From NCBI GenBank assembly GCA_947259735.1, contig CAMYNN010000001.1, positions 114,515 through 178,514 on the forward strand: a stretch of 64,000 bases of DNA, in the 5' to 3' direction. This document shows positions 1 to 64,000 of the stretch, piece after piece (the stretch's first letter is position 1; the number at the start of each line of letters is the position of its first letter). The translations under genes and the position numbers were made by a program. A model generated the notes under the pieces. That model was not told the DNA's origin. It saw only the letters and a list, made by a program, of their open reading frames with translations, and ran no database searches. This DNA is from Thermodesulfovibrionia bacterium (GTDB lineage Bacteria > Nitrospirota > Thermodesulfovibrionia > UBA6902).

Positions 1-169
1 ATGACTCTGTCCATAAAGCGGTACGGCAGCAAAGGGCCCTAGTCGATCTTTACCCCGAGTGCAAAGCATCGAAAAGTCTTTTAACTATATCAAAAAAAAT
101 CATCAATGATAACCCTAACCATATAAAGGGGACTCTCCAGTTTTTCCTTGGAGGTCTGTTGAAGGTGCA

Positions 170-901
170 ATGTTAAAGTACAAGAAAAAAATAAAAGAGG
201 AAGAAAGAGAAGAGATAATTAAAGAGTTTCTGCCCTATATCAAATATACGGCGTACAGACTCTCCTGGAAACTTCCCCATCATGTCACCATTGACGATCT
301 TATCAGTATGGGGCTCATGGGATTAATGGATGCACTTGATCGGTTTGAACCGGGGAAAGTCAAGCTCAAGACATATGCGGAGCTGCGGATCAAGGGTTCC
401 ATGATCGATGAATTGCGGGCCACGGCATGGATCCCAAGATCGATGAGAAAGAAAATAGAGACAATAAACAAGGCGCGCCTGAAGCTCGAGAAGAGAGACG
501 GCAGGATGCCCGATGATGCAGAAGTCGCCAAATCGATGAACATGCCTCTTGAAGAATATTTCAAGATTCTACAGTATGCGACGTCTTCAAACCCCGTGCG
601 ACTCGAGGATTTTCGAAACAGTAAATACGCTGATAGCAATCTGAATATAACGGAGTGTATTGCCGATCCGAAGGCCAAGAGTCCGCTCTCCATTCTGGAA
701 GAGAAGGATACGAAGGAGAAACTTGCAGACCTGATAGACACACTTCCCAAAAAAGAGAAGACAGTCCTTGCTCTGTACTATTATGAGGAACTGACAATGC
801 AGGAAATAGGGAAAGTGCTGAGTATTACGGAGTCACGGGTCTGCCAGATACACAGTCAGGCACTTGGAAAACTGAAAACGAAAATCCAACAGGTGGGATG
901 A
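170..901 (+). CDS. fliA: Flagellar sigma factor sigma-28 (FliA/WhiG family)
   Basis: 243-aa ORF with sigma-70-family region 2 (DDLISMGLMGLMDALDRFEP), region 3 and a C-terminal region 4.2 HTH (LTMQEIGKVLSITESRVCQIHSQAL). It heads a flagellar cluster, and two consensus sigma-28 promoters lie downstream. Confidence 0.9.
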   Translation: MLKYKKKIKEEEREEIIKEFLPYIKYTAYRLSWKLPHHVTIDDLISMGLMGLMDALDRFEPGKVKLKTYAELRIKGSMIDELRATAWIPRSMRKKIETINKARLKLEKRDGRMPDDAEVAKSMNMPLEEYFKILQYATSSNPVRLEDFRNSKYADSNLNITECIADPKAKSPLSILEEKDTKEKLADLIDTLPKKEKTVLALYYYEELTMQEIGKVLSITESRVCQIHSQALGKLKTKIQQVG

Positions 902-902
902 G

Positions 903-1157
903 GTGAAAATGAAAATTACATTTAAAAGTTTACCCCTCTGCAGGGAAAATGTCAGAGAGACTGTGTCAAAGGAAAATGTAGCGGAGCTGATAGACAGTCT
1001 CCCTCTGGAGGAAAAAACAGTACTTGCCCTTTATTATGCGGAAGAGTTGACGGTACGAGAAATAGGCGCAGTACTTGACATACCGGAGTCCCTGGTCTGT
1101 CAGATCGGGAATCAGGCCCTTGGAAGACTGAGAACTGACGTCGGTCAATATGGCTGA
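903..1157 (+). CDS. Stand-alone sigma-factor region-4 domain protein (truncated FliA paralog, 84 aa)
   Basis: Starts 2 nt after the fliA stop (GTG 903 / ATG 909). The C-terminal ~60 aa align colinearly with the FliA C-terminus (AELIDSLPLEEKTVLALYYAEELTVREIGAVLDIPESLVCQIGNQALGRL vs ADLIDTLPKKEKTVLALYYYEELTMQEIGKVLSITESRVCQIHSQALGKL). The DNA is diverged largely at synonymous positions. No region 2 or 3 is present. Confidence 0.6.
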   Translation: MKMKITFKSLPLCRENVRETVSKENVAELIDSLPLEEKTVLALYYAEELTVREIGAVLDIPESLVCQIGNQALGRLRTDVGQYG

Positions 1158-1187
1158 TGGCTTTATTCGGGAGAAGAGGATAAATAG

Positions 1188-1355
1188 ATGGGAATCGACG
1201 GTCTTGGCAAAACATATGACATTCCTCCCATAAAAAAGGAGCAGGAACCCGGAATGAACAAAGAGCGGAGAGAACGGAAAAAAAAGGAAAGAAAAAAAAT
1301 CAAAAATGAAGAAGACCATATTATTCAAAAGGGAAGAGTGGACATACGAATATAG
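1188..1355 (+). CDS. Possible small (55 aa) highly basic Lys/Arg/Glu-rich protein
   Basis: ATG 1188 is preceded by GAAGAGGA. Translation is MGIDGLGKTYDIPPIKKEQEPGMNKERRERKKKERKKIKNEEDHIIQKGRVDIRI, below the ORF-track length cut-off. No family was recognised, and the purine-rich low-complexity DNA may be non-coding. Confidence 0.25.
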   Translation: MGIDGLGKTYDIPPIKKEQEPGMNKERRERKKKERKKIKNEEDHIIQKGRVDIRI

Positions 1356-1492
1356 GGTAATTTTTTCCATTGGGAAAAATGTTCCCGCAAAAAACTGGAA
1401 CCAGATATGAAAAAGCCAAGAAGGAGAGACGTAAGTGCTGAAAAGTCGGGAGCAAAATTGCATTCCGAGAGAATGATTTGTTTTGACTTTCC

Positions 1493-1508
1493 TGGCATTG
1501 ATTTTGCG
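1493..1508 (+). promoter_or_regulatory. sigma-54 (-24/-12) type promoter immediately upstream of flgF
   Basis: TGGCATTGATTTTGCG has GG at 1494-1495 and GC at 1506-1507, the canonical TGGCA-N6-TTGC spacing. It lies only ~12 nt before the flgF ATG at 1520. Confidence 0.4.
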
Positions 1509-1519
1509 TTATACAAATC

Positions 1520-2230
1520 ATGAATAAAGGTATCTACATAGCGCTCTCAGGAGCAGTCCTTAAAAAAAGAAATCTGGATATATTTGCCCAGAACATTGCG
1601 AACACCAATACCTCAGGTTATAAGAAGGAACGGCTGTCATTTAAAGAATTCATAATTCCAGTGGATAATAACCATACTATGGTCCCTGACGAGCGGGTAA
1701 TGGGTGAACTCTCAAAAAGCATGATTGATTTCTCAAACGGACCTGTCAAAAGGACCGGGAATCCACTCGATGTTGCCATAAATGGCGAAGGTTTTTTTGC
1801 ACTTGAAGGGGGCAGGTACACAAGAAATGGAAGTTTTACAGTGAACAATGAAGGGTTCATTACGACTGAAGACGGGATACCTGTGCTGGCAGACGGAGGG
1901 CCTGTTTCGGTGGAGGGGAATGATATTGTAATAAGTTCTTCAGGTGAAATTAATGTGGATGGAGTATCAATCGGGAAGCTTCAGATTGTTGATTTTCCTG
2001 ATAAAGAAGTGCTCACAAAAGTAAATGGTACTATGTTTACCGCCGAGGGGGAAGGCACGGAAGTCGAATCATCACAGGTGAGTCAGGGTTTTCTGGAACA
2101 GTCTAATGTAAATGCTATTCAGGAAATGGTTCAGATGCTTGCATCTCAGAGGGAATTTGAAAGTTATCAGAAAATGATTCATGCCTTTGATGAGGCTGCG
2201 GGGAAGACGATAAATGAGATGGGAAAATAA
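1520..2230 (+). CDS. flgF: Flagellar basal-body rod protein FlgF
   Basis: 236 aa. N-terminal rod/hook signature (IYIALSGAVLKKRNLDIFAQNIANTNTSGYKK) and C-terminal signature (GFLEQSNVNAIQEMVQMLASQREFE). Located directly upstream of flgG. Confidence 0.85.
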   Translation: MNKGIYIALSGAVLKKRNLDIFAQNIANTNTSGYKKERLSFKEFIIPVDNNHTMVPDERVMGELSKSMIDFSNGPVKRTGNPLDVAINGEGFFALEGGRYTRNGSFTVNNEGFITTEDGIPVLADGGPVSVEGNDIVISSSGEINVDGVSIGKLQIVDFPDKEVLTKVNGTMFTAEGEGTEVESSQVSQGFLEQSNVNAIQEMVQMLASQREFESYQKMIHAFDEAAGKTINEMGK

Positions 2231-2292
2231 TTGATGATTGAAAAATTACATTACTATACAGGATTGAGAAAATAGTTTAACAGGAGGTAAGA

Positions 2293-3081
2293 ATGGACAG
2301 ATCACTGTTTATAGCAGCAACGGGCATGGAAGCACAACGGTTAAATATTGATGTCATATCAAACAACCTTGCCAATGTGAACACCACAGGGTATAAAAAG
2401 AGCAGGGCCGATTTCCAGGAACTTCTCTATCAGGGACTGAAAACCGCCGGAGCTGAGTCGGCTGACGGAATAGAAATTCCCACGGGCATACAGGTAGGTC
2501 TCGGAGTGAAACCTGCTGCGGTTCAGAAAATATTCAAGCAGGGCGATTTTGTCTCTACAGGGAATGAACTTGATATGGTAATCGAGGGGAAGGGTTTCTT
2601 TCAGGTATCACTCCCCGATGGAGAAATCGCATATACCCGTTCAGGATCATTCAAGATCAACAGTGAAGGGACCATTGTAACCTCTGACGGGTATCCTATG
2701 GAACCTGCCATCAGCATTCCCGGTGACGCACTGGAGACGACGATTACTTCTGACGGTGCCGTGTCTGTATTGCAGGCCGGGAGCTCAACGCCTTCAGGGG
2801 CCGGTCAGATTGAGCTTGCACAGTTTGTGAATCCCGCCGGTCTTAAAGCAATAGGGAAAAATCTCTTCCTTGCAACAGGTTCATCAGGTGATGCATCGGC
2901 AGGGAGCCCTTCTTCAGACGGACTTGGCGGAATCAACCAGGGTTTTGTGGAGCTCAGCAACGTTAATATTGTTGAAGAGATGGTGAACATGATCGTAAGT
3001 CAGAGGGCCTATGAACTGAACTCGAAGGTAATTCAGTCAACGGATGAAATGCTGGCAATGGTAAATAACCTTAAAAGATAA
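2293..3081 (+). CDS. flgG: Flagellar distal rod protein FlgG
   Basis: 262 aa. [36 protein letters not shown] at the N-terminus and [25 protein letters not shown] at the C-terminus. An AGGAGG RBS precedes the ATG. Confidence 0.9.
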
Positions 3082-3086
3082 TCAGT

Positions 3087-3214
3087 AAAGGATAAAGGAT
3101 GAGTCAAAGGCAGAAAGGCTGGAAGGATAAATTGATAATGAATAAAAAGAGAGTAAAGAAGATGACCTCTGTTTTATACAAATTACTTCTTTTATCCTTG
3201 GTCTTTCTGCCATT
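3087..3214. repeat. Inverted blocks of tandem degenerate heptanucleotides bracketing the flgA start
   Basis: The left block (TAAAGGA TAAAGGA ... AAAGGCAGAAAGGCTGGAAGGATAAA, 3106-3131) is the near reverse complement of 3190-3214 (TTTTATCCTTGGTCTTTCTGCCATT), about 21/26 with one gap. The ~58-nt loop holds the candidate ATGs 3138 and 3162. The right arm encodes the signal-peptide core LLLSLVFLPF. Confidence 0.6.
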
Positions 3215-3827
3215 CTCCTTTGCAGCTGAATCTGCATGGAGCCCTGAAGACGAGTTGAAACACTATTTGATGAATAATTATCCATGGGACGACATAGAGG
3301 TGACCAATGTGAAGGTCATGGGAAAATCTGGCGATAGGGCTCCGGAGAGAATCATCGTTGAAAAGGGCCCGCTCGGCAGGGCAGTTTTTGTCTTTGTCTC
3401 GGAAAACAATAAAAGAAATATCGTGAAGGCCAGTGTCAGGGCATTCGGACAGATTGTAAAGAGTAAAAGATCATTCGGAAAAAGACATGTTATTGCGGAG
3501 GAAGACATATATCTTGCAAAGATGGATGTAAGAAAAATGCCGAGAAGCACAGTGAAAGATCCCGATACTATAGTGGGTAAGTCGTTGAAAAGGTCAATAA
3601 TGGCAAACGTCCCGGTCCTGGAGGGGATGATCGAAAGTTCCCGGGTGGTTGCGCGGGGCATGAGGGTCGTCCTTTTGATTAACAGCAATGGTCTCACTAT
3701 ACGGGCCGCTGGAAAGACAAAGGAAAAGGGCTATGTAGGAAAGCCTGTAAGGGCAGTAAATTTAACATCGAAAAGAGAAGTGAGCGGTGTGCTCATCGAT
3801 GATAGAACAGTTGAGGTCGAGCTATAA
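3138..3827 (+). CDS. flgA: Flagellar P-ring assembly chaperone FlgA
   Basis: The ORF is open from 3099. ATG 3138 (MNKKRVKKMTSVLYKLLLLSLVFLPFSFA) gives a classical signal peptide and has GGAAGGA upstream; 3099 and 3162 are alternatives. A C-terminal SAF-type FlgA domain is present (RGMRVVLLINSNGLTIRAAGKTKEKGYVGKPVRAVNLTSKREVSGVL). Position is between flgG and flgH. Confidence 0.8.
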   Translation: MNKKRVKKMTSVLYKLLLLSLVFLPFSFAAESAWSPEDELKHYLMNNYPWDDIEVTNVKVMGKSGDRAPERIIVEKGPLGRAVFVFVSENNKRNIVKASVRAFGQIVKSKRSFGKRHVIAEEDIYLAKMDVRKMPRSTVKDPDTIVGKSLKRSIMANVPVLEGMIESSRVVARGMRVVLLINSNGLTIRAAGKTKEKGYVGKPVRAVNLTSKREVSGVLIDDRTVEVEL

Positions 3828-3837
3828 AATGAAGGTC

Positions 3838-4025
3838 ACAAAATACAGAATACAGAAGATTAAAAAAAGAAAAAGAGTAAAGCGAATCAATTTGAAACAT
3901 AGAAGAGAGGTGAAAGAGTAAATGCAACAGGCTACAAAGAGAGCAGGAAAGAACAGATGGTTCAGGAATGGGAAAAGCTTTTATCTACAATCTGTTTGTA
4001 TTCTCTATTCTGTATTCTGCATTTT
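3838..4025. repeat. Inverted heptanucleotide-repeat pair bracketing the flgH translation start
   Basis: AAAATACAGAATACAGAAGA (3840-3859; heptads ACAAAAT ACAGAAT ACAGAAG) matches the reverse complement of TATTCTGTATTCTGCATTTT (4006-4025; heptads GTATTCT CTATTCT GTATTCT GCATTTT) at 18/20. The arms are ~146 nt apart and enclose the flgH RBS and ATG (3922). Confidence 0.75.
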
Positions 4026-4695
4026 TCTGGCCGGTTGCGCGACTCCAAGCGCAAAGCTTCCTCCCCCGCCTCCGAAATATGTAGATAATACAGAGAAAAT
4101 TTCTTCCCACTCTACACAAAATTCGCTCTGGTCTGACAGCGGTAATTTATTTGAAGACAGAAAGGCCCGGAGGCTGAATGATCTGGTAACCATAAATATC
4201 GTCGAAAATATTTCAGGCTCGGGGGCTGCTGACACAGAAACAAGCCGGGACTCTACTATGGCATTTAAATTGGAAGAGTTTCTGGGGATGAACAAGGATT
4301 TTAACCTTCATAATGTTGTAGGCCTAAAGGATCTGTACAAAGGCGGCAATGTGTTTGTGCCCGAAGTGAAAAGCACAAGCAAATCGAACTTTAAGGGAGA
4401 AGGAGATACAAACCGCGAAGGGCAACTCATTGCAACCATCACGGCCAAGGTAGTCGAGGTACTGCCGAATAACAATCTCATGCTGGAGGCACGAAAAGAA
4501 CTGACGATAAACAATGAGAAGCAGATTCTGGTTCTTACGGGTATGGTCAGGCCTGACGACATTTCGTCAGACAATGCCATATTCAGCAACAAGATTGCTG
4601 ATGCCCAAGTGTATTATGTTGGTGACGGTGTTATTCAGGAAAAGCAGCATCCAGGCTGGATGGTCAGGGCACTTGATCATGTGTGGCCCTTTTAA
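3922..4695 (+). CDS. flgH: Flagellar L-ring lipoprotein FlgH
   Basis: 257 aa. Signal peptide with lipobox FLAGC. Conserved FlgH core (LWSDSGNLFEDRKARRLNDLVTINIVENISGSGAADTETSRDS ... ILVLTGMVRPDDIS). Confidence 0.9.
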   Translation: MQQATKRAGKNRWFRNGKSFYLQSVCILYSVFCIFLAGCATPSAKLPPPPPKYVDNTEKISSHSTQNSLWSDSGNLFEDRKARRLNDLVTINIVENISGSGAADTETSRDSTMAFKLEEFLGMNKDFNLHNVVGLKDLYKGGNVFVPEVKSTSKSNFKGEGDTNREGQLIATITAKVVEVLPNNNLMLEARKELTINNEKQILVLTGMVRPDDISSDNAIFSNKIADAQVYYVGDGVIQEKQHPGWMVRALDHVWPF

Positions 4696-4701
4696 TAAGT
4701 T

Positions 4702-4837
4702 AAGAGTTGAAAGGTTAAAGTTGAGAGTCAGGAGTTAAATGATGGACACTAAAAGGAAAGATATGAAGATGAGCATAAGAATATTATTGGCGCTTCTACT
4801 TGCACTTTTCACTTTTCACTCCTCACTTCTCACTTCT
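4702..4837. repeat. Inverted heptanucleotide-repeat blocks bracketing the flgI start
   Basis: Five tandem heptads lie upstream (AAGAGTT GAAAGGT TAAAGTT GAGAGTC AGGAGTT, 4702-4736, including the AGGAG RBS). Five more lie in the signal-peptide coding region (CACTTTT CACTTTT CACTCCT CACTTCT CACTTCT, 4803-4837). The best local complementarity is GAGAGTCAGGAGT vs the reverse complement of ACTCCTCACTTCTC (one bulge, one mismatch). Confidence 0.55.
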
Positions 4838-5875
4838 GTATACGCCGATCGTATTAAGGACATAGCAAAATTTGAAGGAGTAAGGGACAATCAGCTCATC
4901 GGATACGGCGTTGTCGTCGGGCTTGACAGTTCAGGCGACAAGGGAAAGTCGACGATAGAGAGCATTTCAAATATGCTGAAACGGATGGGAGTGACGATCG
5001 ACTCTGATGCCTTCAAATCAAAGAGCCTGGCTTCGGTTATTATAACGGCGACACTGCCGCCCTTTGCAAAGCCAGGTATGAAAATCGATGCGCTCGTCTC
5101 GACTATTGGCGATGCGAGCAGTCTACAGGGTGGAACATTACTTCTTACCCCCCTCAAAGGTCCTGACGGCGAGGTCTATGGCCTCGCCCAGGGACCTGTA
5201 TCTATCGGAGGTTTTTCGGCAGAGGGTGTCGGCGCATTGGCACAAAAGAATCACCCGACTGCAGGGAAAGTCCCCGAAGGGATTACTATAGAAAGAGAGC
5301 CTTTATTCACGCTGGGAAAGGGAGATGAAATCAGACTCTTTCTTAAAAAGGCTGATTTTGCAACAGCAGATAAAATATCGTCGCGAATCAATGAAGCGTT
5401 CAAGGGTGAATATGCCTTTGCGACTGATCCTTCATCGGTGAAAGTGGCAGTGCCATCTATGTATAGAGATAACTTTGTGGGTTTGATAGGGAGAATCGAA
5501 GAGCTGGATGTCGAGGTCGATATGGCTGCAAAGGTTGTTATAAACGAAAGAACGGGTACCATCGTTATTGGGAGTAACGTCCGGATAGCTCCTGTGGCTA
5601 TTGCCCATGGTTCACTGGCCATAGAAATCAATGAACTGCCGGAAGTTTCCCAGCCACTTCCTTTTTCTCCCAAGAATTCTGCAACGGTGGTGGTTCCCAG
5701 AACGAGCGTCTCCGTGATGGAACAGAAGGCGTCTCTTATTCCCGTTTCAGGGATTACGCTCGGACAGGTAGTCAGGGGACTGAATGCATTGGGAGTGACT
5801 CCCCGTGATTTAATATCCATCCTGCAGGCGTTAAAGTCAGCAGGTGCCTTGAGGGCGGAACTGGAGATAATATGA
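4739..5875 (+). CDS. flgI: Flagellar P-ring protein FlgI
   Basis: 378 aa. Signal peptide ends ...SVYA/DRIKDIAKFEGVRDNQLIGYGVVVGLDSSGD, the typical mature FlgI N-terminus. C-terminus is ...LISILQALKSAGALRAELEII. The start is ambiguous (4739, 4742 or 4763). Confidence 0.9.
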   Translation: MMDTKRKDMKMSIRILLALLLALFTFHSSLLTSVYADRIKDIAKFEGVRDNQLIGYGVVVGLDSSGDKGKSTIESISNMLKRMGVTIDSDAFKSKSLASVIITATLPPFAKPGMKIDALVSTIGDASSLQGGTLLLTPLKGPDGEVYGLAQGPVSIGGFSAEGVGALAQKNHPTAGKVPEGITIEREPLFTLGKGDEIRLFLKKADFATADKISSRINEAFKGEYAFATDPSSVKVAVPSMYRDNFVGLIGRIEELDVEVDMAAKVVINERTGTIVIGSNVRIAPVAIAHGSLAIEINELPEVSQPLPFSPKNSATVVVPRTSVSVMEQKASLIPVSGITLGQVVRGLNALGVTPRDLISILQALKSAGALRAELEII

Positions 5876-6210
5876 TCGATTTACCCGCACTTATCCAGCG
5901 TTATGAAGAGAAAGTGGTGAACACATCCGCAAAAGATGGAGCTCCAAAGCTCATCAATTCAAATGCTGACATAAAAAAAGTCGCGAAAGAAATGGAATCA
6001 CTCTTTGCCTACCAGTTATTAAAGACCATGAGAGAATCGGCAGAGAACATGTCAGTGGAAAAAAAAGGAAACGGGCATGGTACCTACATGAGTCTTTTCG
6101 ATATGGAAGTCTCTAAACTGTTTGCTGAAAGGGGACTTGGACTGCAAGATGCCATCATTCAGTCACTTGAAAGAGCGGCAGGCGCCAATGAACAGAATAG
6201 TAATGAATAA
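5872..6210 (+). CDS. flgJ: Rod-binding protein (FlgJ N-terminal domain only, no muramidase domain)
   Basis: 112 aa overlapping the flgI stop (ATGA). Rod_binding-type motif KKVAKEMESLFAYQLLKTMRES. Position matches flgJ in flg operons. Confidence 0.7.
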   Translation: MIDLPALIQRYEEKVVNTSAKDGAPKLINSNADIKKVAKEMESLFAYQLLKTMRESAENMSVEKKGNGHGTYMSLFDMEVSKLFAERGLGLQDAIIQSLERAAGANEQNSNE

Positions 6211-6233
6211 AAAGACATAACAAATGAGAGCAC

Positions 6234-6260
6234 TAAAGTTTTTCTTGAAAGTGCCGATAA
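6234..6260 (+). promoter_or_regulatory. sigma-28 (FliA) promoter for flgM-flgN-flgK-flgL
   Basis: TAAA (6234-6237), a 15-nt spacer, then GCCGATAA (6253-6260), an exact match to the TAAA-N15-GCCGATAA consensus. It lies ~105 nt upstream of flgM. Confidence 0.75.
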
Positions 6261-6366
6261 TAAACCCAGTAACTGTAAAGAGAATTTACAGTGGGGAGAT
6301 GCACCGAATGTATGAAGGAAAGACGGTGTTTGACATGACGCAGTTGCAAGAAAAGGGGGTAACAAG

Positions 6367-6660
6367 ATGAAGATAGATGGTAATAATCCGGTTGAAGGGA
6401 AAGAGCTTTACAATAAGGTTCAGGAACTGAATAAAAACCAGGATGCCGGGAAGATAGACAGTACGCAAAGCGAGGAGGCTGGCAGCGACAAAATAAGCCT
6501 GTCGGGAAGATCCCGTGAAATACATGAACTGAAGGGCCTGATAGAAAACTTGCCTGATATCAGAACTGATCGGGTTGAGGAAGTAAAAAAGGCCATTGAT
6601 TCCGGTAATTACAATATCGACTCACTGAAAGTTGCCGAGAAAGTCCTCGAAGAAATATGA
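6367..6660 (+). CDS. flgM: Anti-sigma-28 factor FlgM
   Basis: 97 aa. C-terminal FlgM signature (IRTDRVEEVKKAIDSGNYNIDSLKVAEKVLEE). Preceded by a sigma-28 promoter and followed by flgN. Confidence 0.8.
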   Translation: MKIDGNNPVEGKELYNKVQELNKNQDAGKIDSTQSEEAGSDKISLSGRSREIHELKGLIENLPDIRTDRVEEVKKAIDSGNYNIDSLKVAEKVLEEI

Positions 6661-7112
6661 CATCAGAGAAAGCGCTCACTGACATACTGAAGGAACAAAT
6701 CAATGCCTACAAGGTGCTCAATGAGCTCTTGAAAAAGGAACGGAAATGCCTCATTGACATTGAATCAGAGAAGGTCGAGGAAATTTCAAAGGAAAAAGAT
6801 ACTGTCATTATGAAACTCAGGCTCCTTGAAGAAGAGAGGCAGCGACTGACCATGCAGTGTGCTGACCACAACGGGCTGGGCAGTGATATCAATCTGGAAG
6901 AGCTCGGAAAAGCGACAGGCAACAAAGAGTTTCCTGATTTGCGTTCACAGTTGCTGTCACTCCTTCAGAGTATAGAGGAAATGAACAGATTTAACTCGAT
7001 TCTGATAGACCGCTCACTTAATTATTTAAGGACAAATACAAAGTTTTTCAGCATATTTAAATCTGAAAATAATTCACAGACGACCGGAATGCTGTTGTCT
7101 AAGGAGACATAG
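6657..7112 (+). CDS. flgN: Flagellar export chaperone FlgN (for FlgK/FlgL)
   Basis: 151-aa helical protein overlapping the flgM stop and abutting the flgK start. Assigned by position and FlgN-like N-terminus (LTDILKEQINAYKVLNELLKKERKCLID); sequence family support is weak. Confidence 0.6.
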   Translation: MTSEKALTDILKEQINAYKVLNELLKKERKCLIDIESEKVEEISKEKDTVIMKLRLLEEERQRLTMQCADHNGLGSDINLEELGKATGNKEFPDLRSQLLSLLQSIEEMNRFNSILIDRSLNYLRTNTKFFSIFKSENNSQTTGMLLSKET

Positions 7113-8735
7113 ATGTCTTTATTCGGACTCCTCGATATCGGTAAGTCTGCAATTTTTGCAAGCCAGACTGCGCTGAACGCAATAAGCAATAATATAGCGA
7201 ACGTCAATACTCCAGGATACAGCAGGCACGAAGCAATTCTTAAAATAGCCAACCCGGTCCAGATAGACGGAAATGAAATCGGACGGGGTATCGGTGATGT
7301 CGACTTAAGAAGGCATCATGACAAGTTTATTCATCTTCAGCTTATCGGTCAAAATCAGAGCTATGGCAGGTCATATGCACTTGATCGGGGACTGAGCCAT
7401 GTTGAACAGATATTCAATGAAGCCCTTGACCTTGGACTCGCTACACCTTTAAAGGAATATCTTGATTCATGGCAGGATGTGTCAAATAATCCTGAAGATC
7501 AGGCCCCGAGAACAGCACTCCTGGAAAAGGCGAGAGCGCTTGTACAGACAGCACGGCAGATGGAAAGCTCTATTACGGACAATCTCAAGCAGATCAATAG
7601 TGATATCAATACCGTAGTGAGTGACATAAATGCCTTGACATCAAACATTGCTTCATTAAATGATAAGATTGCAGGGCTTGAGGCAGGCCTTACAAGCGAA
7701 GACGCCAGTTATTTAAGGGATGAAAGGGACAGACAGATGATTGCCCTTGCTGAACTTATGGATTACACCTGGTATGAGGACAGAAACAATCGGGTATCTA
7801 TACTTGCCGGCGGAAAGAGTCTTGTGAATGACCAGAATGCCTATGCACTATCAACCCAGGTCGATTTGGATGGAAAGAATAACGTGTATCTGAGAGGACG
7901 AGATGTAAGCTCTGTATTTCAGAAAGGTCAGTTAGGGGGATTAATCTCGGTCAGGGAGGATATAGAAGACAATTCACTCCATGATTTAAGGAAGCTGATG
8001 GCTTCCATAACTAAAGAAACAAATATGCTGCACAGTACGGGATACGGTCTTGACAGCACGACAAATAATGATTTTTTTAGTGCCCTTCAAATATCTACAA
8101 GAGAATATTCATCTGCAGGGTTTGTGGCATCTTCGACGGTAAATGATTATTCAGCGCTTACCCTTGATGAGTATGACATCAACTTTACTAATGCAGCAAA
8201 TTACGAAATCTACAACCGCCAATCGGGGGCTCTGGTTACGTCCGGCGCGTACACCGCGGGAAATACAATAAGCTTTGACGGGATTGATGTGGTCATTGAC
8301 GGAGCGCCGGCAGCGAGTGACAGCTTTCTTGTGAGTCCACTGAGAGGGGCTATAAGGAATATGAATGTTGCTCTCACAGATACGCTGAAGGTCGCCGCCT
8401 CATCTTCCAATGCAAGCCTCCCCGGGGACAATACAAAGGCACTCGAAATAATACAGCTGCATCAGAACGGGGTCTCCGATCTGAACACTTCAACCTTTGA
8501 AGGTTACTACCAGGGAATAGTTTCCGATGTCGCCATCACAAGCAGGGCGGCTCAGGACAGTCTTACCTATGACGATAACCTGAGGTTTGAACTGGAGAAA
8601 AAAAGAGATGCTGTATCAGGAGTAAACCTTGATGAGGAGGCTGCAAAGCTTTTGCAGTTTCAGCATATGTATGAGGCAGGTGCGCGAATACTCAGAGTAA
8701 CAGATGAACTTATGGAGACAATAATAAACCTATGA
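7113..8735 (+). CDS. flgK: Hook-filament junction protein 1 FlgK
   Basis: 540 aa. N-terminus MSLFGLLDIGKSAIFASQTALNAISNNIANVNTPGY and C-terminus VNLDEEAAKLLQFQHMYEAGARILRVTDELMETIINL are typical of FlgK. Confidence 0.9.
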   Translation: MSLFGLLDIGKSAIFASQTALNAISNNIANVNTPGYSRHEAILKIANPVQIDGNEIGRGIGDVDLRRHHDKFIHLQLIGQNQSYGRSYALDRGLSHVEQIFNEALDLGLATPLKEYLDSWQDVSNNPEDQAPRTALLEKARALVQTARQMESSITDNLKQINSDINTVVSDINALTSNIASLNDKIAGLEAGLTSEDASYLRDERDRQMIALAELMDYTWYEDRNNRVSILAGGKSLVNDQNAYALSTQVDLDGKNNVYLRGRDVSSVFQKGQLGGLISVREDIEDNSLHDLRKLMASITKETNMLHSTGYGLDSTTNNDFFSALQISTREYSSAGFVASSTVNDYSALTLDEYDINFTNAANYEIYNRQSGALVTSGAYTAGNTISFDGIDVVIDGAPAASDSFLVSPLRGAIRNMNVALTDTLKVAASSSNASLPGDNTKALEIIQLHQNGVSDLNTSTFEGYYQGIVSDVAITSRAAQDSLTYDDNLRFELEKKRDAVSGVNLDEEAAKLLQFQHMYEAGARILRVTDELMETIINL

Positions 8736-9616
8736 GAATAGCGACCGCTTCAATGTTTAATCAGCTGAACAGGTCTTTTCATAACAATCTGAGGACACTG
8801 TCCCGTTGGACCAATATGCTTGCGACGGGGAAAAAGATAAACAAGCCTTCAGACGATGTTACGGGAATGATGCGTTCCATGGATTACAGAGTAAGCATTA
8901 ACGAACTTCAACAGCACAAAGAAAATATCAATGAAGCAGAATCAAACCTGAGTTTTGCCGACACAGCCATGTCTTCAATGGAAGATGTATTATCGAGAGC
9001 ACGGGAACTGGCACTTCAGGCAGCGAACGGCACCCAGACACAGCAGAGCCGCGCTTCAATAGCAAAGGAAATCGGGAGTCTGAGAGATGAGGTTTTCCGA
9101 CTGTCCGGAAGCAGTTTTAAAAACAGACATATCTTTTCCGGATTCAAAACCGATACGTCTCCATTTGGGTCGGGCCCCGGGTTTAACTATCAGGGCGATT
9201 CAGGAGAGATTAAAGTTGTTATTGACGGGAATACCACAATGGCGATAAATATCCCGGGCGATCAGGTCTTCAGTGTCGGTGGAACAACCCATATGGAAAC
9301 TCTCGATACTCTATACAATGATCTCATGGCCAATAACCAGACAGGAATCGAGAATGCGATCACCGACATAGACAGTGCCTTTGACCAGGTAGCAAATGTC
9401 CGCGCTGACATAGGTGCGCGACTGAATCGTCTTGACAATCTCAAGAGCAGTATTGAGAACAGGGATTATACCTTAAAGGGATTTCTGTCTGAAACAGTAG
9501 ATACTGATATTGCCGAGGCCGTGACGGAAATTTCAAAAACAGAAGTAGCATTGGAGTCACTGAGACAATCGGGAGCTGATATCCTGTCCCGTTCTTTACT
9601 GAATTTCTTAAGATAA
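8732..9616 (+). CDS. flgL: Hook-filament junction protein 3 FlgL
   Basis: 294 aa overlapping the flgK stop. Flagellin-like N and C termini (RIATASMFNQLNRSF... ; ...ALESLRQSGADILSRSLLNFLR). Confidence 0.85.
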   Translation: MRIATASMFNQLNRSFHNNLRTLSRWTNMLATGKKINKPSDDVTGMMRSMDYRVSINELQQHKENINEAESNLSFADTAMSSMEDVLSRARELALQAANGTQTQQSRASIAKEIGSLRDEVFRLSGSSFKNRHIFSGFKTDTSPFGSGPGFNYQGDSGEIKVVIDGNTTMAINIPGDQVFSVGGTTHMETLDTLYNDLMANNQTGIENAITDIDSAFDQVANVRADIGARLNRLDNLKSSIENRDYTLKGFLSETVDTDIAEAVTEISKTEVALESLRQSGADILSRSLLNFLR

Positions 9617-9719
9617 TAGATGCCGCAGTTATCGAATGAATCTGCTTTGACTGGACAATAAACCGGGAAACAGCGTATTATGCAATAAAAAATAAGAGAG
9701 TACATTCAGGAGAAGCAGG

Positions 9720-9953
9720 ATGCTGGTGTTGACAAGGAAGTCAGACGAATCAATAAAACTTGGTGATGATATTACGATCACCGTTATTCAGATAAAGGGA
9801 AATACGGTCAGGCTGGGTATTGACGCGCCTTCAGACCTCAGAATTTACCGCAAAGAATTATTTGAGAAGATAAAGGAAGAAAACATGAAGGCTGCAAATC
9901 TTTTTATGGACGAATTTGCAAAAATTAACAAGGCGCTGAGGTCAAAGGAATGA
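9720..9953 (+). CDS. csrA: Carbon storage regulator / translational repressor CsrA
   Basis: 77 aa. MLVLTRKSDESIKLGDDITITVIQIKGNTVRLGIDAPSDLRIYRKEL is the canonical CsrA core. Overlaps the fliW start (ATGA). Confidence 0.9.
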   Translation: MLVLTRKSDESIKLGDDITITVIQIKGNTVRLGIDAPSDLRIYRKELFEKIKEENMKAANLFMDEFAKINKALRSKE

Positions 9954-10357
9954 AACTGAACACATCCAGATTCGGTGAACTGGAAGTAAATAAGGAGAAG
10001 ATCATTCATTTCCCTTCCGGTCTTGTCGGTCTGCCCGATATGAAAGGCTTTATTCTCATAGATCATAAAGATACCACGGTAAAGTGGCTGCAGTCCGTTG
10101 ACGACCCTGATATAGCATTTATCGTCATATCTCCCGATCTTGTTGTAGCGGAATACTCTCTTGAACTGGATAGCTCTGTAAAGAAGTTCATCGAGATTGA
10201 AAATGACGAAGATCTGGCTATTCTCGTAACCATGAGAGTTGATGGAGACGATGTTATCGCTAATTTTCAGGGCCCGATAGTGATCAATTCGCGGTTACTG
10301 AAAGGTGTGCAGGTAGTACTGGAAAAAGCGGATCGATCATATGCAGAAGTAATATGA
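9950..10357 (+). CDS. fliW: Flagellar assembly factor FliW (CsrA antagonist, flagellin-binding)
   Basis: 135 aa. FliW motifs (IIHFPSGLVGLPDMKGFILID, WLQSVDDPDIAFIVISP, NFQGPIVIN). The csrA-fliW-flagellin order matches the known partner-switch module. Confidence 0.9.
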   Translation: MKLNTSRFGELEVNKEKIIHFPSGLVGLPDMKGFILIDHKDTTVKWLQSVDDPDIAFIVISPDLVVAEYSLELDSSVKKFIEIENDEDLAILVTMRVDGDDVIANFQGPIVINSRLLKGVQVVLEKADRSYAEVI

Positions 10358-10574
10358 AATTCTTCTTTCGTGCCGCTGTGGATACTGATTATTAATTCCT
10401 TTCTGACGTTATTCATAATACAATCCTTGAAAGATTTTCCTGTACGATTTTGCATATCTAAATAATATTGAGATTTTTTAATGACTGTACCCTCTCCTTA
10501 ATATTCGCAATTACTTAGATAAATAAGGGTTTTTCTCTTACATGCTTGTTGGAAAAAAACTTTACAGTTTATCC

Positions 10575-10601
10575 TAAAGTTTTGCTTCAAAATGCCGATA
10601 A
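10575..10601 (+). promoter_or_regulatory. sigma-28 (FliA) promoter of the flagellin gene
   Basis: TAAA (10575-10578), spacer GTTTTGCTTCAAAAT (15 nt), then GCCGATAA (10594-10601), an exact consensus match. It predicts a 5' UTR of ~210 nt. Confidence 0.8.
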
Positions 10602-10739
10602 GTAAACTAAGAACAGAGAACGGAGACGGTCAAGAAAGGGGTGATGGAAAAAGAAAGGTGCAGAGCAGACATTTTGCAAAGCACAATAAATTGACCTAAT
10701 CCTTAGCATGAAAGGGCAGACATAAGTTTGCCAAAAAAA

Positions 10740-10819
10740 CGGCACGGAAGCCGAAAAAAGTCAGATGTCCGGACAGGAGAACGTCGAGAGACATATTGAC
10801 GAATATCAAGGAGGAAACC
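10740..10819 (+). promoter_or_regulatory. Putative CsrA-binding sites in the flagellin 5' UTR
   Basis: Hairpin CGGC-ACGGAA-GCCG (10740-10753) presents GGA in its loop. Further GGA motifs occur at CCGGACAGGAGAAC (~10769-10782) and in the SD AAGGAGGA (10808-10815). This fits the two-site CsrA repression known for hag-type flagellin mRNAs. Confidence 0.4.
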
Positions 10820-11665
10820 ATGGGACTAGTAGTTAACACCAACCTATTCTCTCTGAATGCTCAGAGAAACGTCAAGAACACTCAGAACAGCCTGGGAAGA
10901 TCTGTAGAAAGATTATCCTCAGGTCTCAGAATCAACTCTGCAAAGGATGATGCTGCCGGAATGGCCATCTCCATGAAACTCTCCGCCCACATCAGAGGTA
11001 TTAACCAGGCTGTCAGAAACGCCCAGGACGGCATCAGTGTTGTGCAGACAGCTGAAGGCGGAATGAACGAGATCCATAATATTCTCACTCGGATGAGAGA
11101 GCTTTCAACTCAGGCAGCTACAGGCACTCTGTCAACATCTGACAGGACAGCTCTCCAGACGGAGTTTAGTGACCTCAAGACTGAAATCACGAGAATTTCC
11201 GACACGACAGAGTTTAACGGACTGAAACTTCTGGACGGAACATTGAGCGCAAATGGTGTGTCATTGCAGGTCGGAATCAACAACACTGCCAATGACAGAA
11301 TTTCTGTAAGCGGCGGTTCATTGAGAGACATCAACTCATCAGCTCTTGGACTCAGTGCTACGGTGTCAAGTATAGACACAGCATCAAATGCACAGTCGAT
11401 GCTGGCACTTGTTGACAGTGCAATCGGAACAGTGTCCACGAGGAGAGGTAATCTCGGTGCTGCTCAGAACAGGCTTGGAAGTACAATCGCCAATCTGGAA
11501 ATTACAGCTGAAAACCTTTCGGCAGCAAACTCAAGAATTAAAGATGCTGATTTCGCAACCGAAACAGCTAACCTTACGAAGAGCCAGATAATTCTTCAGG
11601 CTGGTGTTGCTGTCCTTGCACAGGCAAATGTAATGCCGCAGTATGCGTTGCAGCTCTTAGGATAG
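10820..11665 (+). CDS. fliC: Flagellin (short, D0/D1-only type, 281 aa)
   Basis: The ORF track begins at TTG 10796, but ATG 10820 follows AAGGAGGA. N-terminus MGLVVNTNLFSLNAQRNVKNTQNSLGRSVERLSSGLRINSAKDDAAG and C-terminus TKSQIILQAGVAVLAQANVMPQYALQLLG are canonical flagellin. The central region is short and Ser/Thr-rich. Confidence 0.9.
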   Translation: MGLVVNTNLFSLNAQRNVKNTQNSLGRSVERLSSGLRINSAKDDAAGMAISMKLSAHIRGINQAVRNAQDGISVVQTAEGGMNEIHNILTRMRELSTQAATGTLSTSDRTALQTEFSDLKTEITRISDTTEFNGLKLLDGTLSANGVSLQVGINNTANDRISVSGGSLRDINSSALGLSATVSSIDTASNAQSMLALVDSAIGTVSTRRGNLGAAQNRLGSTIANLEITAENLSAANSRIKDADFATETANLTKSQIILQAGVAVLAQANVMPQYALQLLG

Positions 11666-11679
11666 GATCCCTTACGTTC

Positions 11680-11725
11680 ATCAGGAAGAGGGCAGGCGTG
11701 AGCCTGTCCCTTCCTGATAATTTTA
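11680..11725 (+). terminator. Rho-independent terminator after the flagellin gene
   Basis: ATCAGGAAGAGGGCAGGC-GTGA-GCCTGTCCCTTCCTGAT stem-loop followed by AATTTT. Confidence 0.7.
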
Positions 11726-11747
11726 AACGAAAGGGGTGAGGGAAAAT

Positions 11748-12110
11748 ATGATAAACGGCATTTTCAAACAAACTGGAATAGAGAATGTGCCTGCATCTGA
11801 AGTGAGGGGACGTAAAGATGTTCAAGCTGAAAGGGCGGAAGAGAAGCAGGAGAAAGCATATAATCAAGATGAGTTACTCACAGATGAAAAGATAGATACA
11901 GAGCAGGCAGTTCAGAAAATAGTCAGTGCAGCAAAATTTTTTAATAGGGAAATTCGTATGGAACTCGAGAAAGACCTGAACATGATGATTGTGAAAGTAG
12001 TTGATGGCGAAACAGACGAAGTAATACGGCAAATACCGGCTGAGGAATTCATTGAGCTTTCAAAAAATGCGAAAAACTTAAAAGGTCTGCTGATAGACAA
12101 GGAGGGATAG
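11748..12110 (+). CDS. flaG: Flagellar protein FlaG
   Basis: The ORF is open from GTG 11736. ATG 11748 follows AAGGGGTGAGGG. FlaG-family C-terminus (FNREIRMELEKDLNMMIVKVVDGETDEVIRQIPAEEFIEL). Sits between the flagellin gene and fliD. Confidence 0.75.
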   Translation: MINGIFKQTGIENVPASEVRGRKDVQAERAEEKQEKAYNQDELLTDEKIDTEQAVQKIVSAAKFFNREIRMELEKDLNMMIVKVVDGETDEVIRQIPAEEFIELSKNAKNLKGLLIDKEG

Positions 12111-13481
12111 ATGTCGAGCTTTACCGTAGGAGGTTTGAGCACAGGGGTAGACTACAATGAATTGATTGAAAAGCTCATTGAAATTAAGCGCAGGCCGATT
12201 CAGATATTAGAGAGCAAGAAATCATCATATAATGATAAATTGTCATCCTACGGTGAACTCTCATCAAACCTTTCAGCCCTGAAGAGCTCTGCTGAAAAGC
12301 TGAAAACAACATCCAGCTTTTATGTGAAGACTGCCTCCGTCAGTGATGAAGATGTTCTTGACGCGAGCGCAACCGGTACTGCTTCGAGTGGAAATTACTC
12401 CATATCGGTGACCTCTCTCGCTTCAGAAGAAAAGCAGGTGCATAACGGGACAGGGCTGACTGCATCTTCTGATGTTGTCAATAACAGCGGCAGTGACAAG
12501 ACCTTTCAATACACCTATGCGGGCACGCAGAGGACACTCAGTGTTGCAGATGGATCAACGCTGGATGATCTCAGGAATCTTATTATCGATGATTCTGATA
12601 ATCCGGGAGTGAACGCTACTGTTGTGAATGATGGAACGAACTATCGTCTTATTATTACAGGAAATGATACGGGGGCTGAAAATACCATTAGTGTTGATGC
12701 CGGAACAACTCTGGATGGTAACGGAGGTACCGTAAACTTTACGGCCGGTGCATTCGAAGAGAAAAAGACAGCAAAGGACGCTGACTTTACTGTTGATGGT
12801 CTGCAAATCTCAAGGAGTACAAATGCTATCGGAGATGTTATAGAAGGCGTCACATTAAACCTGAAAACGGAAAATTCCTCAGCGATAGTATCAGTGTCCG
12901 CGGATAATGACGCCATAAAGGAGCAGATAGAAGGATTTGTCACCGCCTATAATGATATGATGTCATTTTTTTCAACGAACATGTCATACGACTCTGAAAC
13001 GGAGGAAAGCGGTGCCCTCTCAGGTGAATCAACGGCCCGAAATATACAAAACAGGTTGAGGAGCATCATATCAGGAAGCGTACAGGGACTGTCAGGAAGC
13101 CTGAGTGTGCTTGCCGAGATCGGTATCACAACAGACTATGAGACGGGCAACCTAAAAATAAACAGTTCAATCCTGGACACAAAACTTGGTTCCAATCTGG
13201 ATGATGTTGCAGACCTCTTTAAAGACGGCACAAATGGCATTGCAACGCAGATCCATACATATATACGTGATGCTACCAGTTCTGTAGACGGAGCCATCAC
13301 TCTCAGGAAAGACGGACTGCAGGACGTAATTGACAATATAGCAGATACGATAAAAGGCATGGAATACAGGCTGGAGAAAGCAGAGGTAGATCTGGTCCGG
13401 AAATTTACGGCACTGGAAACAACGGTAAGCAGTTTTAATACGATAGGTAACTTCTTGGGGAACTTTTCCGCAACAGCATAG
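12111..13481 (+). CDS. fliD: Flagellar filament cap protein FliD
   Basis: 456 aa. N-terminus GGLSTGVDYNELIEKLIEIKRRPIQILESKK and the C-terminal FliD region (…YRLEKAEVDLVRKFTALETTVSSFN). Confidence 0.9.
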   Translation: MSSFTVGGLSTGVDYNELIEKLIEIKRRPIQILESKKSSYNDKLSSYGELSSNLSALKSSAEKLKTTSSFYVKTASVSDEDVLDASATGTASSGNYSISVTSLASEEKQVHNGTGLTASSDVVNNSGSDKTFQYTYAGTQRTLSVADGSTLDDLRNLIIDDSDNPGVNATVVNDGTNYRLIITGNDTGAENTISVDAGTTLDGNGGTVNFTAGAFEEKKTAKDADFTVDGLQISRSTNAIGDVIEGVTLNLKTENSSAIVSVSADNDAIKEQIEGFVTAYNDMMSFFSTNMSYDSETEESGALSGESTARNIQNRLRSIISGSVQGLSGSLSVLAEIGITTDYETGNLKINSSILDTKLGSNLDDVADLFKDGTNGIATQIHTYIRDATSSVDGAITLRKDGLQDVIDNIADTIKGMEYRLEKAEVDLVRKFTALETTVSSFNTIGNFLGNFSATA

Positions 13482-13498
13482 GAGGCAAATAGATAGGT

Positions 13499-13891
13499 AT
13501 GGATATAAATGGTTACAAAAAGACGGTTCTTGCTAATACTGATGAAGTGCAGATTATTTTTATGCTCTATGAAGGAGCATTGAACCATTTAAAGATTGCC
13601 AGGAAGAAAATAGAAAACGGTGATGTTCTAACAAAGGGACATCATTTCTCAAAAGTAACTGCCATTATCAGTGAACTCTCTAATGTATTGGATATGGAAA
13701 AAGGGGGGGACATTTCAAAAAATCTTAGAAGCCTCTACGAGTACGTTCTGCAGCGACTCCTTTATGCAAATCTCAACAATGATATTCAGGCCCTTGAAGA
13801 TGCTCAAAAGGTTGTTCAGACAATCAGGGACGGGTGGCAGGAGATGATGCAGAAGATGAAAAATTCTGTAGAGGTCCATGCAGCAGTATAA
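13499..13891 (+). CDS. fliS: Flagellin export chaperone FliS (copy 1)
   Basis: 130 aa. The FliS four-helix signature (VQIIFMLYEGALNHLKIARKKIENGD ... NLRSLYEYVLQRLLYANLNND ... TIRDGWQEM). Confidence 0.9.
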   Translation: MDINGYKKTVLANTDEVQIIFMLYEGALNHLKIARKKIENGDVLTKGHHFSKVTAIISELSNVLDMEKGGDISKNLRSLYEYVLQRLLYANLNNDIQALEDAQKVVQTIRDGWQEMMQKMKNSVEVHAAV

Positions 13892-13964
13892 TGTCGTTTG
13901 TTAAGATGTTCCTTCCTAAGGATCAAAACCCCTCAAGCGTCATAATGTTGACGTACATCGAAAT

Positions 13965-13981
13965 AAATCTTCAGAAGATTT
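13965..13981. promoter_or_regulatory. Perfect palindrome AAATCTTC-A-GAAGATTT upstream of the island sigma-54 promoter
   Basis: 8+8 bp inverted repeat with a 1-nt centre, ~115 nt upstream of the -24 element at 14095. It is too tight for an RNA hairpin, so it is more likely a protein-binding site. No function demonstrated. Confidence 0.3.
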
Positions 13982-14093
13982 AAGAGAATCAATCTCCTCT
14001 CTTTAGATCCAGTCGCAAAAAAACGTTGTGAAGTTAATAGGTTCCAATGTTTCTCTGATATCCCGAGATTAGTCTTTGCATCGTAACCGTATC

Positions 14094-14109
14094 TGGCAAA
14101 GTAATTGCA
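14094..14109 (+). promoter_or_regulatory. sigma-54 (-24/-12) promoter upstream of the 1798-aa gene
   Basis: TGGCAAAGTAATTGCA has GG 14095-14096 and GC 14107-14108 (TGGCA-N6-TTGCA). It lies ~190 nt upstream of ATG 14301. Confidence 0.6.
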
Positions 14110-14300
14110 TTTTGATGTCAGGAATAACTTTGGAATATGAACGGGTCGGTAAGAAGGACATGCACGAGAGCATTTATAAATATAACGTGTCTTTTGCCAC
14201 AGGACATGCAGCTGGAAGGCGTACCACTCCAGCCCAGCAGGTGAGGGAATATTATTGCAAGACAGAATTGTGGCAAGAGAACGTATAAAGGGAGTAACGA

Positions 14301-17300
14301 ATGCTGACCATCATTGATCCGGAATTTATTTCAAAAGAAGAGGAGATTCTAGATGAACTGAAAAGGAATGGACTTAACCATCTCACCGGCAGTCCTGCAC
14401 TTGGCTGGAATTATGTAATAGACCATGTGTGGATCACCATGGAGATGCAGAAATTTCTTGCCGATAAGCGGGGCAGGGAGTTAGTGATCCTGGATGTGGG
14501 CTGCGGCAGATCAAAATTGCATAATTTCCTGGAAAAGAAATTCAACATCAGCATACTGGGCATTGACCGGCCTTATGGCTATTGTCATCAGAATAAAACG
14601 GACAATGTCGACTATTATGAAGACTTTCTGGAGATGAACAGTTTTGATGAAAATTCTGTTGATGCCATTTTCTGGCTTTCGGCTATTGAGCATAATGAAC
14701 CGGAAAAAATTCGTGAGCTCTATAAAAAAAGTATGGCATTACTGAAAGATGGCGGTCTGTTTCTGGCTACGTTCGCGTTGTCTGACAAGACAAGCTGGCT
14801 TGAAGCATCTCAGCAGACAAACTTAAGTATTCCTGACAGTATGGACATTTTTGATGAGAAAAGCGTTCAGCATACACTCGATGAAATAAGAGAAAAATAC
14901 AGGGCAAATGTTCTTTATTTACGTGATAAATATCAGAAAAGATATCAGAAATTCAATTGCAATGATCCTGAATTTGTTGTAGGCGGTATAAAGAAAATTA
15001 AAACTGCAACTTCTGCCGATGAAGTCCCGTGTCATGATGCACAGGAAAAGAGCCGGGACTATCTGTATTTATTTGTTCCATCAAATGATACGCACGTTCA
15101 TTTAATGAATCCAGTGGCACAAAAACTGGAGAGTGCAAAATTCATGATATTCGAGACAAGGCAGGAGAATGCAGAGTATTATCTGAATAAACTGGGACAT
15201 GAATATTTCAAGTATCAGAACGGAATCCTTCGCTCCATAAATCCTTCTGTTGTAATTTTTGCCAATGATTGGGGCCCGGAGGAAAGACAGTTAGTGAAGG
15301 AAGTGAAATCCCTTGGCATACCTACTGTATGCCTGCAGGAGGGCTGCCTGGACTTTATCGATACCAGTATTAACAGGATGATGCATGCAGATTACGCATT
15401 TATGCAGGGTCCGCTAATGAAGAAGTATATCAGACGGAGCGATAATGTCATTATTACCGGCAATCCCAAGTATGATTCAATGAACGATCTTCCTCTCCCG
15501 GATAAACCTGTGGTACTGATTAATGCGAACTTTACATACGGCATTTATGAGGATATTCGCGATCAATGGGTCGCAGATGCCGTGAGCGCATGCAGAGGAT
15601 TAAACCTTGACTTCTTTATCTCACAGCACCCGAGAGACAGGGGGGAATTCCCGGTTGATTATCATGCAGTGAGATCCGACGCCTTTAAGCTTAAGCCGCA
15701 GATTGAAAAATCATCACTCATTTTAACAAGATTCAGCACAATAATTTATGAAGCGGTAATACAGGGAAGGGGGGTTGTCTATTACAATCCTCACAAAGAG
15801 CCCTTCAGGATATTTACAGAGGATGATACGGGGGCAATAGAAATCGCCAGTTCCAGAACTGACCTCGCAGAGGCAATAAAAAAAGCACTGGAAGGCCTGG
15901 ATCATAAGAAAGAAGAGAGAGATTCTTTTATTCTCAAGCACTGCAATACAGTGGACCATGATGCATCTGAAAAGTGTGCTGAACAGTTGAGGTTAATAGC
16001 TGAAACCGACGGAAGGAGCACTGGAGATGCGAAGCAGCAGAACCTGAGAGATGACGAGGACCACGAAGTTATGGTGTCAGTAATTGTTCCAACACATAAC
16101 AGACCGGAAATGGTGGCGGATGCTGTCAAGAGTGTACTTGATCAGAAGTATAAAAATTTCGAGCTTCTTGTTGTAAATGATGCAGGGCCAGACATTGAAC
16201 CCATTATTACTTCAATGAACGGGAAAAGCAATATAACTTACGTCAGACATTCTGTAAACAGGGGGCTTGCGGCGGCCAGGAATACAGGGATTAAGCTGTC
16301 GAGAGGGAAATATATCGCTTATCTTGATGATGATGATATTTTCTATCCTGACCATCTTGAAACACTCGTACACTACCTTGAAAACAGCGATCATAAAATT
16401 GTTTATACCGATGCTCACAGAGCCCATCAGGTCAAGGAAAACGGACAGTATGTTACCCAAAAAATAGACCTTCCCTATTCACAGGATTTTGACTATGACC
16501 AGATTCTGGTATCGAACTTTGTGCCTGTCCTCTGCTTCATGCACGAAAAATCATGTCTCGATAAGACAGGATTATTTGATGAATCTCTCCCCGTTGTGGA
16601 AGACTGGGACCTTTGGATTCGTATGTCCAGGTTTTATGAAATGCCTCATATCAAAAAGGTCACTGCGGAGTTCAGGTCACGGGATGACGGTACGTCAATG
16701 ACGAGTAAAGGTATGGAAGCTTTCTATAGAACCGGTATTGCTGTACATAAAAAATATCGAGATTACGCAAAAGACAAACCCCATGTGCTGGATGCTCAGA
16801 AGCGTGCATATATGATGTATAACCTGGAAATGATATCTCATAATTCTCCCGACAAGGGAAATGATTTGAATAACAGAATCAAACTGGCAGCTACATTCAT
16901 ATCAGAATCTAAATTCTTACAGGCAATAGATGAGTATGCTGAGCTTGCAAAACAATACCCGGATATTGAAGTGTTCTACGCAGTATTATGTGACCTTTAT
17001 TCCCTGGAGGGCAGGAGTGATATCCCGGGAGAGTGGGTAACGCGTACCATCATGTTTGATCCCAGTTACTCTGACAGTTTTATTGATATGACCGCCAGGC
17101 TGATTGAAGATAAACAATATGCAGATGCGGAAAAGATTCTGACGGCTGTTGAAAAGGCCAGCACTGATAACTGTGAAGTGCTGGACACACTCAATTCACT
17201 CCGCTCAGAAATGATTGTACAGAGCGATACAAAGAATAATAAAAGAGCAACGATGAATGAAAAGTCAGCAGGACACGACATTAAGGGTATGGCATCAATC

Positions 17301-19697
17301 ATCATTCCTGTCATGAATAACCTTGAATATACGAAACAGTGTCTCGAAGCTCTCTCATTGAATACAGCATATGAACCCTACGAAGTGATTATTATTGATA
17401 ATGCCTCAACGGACGGAACAGGTGAGTTTCTGAAATGCCTTGAAGGAAATGTAAAGATTATCACGAACGGAGAGAACCTTGGCTTTGCCCGGTCCTGCAA
17501 TCAGGGGGCTATGGCTGCAGAGGGTGAATTTCTGGTCTTTCTGAATAATGACACCGTTCCTGAACCGGGCTGGCTGGATAGCATGGTGAGCGTTGCCGAC
17601 GGGAATCCGGACGTAGCAGTTGTGGGAAGTAAACTGCTCTACCCGGATGATAGGGTGCAGCACGCTGGTGTAGTATTCGGTTGTCGTGAATCAGGATTGA
17701 GCATATCCCATATATACAAGGGTATTGAAAGGGAGCATCCTGCAGTCAACTACCTCAGGGAGTTCAATGCAGTAACTGCGGCCTGCATGCTTGTAAAAAG
17801 AAATGTTTTCCTGGCACTGGACATGTTTGATGAGGGATTTTTGAACGGATATGAAGATGTTGACTTTTGTCTGAGAGTCAGAGAAAAAGGACTGAAGATT
17901 ATGTATAACCCCGAAAGCACTCTTCTCCATTATGAAGAAAGTACCGAGGGAAGGCTTGATCACGGTGAACGAAATACACTTCACTTTTTAAGTAAGTGGA
18001 AGGGGAAAATTGAACCTGATGAGGAAACGAAAGTGCATGAGGACGGATTCAGAATAGAGTACCTTCCTGATAATCGTGCCCTGATTAATTGTTCAGAGCA
18101 GCAGGATAAATGCATCAGTGAAGAGGGGAAGAAGTATGAGTACAAGAGAAGACCTGAAAATGAAGAAATATTGCCTGAAATGAAATCAGGAGAGATGAAT
18201 AAGAAGAAACTCGCTATCGTAAGAGGAGCAAATATCAATAAATGGGAAATGCAGAACTATGAACCTCTTCGTGACATGTATTCTATCACTGCCTATACAA
18301 CAGAACCGCATGTTTTCGATCTAAGCCACATTCAGTTTCCTGTGGTGAAACTCCCCTGTGAATCACAGGGTCTGCTTCTGGATATGAAAGGACTTGAAGA
18401 TCATCTTTCCGACAAGGATCTAATATATTCTGCTGATATTACATACAGGTTTTCGGAACAGGCCGTTCAGGCAAAACAGAAATACGGATGCAAGGTTGTA
18501 TGTCTTGAATGGGAAAATATTCCATTTAACTATGATCAGTATGAAGAGGTTCACCGTATAAAGAAAACGGTCCGACATGGAGCTGACCATTTCATTGCTG
18601 TTACTCAGCGTGCAAAAGAGGCACTCATGCTTGAGGGTGTTTCTGAAGCACGGATTGATGTAGTTCCAATGGGTGTGGATCTGAATGTCTTTAAGCCTGA
18701 TAAGAAGAATATTGAAAGAGACAGAGAAAAAATCGGAATTGGTAATGACGAAATAGTGGTGCTCTTTATCGGAAGGATGGTGTGGGAGAAGGGGATTTAT
18801 GACCTGATACACGCGGCGACAGGAGTTATTCGGGATGACTCTATAAAAGAACGTTTTGTACGATTTCTCATTATTGGGAAAGGCCCCGAATTAGACGGTG
18901 TTCATAAAAGGATAACAGATCTGGGGATTGGCAGCCATGTTACTTTACTGGAGGAATATCCTTATCATTATATGCACAGATTGCATAATCTTTCCGACAT
19001 ATTTGTCCTCCCAAGTATATCTACCAGAGATTGGCAGGAGCAGTTCGGAATGGTGCTCATAGAAAGCATGGCCTGCGGGAAACCTGTTATTTCAACTCGT
19101 TCAGGGTCCATCCCTGAAGTAGTGGGAGATGATGGGATATTAATTCAACCGAATGATCATCTGTCTCTGTATGGGGCCATAAAGAAACTGATTCTGGATC
19201 ATGCACTCAGAGCAGAACTCGGGGCCAGGGCATTGTCAAGAGCAAAGAAGATGTTTGATTCTCAAAGGACGGCAGAAAGAATCAGATTAATATTCGAAAA
19301 GGTTCTGAATAAGAAAACTGAGGAAGAGAGATTGAATGAAGATTTTATGAAGGGAATGCAGTTATGGAAAGAGGGGAGCAGAGTAGATGGTTTTGAGGTT
19401 CTCTGCAGGACCTTTGAAGAAGACCCTGATAGGAAGAATGTACTTGACTCAATTGTCCAGACCGGAAGGGAACTGAAACGACATGATGCTGTAGAGAACT
19501 ATATAAGAGAATACCTGCTCTATCATCCGGCTAACCTTGATGCGCTTGCGTCACTGGCGCAGACACTTATAGATACGGGAAAGATTGATCGGGCGGAAGA
19601 TGAATTGGCGAAGATTTTTATTTTTGACCGAGAACACAGACGGGCAGTTTCTCTAGTGAAGGAGATAGAGGCAGCAAGAAAGCAAGTAAAAGTCTGA
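14301..19697 (+). CDS. Giant multidomain modification enzyme: SAM-methyltransferase + TagF/KpsC-like GT-B + GT2 + TPR + GT2 + GT4 + TPR (1798 aa)
   Basis: Motifs seen are: class-I MTase motif I (VILDVGCGRSK, ~14.48-14.78 kb); a GT-B-like region (VVLINANFTYG ... FISQHPRD ... LILTRFSTIIYEAV); GT2 no. 1 (VSVIVPTHNRPEMV...YLDDDD...EDWDLWIRM, ~16.07-16.72 kb); GT2 no. 2 (ASIIIPVMNNLEYT...IIIDNASTDGT...FLNNDT...GYEDVDFCLR, ~17.29-17.95 kb); GT4 (FIGRMVWEKG...EQFGMVLIESMACGKPVISTRSGSIPEVV, ~18.2-19.2 kb); TPR-like helices in the middle and at the C-terminus. An AGGGAG RBS is present. Confidence 0.85.
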   Translation: MLTIIDPEFISKEEEILDELKRNGLNHLTGSPALGWNYVIDHVWITMEMQKFLADKRGRELVILDVGCGRSKLHNFLEKKFNISILGIDRPYGYCHQNKTDNVDYYEDFLEMNSFDENSVDAIFWLSAIEHNEPEKIRELYKKSMALLKDGGLFLATFALSDKTSWLEASQQTNLSIPDSMDIFDEKSVQHTLDEIREKYRANVLYLRDKYQKRYQKFNCNDPEFVVGGIKKIKTATSADEVPCHDAQEKSRDYLYLFVPSNDTHVHLMNPVAQKLESAKFMIFETRQENAEYYLNKLGHEYFKYQNGILRSINPSVVIFANDWGPEERQLVKEVKSLGIPTVCLQEGCLDFIDTSINRMMHADYAFMQGPLMKKYIRRSDNVIITGNPKYDSMNDLPLPDKPVVLINANFTYGIYEDIRDQWVADAVSACRGLNLDFFISQHPRDRGEFPVDYHAVRSDAFKLKPQIEKSSLILTRFSTIIYEAVIQGRGVVYYNPHKEPFRIFTEDDTGAIEIASSRTDLAEAIKKALEGLDHKKEERDSFILKHCNTVDHDASEKCAEQLRLIAETDGRSTGDAKQQNLRDDEDHEVMVSVIVPTHNRPEMVADAVKSVLDQKYKNFELLVVNDAGPDIEPIITSMNGKSNITYVRHSVNRGLAAARNTGIKLSRGKYIAYLDDDDIFYPDHLETLVHYLENSDHKIVYTDAHRAHQVKENGQYVTQKIDLPYSQDFDYDQILVSNFVPVLCFMHEKSCLDKTGLFDESLPVVEDWDLWIRMSRFYEMPHIKKVTAEFRSRDDGTSMTSKGMEAFYRTGIAVHKKYRDYAKDKPHVLDAQKRAYMMYNLEMISHNSPDKGNDLNNRIKLAATFISESKFLQAIDEYAELAKQYPDIEVFYAVLCDLYSLEGRSDIPGEWVTRTIMFDPSYSDSFIDMTARLIEDKQYADAEKILTAVEKASTDNCEVLDTLNSLRSEMIVQSDTKNNKRATMNEKSAGHDIKGMASIIIPVMNNLEYTKQCLEALSLNTAYEPYEVIIIDNASTDGTGEFLKCLEGNVKIITNGENLGFARSCNQGAMAAEGEFLVFLNNDTVPEPGWLDSMVSVADGNPDVAVVGSKLLYPDDRVQHAGVVFGCRESGLSISHIYKGIEREHPAVNYLREFNAVTAACMLVKRNVFLALDMFDEGFLNGYEDVDFCLRVREKGLKIMYNPESTLLHYEESTEGRLDHGERNTLHFLSKWKGKIEPDEETKVHEDGFRIEYLPDNRALINCSEQQDKCISEEGKKYEYKRRPENEEILPEMKSGEMNKKKLAIVRGANINKWEMQNYEPLRDMYSITAYTTEPHVFDLSHIQFPVVKLPCESQGLLLDMKGLEDHLSDKDLIYSADITYRFSEQAVQAKQKYGCKVVCLEWENIPFNYDQYEEVHRIKKTVRHGADHFIAVTQRAKEALMLEGVSEARIDVVPMGVDLNVFKPDKKNIERDREKIGIGNDEIVVLFIGRMVWEKGIYDLIHAATGVIRDDSIKERFVRFLIIGKGPELDGVHKRITDLGIGSHVTLLEEYPYHYMHRLHNLSDIFVLPSISTRDWQEQFGMVLIESMACGKPVISTRSGSIPEVVGDDGILIQPNDHLSLYGAIKKLILDHALRAELGARALSRAKKMFDSQRTAERIRLIFEKVLNKKTEEERLNEDFMKGMQLWKEGSRVDGFEVLCRTFEEDPDRKNVLDSIVQTGRELKRHDAVENYIREYLLYHPANLDALASLAQTLIDTGKIDRAEDELAKIFIFDREHRRAVSLVKEIEAARKQVKV

Positions 19698-19894
19698 ACC
19701 TTTACAGGTTTATCCTGCCTCAATATACGAAAGAAGACAGGAAAATATTTCCGCAGCAGGAAGACCTTTCCGGGAATATATGAAATTCAGGAAAAGCCGC
19801 AGACGGGTCATCTTCCGTTCGAAATAAAGGAGAACCCCTTCAATTATGGCCACTTCAGGAGTGGGCCTGCTTAAAGCACATGTGCATGCAAATC

Positions 19895-19910
19895 GGGCAC
19901 AAATATTGCT
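19895..19910 (+). promoter_or_regulatory. sigma-54 type promoter upstream of the second fliS
   Basis: GGGCACAAATATTGCT has GG 19896-19897 and GC 19908-19909 at canonical spacing. It lies ~60 nt upstream of ATG 19970. A 10-bp palindrome GCACATGTGC lies just upstream (19875-19884). Confidence 0.55.
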
Positions 19911-19969
19911 TTTTAAAAAATAGAAAAAACATTTCGTCAATCTATGAAAGAAAAGAGAAGGAGGGAACC

Positions 19970-20338
19970 ATGGGAGGAACAGCACTGAAACCACAGGCGG
20001 AGCAGAGGGGAACCGATGGAGTGCAGATCGTTTCAATGCTCTATGACGGTGCAATCAACTTTATCGGTAAAGCAAAAGAAAAGCTGGACATAGGCGATTC
20101 TTCCGGCAGGTCTTTATATATCAAAAAGGCAACGGATATTGTAAAAGAACTGTCGGGCTCTCTCAATATGGACACCGGAGAAATTGCCGTAAATCTCAGG
20201 AGCCTTTACGATTTTGTTCTTGACAGTCTTGCAAAGGCAGACCTGCAGAACAATCGTGACGCACTCAGTGATGCAGAGAAGGTCATTGATATCATCCGCA
20301 GTTCCTGGCAGGAGATGCAGGAAGCAGGAAAAGTATAG
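19970..20338 (+). CDS. fliS: FliS-family flagellin chaperone paralog (copy 2, 122 aa)
   Basis: The ORF track starts at 19880 but that extension covers the promoter. ATG 19970 follows GAAGGAGGGA. It aligns along its length with copy 1 (VQIVSMLYDGAINFIGKAKEKLDIGD ... NLRSLYDFVLDSLAKADLQNN ... IIRSSWQEM), at roughly 40-45% identity by eye. Confidence 0.8.
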   Translation: MGGTALKPQAEQRGTDGVQIVSMLYDGAINFIGKAKEKLDIGDSSGRSLYIKKATDIVKELSGSLNMDTGEIAVNLRSLYDFVLDSLAKADLQNNRDALSDAEKVIDIIRSSWQEMQEAGKV

Positions 20339-20374
20339 ATTAGAGTGAATGGAGACTTCGTTCTCCATCAAAAT

Positions 20375-20407
20375 ATTGACGATCACCATCCCATTGACGA
20401 TTTCATG
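20375..20407 (+). promoter_or_regulatory. Direct repeats of ATTGACGAT (putative regulator/enhancer-binding sites)
   Basis: ATTGACGAT occurs at 20375-20383 and 20393-20401, the latter followed by TTCATG. The same ATTGACGA(A/T) and TTTCATG words recur at 34733-34802, upstream of another sigma-54 promoter. Confidence 0.4.
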
Positions 20408-20664
20408 CGGGGGAGAGTCCAACAGGTGGGGCCTCCCCCCGTTCTGATCATTCCAGTCATTTCCGTCTCAGGAATACTATTCATCATTGTTGAGGGCTGA
20501 TGTAAATTATGAATTAAACTCTGTAAGTAACTATATAAGCGTGATAAATAAGACATGATAATGTCCATACTGCTCAAGGCAGAGCGAATTAGATAGTGCC
20601 GTTACGTCTGTGTTCATAGATCATCTATCTCTGATGCAGAAAAGGCCCGTACAAGAAATTTATA

Positions 20665-20680
20665 TGGCACAGATATTGCT
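20665..20680 (+). promoter_or_regulatory. sigma-54 promoter upstream of the MerR-GT2-CMP-sugar operon
   Basis: TGGCACAGATATTGCT is an exact TGGCAC-N5-TTGC consensus. It lies ~70 nt upstream of ATG 20752. Confidence 0.65.
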
Positions 20681-20751
20681 TTGAAACCTAAAGTAAACTT
20701 TAAATTTTTTTAAACTCTTTGCAAAGGCAAGAGAAAGTACTAACCATTTCG

Positions 20752-21021
20752 ATGAAATTAGTATTTACGATAAACGATGTAAGTAAAGTAACCGGTGTTC
20801 CGGTCCATACGATAAGGTTCTGGGAAAAAGACTTTAAGAATTATCTCAAACCCGGCAAGACACCGGGAGGTCAGAGACGATACTGCCTCAGGGATATCAG
20901 AATCATAGAGAAAATAAAATATCTGCGCTATCAGGAGAAGTATACGATAGCAGGTGCATTGAAGGAAATAAGGAAGCATGAAGGGTATGAACTTGGTGCA
21001 GGAGCACAGGCACATGTCTAA
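20752..21021 (+). CDS. Small MerR-family HTH protein (89 aa, DNA-binding domain only)
   Basis: The ORF track starts at TTG 20719; ATG 20752 gives MKLVFTINDVSKVTGVPVHTIRFWEKDF...GGQRRYCLRDIRIIEKIKYLR, a typical MerR N-terminal HTH with no effector domain. Its stop overlaps the next gene's ATG (ATGTCTAA). Confidence 0.7.
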   Translation: MKLVFTINDVSKVTGVPVHTIRFWEKDFKNYLKPGKTPGGQRRYCLRDIRIIEKIKYLRYQEKYTIAGALKEIRKHEGYELGAGAQAHV

Positions 21022-22003
21022 ACCGTCTGTATCAGTCATTATTCGCTGCTGCAATGAGCAGGAGCACATAGGACGTCTGCTTACAGGTATTTATGAACAG
21101 ACCCTGAACGACATTGAAGTGATAATCGTTGATTCCGGTTCCACAGACAGGACTCTGTCAATAGCTTCCTGCTTTCCCGTTATCATCAGGACAATAAGTG
21201 CGCAGGAATTTTCATTCGGTCACGCACTGAATGTGGGATGTAAAGCGGCCAATGGGAACATCATAGTATTTGCCAGCGCCCATGTATATCCGACTCACCG
21301 CCGCTGGCTGGAGACACTGATTGCGCCGTTCAATGATCCTAAAGTCGCTCTCACATATGGAAAACAGCGTGGAAATGAAATGAATAAATTTTCTGAGCAT
21401 CAAATATTTTCAAAGTGGTTCCCCGAGCATTCATTGTCCGTTCAGCGGACACCCTTTTGCAATAACGCCAATGCGGCGATTCCAAGAGATTTGTGGAAGA
21501 TTGTTCCCTATGATGAGGGATTAACGGGACTTGAAGATATCGACTGGGCAAAGCGTCTGATTGGCAAGGGATACTATTTAGCATATGCGGCAGAAGCAGA
21601 AGTAATTCATGTCCATAACGAAAGATATATGGGAACGCTTAATCGCTACTACCGTGAGTCAATTGTATTCTGTCAGCTTTTCCCCGAACAGAAATTTCGG
21701 ATGAAGGATTTTTTGTGGCTCTGGTTTATCAATACATTGAACGACTATGCACATGCATTCCGTAAGGGGAAACTGTTCGGCAATCTATTGAGCATTCCCC
21801 TGTTCAGATTAATGCAGTTCTGGGGAACATACAGAGGGTATGCGCAGAGGGACCCTGTCAGCTCCGCGCTCAGGCAAAGGTTCTATTATCCCAACGGACT
21901 GTCCAGGCCAGCGGACAATGGCAATAAACCGGATACGTCTGATAATGACTATATTGATTACATGAAAATAGAGAAAAATGAAAAAATCGAACAACCTCAT
22001 TGA
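21014..22003 (+). CDS. Glycosyltransferase family 2
   Basis: MSKPSVSVIIRCCNEQEHIGRLL...EVIIVDSGSTDRT...GLEDIDWAKR has GT-A/GT2 hallmarks. The start is taken at ATG 21014 (track 20978) to avoid a long overlap with the MerR gene. Confidence 0.8.
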   Translation: MSKPSVSVIIRCCNEQEHIGRLLTGIYEQTLNDIEVIIVDSGSTDRTLSIASCFPVIIRTISAQEFSFGHALNVGCKAANGNIIVFASAHVYPTHRRWLETLIAPFNDPKVALTYGKQRGNEMNKFSEHQIFSKWFPEHSLSVQRTPFCNNANAAIPRDLWKIVPYDEGLTGLEDIDWAKRLIGKGYYLAYAAEAEVIHVHNERYMGTLNRYYRESIVFCQLFPEQKFRMKDFLWLWFINTLNDYAHAFRKGKLFGNLLSIPLFRLMQFWGTYRGYAQRDPVSSALRQRFYYPNGLSRPADNGNKPDTSDNDYIDYMKIEKNEKIEQPH

Positions 22004-22646
22004 TATATCGGTACCTCTGGATTCAGCACTGCCTACCTGGCCGGGAAGTGAAGGGATGAAGGTGGAACGGCTTTCCTGTTTTGAAAACGGAAATGACGTG
22101 AATGTATCCAGGCTCACATGCGATGTGCATACAGGTACTCATATCGAGACGTCTCTTCATTTTCTGCCCGACGGAGAGAGTGTAAGTCAGATTCCTCTGG
22201 ATATATTGGTAGGGAATGCGTATGTCGCGTATTTGCCGGAGGCCGACATCATTACACCCGATGATCTTGAGATCCTCGAAATACCCGATGAAACAGAAAG
22301 ACTTCTGATGAAGACAGGGAACTCAAGGTTGTGGGAAGAATGGGGAGACATGTTCAGACAGGATTTTGCGGCCCTTAATTCGGATGCTGCTGAATGGATC
22401 GTTGAGAGAGGTATCAAGCTATTCGGTGTTGACTACCTTTCAGTTGAATTATACAGGGAACCGGCCTCGCGCAATCACATTACGCTTTTAAGGGGAGGGG
22501 TTGTCATACTTGAAGGGCTTAATCTATCGATGGTTAATGCGGGTATGTATGAATTAATCTGCCTTCCCATAAAACTTGTCGGTGCTGAAGGTGCGCCTGC
22601 GAGAGCGGTTTTGAGAACGAAGAGCGCGTGCTGCTGCGGTGATTAA
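21978..22646 (+). CDS. Putative cyclase / kynurenine-formamidase-like metal hydrolase
   Basis: 222 aa. Cyclase-family motif HTGTHIETSLHF (compare HxGTHxDxPxH) near the N-terminus. Overlaps the upstream GT2 by 26 nt. Confidence 0.65.
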   Translation: MKKSNNLIDISVPLDSALPTWPGSEGMKVERLSCFENGNDVNVSRLTCDVHTGTHIETSLHFLPDGESVSQIPLDILVGNAYVAYLPEADIITPDDLEILEIPDETERLLMKTGNSRLWEEWGDMFRQDFAALNSDAAEWIVERGIKLFGVDYLSVELYREPASRNHITLLRGGVVILEGLNLSMVNAGMYELICLPIKLVGAEGAPARAVLRTKSACCCGD

Positions 22647-23351
22647 ATGATGAAAAATGTGAAAAAACCAAGAATTGCTGCACTGGTTCCCATGAGACAT
22701 AACAGTGAACGGGTGCCGGGGAAGAATTATCGTCTTCTTGGGGACAGGCCTTTGTATCATCACATAATCGGAAGCCTTCTTGAATGTCCGCATATTGATG
22801 AAGTATGTATTGACACGGACAGTCCTTTTATCCTTGATGACGCGCCAAGAAATTTCCCTGTCAGGCTGATTGAACGACCTGCCCATCTGCGTTCGGGATT
22901 TGAACCCATGAACAATATTCTGCTTTACGATGTAACTGAAATAGAAGCTGACTTCTACCTGCAGACACACAGCACTAATCCGCTTCTTACAACAGAGTCC
23001 ATATCAAAGGCGATCGAGACCTTTCTGAGGCCCGGTGATCATGATTCACTCTTCGGGGTTACCCGTTTGCAGACACGCCTTTATGACAAACAGGGAAATC
23101 CCATCAATCATGATCCTGATGAATTGTTAAGAACACAGGATTTGCCCCCTGTTTTTGAGGAGAACTCAACGATATATATTTTTTCAAAAGAGATTCTCAA
23201 AGAGCGTGGAAACCGCATAGGTCAAAAACCCATAATGTTTGAAATTGACCGTGAGGAAGCGGCAGATATTGATGAAGAAATGGACTTTCTATTAGCGGAA
23301 TTTCTTTATAAAAAAACGAGAAAGGCGAAGGTGTTCAGTAATGAAATTTAA
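22647..23351 (+). CDS. Acylneuraminate-type cytidylyltransferase (CMP-sugar-acid synthetase; NeuA/PseF/PtmB-like)
   Basis: 234 aa. N-terminal ALVPMRHNSERVPGKNYRLLGDRPLYHHIIGSLL resembles the CTP_transf_3 nucleotide-binding motif. Size is typical of the family. Confidence 0.8.
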   Translation: MMKNVKKPRIAALVPMRHNSERVPGKNYRLLGDRPLYHHIIGSLLECPHIDEVCIDTDSPFILDDAPRNFPVRLIERPAHLRSGFEPMNNILLYDVTEIEADFYLQTHSTNPLLTTESISKAIETFLRPGDHDSLFGVTRLQTRLYDKQGNPINHDPDELLRTQDLPPVFEENSTIYIFSKEILKERGNRIGQKPIMFEIDREEAADIDEEMDFLLAEFLYKKTRKAKVFSNEI

Positions 23352-24297
23352 GGTACTTATAACTGCCCCGTACATGCAGCCCGTAATAAAGGAGTACATG
23401 CATTTTTTTAATGATAACGATATTGAGGTCATAGTGCCCCCGGTCAAAGAGCGTCTTTCCGAACAGGAGCTACTGGAAGTTATCGGCGATATTGACGGAG
23501 TAATTGCCGGCGACGACCAGTTTACATCAAAGGTCTTAAGGTCAGCTCCCAGACTGAAAGTGCTTTCGAAGTGGGGCACGGGCATAGACTCATTCGATCA
23601 GATAACAGCGAGAGAACTCGGCATTGCCATCCGCAATACACCGGGGGCCTTTAATGAGCCGGTGGCGGACCAGGTACTCGGATATATGCTTGCATTTGCC
23701 AGGCGCATCCCGTGGATAGATGAAAGAATGAAGGACGGTGAGTGGGAAAAGCTGAACTGTTTTTCACTTTCTAATCGTACACTGGGAGTCATCGGTACAG
23801 GGAATACAGGGAAAGCGGTTATAGAGCGTGCAAAGGCATTTCAAATGCGATTACTCGGGAATGACATTGAGGAAATGCCTTCTGAGTTTATTGATGAGTC
23901 AGGTATCCAAATGGTGGACAAAGAGGACCTGCTGCGCGCGAGTGATTTTGTCAGCCTGAACTGTGACCTTAATCCCTCAAGCTATCACATCATGGGAAGA
24001 TCTGAATTTTCACTCATGAAACGGACGGCTTACTTTATAAATGCTGCGAGAGGGCCGCTTGTCGATGAACCTGCTGTTATTAAGGCCCTGCAAAATAAAT
24101 TAATAGCCGGTGCGGCCCTTGATGTCTTTGAAGATGAGCCGCTCCCCCTTGACAGCCCATTGCGCTCAATGTCCAATGTACTCCTCTCTCCTCATAACGC
24201 GAACAGCAGTGAGGAGCACTGGATGAGAATTCATGAGTCAACAATATCGAACTTACTGGCAGAGCTGAATAAAGAACCGGTTTCAGTAGCAGGTTAA
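23341..24297 (+). CDS. D-isomer-specific 2-hydroxyacid dehydrogenase (NAD-binding)
   Basis: 318 aa. GVIGTGNTGKAV Rossmann motif and the catalytic region NAARGPLVDEPAVIKALQNKLIAGAALDVFEDEP. Confidence 0.85.
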   Translation: MKFKVLITAPYMQPVIKEYMHFFNDNDIEVIVPPVKERLSEQELLEVIGDIDGVIAGDDQFTSKVLRSAPRLKVLSKWGTGIDSFDQITARELGIAIRNTPGAFNEPVADQVLGYMLAFARRIPWIDERMKDGEWEKLNCFSLSNRTLGVIGTGNTGKAVIERAKAFQMRLLGNDIEEMPSEFIDESGIQMVDKEDLLRASDFVSLNCDLNPSSYHIMGRSEFSLMKRTAYFINAARGPLVDEPAVIKALQNKLIAGAALDVFEDEPLPLDSPLRSMSNVLLSPHNANSSEEHWMRIHESTISNLLAELNKEPVSVAG

Positions 24298-24309
24298 GAG
24301 GAAGATAAT

Positions 24310-25047
24310 ATGAAATCAGCACTCGTAACAGGAGCTGCAGGAGGAATTGGCAAGGCGGTCTGCGAGCTTTTAGAGAGGAAAGGGTACAAGGTTATCGGTG
24401 TAGACAGCAGGGCAGCCTCTGGTCTTGATTATGAAGTAATTCAGTTTGATGTAAGCAGACTGCGGAACGGGGATTCAGAATGCAAAGAATTCTATGAAAA
24501 AGCGAAAAGTTTTGCTGATGGAAGGCTGGATGTCCTCGTAAATAATGCAGCTGTCCAGATTGTTAAATCGGTCGAGAATCTTACAACGGCAGACTGGGAC
24601 GTGACGCTTGACACGAACCTGCTTGCTCCATTCTGGCTGACACAGATGTTTTTGCCTATGCTGCGTGCGGCAAGAGGAAGTGTTGTGAATGTTTCGAGTA
24701 TCCACGCGGAGCTTACAAAAAGGGAATTTACCGCTTATTCCACAAGCAAGGGAGCTCTCCTTTCGCTGACTCGAGCGCTCGCGCTGGAACTTGCGCCCGA
24801 TGTTCGGGTGAATGCAGTACTCCCGGCAGCCACGGATACACCGATGCTGCTCGATGGATTTAAAGATAATCCAGACGGACTGAAGGAATTGGGGTCCTAT
24901 CATCCATTGGAACGAATTGCCAGTCAGGATGAGGTAGCCCGGGCTGTTTTCTTCCTGGCCAGTCCGGAAGCCAGTTTTATGACAGGGGCTTCAGTAAATG
25001 TTGATGGAGGTATAGGAGCGTGTCTGCACGACCCGGTTAAAAGGTAA
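24310..25047 (+). CDS. Short-chain dehydrogenase/reductase (PtmA-like)
   Basis: 245 aa. TGAAGGIGKA cofactor motif, NNAA, and catalytic YSTSK. Confidence 0.85.
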   Translation: MKSALVTGAAGGIGKAVCELLERKGYKVIGVDSRAASGLDYEVIQFDVSRLRNGDSECKEFYEKAKSFADGRLDVLVNNAAVQIVKSVENLTTADWDVTLDTNLLAPFWLTQMFLPMLRAARGSVVNVSSIHAELTKREFTAYSTSKGALLSLTRALALELAPDVRVNAVLPAATDTPMLLDGFKDNPDGLKELGSYHPLERIASQDEVARAVFFLASPEASFMTGASVNVDGGIGACLHDPVKR

Positions 25048-25050
25048 TAC

Positions 25051-27834
25051 ATGAGCTTTCAGTTAAAATTAGATCAATGTAGTTCAAGGCTATCTCCTTC
25101 TTCTGGAATCAGGCCCAATTTTCTCGGAATAGGGGCAGCTAAGGCGGGTACGACAACTGTCGCAAGATTGCTGGCCGGTCATCCGGAAATCAGCTTCCCG
25201 GTCAATGGGACCAAGGAGCTGCATTATTTTGATGAGAAATATGCAAAAGATGATGACGCGTGGTATTTCAGTCAGTTTGAGAATAATATTGCAATTGGAG
25301 AATACACTCCCAGCTATATCTTTGATCCCGAATGCCGCGACAGAATTTATAAAACACTGGGCGGGGACATCAAGTTTATTGTAGCGCTCAGAAATCCTGT
25401 GGACAGGGCCTTTTCACACTATTGTCATGCCGTGAATAACTGGTGGCAGGACAAATACAGAGCACTGAACTATCCTGTTGAAGGTCTGAGCTTCGAAGAT
25501 GCCATAGATAAGGAAAGTGAACGGCTTGGAGCCGGTAACTATCACATTCGGCATCTCAGTTATTTCAGCAAGGGGTTATACGCTGAGCAGCTGAAAAGGT
25601 TCTTTGAAGTATTTCCCAAAGATAATTTTTATATCTATCTATATGAAGACTACATTGCCTCACCTGCGCACATACTGAAAAATATATGCACATTTCTGGG
25701 AGTTGATGAGCATTTTGAATTTCAGGGTACTGATAAGGTTTATAACACCCAGACAAACAGGATAATGGCCCATTCAACCCGGAGGAAATTGAATGAGAGA
25801 TACGGGAATTCAATAAAGGAGCTTGAAGACCTGCTTGGCAGAGACCTCTCGGTCTGGACTGGAAAAGGGAAACGACATAGCATCGGGGCGGCTGCATACA
25901 CTCATGAAAAGGTGAATTTTTATGGCATGAGAAAAACAATGAAAGATCCCATATTTGTCGTTGGCAGTCCACGCTCAGGCACTACGCTGCTGCAATGTAT
26001 GTTAAGCGTGAGTGAAAACGCATTTTCATTGCCTGAGACCCATTATTTCTGTTCAATACTTCCCCGCCTTGGAATTCGACCGACTGACAAAATTAATCAG
26101 GATAATGTAAAAGACATAATAGATCTTTTTTATGAGAAGATGGTCCTCGATATACCTGAATATTTAATGTCTGAGTTTTTTAAAAAGGCGGAAAGCGGGC
26201 AATTAACAGCAGTTGATATTTTGATAGATATATTCGATCTTTTCCGGCCCGCTGATGATAGTGCAAGAATCCGACGGGTGATTGAAAAGACCCCTTTTCA
26301 TGTACAGTACCTCAGGGATATTGTGGAAAGTTTTCCTGATGCCAAGTTTCTAAATATAATCCGTGATCCCCGTGACGTAGTCAGTTCAAGAATGATGATG
26401 CCCATGGCGCATACAAAATCCTTCAGATTATACGCGCTGGAATGGAACAGGTCGATAGGGCAGGCCCAGCGGTTCCTTGGAGAATTCCCAGGCAGTCTTT
26501 TATCCATTCGATATGAAGACCTTGTAGAAAAGACCGGGTGCACTTTAAATGAAGTATGTCAATTCCTGAACCTGCCCTTTCGTGATGAGATGGTATCGAA
26601 ATTTGCCATGAAGTATGAATCCTGCACACTTCACAAAACAGAGAGCTGGAAGGAGGAAGTTAAAACAGGGCGGATCCGCAATAAGAGAGGGATCTGGCAG
26701 AACAGAATTACTCCTGCTACTGCATGGTTAATTGAGCAGGAAACAACAGAGCTAATGAAATTATATGAATATGCACCATCTGTCCGGCCTTCGCAATCAG
26801 AGATCAACAATGCATTGGAGAATGAGGATTTAGTATTAAAACAGGAAAGCGGCATAGACACAATTATTCAAATAGGGACGTATTATTCGGAAGAGAGGAA
26901 ACATGCATCAGCTCGTGAGATCTATGAAAATGCTATTCTTTTTGAGAATATTACTCGTCAGGACCGAAACAAGTTACTGCTCAGGATTGGAAACATTCTA
27001 TTGGACGAGGGTAGATATCATGATGCCGAAGGGAAATTTGCGAAGGCCCTGGCAATCAATGGCCTCCCGGAAATTGAGCGTTTTCACGTATTGCTTGGTT
27101 TTGGCAGAAGCTGTTTTGCCGAGAAGAAATATCATGAGGCTGAACAAAAATTTGCAGATGCCCTTTTACTTGGAGAAGTCCCTCAAAAGGAAAGGTTTAA
27201 CGCTCATCTTTTTCTTGGGAGATGTTATGCCGCTCTGAAGAGATATGTTGATGCCGAGGATCAGTACAGGGAAGCATTGTCTATGGATGTACCGAACGAG
27301 ACGAAGATAAGCACCGTACTTCACCTGGGGAAATGTTTGTCGGAGCAGGGGAAGAGTGAAGAAGAAAAACAGGAGTACTTAAGTGCCCTGTCAGAGGGCG
27401 GCATTGCAGCCATATGGAAGTACAGGTTATTGAACAGGCTCGGGATACTGGCTTTTCAATGCGGCACATATGAGAGTGCAGAAAAAAGGTATACAGAAGC
27501 ATTGTCCATAGAAGGTGTGCCCGGAACAGACAGGTATCATGCGCTTACTGGTCTTGGCAAGTGCTGCATTGCCCAAAAAAAATATGATGAGGCGGAGAAA
27601 CAGTTTGAAGAAGCCTTGTCCTGTGACACCATTTCAGCCACATCAAGAATTGCCGCGGCAGAAATGCTTGTGGACTGCTGTTTATTGCGCGGCAAGTTAA
27701 AGAAGGTAGAGCAGGTCTGCGAAATGGTAATGCTACTGGAAGGAATTGATGAGCAGCTCATGAGGAAATTTATCATACAGGTGAAGGAAAAAATTAAGAT
27801 GGTGTCCCTTCGCAGGGGAGGCTCAAATGCATGA
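25051..27834 (+). CDS. Tandem double sulfotransferase fused to a long TPR array (927 aa)
   Basis: Domain 1 has a 5'-PSB loop GAAKAGTTT and 3'-PB motif ALRNPVDRAFSHY (~25.1-25.9 kb). Domain 2 has a 5'-PSB loop GSPRSGTTLL and IIRDPRDVVSS (~25.95-26.7 kb). The C-terminal ~330 aa are repeated ~40-aa TPR-like units (…YHDAEGKFAKALAI…YHEAEQKFADALLL…YVDAEDQYREALSM…). Confidence 0.8.
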   Translation: MSFQLKLDQCSSRLSPSSGIRPNFLGIGAAKAGTTTVARLLAGHPEISFPVNGTKELHYFDEKYAKDDDAWYFSQFENNIAIGEYTPSYIFDPECRDRIYKTLGGDIKFIVALRNPVDRAFSHYCHAVNNWWQDKYRALNYPVEGLSFEDAIDKESERLGAGNYHIRHLSYFSKGLYAEQLKRFFEVFPKDNFYIYLYEDYIASPAHILKNICTFLGVDEHFEFQGTDKVYNTQTNRIMAHSTRRKLNERYGNSIKELEDLLGRDLSVWTGKGKRHSIGAAAYTHEKVNFYGMRKTMKDPIFVVGSPRSGTTLLQCMLSVSENAFSLPETHYFCSILPRLGIRPTDKINQDNVKDIIDLFYEKMVLDIPEYLMSEFFKKAESGQLTAVDILIDIFDLFRPADDSARIRRVIEKTPFHVQYLRDIVESFPDAKFLNIIRDPRDVVSSRMMMPMAHTKSFRLYALEWNRSIGQAQRFLGEFPGSLLSIRYEDLVEKTGCTLNEVCQFLNLPFRDEMVSKFAMKYESCTLHKTESWKEEVKTGRIRNKRGIWQNRITPATAWLIEQETTELMKLYEYAPSVRPSQSEINNALENEDLVLKQESGIDTIIQIGTYYSEERKHASAREIYENAILFENITRQDRNKLLLRIGNILLDEGRYHDAEGKFAKALAINGLPEIERFHVLLGFGRSCFAEKKYHEAEQKFADALLLGEVPQKERFNAHLFLGRCYAALKRYVDAEDQYREALSMDVPNETKISTVLHLGKCLSEQGKSEEEKQEYLSALSEGGIAAIWKYRLLNRLGILAFQCGTYESAEKRYTEALSIEGVPGTDRYHALTGLGKCCIAQKKYDEAEKQFEEALSCDTISATSRIAAAEMLVDCCLLRGKLKKVEQVCEMVMLLEGIDEQLMRKFIIQVKEKIKMVSLRRGGSNA

Positions 27835-28951
27835 ACCCCTTGTTTCCATAGTGGTCCCCTGCTATAACGGTGCTGCGACGTTAAAAAGGACACTGTTCTC
27901 TATTAAAAATGAGCAGTACTCGAACTTTGAAATTATTATAGTAGATGACGGCAGCACTGATAGTTCCCCGGACCTCATCCGGCAGTTTGAAGAGTGGGAC
28001 TCAAGATTTAAGAGCGTGACGCAGGAAAACAGTGGAGTCTCAGCCGCGAGAAACAGGGGGGTAACGGTTGCCTCCGGTGAATATATAGGTTTTCTTGATG
28101 CCGACGACCTGTTACTTGAGAATAGTCTGGACCGGAGGATGAAGGTGCTGATTGAAGAGAGCGATCCTGAGATGCTCGGCGTTTTCTGCCCGGCTGTCGT
28201 TGTTGATGACAAAAACAATGTGTTGCGTTCCACCGCCTTGTTTAACTCGCCCCTGCCAAATGAGAGGGTATACTTTTCTACGGTAACAAACAATCCATTC
28301 GGTACCTGCTGCGTGATTGCTAAAAAGAAAGAGATAGTAAGTGCTGGCGGATTTGACGAGTCCCTGACAAACGGTGAAGACTATGATCTGTGGTTCAGGA
28401 TGATGAGGAAAGGAGGTTACTTTAAGAAAGTCAACTCCTGCAAGGTGGCAATAACGTATCATCCGGAAAGTGTGACCCAGGCAAAAATACTTAAGCATCA
28501 TAGACAGTGCAAGCAGGTAATGGAAAAAATATTTTCGACCAGCATGGACACGGCCATTGAGGAATTCATGAATGGTTACGGCAGTGCCGTATACTTCTTG
28601 GCACTGACGAAAAGGGCATTCAGCGCTTCCATTAAGTGTGTTATTAACGGTCAGCATGAAGCAGCCAAAGAGATTTCTGAAGATATAAGCTGGCGCATGA
28701 TTGAGCAGATATCTCATGAAGAGCTGGATCACATTGTGAAATATGAAACATTAAAGGCAACGTGTAAACCTGAGAATGAATGGCTTAGTGTATGGGAAGA
28801 TGTCAAAGAAAGGGTGATAAATTATATTGAAGAGTTAAAGGCTGGTTTTGGCGGGGAATGCAGTAGTCTTGCCGTGTTGCTGCAAAGATACAGGGAGCAT
28901 AATCGCAGCCCTTACGGTGTCGAGAGGAGGCGTGATGGTCAAAAGGTCTGA
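27827..28951 (+). CDS. Glycosyltransferase family 2
   Basis: VSIVVPCYNGAATLKRTLFSI...FEIIIVDDGSTDSS...FLDADD...GEDYDLWFRM. Overlaps the sulfotransferase stop by 8 nt. Confidence 0.85.
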   Translation: MHEPLVSIVVPCYNGAATLKRTLFSIKNEQYSNFEIIIVDDGSTDSSPDLIRQFEEWDSRFKSVTQENSGVSAARNRGVTVASGEYIGFLDADDLLLENSLDRRMKVLIEESDPEMLGVFCPAVVVDDKNNVLRSTALFNSPLPNERVYFSTVTNNPFGTCCVIAKKKEIVSAGGFDESLTNGEDYDLWFRMMRKGGYFKKVNSCKVAITYHPESVTQAKILKHHRQCKQVMEKIFSTSMDTAIEEFMNGYGSAVYFLALTKRAFSASIKCVINGQHEAAKEISEDISWRMIEQISHEELDHIVKYETLKATCKPENEWLSVWEDVKERVINYIEELKAGFGGECSSLAVLLQRYREHNRSPYGVERRRDGQKV

Positions 28952-30956
28952 AAATATTAACATCGTCCTGAATTTTCATAAGGGTGACCAGGTTTCCGCA
29001 GAAAAAATGCTTGAACTCCTCATGTCAGTTGATGAGGGGCTTGAATGCACATATTATCTGCAGTATGGAGACAGTATCGGGAGTATATGTATATCAGATA
29101 CGCTTCTGCAGTTTATGAACCGGAAAAAAGCACTTTTTTCAAATGAACTCCCGGACATCAAAGTCCCTCAGGAAATGATTGACAATGACCCGAACCTGCT
29201 TCGTTATGGAGGGAATCAGGCGATACGAACCAGATCACAAAAAAAGAGCATCTTCGAATGGAACCTCTGTGTTTATAAATACATTCAGCTGCTTGATTCC
29301 TTTCTGATGATAGAACCTGACTGCGTTATTTTAAAAGAGGGCTGGCTTCGTGACATATTCGAAGCATGGAGAAATTATGATGGCCCGATATTCGGGCACC
29401 TGAAGCATGGGCTGATCGGACATACATTAATTCCTACACACTGGGCGGGGTGTTCCCTCTATGACTGCAGAAAGCTCAGAAACTTGCCCCTTGAACACTA
29501 TTTTTATAACAGATATGAGAATCCGTGGTGGCAATACAGGGATGGAGAGGGCACAGAGACTGCCGGTAACTGTTTCTATGGTCCTGTTATAAGCGGGTAT
29601 GACGTGGCTTATGATTATTTTCTTTTTGCCCTGTATTGGAAGGAAAAGACCGGCTTGAACGATCCCTTTCAGTGGCCTCTGGATACATATGAAGCAAGAA
29701 AGGATATTATCTTTTGCGACTTCAAAACGAGGATGAGCGGGGAGGATATATTCCGGGGATTTGCGAACAGGCTCCCGCTCATGCATGGTGTCAAGGACGA
29801 CGAAGTCAGGGAACTGATGATTAAATATTTTTACAGCAAAGCTGAGAATAAACTTCCGGGCATGTCATATGAATTAAGCGGTCCGCCGGACAGTCCGGTC
29901 AATAATAATAAGAAGAATCTGAGCATGAAAGACATGAAGAATATATTTGAAGGTCAGCGCTGCTTTATTATCGGGAACGGACCAAGCCTGAAAAAAACCG
30001 ATATGCGGATTTTGAAGCATGAATACACTATTGGAACGAACAGGATTTATCTGAACTATGAGAATATGGGGTTCGAACCCACCTTTTATTGTTCAGTGAA
30101 TCCGCATGTGATCGAACAGTTTTCTGAAGAGATTAACTCAATAAAATCAGTCAAGTTCATCAGGAGTGAATCTCAGAGATATGTAAGGAACAGGTGGAAT
30201 ACGTTTTTTATGGAAAGCTCAGGCGCCCACGATTTCATCGAAGACCTTGAAACAATGCAGTGGTGTGAGGGGTGGACCGTCACGTACTGTGCCATGCAGG
30301 TGGCTTTTTATCTCGGATTTCATACTGTAATCCTGATTGGTGTTGACCACAATTTTCCTGCGTCGGGGGATCCCAATAAACTCGTAACGGCGGACAGCAG
30401 CGACGAGAATCACTTTCACCCTGAATACTTTGGAAAGGGAATACAGTGGCAATATCCGGATCTTGAGCGTTCTGAAAAATCATACGCCATAGCTAAAGAA
30501 ATATATGAAAAGAATGGAAAAATAATTCTGGATGCCACCATAGGAGGAAAGCTGAAAATATTCCCGAAGGCAGACTATAACGAACTCATAACTGTGCCAG
30601 GCAATGGTAATTCACCATGTGCATTCAATAAGATGGGAGAAGAGTTGTTTAATAACGGCGACATTGACGGAGCCATGAACTTATTTTTGAAGGCCGCTGA
30701 AATGGCTTCAGGATATGCAACGGCTTATAATAACCTCGGTGTTGTCTGTCTCCAAAAAGGTGATGCTCGCAATGCATCTGAGTTTTTTGCAAAGGCGTTG
30801 AACATTGATCCGAACGATCGCAGTGTTATTGTCAATTGCGGCAGGTTGCTCGAAAATTTTGAGAATACAGAGGATGCCAGGAAATTGTATTTGTCCTACC
30901 TTGAGAATCATCCGGAAGACGAAGAGATCACGGAATTATTATCGGTCCTGAGATAA
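28935..30956 (+). CDS. Maf/DUF115- or GT42-like CMP-ulosonate transferase with a novel N-terminal domain and C-terminal TPR (673 aa)
   Basis: The track starts at 28848; ATG 28935 follows GAGAGGAGG. The central motif CFIIGNGPSLKKTDMRILKHEYTIGTNRIYL ... VILIGVDHNF matches the GNGPSL signature shared by motility-accessory-factor (MptE-like/DUF115) proteins and Cst-type sialyltransferases. The N-terminal ~330 aa are unrecognised. The C-terminus is TPR (AYNNLGVVCLQKGDARNASEFFAKALNIDPND). Confidence 0.7.
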   Translation: MVKRSENINIVLNFHKGDQVSAEKMLELLMSVDEGLECTYYLQYGDSIGSICISDTLLQFMNRKKALFSNELPDIKVPQEMIDNDPNLLRYGGNQAIRTRSQKKSIFEWNLCVYKYIQLLDSFLMIEPDCVILKEGWLRDIFEAWRNYDGPIFGHLKHGLIGHTLIPTHWAGCSLYDCRKLRNLPLEHYFYNRYENPWWQYRDGEGTETAGNCFYGPVISGYDVAYDYFLFALYWKEKTGLNDPFQWPLDTYEARKDIIFCDFKTRMSGEDIFRGFANRLPLMHGVKDDEVRELMIKYFYSKAENKLPGMSYELSGPPDSPVNNNKKNLSMKDMKNIFEGQRCFIIGNGPSLKKTDMRILKHEYTIGTNRIYLNYENMGFEPTFYCSVNPHVIEQFSEEINSIKSVKFIRSESQRYVRNRWNTFFMESSGAHDFIEDLETMQWCEGWTVTYCAMQVAFYLGFHTVILIGVDHNFPASGDPNKLVTADSSDENHFHPEYFGKGIQWQYPDLERSEKSYAIAKEIYEKNGKIILDATIGGKLKIFPKADYNELITVPGNGNSPCAFNKMGEELFNNGDIDGAMNLFLKAAEMASGYATAYNNLGVVCLQKGDARNASEFFAKALNIDPNDRSVIVNCGRLLENFENTEDARKLYLSYLENHPEDEEITELLSVLR

Positions 30957-30996
30957 TTGCAATTACTATAATTAAAAATTTCGCACTTACGATTCA

Positions 30997-33900
30997 ATGG
31001 AAGAAATCAGAGTATCAGCAATAGTCTCAGCGTACAACAGCGAACGGTTCATGAGGGGCAGACTTCAGGACCTGGTCGGTCAGTCGCTGTTCCGAAAAAA
31101 GCAGCTTGAGATAATCGTTATAGACTCGAACTCTCCTCAAAAAGAAAAAGTAATTGTAGATGAATTCATGAAGCACCATAAAAATATCCGTTATGTACGG
31201 ACCGACGTCAGGGAGACTGTTTATGGTGCATGGAATCGCGGGATCACATTATCCAGAGGGAACTATGTTATTAATGCAAATTCGGATGACAGGTTTACAG
31301 CGGATGCTCTGGAAATAATGGCAGATGAATTTCAAAAGGACACCGATATTCATGCGGTATACGGAAACTGGCTTGTCACAAAAGTTGAGAACGATTCGAT
31401 CGAATCAGGAACTGAAAAGTTCCTGTTTGAATACCCGGAATTTTTCCCGCCTCTATTTTTTTACTATCAGATAACCTCTCATGCCGCAATGTTTATGAAA
31501 GATACATTTGACCTGATCGGCTGTTATGACGAAGAACTCAAAGTATTCGGTGACAGGGAGTTTATGTTCAGATTTATAACATCCGGACTCAACGCAAGAA
31601 AAATTGATTTGACGGTCGGATTGTATCTGGAAGGGAGGAACGGCGTAGAACGCTCTGAGGCTTCAGCTGAGAGGGAGTTTGCATCAATTCGTGATAAATA
31701 TCTGATACCGGAATATTTTGTCAGATTTTTCGGTTACGAGCATGTTCCACAGAAAAGAGACCTGGCTCAGCTCTATGCATATGTAGGTTCACGTGGATTC
31801 AGATTTCTCGCATGGAATGATACACCGGCAAGTGACATGCCCTTTGCGGCACAATTATTCATGTTAGCATTAAAACTTGATCCCCTTAATGTCGTTGCCT
31901 TGAATAATCTTGGCATTCTTCGGTGCCTGAATGAACAGCATGAGCTGGGAGTTGATCTGTTAAGCAAGGCATTCATGTGTGACCCCGCAGACACTATTCG
32001 CTCGAATGTTGATCTTGCAAAGCACCGTTCTGTTGAAGTTGAAGATTATCTCTGGATGCAGAAAGAACTGAAGAGCAGCAGGAGTTCATATCTATCCTCG
32101 GTGAATGTCCCGGAAACTGAGGTATCTGGACAAGCAAATACATGCACTCCGTCGGTCAGCATTATTATTCCGACCCGTAACCGAACTCATCTGCTTGCTG
32201 AAGCCATCGAAAGTGTGACGGGACAGACATACCGGGATTATGAAATAATCGTTGTGAATGATGGCGGTGATGATATCGCCGGTGTTACGAATACGTACGA
32301 AAAGGACTGCAGCATTACCGTACTGAATCTCGGAGAGAGGCAGGGCCCTGCAAAAGCGAGGAACAGCGGACTGGAAATAGCCAGGGGAAAGTATATAGCC
32401 TATCTTGATGATGATGACATTTATTATCCGGAACACCTGGAAAAACTGGTAGGGTATCTTGAACGGAATGACTGTAAGGTAGCATACACCGATTCTTATC
32501 AGGCATTCCAGAAATGGGAAAAAGATGAATATGTAACTACTGATAGAAGACTCGTTTACAGTGAGGACTTTGACAAACAAAGAATTCTTGTCATGAACTT
32601 TATCCCTACTCTGACTATTGCTCACAGGAAGGATTGCATTGAGGAGGTTGGTTGCTTTGATGAAGGTCTCGAGACACATGAGGATTGGGACCTCTGGATA
32701 AGGATGTCTCAGCAATACAATTTTCACCATGTAAAAGGTGTGACGGCAGAGTTCAGAACCCGTTCGAACGGATCGAGCAGCACGTCCTCAAAACGGTCTG
32801 ACTTTTTAGAAACCATGAAGATTATTCATGCCAGATATGCACATCTTGCTGAAGACGATCAGGTCCCCAGACAGCAAGAGCATATTGAAAATGAGCTGCA
32901 TAAAGAGTTATCAGTAATGGAGAACGCTGATTATACGAACACAGATCTGTCCATAGTAACGGCAAAAAATGGCACCAAATCTGTGAGAGTGAAATGCCGG
33001 AACGGGTCTCTTAAAACTCTTCACAGTCTTTACGATCCGGCGGCGGAGGCGCGAGTAATTGTCGATAAGTTTCATTTCGATGAGGGCGGCATTATCATCG
33101 TTTTAGGGATTGGACTTGGATATCATGTGGCTGAATTGAGTAAAAGATTTCCTGATGCGCAAATTGTGGTGATAGAAGCCATTCATGAAATCAGTAATCT
33201 GGCTTCCAAACACGGACCCTCCATTGATGACAGGGTAAAGATCTACACAGGACTTTCAACCGGCGATGCAGTGAGAAAGGTCACGGAACATCAAATGGAA
33301 GGTGGATTGAAGTCTCTGTCTGTGTTTCCGTTGGCAGCGGCAGTCTCTGCGTATTCAGTTTATTACAGGCCGATACTGGAGGCGCTGAATAAATCACTCT
33401 CAATAAAACTCTGGGAAAGGCTCAGGTACACGAAATTCAAAAAAGAAAGACTGAAGATCCTGCTGCTTGATACGGGATATTTTCTTGTCAGAGAAATTGA
33501 AAAAGGCCTCCAGTCCCTTGATCAGGATGTGTATCGTATGCCTGTAGGGACCGGTGAGAGGGGTGACGTTATCGTTTCAAGATTTATGGAAGCAGTGCTG
33601 AATTTCAGGCCCGATTTTCTGCTTACCATAAACCATCTTGGCTTCGATGAAGGGGGCGCCCTTACGGAACTTGTTGAGTCTCTTGAGATGCCTGTTGCTT
33701 CCTGGTATGTAGACAGTCCCACACTGATAGTCAATGCCTTTCAGAAGAACGTGTCTCCCTGGATGTCACTCTTCCTCTGGGATAAGTCCTATGTAAAAGA
33801 CATGAAAGACCTGGGTTTTGAATCAGTAGATCATTTACCGCTTGGGACAGATGAAAAGATCTTCAGACCCCTTACGGCAAGAAAGCACAGACATAAAATT

Positions 33901-34614
33901 CAGAAGTACCAGTGCGATACAGGGTTTGTAGGGAATTCCATGGTCGATGCGGTGAATAAATACACAGGAAGAGTTGATGAACGGCTGAGACCGCTCGTGC
34001 ATAAAATTGCCGATAAGTTCCTGCATTCTCATAATCGGTTTCCTTCAATCGGCGACTATCTCGGGGGGAGCGATCATGTTCTCTTTGATGATCTCGATGA
34101 AAAAGAAAAAATGGATTTCGAAGCGGCTGTTCTCTGGCAGGCAACCTTGAAATACCGTAATTCTCTCATTACTGAGCTTGCACGGTTTGACGCTGTAATT
34201 CATGGCGATCCTTCATGGGACCAGCTGTTAAAAGACAATGCTATCCGGTTGAAGCAGCCCCTTCATTACTATAAAGAGCTTCCTTTTTTTTACAATGCCT
34301 GCAAGGTCAATTTTAATGCTACCAGCCGGCAGATGAGGGAAGCGGTCAATCAAAGAGTATTCGATGTGCCTGCCTGCGGTGCCTTTCTGCTTACAGACTA
34401 TCAGGATTCGATGAATAATTTATTTGAAGTCAATAAGGAAATAATTGTGTACAGACACAGAGACGAAGTTCCGGAAATTATAAAGTTTTACCTGAAATAC
34501 CCCTGGGAGAGGGAGCGTGTTGCTTTGCTTGGGAGGGAAAGAGTTCTGAAAGATCATACCTATAAACACCGGCTTCGCGTATTAATTCAGAGTATGGAAC
34601 AAAAATATAAATGA
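30997..34614 (+). CDS. Multidomain GT2 + TPR + GT2 + Maf-N-like module + CgeB-like glycosyltransferase (1205 aa)
   Basis: GT2 no. 1 (VSAIVSAYNSERF...IIVIDSNSPQ...NANSDD). TPR (ALKLDPLNVVALNNLG). GT2 no. 2 (VSIIIPTRNRTHLL...YLDDDD...EDWDLWIRM). Then LHSLYDPAAEA...VLGIGLGYHVAELSK. The C-terminal domain FDVPACGAFLLTDY...LGRERVLKDHTYKHRL is typical of CgeB/DUF3880-type GT1-like proteins. Confidence 0.8.
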   Translation: MEEIRVSAIVSAYNSERFMRGRLQDLVGQSLFRKKQLEIIVIDSNSPQKEKVIVDEFMKHHKNIRYVRTDVRETVYGAWNRGITLSRGNYVINANSDDRFTADALEIMADEFQKDTDIHAVYGNWLVTKVENDSIESGTEKFLFEYPEFFPPLFFYYQITSHAAMFMKDTFDLIGCYDEELKVFGDREFMFRFITSGLNARKIDLTVGLYLEGRNGVERSEASAEREFASIRDKYLIPEYFVRFFGYEHVPQKRDLAQLYAYVGSRGFRFLAWNDTPASDMPFAAQLFMLALKLDPLNVVALNNLGILRCLNEQHELGVDLLSKAFMCDPADTIRSNVDLAKHRSVEVEDYLWMQKELKSSRSSYLSSVNVPETEVSGQANTCTPSVSIIIPTRNRTHLLAEAIESVTGQTYRDYEIIVVNDGGDDIAGVTNTYEKDCSITVLNLGERQGPAKARNSGLEIARGKYIAYLDDDDIYYPEHLEKLVGYLERNDCKVAYTDSYQAFQKWEKDEYVTTDRRLVYSEDFDKQRILVMNFIPTLTIAHRKDCIEEVGCFDEGLETHEDWDLWIRMSQQYNFHHVKGVTAEFRTRSNGSSSTSSKRSDFLETMKIIHARYAHLAEDDQVPRQQEHIENELHKELSVMENADYTNTDLSIVTAKNGTKSVRVKCRNGSLKTLHSLYDPAAEARVIVDKFHFDEGGIIIVLGIGLGYHVAELSKRFPDAQIVVIEAIHEISNLASKHGPSIDDRVKIYTGLSTGDAVRKVTEHQMEGGLKSLSVFPLAAAVSAYSVYYRPILEALNKSLSIKLWERLRYTKFKKERLKILLLDTGYFLVREIEKGLQSLDQDVYRMPVGTGERGDVIVSRFMEAVLNFRPDFLLTINHLGFDEGGALTELVESLEMPVASWYVDSPTLIVNAFQKNVSPWMSLFLWDKSYVKDMKDLGFESVDHLPLGTDEKIFRPLTARKHRHKIQKYQCDTGFVGNSMVDAVNKYTGRVDERLRPLVHKIADKFLHSHNRFPSIGDYLGGSDHVLFDDLDEKEKMDFEAAVLWQATLKYRNSLITELARFDAVIHGDPSWDQLLKDNAIRLKQPLHYYKELPFFYNACKVNFNATSRQMREAVNQRVFDVPACGAFLLTDYQDSMNNLFEVNKEIIVYRHRDEVPEIIKFYLKYPWERERVALLGRERVLKDHTYKHRLRVLIQSMEQKYK

Positions 34615-34626
34615 GGAAAAAATAGA

Positions 34627-34707
34627 GGCGAGAGGTCAGGGGCTAGGGGCAAGGGGTAAGTTCAAGATCATTCTTATCCTCCTGCCCAGTGCCCATAGCC
34701 TCTTGCC
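34627..34707. repeat. Heptanucleotide-repeat hairpin downstream of the 1205-aa gene
   Basis: The left arm GGCGAGAGG-TCAGGGG-CTAGGGG-CAAGGGG-TAAG (34627-34660) is an imperfect reverse complement of CTTAT-CCTCCTG-CCCAGTG-CCCATAG-CCTCTTG-CC (34673-34707). The loop is ~12 nt. It begins 13 nt after the stop codon. Confidence 0.5.
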
Positions 34708-34732
34708 GGGATTATTAAAAAAAACATCCTGC

Positions 34733-34802
34733 TTTCATGTCAACATATTGACGAAGCAATGAAATTCGCTCTTTCATGGTCAATAGAGACTGTATTGACG
34801 AT
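34733..34802 (+). promoter_or_regulatory. Two TTTCATG...ATTGACGA(A/T) units upstream of a sigma-54 promoter (putative enhancer/UAS)
   Basis: TTTCATGTCAACATATTGACGAA (34733-34755, containing the inverted repeat GTCAA-N4-TTGAC) and TTTCATGGTCAA-N10-ATTGACGAT (34772-34802). They lie ~95-160 nt upstream of the -24 element at 34896. Confidence 0.4.
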
Positions 34803-34894
34803 ATATGCAAATATCTCTTTAATTTACATAAATACAGACAGTTACAGTATAAGACCCCAAGTAAACTCTCTCCCTTTGCAATCCTATTAGATTT

Positions 34895-34910
34895 TGGCAA
34901 GATAATTGCT
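34895..34910 (+). promoter_or_regulatory. sigma-54 promoter upstream of the 591-aa Maf-N/CgeB gene
   Basis: TGGCAAGATAATTGCT has GG 34896-34897 and GC 34908-34909. It lies ~55 nt upstream of ATG 34966. Confidence 0.6.
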
Positions 34911-34965
34911 TTATACCATGCGTGGATAATTTTATGACGGGATTGCTGTTTCCTTGAAAGATACA

Positions 34966-36729
34966 ATGACATTTAAAAAAAACATGGCAGTACTCAAAAA
35001 GTACGATAGACACCTGGCTCAAGCTGTCTTAAGCACACAATGCGGCTCGGATATTGAGCTTGTCAAATCAAAAAAAGGTATTCCCTCGCTCCGGGTCAGC
35101 AATATAAGTCTTCACAGTCTTTATGACCCTGTGAAAGAGGCAATAACATGGGTCGAACACCATGCAAAAGAGCTTGGAAATGCGGGAGAGATACATGTCC
35201 TCGGCTTCGGTCTGGGGTATCACCTGCTGGAACTCAGCAAAGCTTCGGACAGGAGCATAATTGTTTATGAACCGAGGCTGGATATCATAAAAAAAGCAAT
35301 GGAATGTGTGGATCTGACATCTCTCATTTACCGGGTCAAAATTGTAACAAAAAATGAGGTGGCTTCTGTAAAGGACTCATTCGCCATTTTGCCGTACAAA
35401 CCCTCAGTAAACCTGAACATGGCATATTTCGAAAATATTCAGGATAAATTGAGATCTCTTCAGTCAATAAGCAGGGGCCTGAGGATCGTTGTGGTAGGAC
35501 CGATATATGGAGGTTCTCTTCAGATTGCCGGTTATTGCTCACGGGCACTTATCAAGATGGGCCATACCGTGGAATTTATAGACAACAGCCGATTTTCCGA
35601 TGATCTTTTTCTGGCAAGGGACATATCGGGAGACAGTGAGAAGTACAACAAACTGTCAGAGATTCTTACCACCTTTATATCGGAGATAATCATGGCGCGG
35701 TGTGAGGAGTTCAGGCCGGACATCGTATTGTCCCTTGCGCAGTCTCCCTTGTCTCCGGAATGTCTCAAACGTCTGCAGCAGAAAAAAACCAGATCAGCAT
35801 ACTGGTTTGTCGAAGATTTCAGACTCATGGATTACTGGAAAAAGATTGCACCTCACTATGATTTCTTTTTTACAATCCAGAGGGAACCTTTCTTTGCAGA
35901 ACTCGAAAAGGAAGGCATCAGGAATTACTCATACCTTCCCATGGCTGCCAGTCCGGAAATTCACCGGCCCCTGGAGCTGGCTGAAAGTGAACGGCAGAGT
36001 TACGGGAGCGACCTCTCTTTCGTGGGTGCCGGATACTATAACAGGAGACATTTCCTGAAAGGATTGCTCGATTTCGATTTCAGGATATGGGGCTCAGACT
36101 GGGACATGAATTCTGCGCTGGCGCCATGCATTCAAAGATCAGGGCAGCGAATGGAGACGGACGAAATAGTGAAAATATTCAATGCAACGAAGATTAATAT
36201 CAATCTTCATTCATCAACCTATCACAGGGGAATACATCCATTCGGGGATTTTGTGAATCCGCGGACATTCGAGATAGCAAGCTGCGGCGGATTTCAGCTC
36301 GCAGACCGGCGATCAGAGATGGATGATCTCTTTGAAGAAGGCGAAGAGATTATTCTCTATGACGATTTGAACGACCTAAGAAACAAGGCGGCTTATTATC
36401 TTGCCCGCTCCGGGGAAAGAGAAAGGATAACCCGAAATGCCAGAAAGAGAATTCTGCAGGATCATACCTATGAACAAAGGATGAAGGAGATGTTAAAGAT
36501 TGTCGCAGAAAGAACTCTTGAGCCAACCCTCTGGTCTAATGAAGGTGAGAACGTGCAGTCCCTTCTTGATGAGGCGGAAGATGATGCAGAACTTTCGAAA
36601 TATTTGTCCCGGTTTTCAGAAAGGAAGAGGGTGTCCCTCTCCGGGATTGTTGAGAATATCACGACAGGAGAAGGCGACTTAAACAGAATGGAAACCCTCT
36701 TTCTCATGATGAATGAGTTTGTTCGGTAA
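34966..36729 (+). CDS. Maf-N-like module fused to a CgeB-like glycosyltransferase (paralog of the C-terminal half of the 1205-aa protein)
   Basis: The track starts at TTG 34954; ATG 34966 gives MTFKKNMAVLKKYDRHLAQAV. It shares LHSLYDPVKEA, VLGFGLGYHLLELSK and the C-terminal FEIASCGGFQLADR...ARKRILQDHTYEQRM with 30997-34614. Confidence 0.75.
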   Translation: MTFKKNMAVLKKYDRHLAQAVLSTQCGSDIELVKSKKGIPSLRVSNISLHSLYDPVKEAITWVEHHAKELGNAGEIHVLGFGLGYHLLELSKASDRSIIVYEPRLDIIKKAMECVDLTSLIYRVKIVTKNEVASVKDSFAILPYKPSVNLNMAYFENIQDKLRSLQSISRGLRIVVVGPIYGGSLQIAGYCSRALIKMGHTVEFIDNSRFSDDLFLARDISGDSEKYNKLSEILTTFISEIIMARCEEFRPDIVLSLAQSPLSPECLKRLQQKKTRSAYWFVEDFRLMDYWKKIAPHYDFFFTIQREPFFAELEKEGIRNYSYLPMAASPEIHRPLELAESERQSYGSDLSFVGAGYYNRRHFLKGLLDFDFRIWGSDWDMNSALAPCIQRSGQRMETDEIVKIFNATKININLHSSTYHRGIHPFGDFVNPRTFEIASCGGFQLADRRSEMDDLFEEGEEIILYDDLNDLRNKAAYYLARSGERERITRNARKRILQDHTYEQRMKEMLKIVAERTLEPTLWSNEGENVQSLLDEAEDDAELSKYLSRFSERKRVSLSGIVENITTGEGDLNRMETLFLMMNEFVR

Positions 36730-36735
36730 TAATAT

Positions 36736-38478
36736 ATGCAAGAAATACTGATTATAAACCTGACGCGTATGGGCGACCTCCTGCAGACGACCCCTTTAAT
36801 GGCCGGGCTGAAGGAGCACTATCCTGGATCCAGAATTACGCTGCTGGTGAACACGGCATTTTTCGAAATATGTAACGGAATCCCCTATATAGATGAACTT
36901 ATTGACTTTGATATGAATGACTATCGAAACAGGCTCACAGAAAAAAAACATTCTCTTGTTGAGAACTATAAATATCTGGAAGATTTCATAAGCCTGCTCG
37001 GAGGCAGGGAATATGACCTTGCAATCAATATTACTCATTCGCCGATCAGCGCACTGTTAACGTCTTTCCTGAATGCCGCAGAAGTAAGGGGATTCACTAT
37101 TGACTCGGAAGGCCACAGGGTCATAAAGCATCCGTGGATGAGATATTTCTTTAATGTAATCCCGAACAGAATCTATAATCCTTTTCATCTGGTGGATATG
37201 TATCTGAAAATAGGGGGGGTAAAATCTGAAATAAAAGAGCTGACATACAGTGTATCGGAAAGGGACGATGCAAGAGCTTCAGCACTGTTAACGAATGCGG
37301 GGATTTCAAAGGGCGATGTGCTTATCGGGTTTCATCTTGGCGCAAGCAACAGTGAAAAGACGTGGCCCGTTTCATCCTATGCCCGGCTCGCAGAGATGAT
37401 CGTCGAAACGCTGGGAGCAAAAATAGTATTGTTTGGCACTGAGGGAGAGAGAACCCTTTCTGAGCAATTTGAAGAGATTGCAAGCGTTACCCCATTGAAC
37501 CTGGTCGGGCGAACGAGTCTGGGAGAACTCGCAGCATTGCTGGGGAGATGCGGCCTCTTTATCAGCAACGATACTGGGCCGCTGCATATTGCTACATCGG
37601 TCGGTACGCGAGTTCTTGATATTTCAACTGCAAATGTCCATTTCATGGAGACCGGTCCTTACGGAGAAGGTCATTATGTGATACAGGCAGACCTCGCCTG
37701 TTCACCCTGCGGATTTGATGTTCGCTGTAATGATATGGTGTGCAAATCCCATATTCAACCGTCTGCTGTTCTTGAAGTTGCCCGGATTGCTTTGAATCAG
37801 GACAGTGAACCTTCTGGGTCAGACGCTGCCCGTTGGGAGAATGTGCAGGTATACCGGTCACGAATTAAAGAAGATGGATATCTTGATTATGCTCCGCTCG
37901 TTAGACGTCCGTTGGACAACAAGACATTCTATCGCATTCTCTATAGACATGTCTGGAATATGGAAACTGATGGGCAGGAGCGGATGGGCGAAGAAATATA
38001 TGAAAATATTATGGATGAAATGAATGCTTATGATAGCTTCTGTGACTTTCATGAAACAGCCCTCTCAATCGAAGCTGATGTTGACAGTCTCAAAAAGCTG
38101 GTAAATTTGTCAGGTCAGGGCATGGAACAGACGGGACGCATTTTCAGGGAAAGTGAAAAAAAAGACATAAACATTGAAGCGTTAAAGGTGCTTCTGGGAA
38201 AAGTCGAATCCATAGATGCTGCAATCGAGCTCGCAGGACACACGAATCCATGTCTCAGGCCGTTCGTCGTGATTTTCAAATACTCAAAGGAGGCATTGGA
38301 GGGAAATGATTTAAGTGAAGTATCTGAAGCTTCCCATGCAATGTATCGAGAATTAAATCTCCGGGCTGACATGATGCATCAATTAACAGACAGGATCATA
38401 GCTCTGATGAAATCTACATCAGAGGGAGGGGCGGGTGAATGTGCAGGGGGGCAAGCAGGGATCCTGAATGTGTGTTAA
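36736..38478 (+). CDS. GT9 (heptosyltransferase-family) glycosyltransferase with a ~200-aa helical C-terminal extension
   Basis: N-terminus ILIINLTRMGDLLQTTPLMAGLKEHYPGSRITLLV and the later GTEGER...LVGRTSLGELAALLGRCGLFISNDTGPLHIA are classical ADP-heptose:LPS heptosyltransferase-family motifs. Residues ~380-580 have no recognised family. Confidence 0.75.
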   Translation: MQEILIINLTRMGDLLQTTPLMAGLKEHYPGSRITLLVNTAFFEICNGIPYIDELIDFDMNDYRNRLTEKKHSLVENYKYLEDFISLLGGREYDLAINITHSPISALLTSFLNAAEVRGFTIDSEGHRVIKHPWMRYFFNVIPNRIYNPFHLVDMYLKIGGVKSEIKELTYSVSERDDARASALLTNAGISKGDVLIGFHLGASNSEKTWPVSSYARLAEMIVETLGAKIVLFGTEGERTLSEQFEEIASVTPLNLVGRTSLGELAALLGRCGLFISNDTGPLHIATSVGTRVLDISTANVHFMETGPYGEGHYVIQADLACSPCGFDVRCNDMVCKSHIQPSAVLEVARIALNQDSEPSGSDAARWENVQVYRSRIKEDGYLDYAPLVRRPLDNKTFYRILYRHVWNMETDGQERMGEEIYENIMDEMNAYDSFCDFHETALSIEADVDSLKKLVNLSGQGMEQTGRIFRESEKKDINIEALKVLLGKVESIDAAIELAGHTNPCLRPFVVIFKYSKEALEGNDLSEVSEASHAMYRELNLRADMMHQLTDRIIALMKSTSEGGAGECAGGQAGILNVC

Positions 38479-38513
38479 ACATTGAGAGTAATATTCAACA
38501 AGAGGAGGAGGAC

Positions 38514-38948
38514 ATGAATGAAGTAAAGAAAGTAATTGAAAGGCCGGAACTTATCAACGCTATACGGGAAAGTATCAGCGATGCACGATATTCAGCAACA
38601 AAACTTGCAGAAACATTTACCGGCAATATCCAGCACCTGAGGCTTGAAGAAAGCGAAAAGGTGTTTACGAATCTGACGCAAAATATTCAGGACCTCGCGT
38701 GTTTTGTAGAATTTGTGGATCAGCTCAGAGAAGGAGTTGATTACTATAATGGATTTGGCCTGCCGCCGGACCCTATTTCGGCCGATAATTCGGGTTTGGA
38801 CCTGTTTCAGGAGATGCATACTGCCATGGCGTCAAAGGACTGGGTCATGTTGTCTGACCTCATAGAGTATGAACTCTCACCTTTACTGCAAAAAGAGGAT
38901 GAGTGGCTTGGGGCCCTTGGTGAGAAAGTACATGAGTACAGAGATTAA
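38514..38948 (+). CDS. Hypothetical helical protein (144 aa)
   Basis: ATG 38514 follows AGAGGAGGAGGAC (the track starts at 38439, overlapping the GT9 gene). No family recognised. It is the last gene of the island before the stator operon. Confidence 0.5.
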   Translation: MNEVKKVIERPELINAIRESISDARYSATKLAETFTGNIQHLRLEESEKVFTNLTQNIQDLACFVEFVDQLREGVDYYNGFGLPPDPISADNSGLDLFQEMHTAMASKDWVMLSDLIEYELSPLLQKEDEWLGALGEKVHEYRD

Positions 38949-39039
38949 TGTGAAGATAAATAAGGAACAGGTCAATTCCCCTCACTCCAGACGCCTCTTC
39001 ATCGGTTCTGGGAGGGAGAGAAAGGAGAAATAAAATAGA

Positions 39040-39675
39040 GTGGATAAGAGTGAATTCAAAGTTCTTATTGCAGAAGATGACCAGATAGTACAGGACGTTA
39101 TTGTGAACTTTCTCTCTGAAGAAGGCTATCCCGTTATTGTTGCCAATGACGGTCTTGCTGCGCTTGAGATCCTCAGGATGGAAGACATAAAACTGGTATT
39201 GACCGATCTGAGAATGCCGGGCGCTGACGGCATGGAAGTGCTCAGAACATCGGTACAGATGAACCCGAGAATTGCAGTCGTGCTTCTGACCGCCTACGGA
39301 ACACTTGACACGGCGCTCGAGGCAATGAAAGAGGGCGCATATGACTATATTGTCAAGCCCTTTGTGATGCAGCAGCTGCTGCTGGTTGTAAGGAATGCCT
39401 ATAAACTGGCGTCTCTTATCAATGAGAACGAGACGCTTTCACATCAGTTGAAAGAGACGTACCGGTGTCTGGAAGCGTGCAGGGCCTCGCAAAAAAGTGG
39501 GGATGACAGCAACGCACCTGACTACGCAGAAGGCGCTGAGAAACAGGAGGTACACAACGCAATGAATACCAGAGAGGCCGATTCACTGAAAAGGGGAGCC
39601 TTCTCTGATAATGAAGACAACAGCTTGAAAAAATACAGCGACCTTGTAAATGATTTAAAAAATGATGACCAGTAA
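39040..39675 (+). CDS. CheY-like response regulator (receiver domain + acidic/low-complexity tail, no output domain)
   Basis: GTG start after GGAGGGAGAGAAAGGAG. KVLIAEDDQIVQDVI...LVLTDLRMPGADGMEVL...AYDYIVKPF receiver signature. Confidence 0.85.
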   Translation: MDKSEFKVLIAEDDQIVQDVIVNFLSEEGYPVIVANDGLAALEILRMEDIKLVLTDLRMPGADGMEVLRTSVQMNPRIAVVLLTAYGTLDTALEAMKEGAYDYIVKPFVMQQLLLVVRNAYKLASLINENETLSHQLKETYRCLEACRASQKSGDDSNAPDYAEGAEKQEVHNAMNTREADSLKRGAFSDNEDNSLKKYSDLVNDLKNDDQ

Positions 39676-39735
39676 TTTTGGGAGAACCGGTATGATTGCA
39701 ATGGGATTGAAAATGAGACAACGTGGGAGGCAATA

Positions 39736-40341
39736 ATGTCTGATGAAAAAAAGGAAAAGACGGCAGAGCAGGAGAAGAGAAACTTCTTCAGGGTAGACGA
39801 TATTATTTCTGTAGTAGCAAGCCCTGTGCAAATTGACGAGAAAAGCTTTCAGGGTTTTGCTGAAACAGCTATGAGCTCAAAGGCATTTTCTCTTATGGAT
39901 GTTACAGGTATATCGGAGCCGGTTCCTGATGAGATTGTTTCGGAACCTCAGGACAATTCAAGACTCTACAGAATGATGACGGAAATAAAAACCAAACTCG
40001 ACTTTATCATTAATCATATAATGCTCGAAAAAGAAGGGCTGCTGGAGCCCGAAAAGAAATTTGTCAATATCAGCGCTTCAGGAATCCGATTTACTGTGGA
40101 CCACCCCGTCAAAGAGGGCGATATTATGGAGATCAAACTCCTCCTGCCTACCTATCCGCCTGTGGCTGTTTTTGCATACGGCGAAGTAAAGAGGGTAATT
40201 GATCTGCCGGATAATCAATATGATGTTGCCATTGAATACATTAACATGGAGGATTCCGTGAGAAATGAGATTGTGAAGTACACCATGTCTCATCAAAGGG
40301 AAACAATCAGAAAGCGGAAAGAAGCGGGATCGAATGAATAA
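39736..40341 (+). CDS. PilZ-domain (c-di-GMP receptor) protein with a long insertion between the two binding motifs
   Basis: RNFFR (RxxxR) occurs near residue 15 and NISASG (D/NxSxxG) near residue 121, which is ~100 aa apart rather than the usual 20-30. The stop overlaps the motA ATG (ATGAATAA). Confidence 0.7.
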   Translation: MSDEKKEKTAEQEKRNFFRVDDIISVVASPVQIDEKSFQGFAETAMSSKAFSLMDVTGISEPVPDEIVSEPQDNSRLYRMMTEIKTKLDFIINHIMLEKEGLLEPEKKFVNISASGIRFTVDHPVKEGDIMEIKLLLPTYPPVAVFAYGEVKRVIDLPDNQYDVAIEYINMEDSVRNEIVKYTMSHQRETIRKRKEAGSNE

Positions 40342-41095
40342 AGCGAGTGTCATCGGCCTCTTTCTCGGTATTGCCGCAGTTATTGGAGGAAACACCCTCG
40401 AGGGAGGAAGTATCGGTTCCATTATGCAGGGTTCCGCTGCTTTAATTGTTTTTGGAGGTACGATTGGTGCAACATTCCTTAGCTTTTCCTTGAAGGATAT
40501 AGTACTTTCAGTCCGGATGCTGAAAAATGTATTTATGGGCGAGAAACATTTACCCGAGGACCGCCTTATAATCCAGGAAATGGTTGCCTATGCGAATAAG
40601 GCAAGGCAAAAGGGAATAATATCTCTGGACGGCGACATTGACAATATCAGGTACAGCTTTTTCAAGCGTGCCCTCAGACTTATGATAGACGGTATAGACC
40701 AGAACATGCTGTACAACTCACTTGAACAGGACAACAGGACCTTCGAGCAGGACAGGGGGAGGGCAGCAAGGGTTTTTGAAGCCGCCGGCGGGTATGCCCC
40801 GACAGTAGGGATAATCGGTGCCGTTCTCGGCCTTATTCACGTTATGGAAAACCTGAGCGATCCGACCAAACTCGGTTCAGGGATAGCAGTTGCGTTTGTT
40901 GCCACTGTGTACGGGGTGGCTTCCGCAAATTTAATATTTCTCCCGATTGCAAAAAAAATGATCAATAACATGAAACAGGAAATCATGCTTCGGGAGATGA
41001 TCATCGAAGGAGTGATCGGGATACAGGCTGGAAAAAGTCCTTATTACCTCAAGGAACAACTGAGTTCCTTTCTGTCCAATGACCATCGGGCATGA
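40334..41095 (+). CDS. motA: Flagellar stator protein MotA/PomA (253 aa; stator set 1)
   Basis: Four predicted TM segments. C-terminal signature GGYAPTVGIIGAVLGLIHVM...GIAVAFVATVYGVASANLIFLPIAKK. Confidence 0.85.
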   Translation: MNKASVIGLFLGIAAVIGGNTLEGGSIGSIMQGSAALIVFGGTIGATFLSFSLKDIVLSVRMLKNVFMGEKHLPEDRLIIQEMVAYANKARQKGIISLDGDIDNIRYSFFKRALRLMIDGIDQNMLYNSLEQDNRTFEQDRGRAARVFEAAGGYAPTVGIIGAVLGLIHVMENLSDPTKLGSGIAVAFVATVYGVASANLIFLPIAKKMINNMKQEIMLREMIIEGVIGIQAGKSPYYLKEQLSSFLSNDHRA

Positions 41096-41211
41096 AATGA
41101 ATAATATGATGTCCGTTGAAAAACATTGTCTCTGCTGTTTTGATGTAATGCATGAAATCGTGAAACCGGGTGAGAGAGAACTGCTCCCCTGCTTCCCGTA
41201 CTGACAGAATA

Positions 41212-41922
41212 ATGAGAAGAAGGCGAAAGAAAGAGGAAGAACATGAGAATGTTGAACGCTGGATGGTTTCCTACGCAGACTTTGTTACACTTCTGTTCTG
41301 TTTTTTTACTGCAATGTATGCGATAAGTAATATCGATTCTGACAAACTTGGAAAGTTTGTCGATTCCATGAGGTCTGCCTTTCATGTGGAAGGGGCGCGT
41401 GGAAATGCGCTCTCAGTTATTGAAGGAGTTCAGATATTTGTTCCTGCCAATGTCGAGGTAGAATCTGACGTAAAAGACATTCTCGGAACATTTATAAAGG
41501 AATCGAAGGGTTCTATTGATGTCACAAGGGATACCCGGGGTGTCGTCATGTCCGTTGCGGATAAATATTTTTTCCCTTCGGGAAATGCCGGACTGAAAGA
41601 TGATTCCAGGGATATAATGGACGAAATAGCATCCATTCTTCATAAGTATCCCAATATGATCAGAATAGAGGGTCACACGGACAATGTTCCAATACATAAT
41701 GAAAAATTTCCTTCAAACTGGGAACTGTCTGCCGCAAGAGCGATCAGTGTTGCAAAATATTTTGTCGAGAACCATAATATTCCACCGGGCAAGTTATCAA
41801 CAATAGGCTATTCAGAGTACAAACCGGTCGCGTCAAACGATACTCCGTCGGGAAGGGCGAAAAACAGGAGGGTCAACATAGTCATTCTCAGTGAAGCTGA
41901 AAGCATAAAAGAACCCAGATGA
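41212..41922 (+). CDS. motB: Flagellar stator protein MotB/PomB (stator set 1)
   Basis: The track starts at GTG 41170; ATG 41212 gives MRRRRKKEEEHENVERWMVSYADFVTLLFCFF (conserved channel Asp in YADF). C-terminal OmpA-like peptidoglycan-binding domain (IRIEGHTDNVPI...NWELSAARA...NRRVNIVI). Confidence 0.85.
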   Translation: MRRRRKKEEEHENVERWMVSYADFVTLLFCFFTAMYAISNIDSDKLGKFVDSMRSAFHVEGARGNALSVIEGVQIFVPANVEVESDVKDILGTFIKESKGSIDVTRDTRGVVMSVADKYFFPSGNAGLKDDSRDIMDEIASILHKYPNMIRIEGHTDNVPIHNEKFPSNWELSAARAISVAKYFVENHNIPPGKLSTIGYSEYKPVASNDTPSGRAKNRRVNIVILSEAESIKEPR

Positions 41923-43028
41923 GAAAAGAAACAGACATGAAAGAGGAAGAGCATGAACTGGGGCAGCAGTCACCCTTATTCAGGCAGATACACACGAGTC
42001 AGAAGTGGTGGCAGAACATCATTGATGCCATAACGGATTACCTGTTCGTGATTGACCAGAATTATAAAATATTACGCACGAACAAGGCATTTGCCAATCT
42101 CTTCGACAGGGAGCCGGCAGACATCATCATGAAACCCTACTACGAGCTTTTTGAATTGAGCGAGCCCCACGAGTGGTGCCTGCTGCCTGATGCAAAGGAG
42201 GGTTTCTCGTCCCGTTCTGTGGAGAGGACCCTGAATAATACGGACTACCTGATCAGTTGTTATCCGATAAATTATGATGACCATGAAGCCGCAGTATATA
42301 TTATGAGAGACATTACGGAAACCAGGCGGCTGAAAGACCAGGTTTATCATCTTGACAAGCTGTCATCTCTTGGAACACTGACGTCAGGGGTAGCCCATGA
42401 GATCAATAACCCCCTTACGGGAATTATCGGTTACACAGAAATGCTTCTCATGAAAAATCAAAATGATAAGAACGAAAAGTACCTCAGGAATGTCTATGAT
42501 TCTGCAATAAGGTGCAAGCGAATTGTTGAGAATATGCTTACATTTTCGAGACAGACACCTGCCCAGAAGAGTGTAGTAAAAATAAATGACATTATCGACA
42601 AAACTATTGAACTCCACGAGTACTGGCTGAAATCTACGAATATTGAATTAATCAGAAATTATGGCGACGTGCCTTCCCTCTCTGTCGACCACCAGCAGAT
42701 ACAGCAGGTGATACTGAACCTTATCATAAATGCCGAACATGCCATTTCAGAAGCTGGAGGGAAGGGGCGCATTGAGTTTAAATCATATTTTGATGCAGAA
42801 TCGAAGACCACATTCATAGAGGTGGCGGATAACGGCAGGGGAATCCCGCCTGACGTGCTCCCAAAAATATTTGACCCCTTCTTCACGACAAAACCGGTGA
42901 ACAAGGGTACAGGTCTCGGGCTTTCAATCGCTCATGGCATCATAGCAGAACAGGGTGGGACGATAGAGGTGAAGAGTACATCCGGCGAAGGGACTTTATT
43001 CACCATCAAGTTGCCTCAATTAAACTAA
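41919..43028 (+). CDS. Cytoplasmic PAS-domain sensor histidine kinase
   Basis: Overlaps the motB stop (ATGA). PAS-like N-terminus ([29 protein letters not shown]), H-box [20 protein letters not shown], and N/G boxes ([22 protein letters not shown]). No TM segment. Confidence 0.85.
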
Positions 43029-44153
43029 CTATTTTCCACCCGGTGTGTCGGTGAACAGATCATCGGACAGAACAGGACTTAAAAGTTCTTTGATTACCGG
43101 TACTCTCGGTCCACCCCGCACATTATTAAGTTCTTGCCCGGCAGGACTGTGATTCTTTGTATTTGAAGAATAATTTCCGTTTTTCATCTTGACGTTGCCT
43201 TGCCGAATGATAGAGTCGTAGTCCCGTGTCGATGTACCTGCTGCCGCTTTTTCTTTCATTATTGCTTCAGGGTGCGGAATTGATTTACTATCTATTGTGG
43301 ATATAAGTTCTTTCGGCACATCCTTTAACTGTTGGCCATCACTTTTTATTACGACAATATCTTCCTTTTTTCTCTCTGGTGCCTTAAGGGTAATACTGAT
43401 GCGGCGGTTACGAGGATCTCTCGGGTCATCTTTGATAAGCGGGTCTGAGTCGGCATACCCGGCGACGCGGGAAATCCTTTTCGGATCCAGCCCCTCTGAT
43501 TCGAGGGCCCTTCTCGCTGATGACGCCCTTTCCGTGGACAGTTCCCAGTTGCTGTACTCTTTTCCGGCATAGGGCAGTGAGTCTGTATGTCCTTCAATGA
43601 TAATCTTGTTATCAACACTGTTGATATCTTTACTTAATATTTTAAGGACTTCTCTGGCCTTTGTTGTTAATGTGTTTTTTCCGCGTTCGAACATTAAACT
43701 GCCTTCTTTGTCGATCATCTGAATCCGGATACCTTCATCAACAATATCAATAAGGACCTGGTCTTCCATATCACCCATTTTTTTTGAAATGCCCTCTTTT
43801 ATTGCATCACCAACTTCCAGCATTTTCTTCTGAAGTACTTCTGAATTTTCAACAGTATCACCATGTCTGTCAGCGAATACTTTCATCTTATTTTCTCCGG
43901 ACTCAGCAAAAATGTCACTTGATTTGCCCATCCATGATGTGCCGCCGCTGTCATATAAACTGAAATACTTGAAATAGGCTGACAGCCGGGCCCTTTTTTC
44001 ATCTGACACCATTGAGAGAAGCCAGAGGAGTAAAAAAAAGGCCATCATGGCTGTCACAAAATCTGCATATGCAACTTTCCATCCACCACCGTGGTGACCG
44101 CCTCCGCTGACTTTTTTTACTTTCTTGACTATTATTGAATTATTGTTGCTCAT
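43029..44153 (-). CDS. motB: Flagellar stator protein MotB with a ~120-aa C-terminal extension (stator set 2)
   Basis: 374 aa. GGWKVAYADFVTAMMAFFLLLWLL TM/plug region and an OmpA-like domain (IIIEGHTDSLPY...NWELSTERA...NRRISITL), followed by an unrecognised tail. Confidence 0.85.
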   Translation of the reverse strand: MSNNNSIIVKKVKKVSGGGHHGGGWKVAYADFVTAMMAFFLLLWLLSMVSDEKRARLSAYFKYFSLYDSGGTSWMGKSSDIFAESGENKMKVFADRHGDTVENSEVLQKKMLEVGDAIKEGISKKMGDMEDQVLIDIVDEGIRIQMIDKEGSLMFERGKNTLTTKAREVLKILSKDINSVDNKIIIEGHTDSLPYAGKEYSNWELSTERASSARRALESEGLDPKRISRVAGYADSDPLIKDDPRDPRNRRISITLKAPERKKEDIVVIKSDGQQLKDVPKELISTIDSKSIPHPEAIMKEKAAAGTSTRDYDSIIRQGNVKMKNGNYSSNTKNHSPAGQELNNVRGGPRVPVIKELLSPVLSDDLFTDTPGGK

Positions 44154-44998
44154 GCTCTCAATGACTCCTCAAGCTCCGTAAAACTCGGTTTTGCACCTGA
44201 CGGGATCACGCGACGCGCATATTCGACGGCTATCTGCGGCGCTGAACCTCCTACAAAGGAGACGAGGGCTATTTTGACTACCTGAAAGGCAAGAAGGTCA
44301 TCCTCAGCTATATGCTCAAGGTGTGTTCCCACGGGTCCAACAAATCCATAACTGAGCAATACGCCGAGGAATGTTCCCACAAGAGCTGCTCCAATGCTTG
44401 CACCAAGTACTTCCGGAGGCTCACTGACCTTCCCCATGGTAATGACAACGCCCAGTACAGCGGCTACGATACCGAGGGCCGGAAGTCCATCGGCAATTTT
44501 ATTTATACTGTGAGACGGAATCATCGCCTCATGGTGATGGGACTCCATCTCAAGGTCCATTACATTCTCAAGTTCGAAGGGAGTTACGTTTGCCGATATA
44601 ATTACCTTCAGGTTGTCACAGATAAAGTCCAGAGCATGGTGGTTTTTGAGAATGCTGGGGTATTTGGTGAATATGGGACTTTCTTGCGGATTTTCAATAT
44701 CACCTTCAATGGCGATAAGTCCTTCCTTCCTCATCTTTGTAAATATTGCATTCAGGCATCCCAGTACCTCAAGGAACTGACTTTTATTGGGCCCCTTTGC
44801 AGACAATACTCTCATGCTATTTTTTACAACTATTCCCAGGACGTTAGCAGGGGACTGAATTATAAAAGCACCGACGGCAGCCCCGCCAATAATGAGCAAT
44901 TCTGTGGGCTGAAAGAGGACATGGAGATTCCCGTGATGGAGAACATACCCGCCGATTACAGATGCGAAAACGACAATGATACCAATTATCACAAACAT
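44150..44998 (-). CDS. motA: Flagellar stator protein MotA (282 aa; stator set 2)
   Basis: MFVIIGIIVVFASVIGGYVLHHGNL... with an E. coli-type MotA length. Conserved LPALGIVAAVLGVVITMG and GAALVGTFLGVLLSYGFVGP. Overlaps motB by 4 nt. Confidence 0.9.
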   Translation of the reverse strand: MFVIIGIIVVFASVIGGYVLHHGNLHVLFQPTELLIIGGAAVGAFIIQSPANVLGIVVKNSMRVLSAKGPNKSQFLEVLGCLNAIFTKMRKEGLIAIEGDIENPQESPIFTKYPSILKNHHALDFICDNLKVIISANVTPFELENVMDLEMESHHHEAMIPSHSINKIADGLPALGIVAAVLGVVITMGKVSEPPEVLGASIGAALVGTFLGVLLSYGFVGPVGTHLEHIAEDDLLAFQVVKIALVSFVGGSAPQIAVEYARRVIPSGAKPSFTELEESLRA

Positions 44999-45265
44999 TA
45001 ATATGTTCCTTTACATCAGTTCAGTATGTACGCCTCGATGAGAGGAGTATGTAGACGCCTTGTAATAATATGGTCATAATGATCACACAATCAAGTGACT
45101 GATTAATAAGTTTTATATCATGCTTAACAGCATTTCCATTAAGAAATATTTACTATACTATTCGGTATCAAGGGGATAAAACTTTAATGGATAAATTAAA
45201 GTTGACCACACTGATATCTACCAAAATACATATCTCTTTGATTATTAACGAATGGTCTGTTTATC

Positions 45266-45472
45266 TTAATAATACGAGTGACTCCGGGGTGATGGAAAGG
45301 CATGGGCACTCACAAGAGGAGCCCCTACAATGAATGTGATGCCATGTACATTATTGGGCATTACAATATATTCATCAATTGCCATCCCAGGACATTTTAT
45401 TGGTAATTCATTCCATGCGTTCTGTACCATTTCCCCTGCGTCATTCAGCACCATTTCTACATCTCGAATTAT
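45266..45472 (-). pseudogene. Remnant of a REP-associated tyrosine transposase (RAYT, IS200/IS605-like)
   Basis: The translation ..IIRDVEMVLNDAGEMVQNAWNELPIKCPGMAIDEYIVMPNNVHGITFIVG.. matches the central block of RAYT-type proteins (…GEMxLNxxGxxVxxxWxxLPxxFPxxxxDxxVVMPNHxHGII…). The N-terminus is cut off by an in-frame stop, the HUH motif is degenerate (NVH), and the C-terminal catalytic-Tyr region is absent. Confidence 0.6.
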
Positions 45473-45653
45473 TTATACTTAGACAGAGGCTGCATTTATC
45501 ATAGGAACACAAAAATTATTGAATAAAATTTCATTTCATTCTATTTCTATTTCCCATTCTGTAATGTATTTTCTGTATAGTGCCCTCTTTTCTACTACTA
45601 TTGTTGTATAATAGTTTGCGTAAAGGTTGATAAAACCCTTTAAAATCAAGGGA

Positions 45654-45739
45654 GCCGGAGTGGTGGAATGGCAGACGCGGTGGACTCAAAATCCATTGTC
45701 CGCAAGGACGTGCGGGTTCAACTCCCGCCTCCGGCACCA
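45654..45739 (+). tRNA. tRNA-Leu (anticodon CAA)
   Basis: GCCGGAG acceptor stem pairs with CTCCGGC. Anticodon stem GTGGA/TCCAT with loop CTCAAAA (anticodon CAA). Long variable arm GTCC-GCAA-GGAC. T-arm GCGGG-TTCAACT-CCCGC. Discriminator A and encoded CCA. Confidence 0.9.
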
Positions 45740-45783
45740 TTAAAACATGATAAGGTTACTCTATATAAAGGAAAGAAAGAAAT

Positions 45784-46323
45784 ATGAAACGATATAGTTT
45801 ACTGTGTGTCCTGGCTTTTATTGCCGGATTGTACCTTTTTGTTTCCCAGGTGACTATTGACAGTGCCGAGGGATTTAATCCGATGCTTGTCGACAGCAGG
45901 ATCGGTGCGAGCGCTCCTGACTTTGTGTTGAAGGATCTGACAGGGAAGGAAGTATCCCTTTCATCATTAAAAGGGAAGAATGTTCTTTTAAACTTCTGGG
46001 CAACATGGTGCCCATACTGCAGAAAAGAAAGGAACCACCTGAACATGATTCATGCCGAATACGGCGAGAGGGGACTCGCCATCATTTCTGTCTCCATTGA
46101 CCGTTCAATCGAAACAGTCAAAAATTATATGAAAAAAAACCCGTCTGAATTTCCGGTCCTTTCCGACAGCGACGGCACAGTGGCTGCACTTTACAATATT
46201 GCTGGACTTCCCACATCATACTTTATAGATGAAGAGGGTATCGTTAAGAAAAAATTCACAGGCTTCAGGGATTGGACCGGCAAAGGGTCGAAACAGTATA
46301 TCGATAAATTCCTTGCTGAATAA
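45784..46323 (+). CDS. TlpA/ResA-like periplasmic thiol:disulfide oxidoreductase
   Basis: 179 aa. N-terminal signal/anchor and thioredoxin fold with active site WATWCPYCRKE. Confidence 0.8.
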   Translation: MKRYSLLCVLAFIAGLYLFVSQVTIDSAEGFNPMLVDSRIGASAPDFVLKDLTGKEVSLSSLKGKNVLLNFWATWCPYCRKERNHLNMIHAEYGERGLAIISVSIDRSIETVKNYMKKNPSEFPVLSDSDGTVAALYNIAGLPTSYFIDEEGIVKKKFTGFRDWTGKGSKQYIDKFLAE

Positions 46324-46332
46324 GCTGTTTTC

Positions 46333-46361
46333 TTGACAAATTGTATTTCTATGATTAGAAT
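46333..46361 (+). promoter_or_regulatory. sigma-70 type promoter for gcvH-lpdA
   Basis: TTGACA (46333-46338), a 17-nt spacer, then TAGAAT (46356-46361). It lies ~60 nt upstream of the gcvH ATG. Confidence 0.55.
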
Positions 46362-46423
46362 TTCACACACCTTTTTATTCAAGAAAGAACACAGAACCAG
46401 TAATTTAATCAAGGAGGGTAAAC

Positions 46424-46816
46424 ATGTATCCTGATGATGTCAAATATCATAAAGAGCATGCGTGGGTTAAAGTGTCAGGGAACAAGGCAACCATAGGGAT
46501 TTCATTTTATGCACAGGAGTCACTTGGTGACATTGTGTATGTGGATGCCCCTGAACTTGAGTCCACGATAGAGGCAGGCACTGAACTTACCCAGATAGAA
46601 TCGACGAAAGCCACTTCGTCTGTTATCAGTCCCGTGAGCGGAACCGTAGTTGAATTTAATGAAGACTTGGGAGATTCTCCTGAAATAATCAATGAAGACC
46701 CCTATGGCAAGGGATGGGTTGCGGTTATTGAAATGGAGAGTGATTCAGAACTGGGTGATCTCATGGATTCAGCTGATTATGAAAAATATCTCGAAGATGA
46801 GGTGAAACTGAAATAA
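46424..46816 (+). CDS. gcvH: Glycine cleavage system H protein (lipoyl carrier)
   Basis: 130 aa. YHKEHAWVK...GISFYAQESLGDIVYVD...ESTKATSSVISPVSGTVVEFN with the lipoyl-lysine motif. Confidence 0.9.
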   Translation: MYPDDVKYHKEHAWVKVSGNKATIGISFYAQESLGDIVYVDAPELESTIEAGTELTQIESTKATSSVISPVSGTVVEFNEDLGDSPEIINEDPYGKGWVAVIEMESDSELGDLMDSADYEKYLEDEVKLK

Positions 46817-48201
46817 TGAAGATAACAATACTGGGTGCCGGACCGGGTGGTTATGTTGCAGCTATAAGGGCTGCCCAGCTTGGTGCTGAAGTCATGGTTA
46901 TAGAGGAAGGTGAAGTTGGAGGTACATGCCTTAACTGGGGATGCATACCCACAAAGACATTAATAGCTTCAGCAGAAGTCCTGCACAAGGCAAAAAATGC
47001 CAAAAATTACGGACTGGACCTCGAGGGGACGATAACCCCGAATATAGAGAGAATAGTCGAGAGAAAAAACAAGGTTGTTGCAACACAGGTAAAAGGAATT
47101 CGTGGTCTTTTCAAATCCTGGGGCGTACGGCTTATTGAAGGAAGGGGAGTCATAGTAAATCCTGGGTTAATCAGTGTGTCTTTCCCGGACGGTTCAACTT
47201 CTGAAGTGGAGACGGATAAAATCATTATCGCGACGGGATCAAAGCCCGCGCAGATACCTGTGTTTCCTTATGACGGTACCCGGATTCTGTCCAGTGATCA
47301 TGCCATTAATCCCGATTCAGTACCTGAAAGCCTTCTCGTTATCGGAGCAGGCGTTATCGGGTGTGAATTTGCATTTATCTATAAAGAATTCGGCTCCGAT
47401 GTGACAATGGTTGAGATGATGCCAAACGCGGTTTCGACTGAGGATGAAGAAATTTCTCAATTACTCGAAAGAGAACTGAAGAAAAAGAAAATTAAATTAT
47501 TAACAAACACAAGCGTTGATAAGGTTGATGTCCGGGACAAAGGAGTATCGGTTGCACTGTCGAACGGAAAGACCATCGAAGCGGAAAAAGTGCTTGTTTC
47601 CATCGGCAGGTCTGTGAATAGCAGGGAAATAGGGCTTGAAGCGGTTGGCGTAAAAACAGGGCAGAGAGGGGAGATTTTAGTTGACAGCAGCCTTCAGACG
47701 AATGTAGGGGGAATTTTCGCGATAGGCGATGTTGTTGGAGGTATTATGCTTGCCCACCTTGCTTCAAAGGAAGGTATGGTTGCTGCAGAAAACGCTATGG
47801 GAGCAAAATCCAGTGTCAACTACGATGTTATACCTGCTGCAATTTTTACCAGCCCTGAAATTGGGTCTGTTGGTCTAAGGGAAAAGGATGTTGTGGACAA
47901 GGGAATTCAATACAAGGTCGGGCGGTTTCAGTTCAGGGCCCTAGGAAAGGCTCATGCCATGGGTGAAATAGCGGGGCTCTTCAAAATCATATCAGAGGCG
48001 AGCACCGACAAAATACTCGGTGCGCACATTATCGGACCGCATGCCTCTGATTTAGTCCATGAAATTGCAGTAGCTATGGAAAAAGGACTGACAGTGAAAG
48101 ATATTGCTCACACAATTCATGCACACCCCACACTTGCCGAAGGCATTATGGAAGCTGCCGAGGATGTCCATGACATGGCTGTGCACTGTCCCAAGAAGTG
48201 A
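46816..48201 (+). CDS. lpdA: Dihydrolipoyl dehydrogenase (E3 / L-protein)
   Basis: 461 aa. GAGPGGYVAAIRAAQLG FAD motif, redox-active GGTCLNWGCIPTK, and C-terminal HAHPTLAE. Confidence 0.9.
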   Translation: MKITILGAGPGGYVAAIRAAQLGAEVMVIEEGEVGGTCLNWGCIPTKTLIASAEVLHKAKNAKNYGLDLEGTITPNIERIVERKNKVVATQVKGIRGLFKSWGVRLIEGRGVIVNPGLISVSFPDGSTSEVETDKIIIATGSKPAQIPVFPYDGTRILSSDHAINPDSVPESLLVIGAGVIGCEFAFIYKEFGSDVTMVEMMPNAVSTEDEEISQLLERELKKKKIKLLTNTSVDKVDVRDKGVSVALSNGKTIEAEKVLVSIGRSVNSREIGLEAVGVKTGQRGEILVDSSLQTNVGGIFAIGDVVGGIMLAHLASKEGMVAAENAMGAKSSVNYDVIPAAIFTSPEIGSVGLREKDVVDKGIQYKVGRFQFRALGKAHAMGEIAGLFKIISEASTDKILGAHIIGPHASDLVHEIAVAMEKGLTVKDIAHTIHAHPTLAEGIMEAAEDVHDMAVHCPKK

Positions 48202-48340
48202 GTTTAATGTAAGTTGTAAGACTAGTGATGTTAACATATTGAATAACCATAAAATTAAGTTCATTGTTGGTTGTTAAATAAATCCCCCGTACTGCCGCGC
48301 ATTGGTGGTAGGGGGTTTTTCACAGAAAGATGCTTCGGAG

Positions 48341-49180
48341 ATGAAAACAAGGGAAGTAAAAGCAGGAAGCGTTAAAATTGGGGCTGGAAACCCGCTTGTC
48401 TTTATTGCCGGTCCCTGTGTTATTGAGGATGCGGTTTCCACTCTCAGGCATGCTGAAAGACTGAAGCAATTCGGGGAAACTCTTGGAATCCCAATAATAT
48501 TTAAAAGCTCCTTTGATAAAGCAAACAGGACTTCTCTGAATTCCTTCAGGGGGCCCGGAATCAAAAAAGGCCTCTCTATTCTGAAAAAAGTCAGAGATGA
48601 AACTGAGCTTCCCGTTATATCTGATGTTCATTCTGTTGAGGAAGTTGCCGATGCTGCGGAAGTGCTGGACATTATCCAGATACCGGCTTTTCTCTGCAGA
48701 CAGACAGATTTACTTGTGGCTGCAGCGCAAACCGGAAAACCGGTCAATGTAAAGAAGGGACAGTTTTTAGCACCCGGTGACGCAGAGAATATTATAGGTA
48801 AAGTGACTTCCGTCGGTAATAAGAACGTTATGCTGACTGAAAGAGGCGTTACATTCGGATATAATAATCTTGTGGTTGACATGCGGTCCATACCGATAAT
48901 GCAAAGCTTCGGATACCCTGTTGTGTATGATGCAACGCACAGTGTTCAACTTCCCGGAGGAAAGGGGTCCTGTTCCGGAGGGCAGAGAGAGTTTATTGGC
49001 ACTCTTTCAAAATCAGCGGTTTCGGCAGGCTGCGATGCCGTTTTTATGGAAGTTCATGACGACCCTGACAAGGCCCCCTGCGATGGACCGAATATGCTGT
49101 CCCTCGACATGTTTGCCCTGTTGGCAGAACAGCTCATGGCACTGAACCTTCTTGTGAGGAAGTGGGAAGACCAGAGTTGA
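48341..49180 (+). CDS. kdsA: 3-deoxy-D-manno-octulosonate-8-phosphate synthase
   Basis: The track starts at TTG 48302; ATG 48341 gives MKTREVKAGSVKIGAGNPLVFIAGPCVIE. Also KSSFDKANRTS, IPAFLCRQTDL and YDATHSVQLPGG. Confidence 0.9.
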   Translation: MKTREVKAGSVKIGAGNPLVFIAGPCVIEDAVSTLRHAERLKQFGETLGIPIIFKSSFDKANRTSLNSFRGPGIKKGLSILKKVRDETELPVISDVHSVEEVADAAEVLDIIQIPAFLCRQTDLLVAAAQTGKPVNVKKGQFLAPGDAENIIGKVTSVGNKNVMLTERGVTFGYNNLVVDMRSIPIMQSFGYPVVYDATHSVQLPGGKGSCSGGQREFIGTLSKSAVSAGCDAVFMEVHDDPDKAPCDGPNMLSLDMFALLAEQLMALNLLVRKWEDQS

Positions 49181-49226
49181 TAAATGCCTGTCGTTCGTTT
49201 GAAGGAAAAGGAACATAAATTTTGTT

Positions 49227-50195
49227 ATGAATAAGATTATTGAAGACGCAAAAAATATATTAAAAATAGAAGCGGATGCAGTAAGGAAACTTATTGACCG
49301 TGTCGATGAATCTTTTGTTCAGGCAGTACATGTAATGTATGAATGCAGAGGAAAGGTGGTTGTCACCGGCATGGGGAAGTCCGGAATCATCGGTAAAAAA
49401 ATAGCAGCCACTCTTGCTTCTACCGGCACGCCTGCCCTGTTTCTGAATCCTGCTGAAGGGAGTCATGGCGACATAGGAATGGTATCAAAGGACGATGTAA
49501 TCCTTGCGATTTCCAACAGTGGAGAAACTGAAGAGGTTGTGCGCATTCTTCCCACCCTCAAGAGACTGGACATGAAAATTATTGCCATGACAGGCAACTT
49601 CCAGTCTGTTCTCTCAAAAAGGTCCGATGTTTCACTCGATATTTCAGTAGCAGAAGAGGCATGCCCAATGGGACTGGCACCCACAGCGTCTACAACTGCG
49701 GCCCTTGCAATGGGAGATGCCCTTGCCATATCACTGCTCAGCAAAAAAGGATTTACCGAGGAGGACTTCGCATTCTTCCATCCCGGTGGAAGCCTTGGAC
49801 GAAAACTGCTCCTGACGGTTGAAGACCTTATGCATAGTGGAGATGTTGTCCCGTCTGTAGATTCAGATACACTTGTGAAAGACGCTATTATAGAAATCTC
49901 TTCAAAAAGACTGGGACTCACAACTGTTCTTGATACGGACAATAAACTCCTGGGGGTAATCACCGACGGTGACCTGCGGAGGGGGCTTGAAAAGTGGGGT
50001 GAAGATTTTTTCTCTCTACGGGCGGGTGAAGTCATGACCCACAGGCCTAAAACGATCAGGAAAAATATGCTGGCTGCCAAAGCGGTAGCTTTAATGGAAA
50101 AATATACTATAACTGTCCTTGTTGTTGCTGAAGAGGATCACACTGTAGACGGTGTAATTCATCTTCATGATTTATTGAAGGCAGGGATTGTATAA
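49227..50195 (+). CDS. kdsD: Arabinose-5-phosphate isomerase (SIS + tandem CBS)
   Basis: 322 aa. SIS domain VVVTGMGKSGIIGKKIAATLASTGTPA...ISNSGETEE and two C-terminal CBS repeats. Confidence 0.9.
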   Translation: MNKIIEDAKNILKIEADAVRKLIDRVDESFVQAVHVMYECRGKVVVTGMGKSGIIGKKIAATLASTGTPALFLNPAEGSHGDIGMVSKDDVILAISNSGETEEVVRILPTLKRLDMKIIAMTGNFQSVLSKRSDVSLDISVAEEACPMGLAPTASTTAALAMGDALAISLLSKKGFTEEDFAFFHPGGSLGRKLLLTVEDLMHSGDVVPSVDSDTLVKDAIIEISSKRLGLTTVLDTDNKLLGVITDGDLRRGLEKWGEDFFSLRAGEVMTHRPKTIRKNMLAAKAVALMEKYTITVLVVAEEDHTVDGVIHLHDLLKAGIV

Positions 50196-50290
50196 CTGTT
50201 CAGGTCTGAGTTCGCTTATATTGATTTAACAGGAAAAAGCCGAAGCTGATTTATTTGTATATTGAACAACTGAACGCGTGGGGGTATGGG

Positions 50291-50818
50291 ATGAAAAAAG
50301 GGATAAATGAAAAGGCAAAAAAAATAAAACTCCTGCTTCTCGACGTCGACGGTGTCCTGACCGATGGAAGTATTGTTCTTGACAATGATGGAAATGAGTA
50401 CAAAAGGTTTCATGTCAGGGACGGTCACGGGATTAAGATGCTGCAAAAAGCGGGCATACCGGTTGGAATAATTACAGGAAGAAAATCCAGGGTCGTTGAA
50501 ATACGGGCAAAGGAACTGGGAATTCAGGATGTTCATCAGAAAATATTCAAAAAATCACTTGTATTTGAAAAGATGATGGAGAAGTATAAGTGCAGTGAAG
50601 AAAATGTCGCTTTTATGGGCGATGATGTGGTCGATCAGGAACTTATAAAAAGGGCGGGTCTTACTGCCGCACCTGCCGACGCAGAAGAGGAAATTAAAAA
50701 ACATGCGGACATCATTACAGTGAGACGAGGCGGCAGGGGGGCCGTGAGGGAGTTCACGGACCTCATTCTTAAATTCTCAGGGCTCTGGGAAAAAGTCTCA
50801 GGGGAGTCTCTTGGTTAA
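50291..50818 (+). CDS. kdsC: KDO-8-phosphate phosphatase (HAD family)
   Basis: ATG 50291 (track 50255) gives MKKGINEKAKKIKLLLLDVDGVLTDG (HAD motif I). Also GIITGRKS and MGDDVVD. Confidence 0.85.
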   Translation: MKKGINEKAKKIKLLLLDVDGVLTDGSIVLDNDGNEYKRFHVRDGHGIKMLQKAGIPVGIITGRKSRVVEIRAKELGIQDVHQKIFKKSLVFEKMMEKYKCSEENVAFMGDDVVDQELIKRAGLTAAPADAEEEIKKHADIITVRRGGRGAVREFTDLILKFSGLWEKVSGESLG

Positions 50819-51350
50819 CGTTCCCACAATTATTACATTCAGCAGAATACTCATAATTCTTCCCTTTATTCTGGTAGCTCCGGAACATCCTTTCCTTGGT
50901 GCACTGCTCTTTGCGATTGCTTCCCTGACCGATCTGCTCGACGGCTATCTGGCCCGAAAGTCAAAGCAGGTCACAAAGATGGGGATACTCCTTGACCCTA
51001 TTGCTGACAAACTCCTGGTAATATCAGCCCTTATTCTTTTCGTGGACATGGAGCTTATTCCTGCCTGGATTGCCATTGTAATCATCGCCAGGGAGTTTAT
51101 CGTGACCGGATTGAGGATTGTCGCTCTTACAAAAGACATTGTCATCCCCGCTGAAATGGGCGGAAAGATAAAAGTTACAGCGCAGATTTCGGCAATACTT
51201 GTTCTCCTCCTGGACAAGACTTTCCTATTGACAGAGATATTCAAGGACATTGATTTATACCATCTCGGAATAGTCCTTCTCTGGATTGCAATGATCCTGG
51301 GAATTATATCGGGAGTACAGTATTTTATACTCTTTTGGAAACGGATATGA
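50811..51350 (+). CDS. pgsA: CDP-alcohol phosphatidyltransferase (phosphatidylglycerophosphate synthase-like)
   Basis: 179 aa, multi-TM. The motif DLLDGYLARKSKQVTKMGILLDPIADKL fits D(x)2DG(x)2AR...G(x)3D(x)3D. Confidence 0.8.
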   Translation: MVNVPTIITFSRILIILPFILVAPEHPFLGALLFAIASLTDLLDGYLARKSKQVTKMGILLDPIADKLLVISALILFVDMELIPAWIAIVIIAREFIVTGLRIVALTKDIVIPAEMGGKIKVTAQISAILVLLLDKTFLLTEIFKDIDLYHLGIVLLWIAMILGIISGVQYFILFWKRI

Positions 51351-52009
51351 TAGCTGATGCTTTAACGTTCTATCCGGCCTTATATATTATTATTCCTGTG
51401 GCCTTTGTATCAGGCTCTATCCCCTTTGGCATTATCTTTACAAAAAAAATGGGGCTTGACATAACAAGCATGGGAAGTAAAAACATCGGGGCCACGAATG
51501 TACTGAGATCGGCAGGTAAAAAAGCTGCCATCTTTACCCTGCTCGGCGATCTGTTGAAAGGGGCGGTTCCTGTTCTGATCTGTCAGTATGTGATCAAGAA
51601 CATCGACTACTCCGGAGAAAGACCGGAGTTTGCGGGTCTTATGGCGGACCTCTGGCCGGGTGTAGCAGGGATATCTGCCGTACTTGGACATATGTTCTCT
51701 GTATTTCTCTCATTCAGAGGCGGGAAGGGGGTTGCAACGGGATTTGGAGTCATCCTTGCCTACAGTCCTGCTGTTGCCGCAATTGTACTGTTTATCTGGA
51801 TTGCAGTTGCGGTTGCTTTTAAATATTCTGCACTGGCAGCTATTGTATCAGTGTCTGCAATGCCGATTGTGTATATGATTTCCGGTTCATCATACGTAAA
51901 ATCAATTGTTGGTCTTGTACTTGCGGCATGCATAATTTATAAACATAAATCAAATATCAGCAATCTGTTGGCAGGTACTGAAGACCGGATAGGGGATAAG
52001 GCGGTTTAG
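51347..52009 (+). CDS. plsY: Acyl-phosphate:glycerol-3-phosphate acyltransferase PlsY
   Basis: ATG 51347 overlaps the pgsA stop (ATGA). GSIPFGIIF...[12 protein letters not shown]...[10 protein letters not shown]. Confidence 0.9.
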
Positions 52010-52037
52010 CCTGCTGTCGACAGCAAAGATCTTAAGA

Positions 52038-52823
52038 ATGAAACGTGCGGTTGTTCTTTTTAGTGGCGGGCTGGATTCATCGACAACTCTTGCGATTGCA
52101 AAATCACAGGGGTATGAGATTTATGCCTTAAGCTTTGATTATGGACAGCGGCATATCATCGAACTTGAATCAGCGTGCAGGAGTGCAGAAAAATATGGTG
52201 TCAAAAAACACCTGACAGTGAATTTCAACCTGCGTGACATAGGCGGTTCAGCGCTCACCGGGGACATTGAAGTTCCCAAGAGCAGTGCAAAAGTGCAACC
52301 GTGCAACAGTGCAGAAGACAAAAACTCCGTCGACGGTCTTCATGAACCAGATGTAATCCCTGTAACGTATGTCCCGGCGAGAAATACTGTTTTTCTGTCC
52401 TTTGCCCTTGCGTGGGCAGAGACACTTGAGGCTGAGGATATTTTTATTGGAGTCAATGCTGTCGATTACAGCGGATATCCGGACTGCCGGCCGGAGTTCA
52501 TACATGCCTTTGAGAATATGGCTAACCTGGCTACAAAAGTTTCTGTTGAAGGGAAGATCAGATTCAGGGTCCGTGCTCCTCTTTTAAGGCTTACCAAAGC
52601 GGAGATAGTAAAGAAAGGATCAGATCTTGGTGTTGACTTTGCGATGACCTGGAGCTGCTATGATCCGGTGAAAGAGGGCAGGGGAGAGAATGATGAGGAA
52701 GGGTCCCGTGCCGGCGATCGTACCGGGTATAAACCATGCACGAGGTGCGACAGCTGCAGGTTACGGGCGAAGGGGTTTGAAGAGGCTGGAGTGAGGGATC
52801 CTTTACTATGTCTTCGGGATTAA
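52038..52823 (+). CDS. queC: 7-cyano-7-deazaguanine synthase QueC
   Basis: [15 protein letters not shown]-loop, YGQRH, and a C-terminal Zn-Cys cluster (WSCY...[10 protein letters not shown]). It carries two short insertions relative to typical ~230-aa QueC. Confidence 0.9.
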
Positions 52824-52848
52824 TATCCTGTGGCTTGCCGCGTTTATC

Positions 52849-52945
52849 ATACTCGCGAAAGCGGGTATCCAGAATTGTATAGTGCTGCGTGGTTTCTGGA
52901 TTCCCGATCAACAGACCTGCCTACCGGCAGGCAGGCCTCGGGAAT
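52849..52945. repeat. Cluster of three REP/MITE-like hairpins downstream of queC
   Basis: (1) ATACTCGC-GAAA-GCGGGTAT (52849-52868). (2) ATCCAGAA...TTCTGGAT (52867-52901). (3) ATTCCCGA...[CCTGCC-TACC-GGCAGG]...TCGGGAAT (52900-52945). The sequence words (..CGCGAAAGCGGG.ATCCAGAA.., GGGAATGAC) resemble a palindromic element that I recall being widespread in environmental bacteria. Confidence 0.55.
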
Positions 52946-53077
52946 GACTGCAGTTGATACCTCAGTTTAGACGCAATACGAACCAGCCTGAGCGTGCATA
53001 TATTATCATTAAGATATCGAGTTAATTATTTGATTGAACAATATCTGTATTTTTCGGAGGATGATGCCGGCGGCACG

Positions 53078-53773
53078 CTAGAGCAGTGAGCCCTGCGCAG
53101 AATCTTTCCCACCAATTTTACTTTTACTTTTTCTGCTTCCTGTTCCTGCGCCGTCAACGAAAAGGGAAACTGTATGGGTTAAGGTTTTCTCCAGAGGGAA
53201 TAATTTAGGATCTGAAAGCCAGCTGATGCAGGCTGTCAGAAACTCGACTTCCAGATATTTCACCAGAAGCTCGACAGGGATGTCTTTTCTGATGTCACCT
53301 GACTGATGGCCTAACTTTATTATCATAGTAAATACATCTTCAAATCCACTCTGTAGTTTTTCGCTCAGGGAAGGATTATTCAAATTCCTTAACCAGTAGC
53401 TTAAATAAATTTTATAAATGTCCTGCTTTGAACGGAACAGTTCGTTCGCTGCTTTCGTAAATGTTTTCTGTATCCGGGATTTCGTGTCAGGCAGCAACTG
53501 AATGAGTTCGAGGATCTGGAGTTTTAAATCCTTTACGTTCTTCTGCCAGTAGTCGCTGATGATGGACTCCTTCACAGGGAAATAGTTATAGAGGGTGGCC
53601 TTGGAAATATCAACTTCATCGGCAATCTGTTCCATGGTTGTGGCATCGAACCCCTGTTTACCAAAGAGGTACATTGCAATTTTTGTAATTTTCTGGCGTG
53701 TCTCAAACTTTTTTCGCTCACGCCTGTTTGTATGAGAAAGAGGTGTCATGCTAAATAAGTAAACCGTGATCAA
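53078..53773 (-). CDS. TetR/AcrR-family transcriptional regulator
   Basis: 231 aa. N-terminal HTH RKKFETRQKITKIAMYLFGKQGFDATTMEQIADEVDISKATLYNYF. Confidence 0.85.
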   Translation of the reverse strand: MITVYLFSMTPLSHTNRRERKKFETRQKITKIAMYLFGKQGFDATTMEQIADEVDISKATLYNYFPVKESIISDYWQKNVKDLKLQILELIQLLPDTKSRIQKTFTKAANELFRSKQDIYKIYLSYWLRNLNNPSLSEKLQSGFEDVFTMIIKLGHQSGDIRKDIPVELLVKYLEVEFLTACISWLSDPKLFPLEKTLTHTVSLFVDGAGTGSRKSKSKIGGKDSAQGSLL

Positions 53774-54156
53774 AAGTTAACTGAGTCTAATAATATGTTA
53801 GGTATAATATTATACTAAATATAGTAAGGTGTCAAGGACAAGTAGGAGGTAAAGATGATAACTTACTGTATTAATGATTTAAATTAGATATATGTTTATG
53901 CAGGCTATAATGTGAGATTGAGTTTTGGTCTGGCGGTACACCAATAATGTGCTCTTCTGTTGATATTTATTATCAGTCCAAAATTCACCATGGTTGTACA
54001 ACGATACATGAGAAGATTAGGGAATTGTTCATCTCCGGGCATTCAAAAAAGGATCCATGAATGAGCCGCTCGTGTATTGATACCAGGTTAGACCCTGTAC
54101 GATGATATGTCTGGGGCAGAAGAAGGTGAGGTGCCGGGAATATCCCGAAGTTCGTT

Positions 54157-55890
54157 CTATGGACTGCTTATCATTGTATAAACCTGATGATATTTTATAA
54201 CATTCTCTTCCCAGTTAAACTGTCCTGCTTTTTTAAAACCATTGATGATCATCTGATAATATGCTTCCCGGTGATGCTGATATAAATGTATTGCCTTCCT
54301 GATAACTTCAGAAAGATTATCGGCCATACTCTGTGCCCAGGGGTTTGTTTTTCTCATTTGAATAATGTGGGATGTATCCATAAAATCCATCATGTTTTCC
54401 CTGGTGTAAAAAACAGCATCCTCTTTAAATAAAAATCCGCATTCAGCATCTATCTGATCTACCAGCCCTCCTGTTGCCCTCCCGATATTTACCGTACCGT
54501 TCGCCATGTACTCCACGGCGGCACCAAATGGCTCATATATGGATGGCATAATCCCGAATGTGGCACCTGTCTGCAGTTCATAATAGCCCTTCTTCATTCT
54601 GATTGGAAATACCGTAATATTTCCCTTGCACTTGCAGGCTATCTCGTAAAAATAATCCAGATCATCAGGATTGACAGGCATGGGTGTGAGTATTACTTTA
54701 ATTTCATCTTCTGCAAAATTTTCTATTGCCCGCAGGAATACGGAGTAGCCCTTCTGAATGGGATCGAGTCTTCCGCTCATTACCAGAATCGGAATATCAT
54801 CAGGCAGGTGTGATATGGCCCTTCCACCATAAGTCAGGTCGCCAAAACGTCCCGGAGGTTTGTAAGAAGTGAGGATTCTCAAAAGAGCCTTTCTTTTTCT
54901 GGATTTGATCTTTTCTATGTCCTGCAGGGTATGGTTTTTCCCTTTTGGGTATTCTCTTGAAATGTCGACAAACATCCCATTATTAATTCCGAATACTCCA
55001 CTCGCTTTTAAAATATGTTGAAGGTGAGGTGCGAAGTGCTTTGTCTGTATTCTGTCTGATGTCAATTCTTCGGCAAAGTGTTCGCTGACCGTAGTAACGG
55101 GAGCGTCAATCAGCTGCAGACCGATTTGATAGGCAGACAATACCTTATCGGAGAGCCCGGAGATTTTCTTTTTCCTGGATGTGTCTATCAGGCTGGACAA
55201 ATTCCCTCTCGAGATACTCGAATCATAAGAGTTATGCATTGTCTGTACAGTTCCGCAGGATTCCAGTGTACCATTCAGCATAGCTTCCTTGGCAGTGAAT
55301 GCTATCAGGGAAGTCTGCCATTCATGGAGGTGGAGAATAATATTCTTTTTTATATTCAGTTCCTGCAGAGCAAAAGGGACGGCCTTGCAGAAAAAAAGGG
55401 AGTTTACGCTTTGCATGGCCGCGTTCAGCTCATAATTATCAGAATCAAAAGTATAGGGATCATGAAGGTTATTCCGGGCATTAAAATAACCATCTGCCTT
55501 CACATAGTATTCTGTTAAAGAACCTTTAACGGGATCATCATAATCCCATTGATATTCAAATATTTCGACCTTTGTTGATTTATTGTTATACAGTACATTG
55601 AATGATTTGGACGTGGAACGCACATGTCTCTCGTTCATTGCCCCCGAGTGAAAGGGAGTCATCAAAATAACCCGGGGAATGTGATTGATCTCTTTCAGAT
55701 AGGGGAGTATATTTGTCGTTACCGCTGACAGTCCCCCGCTCCGGGCAAACCGGTTCTCATAAGAACAAAAGACTACAGTATGAATTTTCAGGTTATTCAG
55801 TTTTTTTGTAATAGCTGAAATCTCGTCCCCACTAAAAAAAACACTCATGAACCTCCAGTCTCTTTTCCAGCTGTCCAGATTATTACCCAT
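54157..55890 (-). CDS. Glycogen/starch-synthase-like glycosyltransferase (GT5/GT4-type GT-B)
   Basis: 577 aa. N-terminal VFCSYENRFARSGGLSAVTTNILPYL resembles the KTGGL motif of GlgA-type enzymes. C-terminal GT1-like region IMPSIYEPFGAAVEYMANGTVNIGRATGGLVDQI. Substrate unknown. Confidence 0.65.
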   Translation of the reverse strand: MGNNLDSWKRDWRFMSVFFSGDEISAITKKLNNLKIHTVVFCSYENRFARSGGLSAVTTNILPYLKEINHIPRVILMTPFHSGAMNERHVRSTSKSFNVLYNNKSTKVEIFEYQWDYDDPVKGSLTEYYVKADGYFNARNNLHDPYTFDSDNYELNAAMQSVNSLFFCKAVPFALQELNIKKNIILHLHEWQTSLIAFTAKEAMLNGTLESCGTVQTMHNSYDSSISRGNLSSLIDTSRKKKISGLSDKVLSAYQIGLQLIDAPVTTVSEHFAEELTSDRIQTKHFAPHLQHILKASGVFGINNGMFVDISREYPKGKNHTLQDIEKIKSRKRKALLRILTSYKPPGRFGDLTYGGRAISHLPDDIPILVMSGRLDPIQKGYSVFLRAIENFAEDEIKVILTPMPVNPDDLDYFYEIACKCKGNITVFPIRMKKGYYELQTGATFGIMPSIYEPFGAAVEYMANGTVNIGRATGGLVDQIDAECGFLFKEDAVFYTRENMMDFMDTSHIIQMRKTNPWAQSMADNLSEVIRKAIHLYQHHREAYYQMIINGFKKAGQFNWEENVIKYHQVYTMISSP

Positions 55891-56228
55891 TCTGATTCCG
55901 TTCCTGACGCCCTGACATTATTTTAAGTATTCAGCGTAACCTGGTATTCTTATGTGTCCGTTTGCTGAGTCAACATAATAGTAGCATGATTAAAACGTTT
56001 TTACATATGGCGTTAACGTGCATGGCAGCGAATTCTTATTATTTGACAGGCAGTAACGCCGTGGATCACGATAGGTCGCCGGCAAGAATGTGAATCCTTG
56101 CTTTTCTGAAGGACATGGAGCGTTACTCTGATTTATGTATAAATGAACGCTCACAATAAATTGTGAAATTATTTTTGCTGTTCAACATCAGTAAGTGAAT
56201 GGAAAAGTCCTGGCGGGAATAATCTCTA

Positions 56229-57206
56229 TTAAGCCTGAATAGAGGGATGCTTGAGATTGTCCTGTACTCTGAGGCACTCATAGAGGAAGATGTCGAGCAA
56301 ATCGGGATCAAAAATAATTCCTTTCATCTTCTGCATTATTCCGAGTGCCTTCGCGGTATCAAATCCTTCCCGATAGGGACGGTCGGTTGTTAATGCATCA
56401 TAGACATCAGCGATTGTAACTATTCTTGCCTCATGGGGAATATCTGTCCCCTCTAAACCTGAAGGGTAGCCGCTGCCGTCAAACCGTTCGTGGTGACGCA
56501 GGATGATGTTGACTATCTCTGAAGGAAGTTCAGCCTGTAGCGCCACATCAGCGCCCCATCGCGGATGATGTTTAATAGTTTCATATTCATTTTCAGAGAG
56601 CTGACCCCTTTTGTTGAGAATTTTTTCGGGGACACCAATTTTCCCGCAGTCATGAAGCCAGCTTCCGTACCTTAGCTGTTTCAATGTTTCTTCATCAAGG
56701 TTGAGGGTGGTACCGATCATCAGGGCATATCCGGCTACACTTTCACAATGGCCCTGTGTGTAGTGGTCTTTTAATTCGATTGTCTGTGCGAGAGAAAGCA
56801 GGTTTGATTCATTTTTTTCCCTCATGCCCTGAACGATCATGTAGCGATTCATTCCTTCCTGTACAATCTGCATGAGGATTTCTCCGTCCCAGGGCTTTAT
56901 GACAAAGCGGAATACTTCGTCCCGGTTGATGGCGTCAACGGCAGTCACAAGGTCATCGTGACCGGTCATTAATATTTTGATAGTATCAGGAGATATTTCC
57001 CTGACTCTGGAAAGGAGCTCAAGGCCGCTCATTCCCGGCATTTGATTGTCTGACACGATTACAGATATCTCTTCATTCCGGAAATGACTGAGTGCTTCCT
57101 CAGCATTGGCTGCATTTAATATTTTTATGTGATTGTCTATGAAAATTCTGTTTGCTGAATTCAGTACCTTTTCTTCATCATCAACAAATAAAACTGCAGC
57201 GGGCAT
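56229..57206 (-). CDS. Response regulator with HD-GYP domain (RpfG-like c-di-GMP phosphodiesterase)
   Basis: The receiver (VLFVDDEEKVL...IVSDNQMPGMSGLELL) is fused to HD-GYP (HCESVAGYA...LHDCGKIGVP...HHERFDGSGYP). Confidence 0.85.
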   Translation of the reverse strand: MPAAVLFVDDEEKVLNSANRIFIDNHIKILNAANAEEALSHFRNEEISVIVSDNQMPGMSGLELLSRVREISPDTIKILMTGHDDLVTAVDAINRDEVFRFVIKPWDGEILMQIVQEGMNRYMIVQGMREKNESNLLSLAQTIELKDHYTQGHCESVAGYALMIGTTLNLDEETLKQLRYGSWLHDCGKIGVPEKILNKRGQLSENEYETIKHHPRWGADVALQAELPSEIVNIILRHHERFDGSGYPSGLEGTDIPHEARIVTIADVYDALTTDRPYREGFDTAKALGIMQKMKGIIFDPDLLDIFLYECLRVQDNLKHPSIQA

Positions 57207-57399
57207 TATTTCTCCTTTATATACTGTTTACTTTTTCGGCAACTTGCTGAAATTTCTTGAATAAACAGGCATAAACTGCTCTTTAGAGTTGAAGGAACAG
57301 CTCTGGATTGAATTGTCTCAGGATGCTCCATACCCTGTGGACAGCCCGAAAGGAATGAGATATACTTATGCTGGCTCATCGAAATATATGGAGGATTGG

Positions 57400-58173
57400 A
57401 TGTCGATTTTCTTTTTGAAATCTCTGCTTTCAGTTGTTCTGCTTTTATCAGCGGTGATAGCTATGTACACAATGTTTGAGGTTTTCGGAAGGAAGGACAT
57501 CAAAATAAATTCGGACAAGTTGAAGAGATTACACAGACTCAATGGTATATTCTACCTCCTTGTCTTTGCGTTCATTGCGTATTTCTGTATCAATTTTATT
57601 GTTGTAACGAGAGCTGAACTATCAACAAGAAGTACTTTCCACAGTCTTTTTGCGGTGCTTGTCATCGTTCTCATGGGGATAAAAATATCCTATATCAGGG
57701 TTTACAGGCACTTTTATAATCAGGCAAAGATGTTTGGCCTGATTATGGCAATTCTCACTTTTGGGATCGTTGCGACATCAGGAGGGTATTATCTGCTTGT
57801 ATCCGACTTTGGGACAGACCCTTCTTTTGATAAACTGATGCACTATAAGAAAGAGGGTACCGTCAGGAAGGAGCAAACTATTGATGAATCCGTGAGGTTC
57901 TCTCTCAAAACTGATTCAGAAAGTGTCGGAAGAGGGAAAACCCTGTTCGGCTCCAAGTGCAGTTTTTGTCATAATGCTTACAGCACAGATAATATTGTGG
58001 GCCCGGGATTGAAGGGGATTTTGAAAAATGACAAACTCCCTGTCAGTAAACGGCCTGCGAGTCCTGTAAACATTCTGCTCCAGTTTACTGAACCTTTCAA
58101 CAGAATGCCGTCATTTGATCATCTCTCTGAAGAAGAAATGTCTGATATTTTGGCCTTTTTAAACACGCTGTGA
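57400..58173 (+). CDS. Membrane protein with a C-terminal mono-haem c-type cytochrome domain
   Basis: The ORF is open from TTG 57289; ATG 57400 follows GGAGGA. About five hydrophobic segments, then CSFCHN (CxxCH) and a distal Met (FNRMPSF). The start is uncertain. Confidence 0.55.
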   Translation: MSIFFLKSLLSVVLLLSAVIAMYTMFEVFGRKDIKINSDKLKRLHRLNGIFYLLVFAFIAYFCINFIVVTRAELSTRSTFHSLFAVLVIVLMGIKISYIRVYRHFYNQAKMFGLIMAILTFGIVATSGGYYLLVSDFGTDPSFDKLMHYKKEGTVRKEQTIDESVRFSLKTDSESVGRGKTLFGSKCSFCHNAYSTDNIVGPGLKGILKNDKLPVSKRPASPVNILLQFTEPFNRMPSFDHLSEEEMSDILAFLNTL

Positions 58174-58268
58174 TAATAAATATTTAACGCGCCTTGAGTA
58201 TTCATTATAGTTTATAAAGAATGTTCTTTTCCCGGTAGAATATGATATCCTAACCAATAGGTCGATAC

Positions 58269-58715
58269 ATGCCGCACTTTAGAAATATTGATTACGATAA
58301 TGTCAGTCCAGCGGAAGCGCTGCTCCTGCGAACACGATTTCACATTCGCGGCGGTAAGAGAAGACTGCGGAACGGACGGATATCTTTGGGGATTGTAACT
58401 CTTTATGATGCTCTGGTCTCCGCAATGCAGTGGTATGTTTCATTGCCCGATAACAAAATAAAACTACACATAAATGAAAATGATAATCTAAATGATGACA
58501 GCAAGGTGTACGAGCTTCTCAACCGTGCGGGGGTGATTGATAAGAGATTCAACTTCAATGGGTTAAATGATCTGGTGGACCTTGCTTTAAAGAAAGATAT
58601 GTCTTCCTTTGATTATGCAGATTTTGTTTTGGAAGTGGAGTATGCAATGATAAGCCTTGGAGTAATGCCTTTTGATGAGAATGAACTCCCGCCTGATGAT
58701 AATGATGCAATCTGA
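58269..58715 (+). CDS. Hypothetical protein (148 aa)
   Basis: Clean ORF with an ATG start. Helical, acidic C-terminus. No family recognised. Confidence 0.4.
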   Translation: MPHFRNIDYDNVSPAEALLLRTRFHIRGGKRRLRNGRISLGIVTLYDALVSAMQWYVSLPDNKIKLHINENDNLNDDSKVYELLNRAGVIDKRFNFNGLNDLVDLALKKDMSSFDYADFVLEVEYAMISLGVMPFDENELPPDDNDAI

Positions 58716-58793
58716 TTATCCCTGTCTATGGTATGACCCGCCCGGGGCATGAAGGCTGTATGGAAATGATACCTGTTTAAGTATTTCACTGTG

Positions 58794-59072
58794 ATGGAGC
58801 AGAATGATACAGATAGTATTCTCGGCATAACCCGATGTGCCAGATGCGGTCATCGCCTTGATGGAGAAATTGAGTGCCCTTTCTGCTCCGTGTTCCCTCT
58901 TGCACAGCAGAAAGCCCGCGTCCCCAAATGGGTTTACATTACAGCCTGTTTTCTTTTGTCCCCGCTCAGTCTCGTTGCGCTGGTGAAAACTGATCGGTTG
59001 AGCTCTACAGAAAAAATTCTATCTTTCTCGGGATGCTTCCTCTGGTTAAGTATGTATCAGGGGTGGCTTTAG
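58794..59072 (+). CDS. Hypothetical zinc-ribbon membrane protein
   Basis: CARCGHRLDGEIECPFCS (two CxxC pairs) followed by two hydrophobic segments. No family recognised. Confidence 0.4.
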   Translation: MEQNDTDSILGITRCARCGHRLDGEIECPFCSVFPLAQQKARVPKWVYITACFLLSPLSLVALVKTDRLSSTEKILSFSGCFLWLSMYQGWL

Positions 59073-59298
59073 ATTTTATTTGCCCCGAAAACCGGGGCAG
59101 CCTTCAAATCCCTTACAGCTCTTTTGTTTTCTCAGTTTGCAGTCCCTGTTAAAACATATCACAGAAGAATCTTCTTCTAACACTTTTTTTTCTGACACCT
59201 TTGTTTTGATAACCTTCTGTTTTTTCACAATAATAGATAGTAAAAATAAGAGTTCTCATTAACCTCAACATTACATTTTATTTATTTATCATGCCCGG

Positions 59299-59320
59299 CA
59301 ATATGATATATATCATATTG
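59299..59320. repeat. Perfect 22-bp palindrome CAATATGATATATATCATATTG
   Basis: Self-complementary over all 22 nt. It lies ~120 nt upstream of the TPR gene (59443), and a second short palindrome TCATATGA occurs 20 nt downstream. Confidence 0.6.
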
Positions 59321-59442
59321 AGAGGGAAAAATTAGTCATATGATGATACATGAAATACGACGGCGATAAGGTGCAGCACTTTGTGACTGTGTGATCATGA
59401 TGCACTCAGAAATACTTTCTTCGAAAGATAAGTGTTTTTTCA

Positions 59443-60045
59443 ATGACTGATTTTAAACAGGCAAACAGAAGGGGCAGTGTGATGGCAAGGGAATTGTTTG
59501 AAGCTGCCCGGAAGCTTTTTGTTGAAGGTAGACACCAGGAAAGTATTGATGTTTTTTCAGAATTTCTCACGATGAGAGGGAATACATCAGTTGTACTTCT
59601 CAGCCGTGGAGTGGCGTATCTTAAGACGGGACAGATTGATAAAGCTATAGAGGATTTTGGATCAGTGATCGGCATGGACAGTCAGCACGCACGGGCATAT
59701 TTTTATCGTGGAACTGCACGAATGTCCAGGGATGAGTTTGAAAAAGCGATCATTGATTTTGATAAAACCATAGAGATTAAGCCCGATTACGGAGCCGCCT
59801 ACTTTGCCCGGGGTTCAGCATATGCCCAGACCGGCAATGCTTATGAGGCGGCAAGGAACATTAAGACTGCTATCACCTTTTCGGAAGGAAACTCACAGGG
59901 ATTCAGTGATACCTTCGGAATGGTCAGAACCCAGTTCAATAAAGCCATGGCTTTAATGGAAGGGAAAGAAGAATCCCGGGGTATGTTACTTACGGAAGAG
60001 GAGATCAGACTGGTTAAGAAATGGCTGGAAGAGCGGGATAACTAG
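59443..60045 (+). CDS. TPR-repeat protein
   Basis: 200 aa. At least three TPR units (…RGVAYLKTGQIDKAIEDFGSVIGMDSQHARAYFYRGTARMSRDEFEKAIIDFDKTIEIKPDYGAAYFARGSAYAQTGNAYEA…). Confidence 0.7.
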   Translation: MTDFKQANRRGSVMARELFEAARKLFVEGRHQESIDVFSEFLTMRGNTSVVLLSRGVAYLKTGQIDKAIEDFGSVIGMDSQHARAYFYRGTARMSRDEFEKAIIDFDKTIEIKPDYGAAYFARGSAYAQTGNAYEAARNIKTAITFSEGNSQGFSDTFGMVRTQFNKAMALMEGKEESRGMLLTEEEIRLVKKWLEERDN

Positions 60046-60128
60046 CCCTGTTTCACCTCACTATTCATTCCTCTGATTCTCTTCTCACAATCAATTGCTG
60101 AACAAACTGTTCAGCAGGAAGAAACTCC

Positions 60129-60338
60129 TCAACCGCCACCACCTCCGAAGTTAGGCGCAGGCATTGATGAGGAAGAGCCGACATCTGAACCAGCCCCGCA
60201 TGAGAAAGAAGAGATTATTTTTTTTACTTCTCTTGACGAACACTCGGGGCACTCAGTATTTTTTTCAGCAGGGAAAAGGCTCTGCAGAAGCGAAAATTTT
60301 TTATCGCACTTAAGACATAAATATTCATAAATAGGCAT
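60129..60338 (-). CDS. FmdB-family zinc-ribbon protein
   Basis: MPIYEYLCLKCDKKF...ECPECSSREVKK is the canonical FmdB/CxxC_CxxC_SSSS signature. The start is taken at the second Met of the track ORF. Confidence 0.75.
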   Translation of the reverse strand: MPIYEYLCLKCDKKFSLLQSLFPAEKNTECPECSSREVKKIISSFSCGAGSDVGSSSSMPAPNFGGGGG

Positions 60339-60621
60339 TTTACCCTCCATATATTAAGTAACGTGTGAGCATATTGTAGCTCCTTATTTGATGGTCTGTC
60401 AATAAAAAGCCATAAGCATTGTTCCCGCAGAAATGGCAGATGTTGAATGTACGGGGCGAATAAACAGGCTGGATGAGCGGTAAGATGATGAAATCGTTAT
60501 AATGTGTTGACTCAGTGAGTTGTACAATAGGCAGCTAAATCTTTTATTTTTTTAATTCTATCTGATATACTTCGGCACATAAATAAGAATAAGTGCATAA
60601 ACTCAGAGGGGAAAAGCCAGG

Positions 60622-60948
60622 ATGGAACGAAGGAAAGCAAGAAGGCTGACAGTAAACTTAAAGGCTGAACGAATTTCATGTATCAAAGATTGCGCGGTTT
60701 TTATCGAAAACCTTTCAGAAACAGGGATCCAGATGATTACTGCCCCGGCAAAAAATTCAAAGCTGTTCGTTGCCGGATCGGATCTTGAGTTGAAGCTCAA
60801 GACGTCGGAGGGGAAAACAATAAAATTGCAGTGCAATGTTAAATGGTCCTACGATAATTCTACCGAAGATTTGACAAACAGTGTCGGACTGGAAATATTG
60901 GATCCTCCCCGGGAATACAGGGAGTTTATCAAAGACCTCCCCAAATAG
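60622..60948 (+). CDS. Single-domain PilZ protein
   Basis: 108 aa. RRKARR (RxxxR) at the N-terminus and NLSETG (D/NxSxxG) ~25 aa later. Confidence 0.7.
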   Translation: MERRKARRLTVNLKAERISCIKDCAVFIENLSETGIQMITAPAKNSKLFVAGSDLELKLKTSEGKTIKLQCNVKWSYDNSTEDLTNSVGLEILDPPREYREFIKDLPK

Positions 60949-61071
60949 CATCAATGGGGATCTGTCCCGGGTTGACAGAGATCGTAGAACAGGATAGACT
61001 CTACCTATATCGACAAAGCAGTAAGGACCGCTTTAAGCAAGCCTCTTAATTATTTAAGGAATCAATAAAAA

Positions 61072-61389
61072 GTGAATAAAAGGGACTGCGAACGAATACC
61101 GTCCAGCCTGGTAGTCAAATTTCTTCAGAATGAATCAGTCTGCTACGGCATTGTGACGAACCTTTCGGAAAAGGGGATGTGCATAAAATCCGGAATCTGC
61201 TTCCCTCTGGATTCTAAGATTAAGTTGCAGATACCCCTGAAGAAGGGTCATCTGAACATTCCTGTCAGGGTCATGCGAATAGACAAGACCGATGACTTCT
61301 ACGATACAATGGGTGTAGAGTTGATAAAAACAACGAAAAAATATCTTAATATTGTGCAGAGCATTTCCATGGCCCTCGATAGTGTCTGA
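61072..61389 (+). CDS. Single-domain PilZ-like protein
   Basis: 105 aa, GTG start. RDCER (RxxxR) and NLSEKG (D/NxSxxG) at canonical spacing. Confidence 0.6.
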   Translation: MNKRDCERIPSSLVVKFLQNESVCYGIVTNLSEKGMCIKSGICFPLDSKIKLQIPLKKGHLNIPVRVMRIDKTDDFYDTMGVELIKTTKKYLNIVQSISMALDSV

Positions 61390-61900
61390 CTCCTTGAATA
61401 GTCAATCAAAAAATCATAACTAACTCTATAAGCTCCTTTAGTGTCTTATTCGCCCTGTATTCCTGCCAATGATTCTCTGTTCTTCAGTGAAATCCATACA
61501 CTATGTGAAATTTGTTACAGTTTCTGTTTTTGAGAATTCATTTTTTATCAATGCTTGAAATTGCTTATAGTATGCATAGTTGCGCAAATATTGAGAAGGG
61601 TTTTTTCGATTGATTCGTAAAAAAATAATCAACAACTAGGTGATATACTATAAAGATAATCAAATAAATATACGATAGGAAAGGGAGGGGTTAGATTTTT
61701 TATTGCTAATAGGTAGAATCAGTATCTTTGTCATTGAATTGACTTGATAATGAAAGAGGTCATTCACTCTTGTCAGATGGAACAAATAGTTGTAATATGA
61801 ATCCAAGAGAGGTGGATTGAAAAGAATCTTATAAAATAATCATTATAAATGCGATTAATGATGTGCAGATGGACAGTTGTGGAAAATAATGGAGAGAATC

Positions 61901-62479
61901 ATGAAGGAAACAAAGATTAACTGGATATCGATCATAATCTTTTTTGCGGCAGCACTGTTTGTGCTATCCTCAGGCACTGCCTACCCGGCTTCCACATCAA
62001 GAATTGACGAGGGAGACGCATGGCATTACTTCAAAGGTGAAACTGAGCCTCCGCATAAATGGAGTCATTACGGATTTGATGATACAGGCTGGGAAAAAGG
62101 CGCTTCAGGAATAGGATATGGGAGAGTTAATATCAGAACTCACCTGAGAGATATGCGGGGCGTGTATTCAAAGATCTACGGCAGACGTGAATTTACCGTG
62201 AGAAACCCGGCATTAGTAAACAGTATAAGGATGTCTGTTTTCTGTGACGGCCCCTTTAGTGCATATCTCAATGGCATTGAGATAGTTCGATACACAATAC
62301 CTCAGGCGCCTTCCGGCCACTCCAGAAAAGCTGTTGCTCAGCCTGAACTGCTGGACCTTTCCGGAGTTATTCACGAGTTGTTACAAGGGAAGAATCTTTT
62401 AGCTATTGAGTGCAATAACGATGATATCAACAGTCATGATTTTTCATTCACTCCTTTTTTTGAAGTCATCGAAGAGTAG
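61901..62479 (+). CDS. Secreted/anchored hypothetical protein (possible galactose-binding-like beta-sandwich)
   Basis: ATG 61901 follows GGAGAG (the track starts at TTG 61877). Signal/anchor INWISIIIFFAAALFVLSSG. WHYFKG...W...FDDTGWEKGASGIGYG resembles the N-terminal lectin-like modules of some exported enzymes. This is a weak call. Confidence 0.4.
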   Translation: MKETKINWISIIIFFAAALFVLSSGTAYPASTSRIDEGDAWHYFKGETEPPHKWSHYGFDDTGWEKGASGIGYGRVNIRTHLRDMRGVYSKIYGRREFTVRNPALVNSIRMSVFCDGPFSAYLNGIEIVRYTIPQAPSGHSRKAVAQPELLDLSGVIHELLQGKNLLAIECNNDDINSHDFSFTPFFEVIEE

Positions 62480-62484
62480 GATTT

Positions 62485-64000
62485 ATGATCGCGACCGAAA
62501 ATAGAATAAATAAGAAACGAGCTCCATTCCGGTGGGCTTCTTTATTAATGATACTTATTATACCTTTCATTCTCCTGTGGGCTGTAGTCTCGCCGGTGTA
62601 TGGCGCAGATGTAAAATACATCATATTGATGGTTGCAGATGGATGGGGCGCGAAACACATCGAGGCGGCGAATGATTATACGAACAGTACTCCTTTTTAC
62701 CAGACAGATACAGTTAATTGGACATCATATTATATGTCCACCTATCCGGATGGTGGAAGTTATGATCCTACTTTCGCGTGGGGTGATTTCAACTATATGC
62801 TTACCAATCCGGTCACAGACAGTGCTGCTGCAGCAACGGCACTTTACTCAGGGGGAAAGACATCAAATTACCGCATCAGTGTTGCGCCGGACCCAGCAGT
62901 TGCCTTCCAGTCTATCGGTGAGGATGCGAAAGCCTTAAACATGTCGGTGGGAGCAGTAACAACGGTGCCGGCATCACATGCTACACCGGGTGCATGGGTT
63001 GCCCATAATATTAACCGGGGATATACCTATGCAATTGCAGATGAAGGATTTTTCGGTGATCCGAATGTGACATGTGCTACCTATCCGAATTGTAATACGT
63101 ATACGGAAGAAACTGACTGTGTTGATCTTTTGCCGCCTGGCAATCCTGATGGTATCGATGATAATAACGGGATTGACTGTAAATATTTTGGCCATCATGG
63201 TCCGACAACGCCGACCGTAGATGTACTCATTGGTGATGGAAGATCAGGGTATATAAACAGTGCGATGCGAACGAAATTAACGAATGATGGGATTTACGAA
63301 TTTGTCGATTGCCAGAGTGGATCCATATCGGATTGTGGAGATGCACTCGATACAGCTGCCGGTACTCCGGGCCAATCCGGAGTGACGAAAATGGCAGGAT
63401 TGTTTGACCTTCGATGGCGTCTTGCTGATGGCAGCGGTATGGATGGTACACCAGCAGCAGAATTAAAGACGCCTACACTTTTGGAAAGCACCCGTGCTGC
63501 ATTGACTGTGCTCAACAGGGATCCAGAAGGTTTTGTTCTCATGATCGAAGGTGGTGCAGTGGATTGGGGTTCACATGCCAATATTATGGATCAGATGGTC
63601 GGCGAAATGATCGGTTTTAATGATACTGTAAATGAAGTTATCAGCTGGGTGGAGGATACCGGTTACTGGCAGGGCAAAAATAATGGCAGCAGCTGGAGCA
63701 ATACTCTGGTTATTGTAACCGGTGACCATGAGTGCGGTTACTTGACTGCAGGACCAAATACGCTTCCTTCTCAGGCTCTTGGAGAGGTTAGTCCTACAAC
63801 CCTTACCAAGGAAAAGACATATTCCGGAACGCTTCGGGCAAGCTGGGAGGACAATAATCCCTCAAACAACGCAATAGATTCCGGAGAGACAGTTTACTGG
63901 GCATGGAACTCCGGAGGTCACTCCAATAGTCTTATCCCCATTTATACGCGAGGTGAAGGCTCTGGATTGTTTGATGCATGCATAGCTGACAATGATCCAG
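62485..64000 (+). CDS. Alkaline phosphatase (PhoA family), 3'-truncated by the window end
   Basis: Not in the ORF track because it has no stop in the window. ATG 62485 gives MIATENRINKKRAPFRWASLLMILIIPFILLWAVVSPVYGA (signal peptide). Motifs are ILMVADGWG, the active-site Ser motif DSAAAATALYSGGKT, IEGGAVDWGSHAN, VTGDHECG and NSGGHSN. Confidence 0.8.
   Translation, partial: MIATENRINKKRAPFRWASLLMILIIPFILLWAVVSPVYGADVKYIILMVADGWGAKHIEAANDYTNSTPFYQTDTVNWTSYYMSTYPDGGSYDPTFAWGDFNYMLTNPVTDSAAAATALYSGGKTSNYRISVAPDPAVAFQSIGEDAKALNMSVGAVTTVPASHATPGAWVAHNINRGYTYAIADEGFFGDPNVTCATYPNCNTYTEETDCVDLLPPGNPDGIDDNNGIDCKYFGHHGPTTPTVDVLIGDGRSGYINSAMRTKLTNDGIYEFVDCQSGSISDCGDALDTAAGTPGQSGVTKMAGLFDLRWRLADGSGMDGTPAAELKTPTLLESTRAALTVLNRDPEGFVLMIEGGAVDWGSHANIMDQMVGEMIGFNDTVNEVISWVEDTGYWQGKNNGSSWSNTLVIVTGDHECGYLTAGPNTLPSQALGEVSPTTLTKEKTYSGTLRASWEDNNPSNNAIDSGETVYWAWNSGGHSNSLIPIYTRGEGSGLFDACIADNDP

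Follow-up and report, generated by a model that had tools for sequence, protein, structure and literature searches.

A candidate cytoplasmic flagellin glycosylation island with sigma-54-type promoter motifs in an uncultured Thermodesulfovibrionia bacterium

Introduction

Maf flagellin glycosylation systems (Campylobacter, Helicobacter, Aeromonas, Shewanella Maf-1 and Magnetospirillum Maf, 5MU5) lie in filament gene clusters, rely on soluble cytoplasmic enzymes and encode a CMP-sugar activating enzyme beside the transferase, and Mafs are able to transfer Kdo (bioRxiv 10.1101/2020.06.03.131540). In Shewanella, Maf-1's TPR domain binds to flagellin, and the small FliS-like helical protein GlfM, encoded within the glycosylation locus, is the adaptor of Maf-2 (bioRxiv 10.1101/2023.12.03.569772); the transferase-fused TPR domain of Caulobacter FlmG likewise binds flagellin (PMC7591256). 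In H. pylori, the gene of the flagellin transferase PseE (jhp0106) is controlled through CsrA/RpoN (PMC5368276). Geobacillus, Clostridium, Aeromonas and Pseudomonas carry glycosylation islands as variable blocks inside a conserved flagellar locus, combining glycosyltransferases and genes for sugar nucleotides with methyl- or formyl-tailoring functions, and those of Geobacillus reach 30.4 kb and 23 genes (PMC5109656). Finally, the soluble cytoplasmic GT9-family enzymes TibC and Aah provide a precedent for enzymes of this fold glycosylating proteins directly (PMC4358343).

Here we analyze a ~25-kb gene block that an earlier note, made from the sequence alone, had read as a sigma-54-driven, exporter-less flagellin glycosylation island. 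The block shares with Maf systems its filament-cluster location, soluble enzymes, CMP-sugar activating enzyme and a transferase with a DUF115/MptE-like catalytic fold, followed by a C-terminal TPR array as in Shewanella Maf-1. Like the islands of the four genera named above, it is a variable, tailoring-rich block in a conserved flagellar locus, and its size overlaps the Geobacillus range; its G+C content equals that of its flanks, whereas Geobacillus islands are low in G+C. It differs from the islands of those genera in its megaproteins of 927 to 1798 aa, its 12-13 transferase domains and its sigma-54-type promoters.

Results

Locus layout and domain content

The window, the whole stretch of DNA analyzed, comprises 64,000 nt of contig CAMYNN010000001.1 (assembly GCA_947259735.1, positions 114,515 to 178,514 of the forward strand) from an uncultured Thermodesulfovibrionia bacterium MAG (Nitrospirota; UBA6902). 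The flagellar genes and promoter relevant to its left half are:

~10575-10602: sigma-28-type promoter of fliC, TAAAGTTT-N11-GCCGATAA (motif match)
10820..11665, plus strand: fliC, 281-aa minimal flagellin, presumed acceptor (Pfam, NCBIfam)
13499..13891, plus strand: fliS1, canonical flagellin chaperone and left island border (Pfam FliS 125.9 bits)

The flagellin has no D2/D3 domains and a short, presumably exposed segment at about residues 140-190, and csrA-fliW lie directly upstream of its gene. As previously described, the island (14301-38948) runs entirely on the plus strand; its 15 ORFs are separated by junctions of -104 to +40 nt (-17 nt at the g10-g11 junction if g11 starts at the annotated 28935), bar three gaps of 182, 380 and 339 nt, and a 409-nt gap lies upstream of the island. 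On the right it is bordered by a response-regulator/PilZ/motAB block: position 39040, previously taken as the start of a stator operon, is that of the response regulator gene, with PilZ next and motA starting at 40334.

Domains were assigned through Pfam and NCBIfam profile searches of the island and flank proteins, comparing bit scores with family cut-offs. The island encodes 12 well-supported glycosyltransferase domains and one weak one, together with one methyltransferase, a pair of intact PAPS-type sulfotransferase domains, a cassette for CMP activation, a further FliS and a MerR-family regulator. The Pfam scan recovered the six GT2, one GT4, two CgeB-like and one GT9 domains of the earlier inventory, as well as its methyltransferase, two sulfotransferases, FliS and MerR, with the exception of a TagF/KpsC-like region (g1 residues ~471-561) that remained sub-threshold (Glyphos_transf 15.7 bits versus a cut-off of 22.1). 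TPR arrays, previously reported on four catalytic types, are present in g1, g9 and g11 and marginal in g12 (TPR_17, 18.8-21.7 bits versus 24.4).

Pfam searches yielded zero matches to exporter or priming-transferase families among the island proteins, in agreement with the earlier reading. Hydropathy agreed as well: no 19-residue Kyte-Doolittle window exceeded 1.6 in any island protein except for one at 1.75 in the DUF115 core, which folds as a helix and a strand, both buried, in a model of pLDDT 93 (MotA, used as control, peaks at 1.97). Unlike in Maf systems, family searches detected no NeuB/PseI/LegI-type nonulosonate synthase in the 64-kb window, and the postulated CMP-nonulosonic acid donor is therefore unproven.

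Sigma-54-type promoter motifs

Four candidate sigma-54 motifs were located in the island region:

14094..14109, plus strand: sigma-54-type promoter motif TGGCAAAGTAATTGCA, upstream of g1 (exact TGGCAM-N5-TTGCW)
19895..19910, plus strand: weaker sigma-54-like motif GGGCACAAATATTGCT, 60 nt ahead of the likely fliS2 start (looser match)
20665..20680, plus strand: sigma-54-type promoter motif TGGCACAGATATTGCT, at the head of the merR-to-g12 operon (strict match)
34895..34910, plus strand: sigma-54-type promoter motif TGGCAAGATAATTGCT, upstream of g13 (strict match)

The strict pattern TGGCAM-N5-TTGCW has only three matches in the 64 kb (14094, 20665 and 34895), all of them intergenic and on the plus strand, against a chance expectation of 0.18; none of 100 shuffles gave three or more. 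Relatives keep sigma-54 motifs at the same three junctions. A TGGCAAAGTAATTGCA-like motif lies just 3' of fliS1 in eight related loci (L009, L015, L016, L018, L019, L020, L024 and L034), the motif preceding merR is kept in L008 and L009, and the TGGCAAGATAATTGCT motif also precedes the g13 homologue in 12 related loci. Furthermore, a perfect TGGCAT-N5-TTGCA stands ahead of fliS2 in L013. These motifs are in line with the proposal that the island is sigma-54-driven; no sigma-54 activator was found in the 64-kb window.

Conserved core genes

14301..19697, plus strand: g1, 1798-aa megaenzyme (Pfam, NCBIfam, PDB matches) with SAM-methyltransferase (residues 63-155), GT2 (593-809), GT2 (999-1216), GT4 (1412-1672) and TPR (1726-1786; Pfam TPR_19, 33.9 bits) domains
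19970..20338 (ORF as listed from 19880), plus strand: fliS2, second FliS chaperone (Pfam FliS 96.5 bits; TIGR00208 67.8 bits versus a cut-off of 53.75)
34954..36729, plus strand: g13, 591 aa, Maf_flag10_N (33.2 bits, above the 23.5 cut-off), DUF3880 and Glyco_trans_1_2, a CgeB-like GT-B enzyme (Pfam)
36736..38478, plus strand: g14, 580-aa GT9 with ~230-aa C-terminal extension, conserved partner of g13 (Pfam GT9 103.3 bits)
38439..38948, plus strand: g15, small protein with a likely start near 38514 (no Pfam or NCBIfam family matched)

A GGAGG ribosome-binding site ahead of 19970 makes this position the most likely start of fliS2. Its product, at 46% identity to FliS1, is a genuine FliS paralogue and a candidate adaptor, in contrast with GlfM, which is a distant, 89-aa protein. 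The more than 2605 homologues of g13 are named solely 'glycosyltransferase' or 'CgeB'. By sequence, the top solved-structure match of g14 is the generic GT9 3TOV, and g14 further differs from TibC and Aah in its C-terminal extension, kept in 51 of 80 loci, and in being always paired with a Maf_N/CgeB-like enzyme.

Accessory operon

20719..21021, plus strand: merR, small MerR-family helix-turn-helix regulator (Pfam MerR_1 60.3 bits)
20978..22003, plus strand: g4, GT2 glycosyltransferase opening a six-gene CMP cassette (Pfam)
21978..22646, plus strand: g5, PF04199 'cyclase' / arylformamidase-like metal hydrolase (Pfam 82.3 bits)
22647..23351, plus strand: g6, CTP_transf_3 cytidylyltransferase for CMP-acid-sugar activation (Pfam 115.7 bits)
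23341..24297, plus strand: g7, D-2-hydroxyacid dehydrogenase (Pfam 2-Hacid_dh 193 bits)
24310..25047, plus strand: g8, short-chain dehydrogenase/reductase (SDR; Pfam 173 bits)
25051..27834, plus strand: g9, 927 aa, two sulfotransferase domains (~20-285 and 299-570) and a TPR array (~600-900) (Pfam)
27827..28951, plus strand: g10, GT2 glycosyltransferase (Pfam 115.6 bits)
28935..30956, plus strand: g11, 673 aa, GT-A fold (~8-300), DUF115/MptE-like Maf fold (~323-555) and TPR (~560-673) (Pfam, AlphaFold, Foldseek)
30997..34614, plus strand: g12, 1205 aa, GT2 (6-210), marginal TPR (~287-316), GT2 (385-595), Maf_flag10_N-like (633-731), DUF3880 and Glyco_trans_1_2 (902-1197) (Pfam, NCBIfam)

The six-gene cassette consists of a GT2, a hydrolase, a CMP-transferase, two dehydrogenases and the DUF115 transferase. 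Within it, g5 does not reach the TIGR03035 cut-off (157 versus 223 bits), and the top NCBIfam match of g6 is PseF (67.9 bits; cut-off 205.7). The double sulfotransferase g9 (Sulfotransfer_3 165.9 bits, Sulfotransfer_1 92.8 bits, strong TPR array) has intact PAPS-binding motifs in both domains (KAGTTT with RNPVDRAFS, and PRSGTT with RDPRDVVSS) and was found in only one other species of the genome collection searched. Homologues of merR occur in L008 and L009. In g12, the Maf_flag10_N domain narrowly misses the cut-off (23.0 versus 23.5 bits); the C-terminal half of this protein is paralogous to g13, next to which it is kept in relatives.

The earlier note had assigned g11 as a Maf-DUF115/GT42-like CMP-ulosonate transferase. 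Pfam detected its MptE-like/DUF115 domain (60.2 bits, motif IIGNGPSL) and a strong C-terminal TPR array. In AlphaFold models (pLDDT 93.7 and 92.6) the predicted DUF115 core is a Maf-like fold, matching Maf 5MU5 in Foldseek (E 7.7e-6) and also M. jannaschii HPPK 8sd5; the latter was the sole chain returned by a sequence search of the DUF115 region (E 0.19), which did not reach Maf. The models further reveal an N-terminal GT-A domain, missed by every HMM and resembling LARGE1, SpsA and XXYLT1 in Foldseek, in place of the Maf_flag10_N domain of Maf systems, which Pfam did not detect in g11 and which is here fused instead to the CgeB-like GT-B enzymes g13 and g12. None of the 117 relatives of g11 is described as a motility factor in its source name. 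The missing Maf_flag10_N, the naming of relatives and their non-flagellar contexts rule out g11 as a canonical Maf.

Comparison with relatives

The order flgK-flgL-fliW-fliC-flaG-fliD-fliS1, followed by a homologue of the GT4-TPR part of g1, recurs in at least 16 Nitrospirota MAG loci, 11 of which have fliS2 after the GT4 gene (including L007-L009, L012-L014 and L016-L019). The g1 equivalent of L018 is a methyltransferase-GT4 fusion, and L019 contains a complete 16.5-kb version of the island that ends in g12C-g13-GT9-g15-RR-PilZ-motA; g15 is kept between the GT9 and response regulator genes in Thermodesulfovibrionia loci. Across several phyla (MAGs of Nitrospirota, Thermodesulfobacteriota and the Acidulodesulfobacterium type), the pair of g13 and the long GT9 has filament or stator genes within 10 kb in 48 of 80 loci. 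Among the 49 loci that span 15 kb or more the figure is 41, while eight Desulfobacca-like loci of that length have no flagellar gene within 10 kb. In CP070788.1, a complete relative, ~247 kb separate the fliS half from the g13 half. These comparative data, which include the synteny check that the earlier note had called for, support a flagellar role for the island.

Across 12 relatives the flagellin is 77-90% identical, while the island middle and accessory content vary. Unlike in FlmG and GlfM systems, TPRs are found here on a sulfotransferase as well, and in relatives on carbamoyltransferase-methyltransferase and B12-radical-SAM enzymes. One relative's island encodes an APS kinase, from which a supply of PAPS would be expected.

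The CMP cassette and DUF115 core are not flagellum-specific. In L004, a Bacteroidota MAG locus picked for its similar DUF115 core, they occur amid polysaccharide genes, in the same gene order and with 38-54% identity (51% for the equally placed g4 homologue), an arrangement that sets the cassette apart from Maf systems; the DUF115 protein there is the 277-aa core alone. The 10 kb around the g11 homologue of Pseudodesulfovibrio tunisiensis revealed no flagellar gene, nor did the stretches inspected (up to 10 kb on each side) around g11 relatives in Pseudodesulfovibrio and Thiocystis, and some g11 relatives are annotated as WaaZ_KDO_III (Kdo transferase). Furthermore, the accessory block of L001 is closer to the window (48-57% similar) than its core (39-40%), which hints at lateral transfer of the accessory block.

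Competing explanations

These non-flagellar contexts lend themselves to a division of function, in which the core (GT4-TPR, FliS2, g13, g14 and g15) would act on flagellin and the merR-to-g12 operon, landed in a permissive variable locus, on something else, for example LPS core, a polysaccharide or a different protein. The L004 cassette with its free-standing DUF115 core, the Pseudodesulfovibrio and Thiocystis relatives, the WaaZ_KDO_III annotations and the L001 similarities all favor it. We nevertheless deem this division unlikely: the DUF115 core has here acquired a TPR at its C-terminus, like the flagellin-binding Maf-1, TPRs are present on the sulfotransferase too, and the operon starts with a conserved sigma-54 motif of its own, ends in a gene (g12) with a core-type Maf_N/CgeB-like half and encodes no membrane, flippase or ligase function.

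LPS-core gene clusters likewise lack exporters and priming enzymes, which they do not need since assembly takes place on Kdo2-lipid A and the product is flipped by MsbA, and likewise use GT9, GT4 and CMP-Kdo. The whole block could accordingly be a cluster for LPS core or another lipid-linked glycan that merely adjoins flagellar genes, as its GT9, GT4 and GT2 domains, exclusively soluble enzymes and KdsB-family cytidylyltransferase would allow; kdsA, kdsD and kdsC lie 9 kb downstream, and g6 is the sole CTP_transf_3 gene in the window. This appears improbable to us, since g14 falls under every heptosyltransferase I-III cut-off (87-93 bits versus 134-185) and has a conserved extension, g6 scores only ~33 bits on KdsB models (cut-offs 193-255), and a WaaA-type Kdo transferase was not found. 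The block also contains FliS2, Maf_N domains and TPR arrays, is tied to fliC-fliD-fliS across phyla and, unlike LPS inner cores, varies strongly in content among close relatives.

It is very improbable that the acceptor is instead a protein other than flagellin, be it FliD, FlgL, FlaG, a hook protein or, for example, some unrelated protein of the cytoplasm or a secreted one, as for autotransporter heptosyltransferases: GT9-family enzymes can glycosylate proteins directly (TibC; PMC4358343), TPRs are generic protein-binding modules and no partner flagellin gene lies beside FliS2 in any locus examined, but the module directly follows fliC-fliD-fliS, FliS chaperones flagellin specifically and, to our knowledge, flagellin is the main substrate of every characterized flagellar-locus glycosylation system (PMC3958885).

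Discussion

We consider it probable that the locus is a cytoplasmic flagellin glycosylation island, composed of a conserved flagellum-linked core and a strain-specific accessory operon. A cytoplasmic, filament-linked function is backed by conserved synteny, conserved sigma-54 motifs, the Maf-like fold predicted for g11, the two Maf N-domains and the published binding properties of TPR domains and GlfM. This agrees in part with the earlier reading, three sub-claims of which were revised. The core layer would comprise the methyltransferase/GT4-TPR gene after fliS, fliS2, the Maf_N/CgeB-like GT-B enzymes (g13 and the C-terminal half of g12), the long GT9 g14 and g15, and the accessory layer, from merR to g12, a mobile six-gene cassette, the double sulfotransferase and extra GT2 domains.

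In the mechanism that we propose for this island, three or four sigma-54 promoters would drive the soluble enzymes alongside early or middle flagellar genes, before flagellin synthesis is released by sigma-28 and CsrA/FliW. Unfolded flagellin, which we infer to be the acceptor, would be retained in the cytoplasm, possibly with FliS2 as a dedicated holder or adaptor, and the enzymes would dock on it through TPR arrays and Maf_N domains. Priming would take place at Ser/Thr of the exposed segment. Here the DUF115 domain would use an acidic sugar in CMP-activated form, which may be a modified ulosonate resembling Kdo, and the pair of CgeB-like enzyme and GT9 could prime as well. GT2 and GT4 domains would then extend the chain, TPR-tethered enzymes would methylate and sulfate the protein-bound glycan, and the flagellar type III system would export the product. 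The candidate sigma-54 control, based on motifs, and the neighboring csrA-fliW are reminiscent of PseE (PMC5368276, PMC7988653), although PseE is a single pseudaminic acid transferase, compared to four candidate sigma-54 units and many enzymes here.

The suggestion that the glycan would be far more elaborate than in described systems was overstated as regards size, given the Geobacillus islands. The island is nonetheless unusual in how many transferase domains it has and in its sulfotransferases, and we found no report of sulfotransferase domains in a flagellin island in the literature searched. Taken together, these data suggest that the island is a big, unusual version of a known type of system, which most likely decorates a very small flagellin.

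Organization of the island

The ORF map of the window places 15 genes (g1-g15), all co-oriented, at 14301-38948, between fliS (13499-13891) on the left and genes for a response regulator, a PilZ protein and MotAB, beginning at 39040, on the right. Island junctions mostly range from -104 to +40 nt (-17 with the g11 start at the annotated 28935), the exceptions being three gaps of 182, 380 and 339 nt, and fliS is followed by a non-coding stretch of 409 nt. Family searches of the neighbours agree with the flanks described in the earlier note, fliS on one side and stator genes on the other: flgI, flgN, flgK, flgL, csrA, fliW, a 281-aa flagellin gene, flaG, fliD and fliS lie upstream, and the response regulator, PilZ protein, motA, motB, a histidine kinase and a second, inverted stator pair downstream. 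The G+C content of the island (0.42-0.46) is the same as that of its flanks, which led us to reject a recent horizontal acquisition of the whole island and to regard it as a resident variable locus rather than a recent import.

Genes of the island and their Pfam/NCBIfam assignments (window positions, + strand, in gene order)
14301-19697, +: g1, 1798 aa; SAM-methyltransferase, two GT2, GT4, terminal TPR array
19970-20338 (start probable), +: fliS2
20719-21021, +: merR, small MerR regulator
following merR, +: g4, GT2
following g4, +: g5-g8; PF04199 'cyclase', CTP_transf_3 cytidylyltransferase, D-2-hydroxyacid dehydrogenase, SDR
25051-27834, +: g9, 927 aa; two sulfotransferase domains and a long TPR array
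following g9, +: g10, GT2
28935-30956, +: g11, 673 aa; MptE-like/DUF115 domain (motif IIGNGPSL) and TPR array
30997-34614, +: g12, 1205 aa; two GT2, Maf_flag10_N-like segment, CgeB-like GT-B (DUF3880 and Glyco_trans_1_2)
34954-36729, +: g13, 591 aa; Maf_flag10_N and a CgeB-like domain as in g12
36736-38478, +: g14, 580 aa; GT9
following g14, +: g15, small protein

These scans recovered nearly all of the domain inventory previously read from the sequence. The TagF/KpsC-like region proposed for g1 corresponds to a partial PF04464 match that covers only the C-terminal part of the profile and stays below threshold (15.7 bits against a cut-off of 22.1), and the TPR arrays assigned to four proteins were found by Pfam in g1, g9 and g11 but are marginal in g12. 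Neither g15 nor the C-terminal extension of g14 matched any family, even at permissive thresholds.

Among the island proteins, Pfam matched no flippase, polymerase, ABC transporter or polyprenyl-phosphate priming transferase family. Their 19-residue hydropathy windows do not exceed 1.6, except for one of 1.75 in g11, which a predicted model of very high confidence shows as a helix and strand in the protein interior; MotA, the control in this test, which is cruder than a dedicated topology predictor, reached 1.97. The island thus encodes soluble glycosyltransferases without lipid-carrier priming, flippase, polymerase or exporter, as had been claimed, and Pfam and hydropathy revealed none of the hallmarks of a Wzx/Wzy- or ABC-type polysaccharide cluster.

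The stator block beyond the island (39040-44998) contains a motA/motB set on the + strand and a motB/motA set on the - strand, separated by the response regulator, PilZ-domain protein and PAS histidine kinase genes. It is kept in Thermodesulfovibrionia relatives and may act as a c-di-GMP-controlled brake or a stator-swapping unit. Further downstream, 54157-57206 (- strand) encodes a GT5-type protein of 577 aa that resembles starch/glycogen synthases, and a response regulator with a fused HD-GYP-type HD domain, the latter another possible c-di-GMP element; both are unrelated to the island.

Synteny and the conserved core

The nearest relatives are Nitrospirota/Thermodesulfovibrionia MAGs, and a contig of MAG GCA_945786855.1 encodes a protein identical to g9. 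We mapped all window proteins by tblastn onto the loci fetched from other genomes. At least 16 Nitrospirota loci present flgK-flgL-fliW-fliC-flaG-fliD-fliS1 and then a gene homologous to the GT4-TPR part of g1, with fliS2 coming next in 11 of them. One locus (L009) then continues with merR-GT2-cyclase-CMP-transferase, as in the window, and another (L019) contains a complete 16.5-kb island that ends in g12C-g13-GT9-g15-response regulator-PilZ-motA, where g12C denotes the C-terminal half of g12. The position of the island within a flagellar locus, also part of the earlier reading, is therefore borne out by synteny. On contig JAGVNU010000085.1 of a Thermodesulfovibrionia MAG (L011/L040), ~66 kb separate the end of fliS1 from the start of the response regulator gene, and its island may be far larger than that of the window.

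A genome scan with g13 yielded 80 loci. Those from Thermodesulfovibrionia keep the window order g12C-g13-GT9-g15-response regulator-PilZ-motA-motB-histidine kinase, and in Leptospirillum-type Nitrospirota, Desulfobacca-type Thermodesulfobacteriota and Acidulodesulfobacterium-type MAGs the arrangement GT9-g13-GT9 directly follows fliC-fliD-fliS. Filament or stator genes lie within 10 kb of g13 at 48 of the 80 loci (41 of the 49 that span at least 15 kb), and the GT9 downstream of g13 keeps a C-terminal extension of ~200-230 aa in 51 of the 80. The flagellar link of the core (the GT4-TPR gene, fliS2, g12C, g13, g14 and g15) is not absolute across loci: no flagellar genes were within reach at eight Desulfobacca-like loci of the g13 scan, and the two halves of the island are ~247 kb apart in the complete genome CP070788.1.

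Homologues of g13 number more than 2605, and their source names are just 'glycosyltransferase' or 'spore maturation protein CgeB'. Maf_flag10_N (PF20157) scores 33.2 bits in g13 and 23.0 bits in g12, and g14 falls under the equivalog cut-offs of the LPS heptosyltransferases WaaC/WaaF/WaaQ (87.7-93 bits against 134.6-185.3). The literature searched gave nothing relevant on flagellin and CgeB, on flagellin glycosylation by a heptosyltransferase, or on glycosylated flagellins of Desulfovibrio, Leptospirillum, Nitrospirae or Geobacter. The pair formed by the Maf_N/CgeB-like enzyme and the long GT9 appears to be an unstudied flagellum-linked system of several environmental phyla.

FliS2 is a FliS equivalog by TIGR00208 (67.8 bits against a cut-off of 53.75) and is 46% identical to FliS1. 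A role for it as chaperone of an adjacent second flagellin was rejected, as no second fliC lies beside fliS2 at any of the loci examined.

The variable middle and the flagellin

The gene sets that follow fliS2 differ between relatives at this fixed locus, which makes it a hotspot of glycan diversification. In a Nitrospiraceae MAG (L018) the middle encodes a GHMP kinase, a DegT aminotransferase, a nucleotidyltransferase, dehydratases, a two-subunit thiamine enzyme and B12-radical-SAM enzymes; adjoining the latter, inside the equivalent island, is a 686-aa protein with an APS-kinase domain (23815-25875 of that locus). A second relative (L012) has a similar amino-sugar set, and a third (L007) has methyltransferases, an asparagine-synthase-like amidotransferase and a methyltransferase-GT4 fusion. 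A fourth (L016, 13991-21162) encodes a carbamoyltransferase-methyltransferase-TPR fusion (1206 aa) and a double B12-radical-SAM-TPR fusion (1184 aa). TPR arrays are here joined to enzymes other than glycosyltransferases at the same locus, and such fusions with tailoring enzymes are habitual throughout the clade.

Across 12 relatives, flagellin identity is 77-90% and the length always ~281 aa, which leaves no D2/D3 domains. The protein varies mainly at residues ~140-190, a stretch in which Ser143, Ser148, Ser183 and Ser184 are invariant and might be proposed as candidate acceptor sites.

The g11 protein and the CMP cassette

The description of g11 as a Maf-type transferase holds in part. Its DUF115/MptE-like domain, the catalytic domain of Maf, is clearly recognized (PF01973, 60.2 bits against a cut-off of 34.6), but Pfam gave no match to the Maf N-domain Maf_flag10_N (PF20157) in this protein, and no Maf among solved structures was retrieved by sequence. 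Full-length g11 matched almost exclusively TPR proteins among solved structures, both by sequence and by fold, and a truncated query returned by sequence a weak match to an archaeal HPPK. The g11 family is small (117 proteins), with motility-factor naming absent from all source names and some members annotated WaaZ_KDO_III. An AlphaFold model built from 54 homologues was very confident (pLDDT 93.7), and the TPR array dominated its fold search. A second model without the TPR array (pLDDT 92.6) matched in Foldseek the Magnetospirillum Maf 5MU5 (E 7.7e-6), the M. jannaschii HPPK 8sd5, sole chain from the sequence search of this region, and many GT-A enzymes, including LARGE1, SpsA, XXYLT1 and glycogenin; the likeness to Maf and GT-A was seen only after the TPR array had been removed from the model. 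We read residues ~8-300 of the model as a putative, previously undetected GT-A domain with a Maf-fold domain next to it. With this hidden domain the tally of transferases comes to 12 well-supported domains (six GT2, one GT4, two CgeB-like, one GT9, one DUF115 and the hidden GT-A) plus the weak TagF-like region.

The CMP cassette, composed of g4-g8 and the DUF115 domain of g11, recurs in other settings. A Bacteroidota MAG (L004) encodes its GT2, cyclase, CMP-transferase, 2-hydroxyacid dehydrogenase, SDR and DUF115 proteins in window order (38-54% identity), beside polysialyltransferase-like, WbsX, GT2, GT4 and DegT genes. The DUF115 protein there is the 277-aa core alone, a core that has gained its TPR array in the lineage of the window; in Shewanella Maf-1, the TPR binds flagellin (bioRxiv 10.1101/2023.12.03.569772). 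In Pseudodesulfovibrio tunisiensis (CP094380.1, L116) a g11 homologue lies beside a CMP-transferase-epimerase fusion, a HAD phosphatase, a 2-hydroxyacid dehydrogenase, an HpcH/HpaI aldolase and a sigma-54 activator, a set that may make a CMP-activated 3-deoxy-ulosonic acid by a non-canonical route through an aldolase, and no flagellar genes were detected within 10 kb of this homologue. From these polysaccharide and non-flagellar contexts it follows that the cassette is mobile and not intrinsically flagellar.

The CMP-nonulosonic acid route that had been proposed retains its CMP-transferase, g6, but lacks a NeuB/PseI/LegI-type nonulosonate synthase among the window proteins scanned. By curated cut-offs g6 is neither PseF (67.9 against 205.7 bits) nor KdsB. 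Nine kb downstream of the island, window positions 48302-52009 hold kdsA, kdsD (SIS and CBS domains) and a kdsC-like phosphatase gene, then pgsA and plsY; kdsB is absent from this cluster, and g6 is the only CTP_transf_3 gene found in the window. Maf enzymes are able to transfer Kdo to flagellin (bioRxiv 10.1101/2020.06.03.131540). Our best guess for the donor, and only a guess, is a modified Kdo-like ulosonate.

Sulfotransferase domains and TPR-tethered tailoring

The sulfotransferase domains of g9 score 165.9 and 92.8 bits, above the family cut-off, and each contains two PAPS-binding motifs. The window proteins scanned include no APS kinase. The 686-aa APS-kinase protein of the Nitrospiraceae relative would supply PAPS within a flagellar glycosylation locus, so sulfur chemistry is not unique to the window. 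Sulfotransferases in flagellin glycosylation yielded nothing relevant in the literature searched, where the sulfated flagellin glycans are archaeal cases only and sulfate esters on a bacterial flagellin glycan do not appear. TPR arrays are fused to tailoring enzymes as well as to transferases, which suggests that the glycan is tailored while protein-bound.

Genome scans for the sulfotransferase-TPR protein, with a single sequence and with a two-sequence alignment, returned only an already known contig of a Thermodesulfobacteriota MAG (L001). At 245-10796 it encodes the C-terminal part of g1, the sulfotransferase-TPR protein, a GT2, the DUF115-TPR protein and the N-terminal part of g12 at 48-57% identity, whereas its core g13 and GT9 are just 39-40% identical to those of the window. 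This difference suggests that the accessory block has moved laterally between phyla.

Promoters and regulation

The strict sigma-54 pattern TGGCAM-N5-TTGCW occurs at three sites in 64 kb, against 0.18 expected, and no shuffle gave three. All are on the + strand in the larger island gaps, 54-207 nt ahead of the g1, merR and g13 starts.

Sigma-54 motifs in the island (window positions)
14094, +: strict motif before g1
20665, +: strict motif before merR
34895, +: strict motif before g13
19895: weaker site GGGCAC-N5-TTGCT, 60 nt ahead of the probable fliS2 start at 19970

A GGAGG ribosome-binding site precedes 19970, where fliS2 probably starts, and one related locus has a perfect sigma-54 site ahead of fliS2. 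Relatives have the motif at equivalent junctions: 12 loci carry it ahead of the g13 homologue, eight directly behind fliS1 and two ahead of merR. The strict pattern alone is informative, the relaxed one (two mismatches) not being enriched (20 sites against 17 expected), and the window proteins scanned include no AAA+ sigma-54 activator. Scans of the island for sigma-70 promoters (39 against 35.7 by chance) and terminators (15 against 15.6) are at chance level and hence uninformative on operon boundaries. A further sigma-54-like site, TGGCATTGATTTTGCG, lies at 1493-1508, just ahead of an ORF at 1520-2230 that belongs to the flagellar rod/ring gene block upstream.

The flagellin gene is preceded by a sigma-28-type motif, TAAAGTTT-N11-GCCGATAA (10575-10602). 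Given sigma-54 motifs at the island genes and a sigma-28 motif at fliC, the island enzymes would belong to an earlier flagellar expression class than the flagellin on which they presumably act. Within 9720-10357, a csrA gene (77 aa) lies directly ahead of fliW, and the order csrA-fliW-fliC is that of the FliW-CsrA-flagellin partner switch known from Bacillus and Campylobacter. In H. pylori, a flagellin transferase gene is under RpoN and CsrA control (PMC5368276).

Proposed function and alternatives

Most work on flagellin glycosylation concerns pathogens and a few model bacteria, among which Maf/nonulosonic-acid systems dominate, and Campylobacter has a large flagellin glycosylation locus. The islands of Geobacillus reach 30.4 kb and 23 genes (PMC5109656), so that large variable flagellin islands are not new in kind, size alone is unexceptional, and the assertion that the present system is far more elaborate than those described is overstated as regards size. 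The island is set apart by its megaenzyme fusions, number of transferase domains, TPR-tethered tailoring enzymes, two sulfotransferase domains, sigma-54 organization and pair of Maf_N/CgeB-like and long GT9 enzymes.

Sequence, predicted structure and gene context make it probable that the island serves flagellin glycosylation and combines a conserved core with a swappable accessory operon. Its enzymes would act in the cytoplasm on unfolded flagellin, ahead of type III export, with the TPR arrays and Maf_N domains serving as docking modules. The FliS-like GlfM, which bridges Maf-2 and flagellin (bioRxiv 10.1101/2023.12.03.569772), offers an analogy for FliS2, which might act as a dedicated holder or adaptor. 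Each element of this putative mechanism has a precedent: FlmG and Maf-1 bind flagellin via their TPRs (PMC7591256; bioRxiv 10.1101/2023.12.03.569772), the H. pylori transferase gene is controlled by RpoN and CsrA (PMC5368276), and a GT9-related enzyme glycosylates protein directly (PMC4358343).

The main rival explanation is that the accessory operon (merR to g12) serves an acceptor other than flagellin, a view supported by the non-flagellar homes of the CMP cassette; we consider it unlikely, since the operon carries TPR fusions and a conserved sigma-54 motif of its own, and its last gene encodes a core-type enzyme. An LPS-core cluster is a still poorer prospect. Such clusters likewise lack exporters and priming enzymes, and the absence of these from the island, which does hold, is thus a weaker argument for protein glycosylation than it appears; against an LPS role stand the scores of g14 and g6 under LPS equivalog cut-offs, the presence of FliS2, Maf_N domains and TPR arrays, the persistence of the fliC-fliD-fliS link across phyla, and the strongly variable content among close relatives. 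That the substrate is a protein other than flagellin seems to us barely probable.

Within flagellin glycosylation, a more specific scenario is possible but, taken as a whole, rather doubtful. The g13/long-GT9 pair would be a new, Maf-independent class of flagellin O-glycosyltransferase that seeds a long oligosaccharide, which TPR-docked enzymes would extend, methylate and sulfate on the protein while FliS2 serves as a dedicated holder during glycosylation. If true, this would be the first sulfation in a bacterial flagellin, and the variable glycan would form a strain-specific outer layer in place of the D2/D3 domains of the 281-aa flagellin. The locus ties a widespread pair of enzymes, a Maf_N/CgeB-like GT-B and a long GT9, to filament genes in environmental phyla and points to a possible sulfation of a bacterial flagellin glycan. 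Furthermore, with a minimal, highly conserved flagellin beside a hypervariable glycosylation locus, it could be the sugar coat, rather than the protein, that presents a variable surface to phages and predators.

Follow-up and report, generated by a model that had tools for sequence, protein, structure and literature searches.

The window, by which we mean the whole 64-kb stretch of DNA analysed, contains a flagellar gene group (flgK, flgL, fliW, flagellin, flaG, fliD and fliS) and, directly after it, an ORF of 1798 codons that heads a probable flagellin glycosylation island of approximately 25 kb. The island contains two Maf-like genes, a sulfotransferase, further glycosyltransferases (GTs) and a NeuA-like cytidylyltransferase cassette; the order downstream of the ORF is fliS2, GT2, the cassette, sulfotransferase-TPR, Maf-TPR, two Maf_N/DUF3880 proteins and a heptosyltransferase-like GT9. 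Genes kdsA, kdsD and one for a KdsC-like HAD hydrolase lie 10 kb downstream of the island. The main features of the locus are as follows:

10820-11665, + strand: flagellin, 281 aa from Met9, with Flagellin_N and Flagellin_C; short variable region, 28% Ser/Thr
13499-13891, + strand: fliS, flagellin export chaperone (PF02561, 125.9 bits)
14094-14109, + strand: sigma-54-type -24/-12 promoter-like site TGGCAAAGTAATTGCA, which matches TGGCA-N6-TTGCW exactly, 192 nt ahead of the ATG
14288-14294, + strand: ribosome-binding site AAGGGAG, read from the sequence, 6 nt 5' of the ATG
14301-19697, + strand: the 1798-aa ORF, a putative multi-domain glycan-assembly enzyme, with ATG start and 1798 codons without internal stop
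19970-20338, + strand: fliS2, a FliS paralog directly downstream of the ORF (PF02561, 97.3 bits)
21978-22646, + strand: cyclase-family hydrolase (Pfam/NCBIfam)
22647-23351, + strand: NeuA-like cytidylyltransferase (PF02348), nearest PDB relatives CMP-Neu5Ac synthetases
23341-24297, + strand: D-2-hydroxyacid dehydrogenase (Pfam/NCBIfam)
24310-25047, + strand: SDR (Pfam/NCBIfam)
25051-27834, + strand: sulfotransferase-TPR (Pfam)
27827-28951, + strand: GT2 (Pfam)
28848-30956, + strand: Maf/MptE-like-TPR (Maf domain, 60.2 bits)

The first-pass annotation had placed the ORF directly after fliS, and this was confirmed, fliS being immediately upstream with a spacer of 409 nt. The fliS2 product is 46% identical to FliS in pairwise comparison. 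The window has three exact matches to TGGCA-N6-TTGCW, each of them intergenic and on the + strand, where 0.40 would be expected, and none of 100 shuffles reached this number; the three sites stand ahead of three transcription units of the island. A sigma-54-type promoter function is suggested by this pattern, and the 1798-aa gene appears to be transcribed from a promoter of its own of this type.

The annotation had also described the ORF as uninterrupted and preceded by a good ribosome-binding site, while asking for a check against an assembly chimera. Both descriptions were borne out. The probability that 1798 codons without a stop arise by chance was calculated as approximately 1e-48 at the window GC of approximately 42%, and the GC content is even along 14301-19697. 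An identical 1798-aa protein is encoded by two contigs (56 kb and 179.5 kb), and a third contig (174 kb) encodes a strain variant with 1788 of 1798 residues identical (99.4%) and without gaps. The contigs are metagenome-assembled, so that a chimeric join or a missed frameshift might be thought to have produced the long ORF as an artefact of assembly or annotation. Against this stand, besides the three contigs and the uniform GC content, an ortholog found on six contigs (P0002, see below) that is collinear with the query over residues 1-1293 and 1300-1794, with similar per-domain identity throughout (62-72%). These data make an artefact vanishingly improbable, and indicate that the 1798-aa ORF is one intact, conserved gene.

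The domains of the encoded protein are arranged in the following order:

14301-15005, + strand: class I SAM-dependent methyltransferase, residues 1-235, motif I VILDVGCG at residue 62
15063-16025, + strand: "mid" domain with a GT-B fold, member of an unclassified family related to TagF, residues 255-575, supported by AF2, Foldseek and a family profile
16068-16730, + strand: GT2a, the first GT2 (GT-A), residues 590-810 (PF00535, PF10111), with DDDD at 676 and EDWD at 767
16848-17267, + strand: central TPR-like block, residues 850-989, approximately three repeats (850-953) and then a long helix (958-989)
17289-17990, + strand: GT2b, the second and different GT2, residues 997-1230 (PF13641, PF00535), with NNDT at 1082 and YEDVD at 1184
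18213-19310, + strand: GT4 (retaining GT-B), residues 1305-1670 (PF13439, PF00534, PF13692), with EX7E at 1580-1588
19353-19670, + strand: C-terminal TPR block, residues 1685-1790; PF14559 (TPR_19) at residues 1726-1786, 33.9 bits, cut-off 25

All the motifs quoted previously were found at these positions, and HMM mapping gave Pfam scores above cut-off for the methyltransferase, both GT2 domains, the GT4 and the C-terminal TPR. The methyltransferase combines the glycine-rich motif I with matches to Methyltransf_25 (PF13649; 35.9 bits, cut-off 27; residues 63-152) and PF08241 (32.1 bits, cut-off 21.2; within residues 63-155). Two separate GT2 stretches lie at 593-809 and approximately 999-1216; PF00535 gave 211.8 bits in total over 593-748 and the second stretch, and the first copy bears an acidic DXD-type motif (DDDD), the second an NND variant. 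GT2a has PglI (E 2e-25) and the chondroitin polymerase K4CP (E 2e-20) as PDB relatives, and GT2b gave MftF-like and rhamnosyltransferase-like NCBIfam matches, all under their cut-offs; the NND variant at 1082-1084 of GT2b may have a metal-binding role. The GT4 assignment relies on PF13439 (33 bits), PF00534 (134 bits, residues 1339-1644), PF13692 (100.6 bits) and the EX7E motif EQFGMVLIE, and MshA, BshA, PimB and sucrose-phosphate-synthase-like proteins are its PDB relatives. No Maf domain (MAF_flag10 / PF01973, MptE-like/DUF115) was found in the ORF with Pfam.

Of the two TPR blocks that had been claimed, the C-terminal one scored above the Pfam cut-off, and the central one is moderately supported. 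In the latter, the Pfam TPR match spans 24 residues (E 0.01; 16.6 bits, below the cut-off of 25). The AF2 model of residues 805-1000, made from an alignment holding 2 sequences, has a mean pLDDT of 72, with 80-92 over approximately 855-975, the part that takes in the stacked helices at 850-953, and the top 50 PDB matches in Foldseek were all TPR proteins, the best with an E of only 2e-3. Since no 19-residue Kyte-Doolittle window exceeds 1.33, it is plausible that the protein is soluble. Judged by its sequence, the polypeptide is composed of five domains with intact catalytic signatures, namely a methyltransferase, a TagF-related GT-B, two inverting-type GT2 and one retaining-type GT4, which supports the initial claim of five catalytic-type domains and two helical-repeat blocks in a single soluble polypeptide.

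The second domain had been called a TagF/KpsC-like GT-B. The GT-B fold and a distant kinship with TagF were upheld, but not membership of the TagF family, as the query domain reached no Pfam cut-off and was rejected from PF04464 with 16.3 bits against 22.1. Its AF2 model (pLDDT 91.6, pTM 0.88) consists of two Rossmann domains, and the best 50 of 182 PDB matches obtained with Foldseek at E <= 1e-3 were all GT-B-fold enzymes, which places the domain in the GT-B fold superfamily. The structural matches comprised 2-epimerases, GT1, TagF and TarL (E 3e-12 to 6e-10), the best among the matches listed being UDP-GlcNAc 2-epimerases (E 3e-12, TM 0.6-0.67). The mid family has approximately 580 representatives and is distantly related to TagF: 47 of 105 members touch PF04464 (E <= 0.01; best E 3.5e-10), and the family profile matches TarL with an E of 8.8e-5 over the C-terminal (donor-binding) half only. 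By contrast, Epimerase_2 (PF02350) was matched by none of the 105 members at E <= 0.01.

The residues invariant in the family are D323 W324, E347 (in Q-E-G) and G387 N388 in the N-terminal half, and N408, N410 F411, W423, H443 (in H-P), R445, S459, R477, S479, E484, N496 P497 and E500. H443, in S-Q-H-P-R-D, is the only invariant histidine, and the N-terminal half has no conserved histidine in the family alignment. TagF-like enzymes possess two catalytic histidines, one per Rossmann half (H444/H584 in TagF; H612/H743 in Cps7D) (PMC5974469). The mid domain does not conform to this pattern, as judged from the family invariants. Sialyltransferase-type CMP-sugar transferases, as defined by Freiberger et al. 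(cited in PMC5420450), combine D/E-D/E-G in the N-half with HP in the C-half. In the mid family, H443-P444 is invariant and the N-half triplet is Q346-E347-G348 (E invariant, Q in at least 90%), not D/E-D/E-G; the mid domain gave no sequence match to any sialyltransferase or Kdo transferase chain in the PDB.

Since mid-family genes were located at 80 genome loci and only one of these is flagellar, polysaccharide synthesis is the default setting of the module. Most of the genes are found in polysaccharide loci, seven of the loci carry Wzt with a weak Wzt_C match, and near most of the genes no nonulosonate synthase is encoded.

Besides the query and its strain variant, one ortholog was found to have the exact architecture. 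This ortholog, P0002, is a protein of 2105 aa from another organism, encoded on six contigs that come from at least two samples, 61% identical to the query and syntenic with it, its gene likewise being located between fliS and a conserved second fliS. It retains the catalytic motifs and the domain order of the query, into which a second methyltransferase (between GT2b and GT4) and a TPR are inserted. The same search gave approximately 25 relatives of 1000-2800 aa made of the same modules, and characterised glycan enzymes with three to four catalytic modules are known, namely WbbB, O7 ORF6 and the TagF-like capsule polymerases (PMC11231755, PMC5974469). Hence, the earlier statement that such a fusion is rare holds for the exact architecture and not for fusion of this kind.

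The proposal of an assembly-line order of reactions was not sustained. Module orders are permuted among the relatives (Maf-mid-GT2, GT2-mid-GT2, mid-Maf-GT2-Maf-GT2) and P0002 has an additional methyltransferase, so the linear order of modules is no evidence of the order of reactions. Adjacency is conserved only for MTase-mid and mid-GT2, and in 13 relatives the methyltransferase is always directly N-terminal to the mid domain. The suggested Rosetta-stone search was productive: the relatives include 13 MTase-mid fusions, approximately 19 mid-GT2 fusions and 15 with a Maf-like domain, and P0014 and P0017 are Maf-GT2-sulfoT-sulfoT-GT2-mid-GT2 proteins. In other lineages the mid domain is thus fused to methyltransferase, GT2, Maf or sulfotransferase modules, the last three of which are encoded in our locus by separate genes (25051-30956). 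P0003 and P0011 are encoded in flagellar loci, beside fliD/flhB/fliPQR and with the cassette directly adjacent. P0006 and P0013 belong to polysaccharide loci with Wzx, Wzy or Wzm/Wzt; P0013 is an MTase-mid protein with a coiled coil and a basic tail in a Wzm/Wzt and rmlABCD locus.

The cassette at 21978-25047 presumably supplies a CMP-activated donor for the mid domain. NeuA/KdsB-type (PF02348) cytidylyltransferases make CMP-ulosonates and are not known to make CDP-alcohols. Of 81 loci with a mid-family gene, from many phyla, 50 have a cytidylyltransferase homolog no more than 10 kb from that gene; for the 2-hydroxyacid dehydrogenase the number is 39, for the SDR 23 and for the cyclase 18. This is no exclusive pairing, because the cassette is far more widespread (more than 8000 homologs vs approximately 580 mid-family representatives) and occurs in the cyanobacterial PCC 8801 locus with a weak Maf-like protein in place of the mid domain. 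The annotation had named a sugar or a glycerate-type substituent as possible methylation target, with which the D-2-hydroxyacid dehydrogenase of the cassette is compatible, without proving it.

This co-occurrence, the 2-epimerases at the top of the structural matches, and the invariant N-half D/E and C-half His, which we take to resemble the epimerase active-site pattern, could also be explained if the mid domain fed the cassette, as a NeuC/PseG-like enzyme that hydrolyses nucleotide sugars or acts as a 2-epimerase, only three domains then adding sugars. We consider this very unlikely, given that Epimerase_2 found no match among the 105 family members at E <= 0.01, that the mid domain is repeatedly fused to transferase modules and not to cassette enzymes, and that the cassette mostly occurs without the mid family. 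From this last observation it follows that the mid domain is no obligatory biosynthetic step.

A somewhat larger, although still minor, chance is given to the mid domain being a true TagF-type phosphotransferase, for which a CDP-linked donor would supply a polyol- or hydroxyacid-phosphate to be attached to the glycan as a phosphodiester. The overall role of the protein would be unchanged, and the methyltransferase would modify that substituent, as in the phospho-N-methylthreonine on C. difficile flagellin. The only sequence-level relatives of the domain are indeed of the TagF family, and TagF and TarL are also among its structural matches. Furthermore, the type A flagellin modification genes of C. 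difficile 630 (CD0240-CD0244) encode a GT and pair a methyltransferase (CD0243) with a glycerophosphotransferase-like protein (CD0244), although these are separate small genes and CD0244 is likened to the mid domain by description (PMC4441256). TagF-like capsule polymerases such as CslB, Cps1B and Cps7D likewise join a TagF-type GT-B to GT-A or GT-B modules and TPRs in multidomain proteins whose domains are each independently active (PMC5974469). These polymerases, however, possess both catalytic histidines and five TagF motifs, and use CDP-glycerol or hexose-phosphate donors to make capsule polymers (PMC5974469). On the contrary, the mid domain scores below the PF04464 cut-off, its family has no conserved N-half counterpart of one of the two TagF-defining histidines, and it is associated with a NeuA/KdsB-type cytidylyltransferase.

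As a functional precedent for the mid domain, the best candidates may be the TagB-like proteins Tanf_01245 / TFUB4_00887 of Tannerella forsythia, to which we liken it by description. These TagB/TagF-related GT-B proteins, with D/E-D/E-G-type and HP motifs, are needed for the terminal addition of a CMP-activated Pse or Leg derivative to a protein O-glycan (PMC5420450). The mid family differs from them in its Q-E-G motif and in that near most of its genes no nonulosonate synthase is encoded.

Altogether, we consider it somewhat probable that the ORF encodes a soluble cytoplasmic multi-enzyme that extends and caps a flagellin glycan; the acceptor, the donors and the order of reactions are those that we infer. 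Flagellin, the presumed acceptor, would be held unfolded by FliS/FliS2 and recognised by way of one of the TPR blocks. The first O-glycosylation, on Ser/Thr of the short variable region, would probably be carried out by the Maf-TPR protein (28848-30956). GT2a, GT2b and GT4 would add further sugars, the mid domain would add the CMP-activated acid that the adjoining cassette produces, and the N-terminal methyltransferase would methylate this acid residue or its neighbour. If the mid domain transfers the acid and the methyltransferase methylates, the MTase-mid pair would therefore be a capping or terminating module, as in O-antigen polymerase-terminators. The finished glycoprotein would leave through the flagellar type III system. 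In weighing this reading we counted in its favour that the invariant N-half acidic residues and the H-P of the mid family recall the pattern of the Tannerella CMP-nonulosonate transferases, in spite of Q-E-G, and the terminator analogy provided by P0013 and the Wzt-bearing mid-family loci, with K. pneumoniae O7 ORF6 and WbbB as precedents; against it we counted the mostly polysaccharide setting of the mid family, the sub-threshold PF04464 score, the lack of a conserved N-half histidine, nearest folds that are 2-epimerases rather than transferases, the missing coiled-coil ruler and the non-exclusive pairing with the cassette.

The gene context points to a component of a flagellin glycosylation island, with corresponding features in both the query locus and that of the ortholog. 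Most mid-family genes, as well as P0006 and P0013, are nevertheless in Wzx/Wzy or Wzm/Wzt polysaccharide loci, a GT9 heptosyltransferase-like gene is within the island and the kds genes are 10 kb past it, which would fit a lipid-linked or other surface glycan (O-antigen-, capsule- or sheath-like) as the target, the ORF being merely co-located and co-regulated with the flagellar genes. This is quite unlikely in view of the scan of those listed ORFs in the 64-kb window that have 100 aa or more, which revealed no flippase, polymerase or ABC exporter (Wzx/Wzy/Wzm/Wzt) and no priming phosphoglycosyl transferase. In addition, the fliS-fliS2 position is kept at 61% protein identity in another organism, P0003 and P0011 are similarly located in flagellar loci, and flagellin glycosylation is characteristically accompanied by Maf-like genes, TPR modules and a FliS-like adaptor.

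A broader reading, which we put forward as possible but rather doubtful, is that MTase-mid and the cassette constitute an uncharacterised, phylum-spanning glycan-capping system. The cassette would make a new CMP-activated sugar acid without an aldolase or synthase, for example from aldose to lactone, aldonate, 2-keto-aldonate and CMP-ulosonate. Transfer of this acid would be the task of a new family of GT-B glycosyltransferases, and methylation of the product would follow. The 1798-aa gene would then encode a polymerase-terminator of the O-antigen type, re-targeted from a lipid carrier to the cytoplasmic protein flagellin.

By analogy, the closest counterparts of the whole protein would be the TagF-like capsule polymerases and the WbbB/O7 ORF6 polymerase-terminators. 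In the ABC-transporter-dependent pathway, WbdD/WbdA is the polymerase-terminator of E. coli O9a, O7 ORF6 of K. pneumoniae consists of an MTase-kinase, a coiled coil and two GT2, and O12 WbbB of a Kdo-transferase terminator and two GTs (PMC11231755). The query resembles these proteins in being a large soluble polypeptide with an N-terminal methyltransferase module, helical spacers and several GT modules, and also through the homologous MTase-mid of P0013. On the other hand, it has no membrane-anchoring tail, its second domain is a TagF-related GT-B and not a kinase or a GT99/GT137 Kdo transferase, its presumed acceptor is a protein, flagellin, and not an undecaprenyl-linked glycan, and it gave no sequence match to the WbdD or WbbB chains in the PDB. 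As the protein has no long coiled-coil ruler, the terminator analogy is incomplete. Approximately three TPRs and a helix of approximately 30 residues are all that lies between GT2a and GT2b, and the query was not classed as a coiled-coil polymerase-terminator; neither an ABC transporter nor a Wzt with a cap-reading carbohydrate-binding module was present among the scanned ORFs of the window, unlike the P0013 locus.

Flagellin glycans have effects on how filaments assemble, on motility and on immune recognition, and to our knowledge little is known of the pre-export building of complex flagellin chains beyond a few pathogens. The gene offers a compact system, in one polypeptide, for testing how a glycan on a protein acceptor is extended in order and capped, and links flagellin glycosylation with the module logic of O-antigen polymerase-terminators. 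It also ties an unclassified GT-B family without a Pfam model to a very widespread, unnamed cytidylyltransferase cassette, from Bacteroidota to cyanobacteria; if the activated donor and the enzyme that transfers it were identified, a pathway of sugar activation would be gained, and probably also a new CAZy family. Should the domains carry out ordinary hexosyl transfers, the protein would be merely a large member of a familiar class.

WsaE of Geobacillus stearothermophilus is a single protein in which an O-methyltransferase at the N-terminus is joined to two GT2 rhamnosyltransferase domains; it lengthens a lipid-linked glycan, later moved to the S-layer protein, and caps it with methyl. Unlike the query, it is not known to have a TagF-like or GT4 module. 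The TPR of Maf-1 has been shown to bind flagellin, FliS-like adaptors likewise bind flagellin for Maf enzymes, and the FliS-like adaptor GlfM is encoded beside maf-2 (10.1101/2023.12.03.569772, PMC7591256). As in the Maf-1, Maf-2/GlfM and FlmG systems, the query is a flagellar-locus transferase with a C-terminal TPR and an adjoining FliS/FliT-like four-helix protein, and its C-terminal TPR may be a flagellin- or partner-binding module. It differs from Maf-1, Maf-2 and FlmG in having five catalytic modules instead of one and neither a Maf (PF01973) nor a FlmG domain, Maf being encoded by a separate gene. By the same analogy, fliS2 is a candidate GlfM-like adaptor, although it is a full FliS paralog (97 bits to PF02561), whereas GlfM has 89 residues.

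Analysis of the 14301–19697 (+) region revealed a single open frame of 1798 codons with an ATG start, zero stops and an AAGGGAG Shine-Dalgarno sequence located 6 nt 5′ of the ATG, in agreement with the uninterrupted ORF and good ribosome-binding site described in the first-pass annotation. The chance of such a stop-free run was calculated as ~1e-48 at ~42% GC. An identical protein was found on two contigs, and a third contig encoded a strain variant with 1788 of the 1798 residues identical in a gap-free alignment. In addition, a syntenic ortholog (P0002; 2105 aa, 61% identity), recovered on six contigs that derive from two or more samples, was collinear with the query over residues 1–1293 and 1300–1794. 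These data indicate that the gene, intact in all three kinds of copy, is not the assembly chimera that had been considered earlier, and the probability that the long ORF is an assembly artefact is negligible.

The proposed content of methyltransferase, two GT2, GT4 and C-terminal TPR modules was borne out by Pfam matches above cut-off:

Residues 63–155, methyltransferase (Methyltransf_25/11)
Residues 593–809, first GT2 (GT2a)
Residues 999–1216, second GT2 (GT2b)
Residues 1339–1644, GT4 (Glyco_transf_4 + Glycos_transf_1)
Residues 1726–1786, TPR_19

The catalytic motifs quoted for these modules were all found in the query and are retained in P0002, and no membrane helix was detected by hydrophobicity in a scan of 19-residue windows. 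As for the central helices between the GT2 modules, also described as TPR-like, the Pfam TPR match spans 24 residues only (E 0.01), whereas a model of residues 805–1000 built on a two-sequence alignment (mean pLDDT 72; 80–92 over ~855–975) predicted about three helix-hairpin repeats at residues 850–953, followed by one long helix. The best 50 PDB matches of this model were TPR proteins throughout (top E 2e-3), so that the block may be regarded with moderate confidence as TPR-like. The structure model did not support a long coiled-coil ruler. In P0002 (locus L002, 10001–16318), an extra MetW-like methyltransferase and a TPR stretch are inserted between GT2b and GT4, the ortholog thus carrying six catalytic-type domains in its 2105 aa. 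This insertion shows that modules have been gained or lost at the junction around query residues ~1260–1300, and it means that module content differs even among close relatives.

The segment preceding GT2a (residues ~255–575, hereafter the mid domain) did not reach any Pfam cut-off, with PF04464 scoring 16.3 bits vs the 22.1 needed, and a direct sequence search of the PDB gave no match below E 0.1. Homology search with the domain retrieved 132 relatives, the majority of them stand-alone "hypothetical proteins" of 420–480 aa without Pfam domain; the best match in the genome collection, from Planctomycetota MAGs, was 55% identical. A model based on the alignment of 105 relatives (pLDDT 91.6) predicted a two-Rossmann GT-B fold, with UDP-GlcNAc 2-epimerases (E 3e-12, TM 0.6–0.67), GT1 enzymes, TagF and TarL as structural neighbours. 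Membership in Epimerase_2 was discarded, as it was matched by 0 of the 105 members. On the other hand, PF04464 was touched by 47 of the 105 (best E 3.5e-10), and the family profile matched TarL in the PDB (E 8.8e-5) over the donor-binding half only, the TagF family being the sole sequence-detectable relative. The earlier designation as a TagF/KpsC-like GT-B region therefore holds for the predicted fold and for the relationship to TagF, but the PF04464 score of the domain itself is sub-threshold.

Invariant positions in the family comprise D323-W324, E347 (in Q-E-G) and G387-N388 in the N-terminal half, and N408, N410-F411, W423, H443 (in S-Q-H-P-R-D), R445, S459, R477, S479, E484, N496-P497 and E500 in the C-terminal half. 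The H-P motif is thus kept, and the N-terminal half lacks a conserved histidine, whereas two catalytic histidines are the defining feature of TagF-like enzymes (PMC5974469). A full-library profile search over 1.84 billion sequences recovered ~580 representatives at E <= 1e-30. Altogether, the mid family is a small, unclassified GT-B family.

The gene lies downstream of a sigma factor gene, flgF/G/A/H/I, flgN, flgK, flgL, fliW, flagellin (281 aa), flaG, fliD and fliS, which indicate a diderm flagellate as host; by gene content this host has flgH/flgI, kdsA/kdsD, fliW and sigma-54-type flagellar promoters, and its GC content is 43%. Its location directly after fliS was as previously described. 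It opens a ~25-kb island, listed here together with the preceding fliS:

13499–13891, fliS
14301–19697 (+), 1798-aa multi-module protein
19970–20338 (+), fliS2, encoding a FliS paralog 46% identical to FliS, directly 3′ of the multi-module gene
21978–25047 (+), cassette of cyclase-family hydrolase, NeuA-like cytidylyltransferase, D-2-hydroxyacid dehydrogenase and SDR, in this order, preceded by a MerR-like gene and a GT2 gene 3′ of fliS2
25051–27834 (+), 927-aa sulfotransferase-TPR protein, its long TPR region accompanied by two sulfotransferase stretches
27827–28951 (+), GT2
28848–30956 (+), Maf/MptE-like-TPR protein
30997–34614 (+), 1205-aa multi-module protein with two GT2 stretches, Maf_N, DUF3880 and Glyco_trans_1_2
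34954–36729 (+), 591-aa protein with Maf_N, DUF3880 and Glyco_trans_1_2, a paralog of the C-terminal part of the 1205-aa protein, followed by a GT9 gene

Maf-type proteins of the island are those encoded at 28848–30956, 30997–34614 and 34954–36729. The listed TTG start of the first overlaps the preceding GT2 by ~100 nt, so its real start is probably further downstream. The sulfotransferase-TPR protein hints at a sulfated flagellin glycan. The sole flagellin of the window (10820–11665, +; 281 aa from Met9) is very short, consisting essentially of D0/D1 with a variable segment of ~60 residues (28% Ser/Thr), and a large glycan may stand in for its missing outer domains. The ortholog locus shares the layout fliS, multi-module gene, fliS2, GT2, cyclase, cytidylyltransferase, dehydrogenase and SDR; besides the conserved position of fliS2, it contains a third, weak FliS-like ORF.

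Collection of mid-family proteins (n = 243) revealed that 208 are stand-alone. A homologous methyltransferase is immediately N-terminal in 13, the order being invariable; a GT2 is immediately C-terminal in ~19; and fusion to Maf-like domains was seen in 15. Two relatives (P0014 and P0017) show the arrangement Maf-GT2-sulfotransferase-sulfotransferase-GT2-mid-GT2, with sulfotransferase modules homologous to those of the 927-aa island protein. Separate genes of the island are thus single polypeptides elsewhere, which constitutes Rosetta-stone evidence for one shared pathway. Of the 243, only three (the query, the strain variant and P0002) have the full MTase-mid-GT2-GT2-GT4-TPR order. Since modules are permuted among relatives, linear order lends no support to the assembly-line sequence of reactions that had been suggested.

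Genome loci with a mid-family gene (n = 80) belonged to Planctomycetota, Chloroflexota, Sumerlaeota, Bacteroidota, Proteobacteria and others. Only one of them is flagellar, near flagellin/flgL genes in Alteromonas arenosi ASW11-36 (L058, NZ_JAUCBP010000006.1), a named strain and a possible experimental model. The four-gene cassette also accompanies relatives P0003 and P0011, whose genes adjoin fliD and flhB/fliPQR. P0006 is encoded in a Wzx-type polysaccharide locus. In P0013 (locus L004, 10001–13285), MTase-mid is followed by a weak GT2-like region and a coiled coil, and the protein ends in a basic amphipathic tail; its gene neighbours are wzm/wzt and rmlABCD, the layout of WbdD-type O-antigen chain terminators. 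The polysaccharide contexts of most relatives suggest a non-flagellin acceptor for the window enzyme; this is quite unlikely, given that the fliS/fliS2 bracketing is conserved and that the listed window ORFs of at least 100 aa that were scanned included neither a flippase or polymerase nor an ABC exporter or a priming transferase.

Every ORF lying up to 10 kb from a mid-family gene was included in a clustering that covered 81 loci. The commonest neighbour was the cytidylyltransferase (50 of 81), followed by 2-hydroxyacid dehydrogenase (39), SDR (23), cyclase (18), HAD hydrolase (14) and HpcH aldolase (10). The order cytidylyltransferase-dehydrogenase-SDR is shared by the window, Mucilaginibacter and the cyanobacterium Rippkaea orientalis PCC 8801, and the cassette was also observed at L002, L005, L050, L087, L088 and ~45 other loci. 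The nearest relatives of the cytidylyltransferase are CMP-Neu5Ac synthetases (E 4e-13), KdsB being more distant; the window enzyme is 65% identical to a cyanobacterial homolog, and more than 8000 homologs were retrieved at E <= 1e-20, with generic names throughout. No nonulosonate synthase was present in the 25 commonest neighbour clusters, most of which were annotated, some of them by eye only. The cassette may make a CMP-activated 2-keto-aldonic acid. Literature searches, including ulosonic acid and aldolase contexts, yielded no relevant paper on the cassette, which is conserved, very widespread and apparently undescribed. An unannotated 417-aa cassette neighbour in PCC 8801 was rejected as a mid-family member (hhalign probability 0.2%), being weakly MptE/Maf-like instead.

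For the mid domain, activity as a true TagF-type phosphodiester transferase would fit its sequence relatives and the pairing of CD0243/CD0244 in C. difficile (PMC4441256), but it is unlikely in view of the missing histidine and the NeuA-type cytidylyltransferase. Structural neighbours would in turn suit a NeuC/PseG-like biosynthetic enzyme, a role that we consider very unlikely because the cassette is mostly found without the mid family. We regard the following scheme as a whole as somewhat more likely than not. The multi-module protein would be a cytoplasmic enzyme whose substrate is flagellin, kept by FliS/FliS2 and recognised by means of a TPR. This part derives from the binding of flagellin by the Maf-1 TPR and from the FliS/FliT-like GlfM, which bridges Maf-2 and flagellin (bioRxiv 10.1101/2023.12.03.569772, PMC7591256); FliS2 may likewise be a GlfM-like adaptor presenting flagellin to transferases. 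Priming would come first, probably by the Maf-TPR protein, after which GT2a, GT2b and GT4 would extend the glycan and the mid domain would add the CMP-activated acid of the cassette. A precedent for this last step comes from Tannerella, where TagB-like proteins that bear a D/E-D/E-G and an HP motif are required for terminal addition of Pse/Leg derivatives (PMC5420450). The methyltransferase would then modify the added acid or a neighbouring residue, the MTase-mid pair forming a putative cap that resembles the K. pneumoniae O7 ORF6 methyltransferase-kinase or the WbbB Kdo-transferase (PMC11231755).

Comparison with known classes suggests that the protein may work like polymerase-terminators and TagF-like capsule polymerases. 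It differs from the former in having no coiled-coil ruler and no ABC transporter among the ORFs scanned, and from the latter in a mid domain below the PF04464 threshold with one catalytic histidine absent. Assignment as a Maf or FlmG enzyme was rejected. We class the protein with multi-module glycan enzymes, as one from a flagellin island whose module count is unusually high. It contains a domain of an unclassified GT-B family that is linked to a very widespread, apparently undescribed activation cassette, the pairing most worth follow-up.

Regarding transcription, exact TGGCA-N6-TTGCW sites numbered 3 in the window vs 0.40 expected (0 of 100 shuffles gave 3). All of these, and two one-mismatch sites, are intergenic:

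1493–1508 (+), one-mismatch sigma-54-type site ahead of flgF
14094–14109 (+), exact sigma-54-type −24/−12 site ahead of the multi-module gene
19895–19910 (+), one-mismatch sigma-54-type site ahead of fliS2
20665–20680 (+), exact sigma-54-type site ahead of the MerR/GT2 operon
34895–34910 (+), exact sigma-54-type site ahead of the 591-aa Maf_N gene

Scans for sigma-70 promoters and intrinsic terminators around the multi-module gene gave no enrichment over shuffles. Rfam and tRNA scans of the window detected tRNA-Leu (45654–45739) only. Beyond the island, motility and housekeeping genes follow, including two motAB stator pairs, one per strand (40334–41922, +; 43029–44998, −), with a response regulator, a PilZ protein and a PAS histidine kinase encoded just 5′ of and between them.
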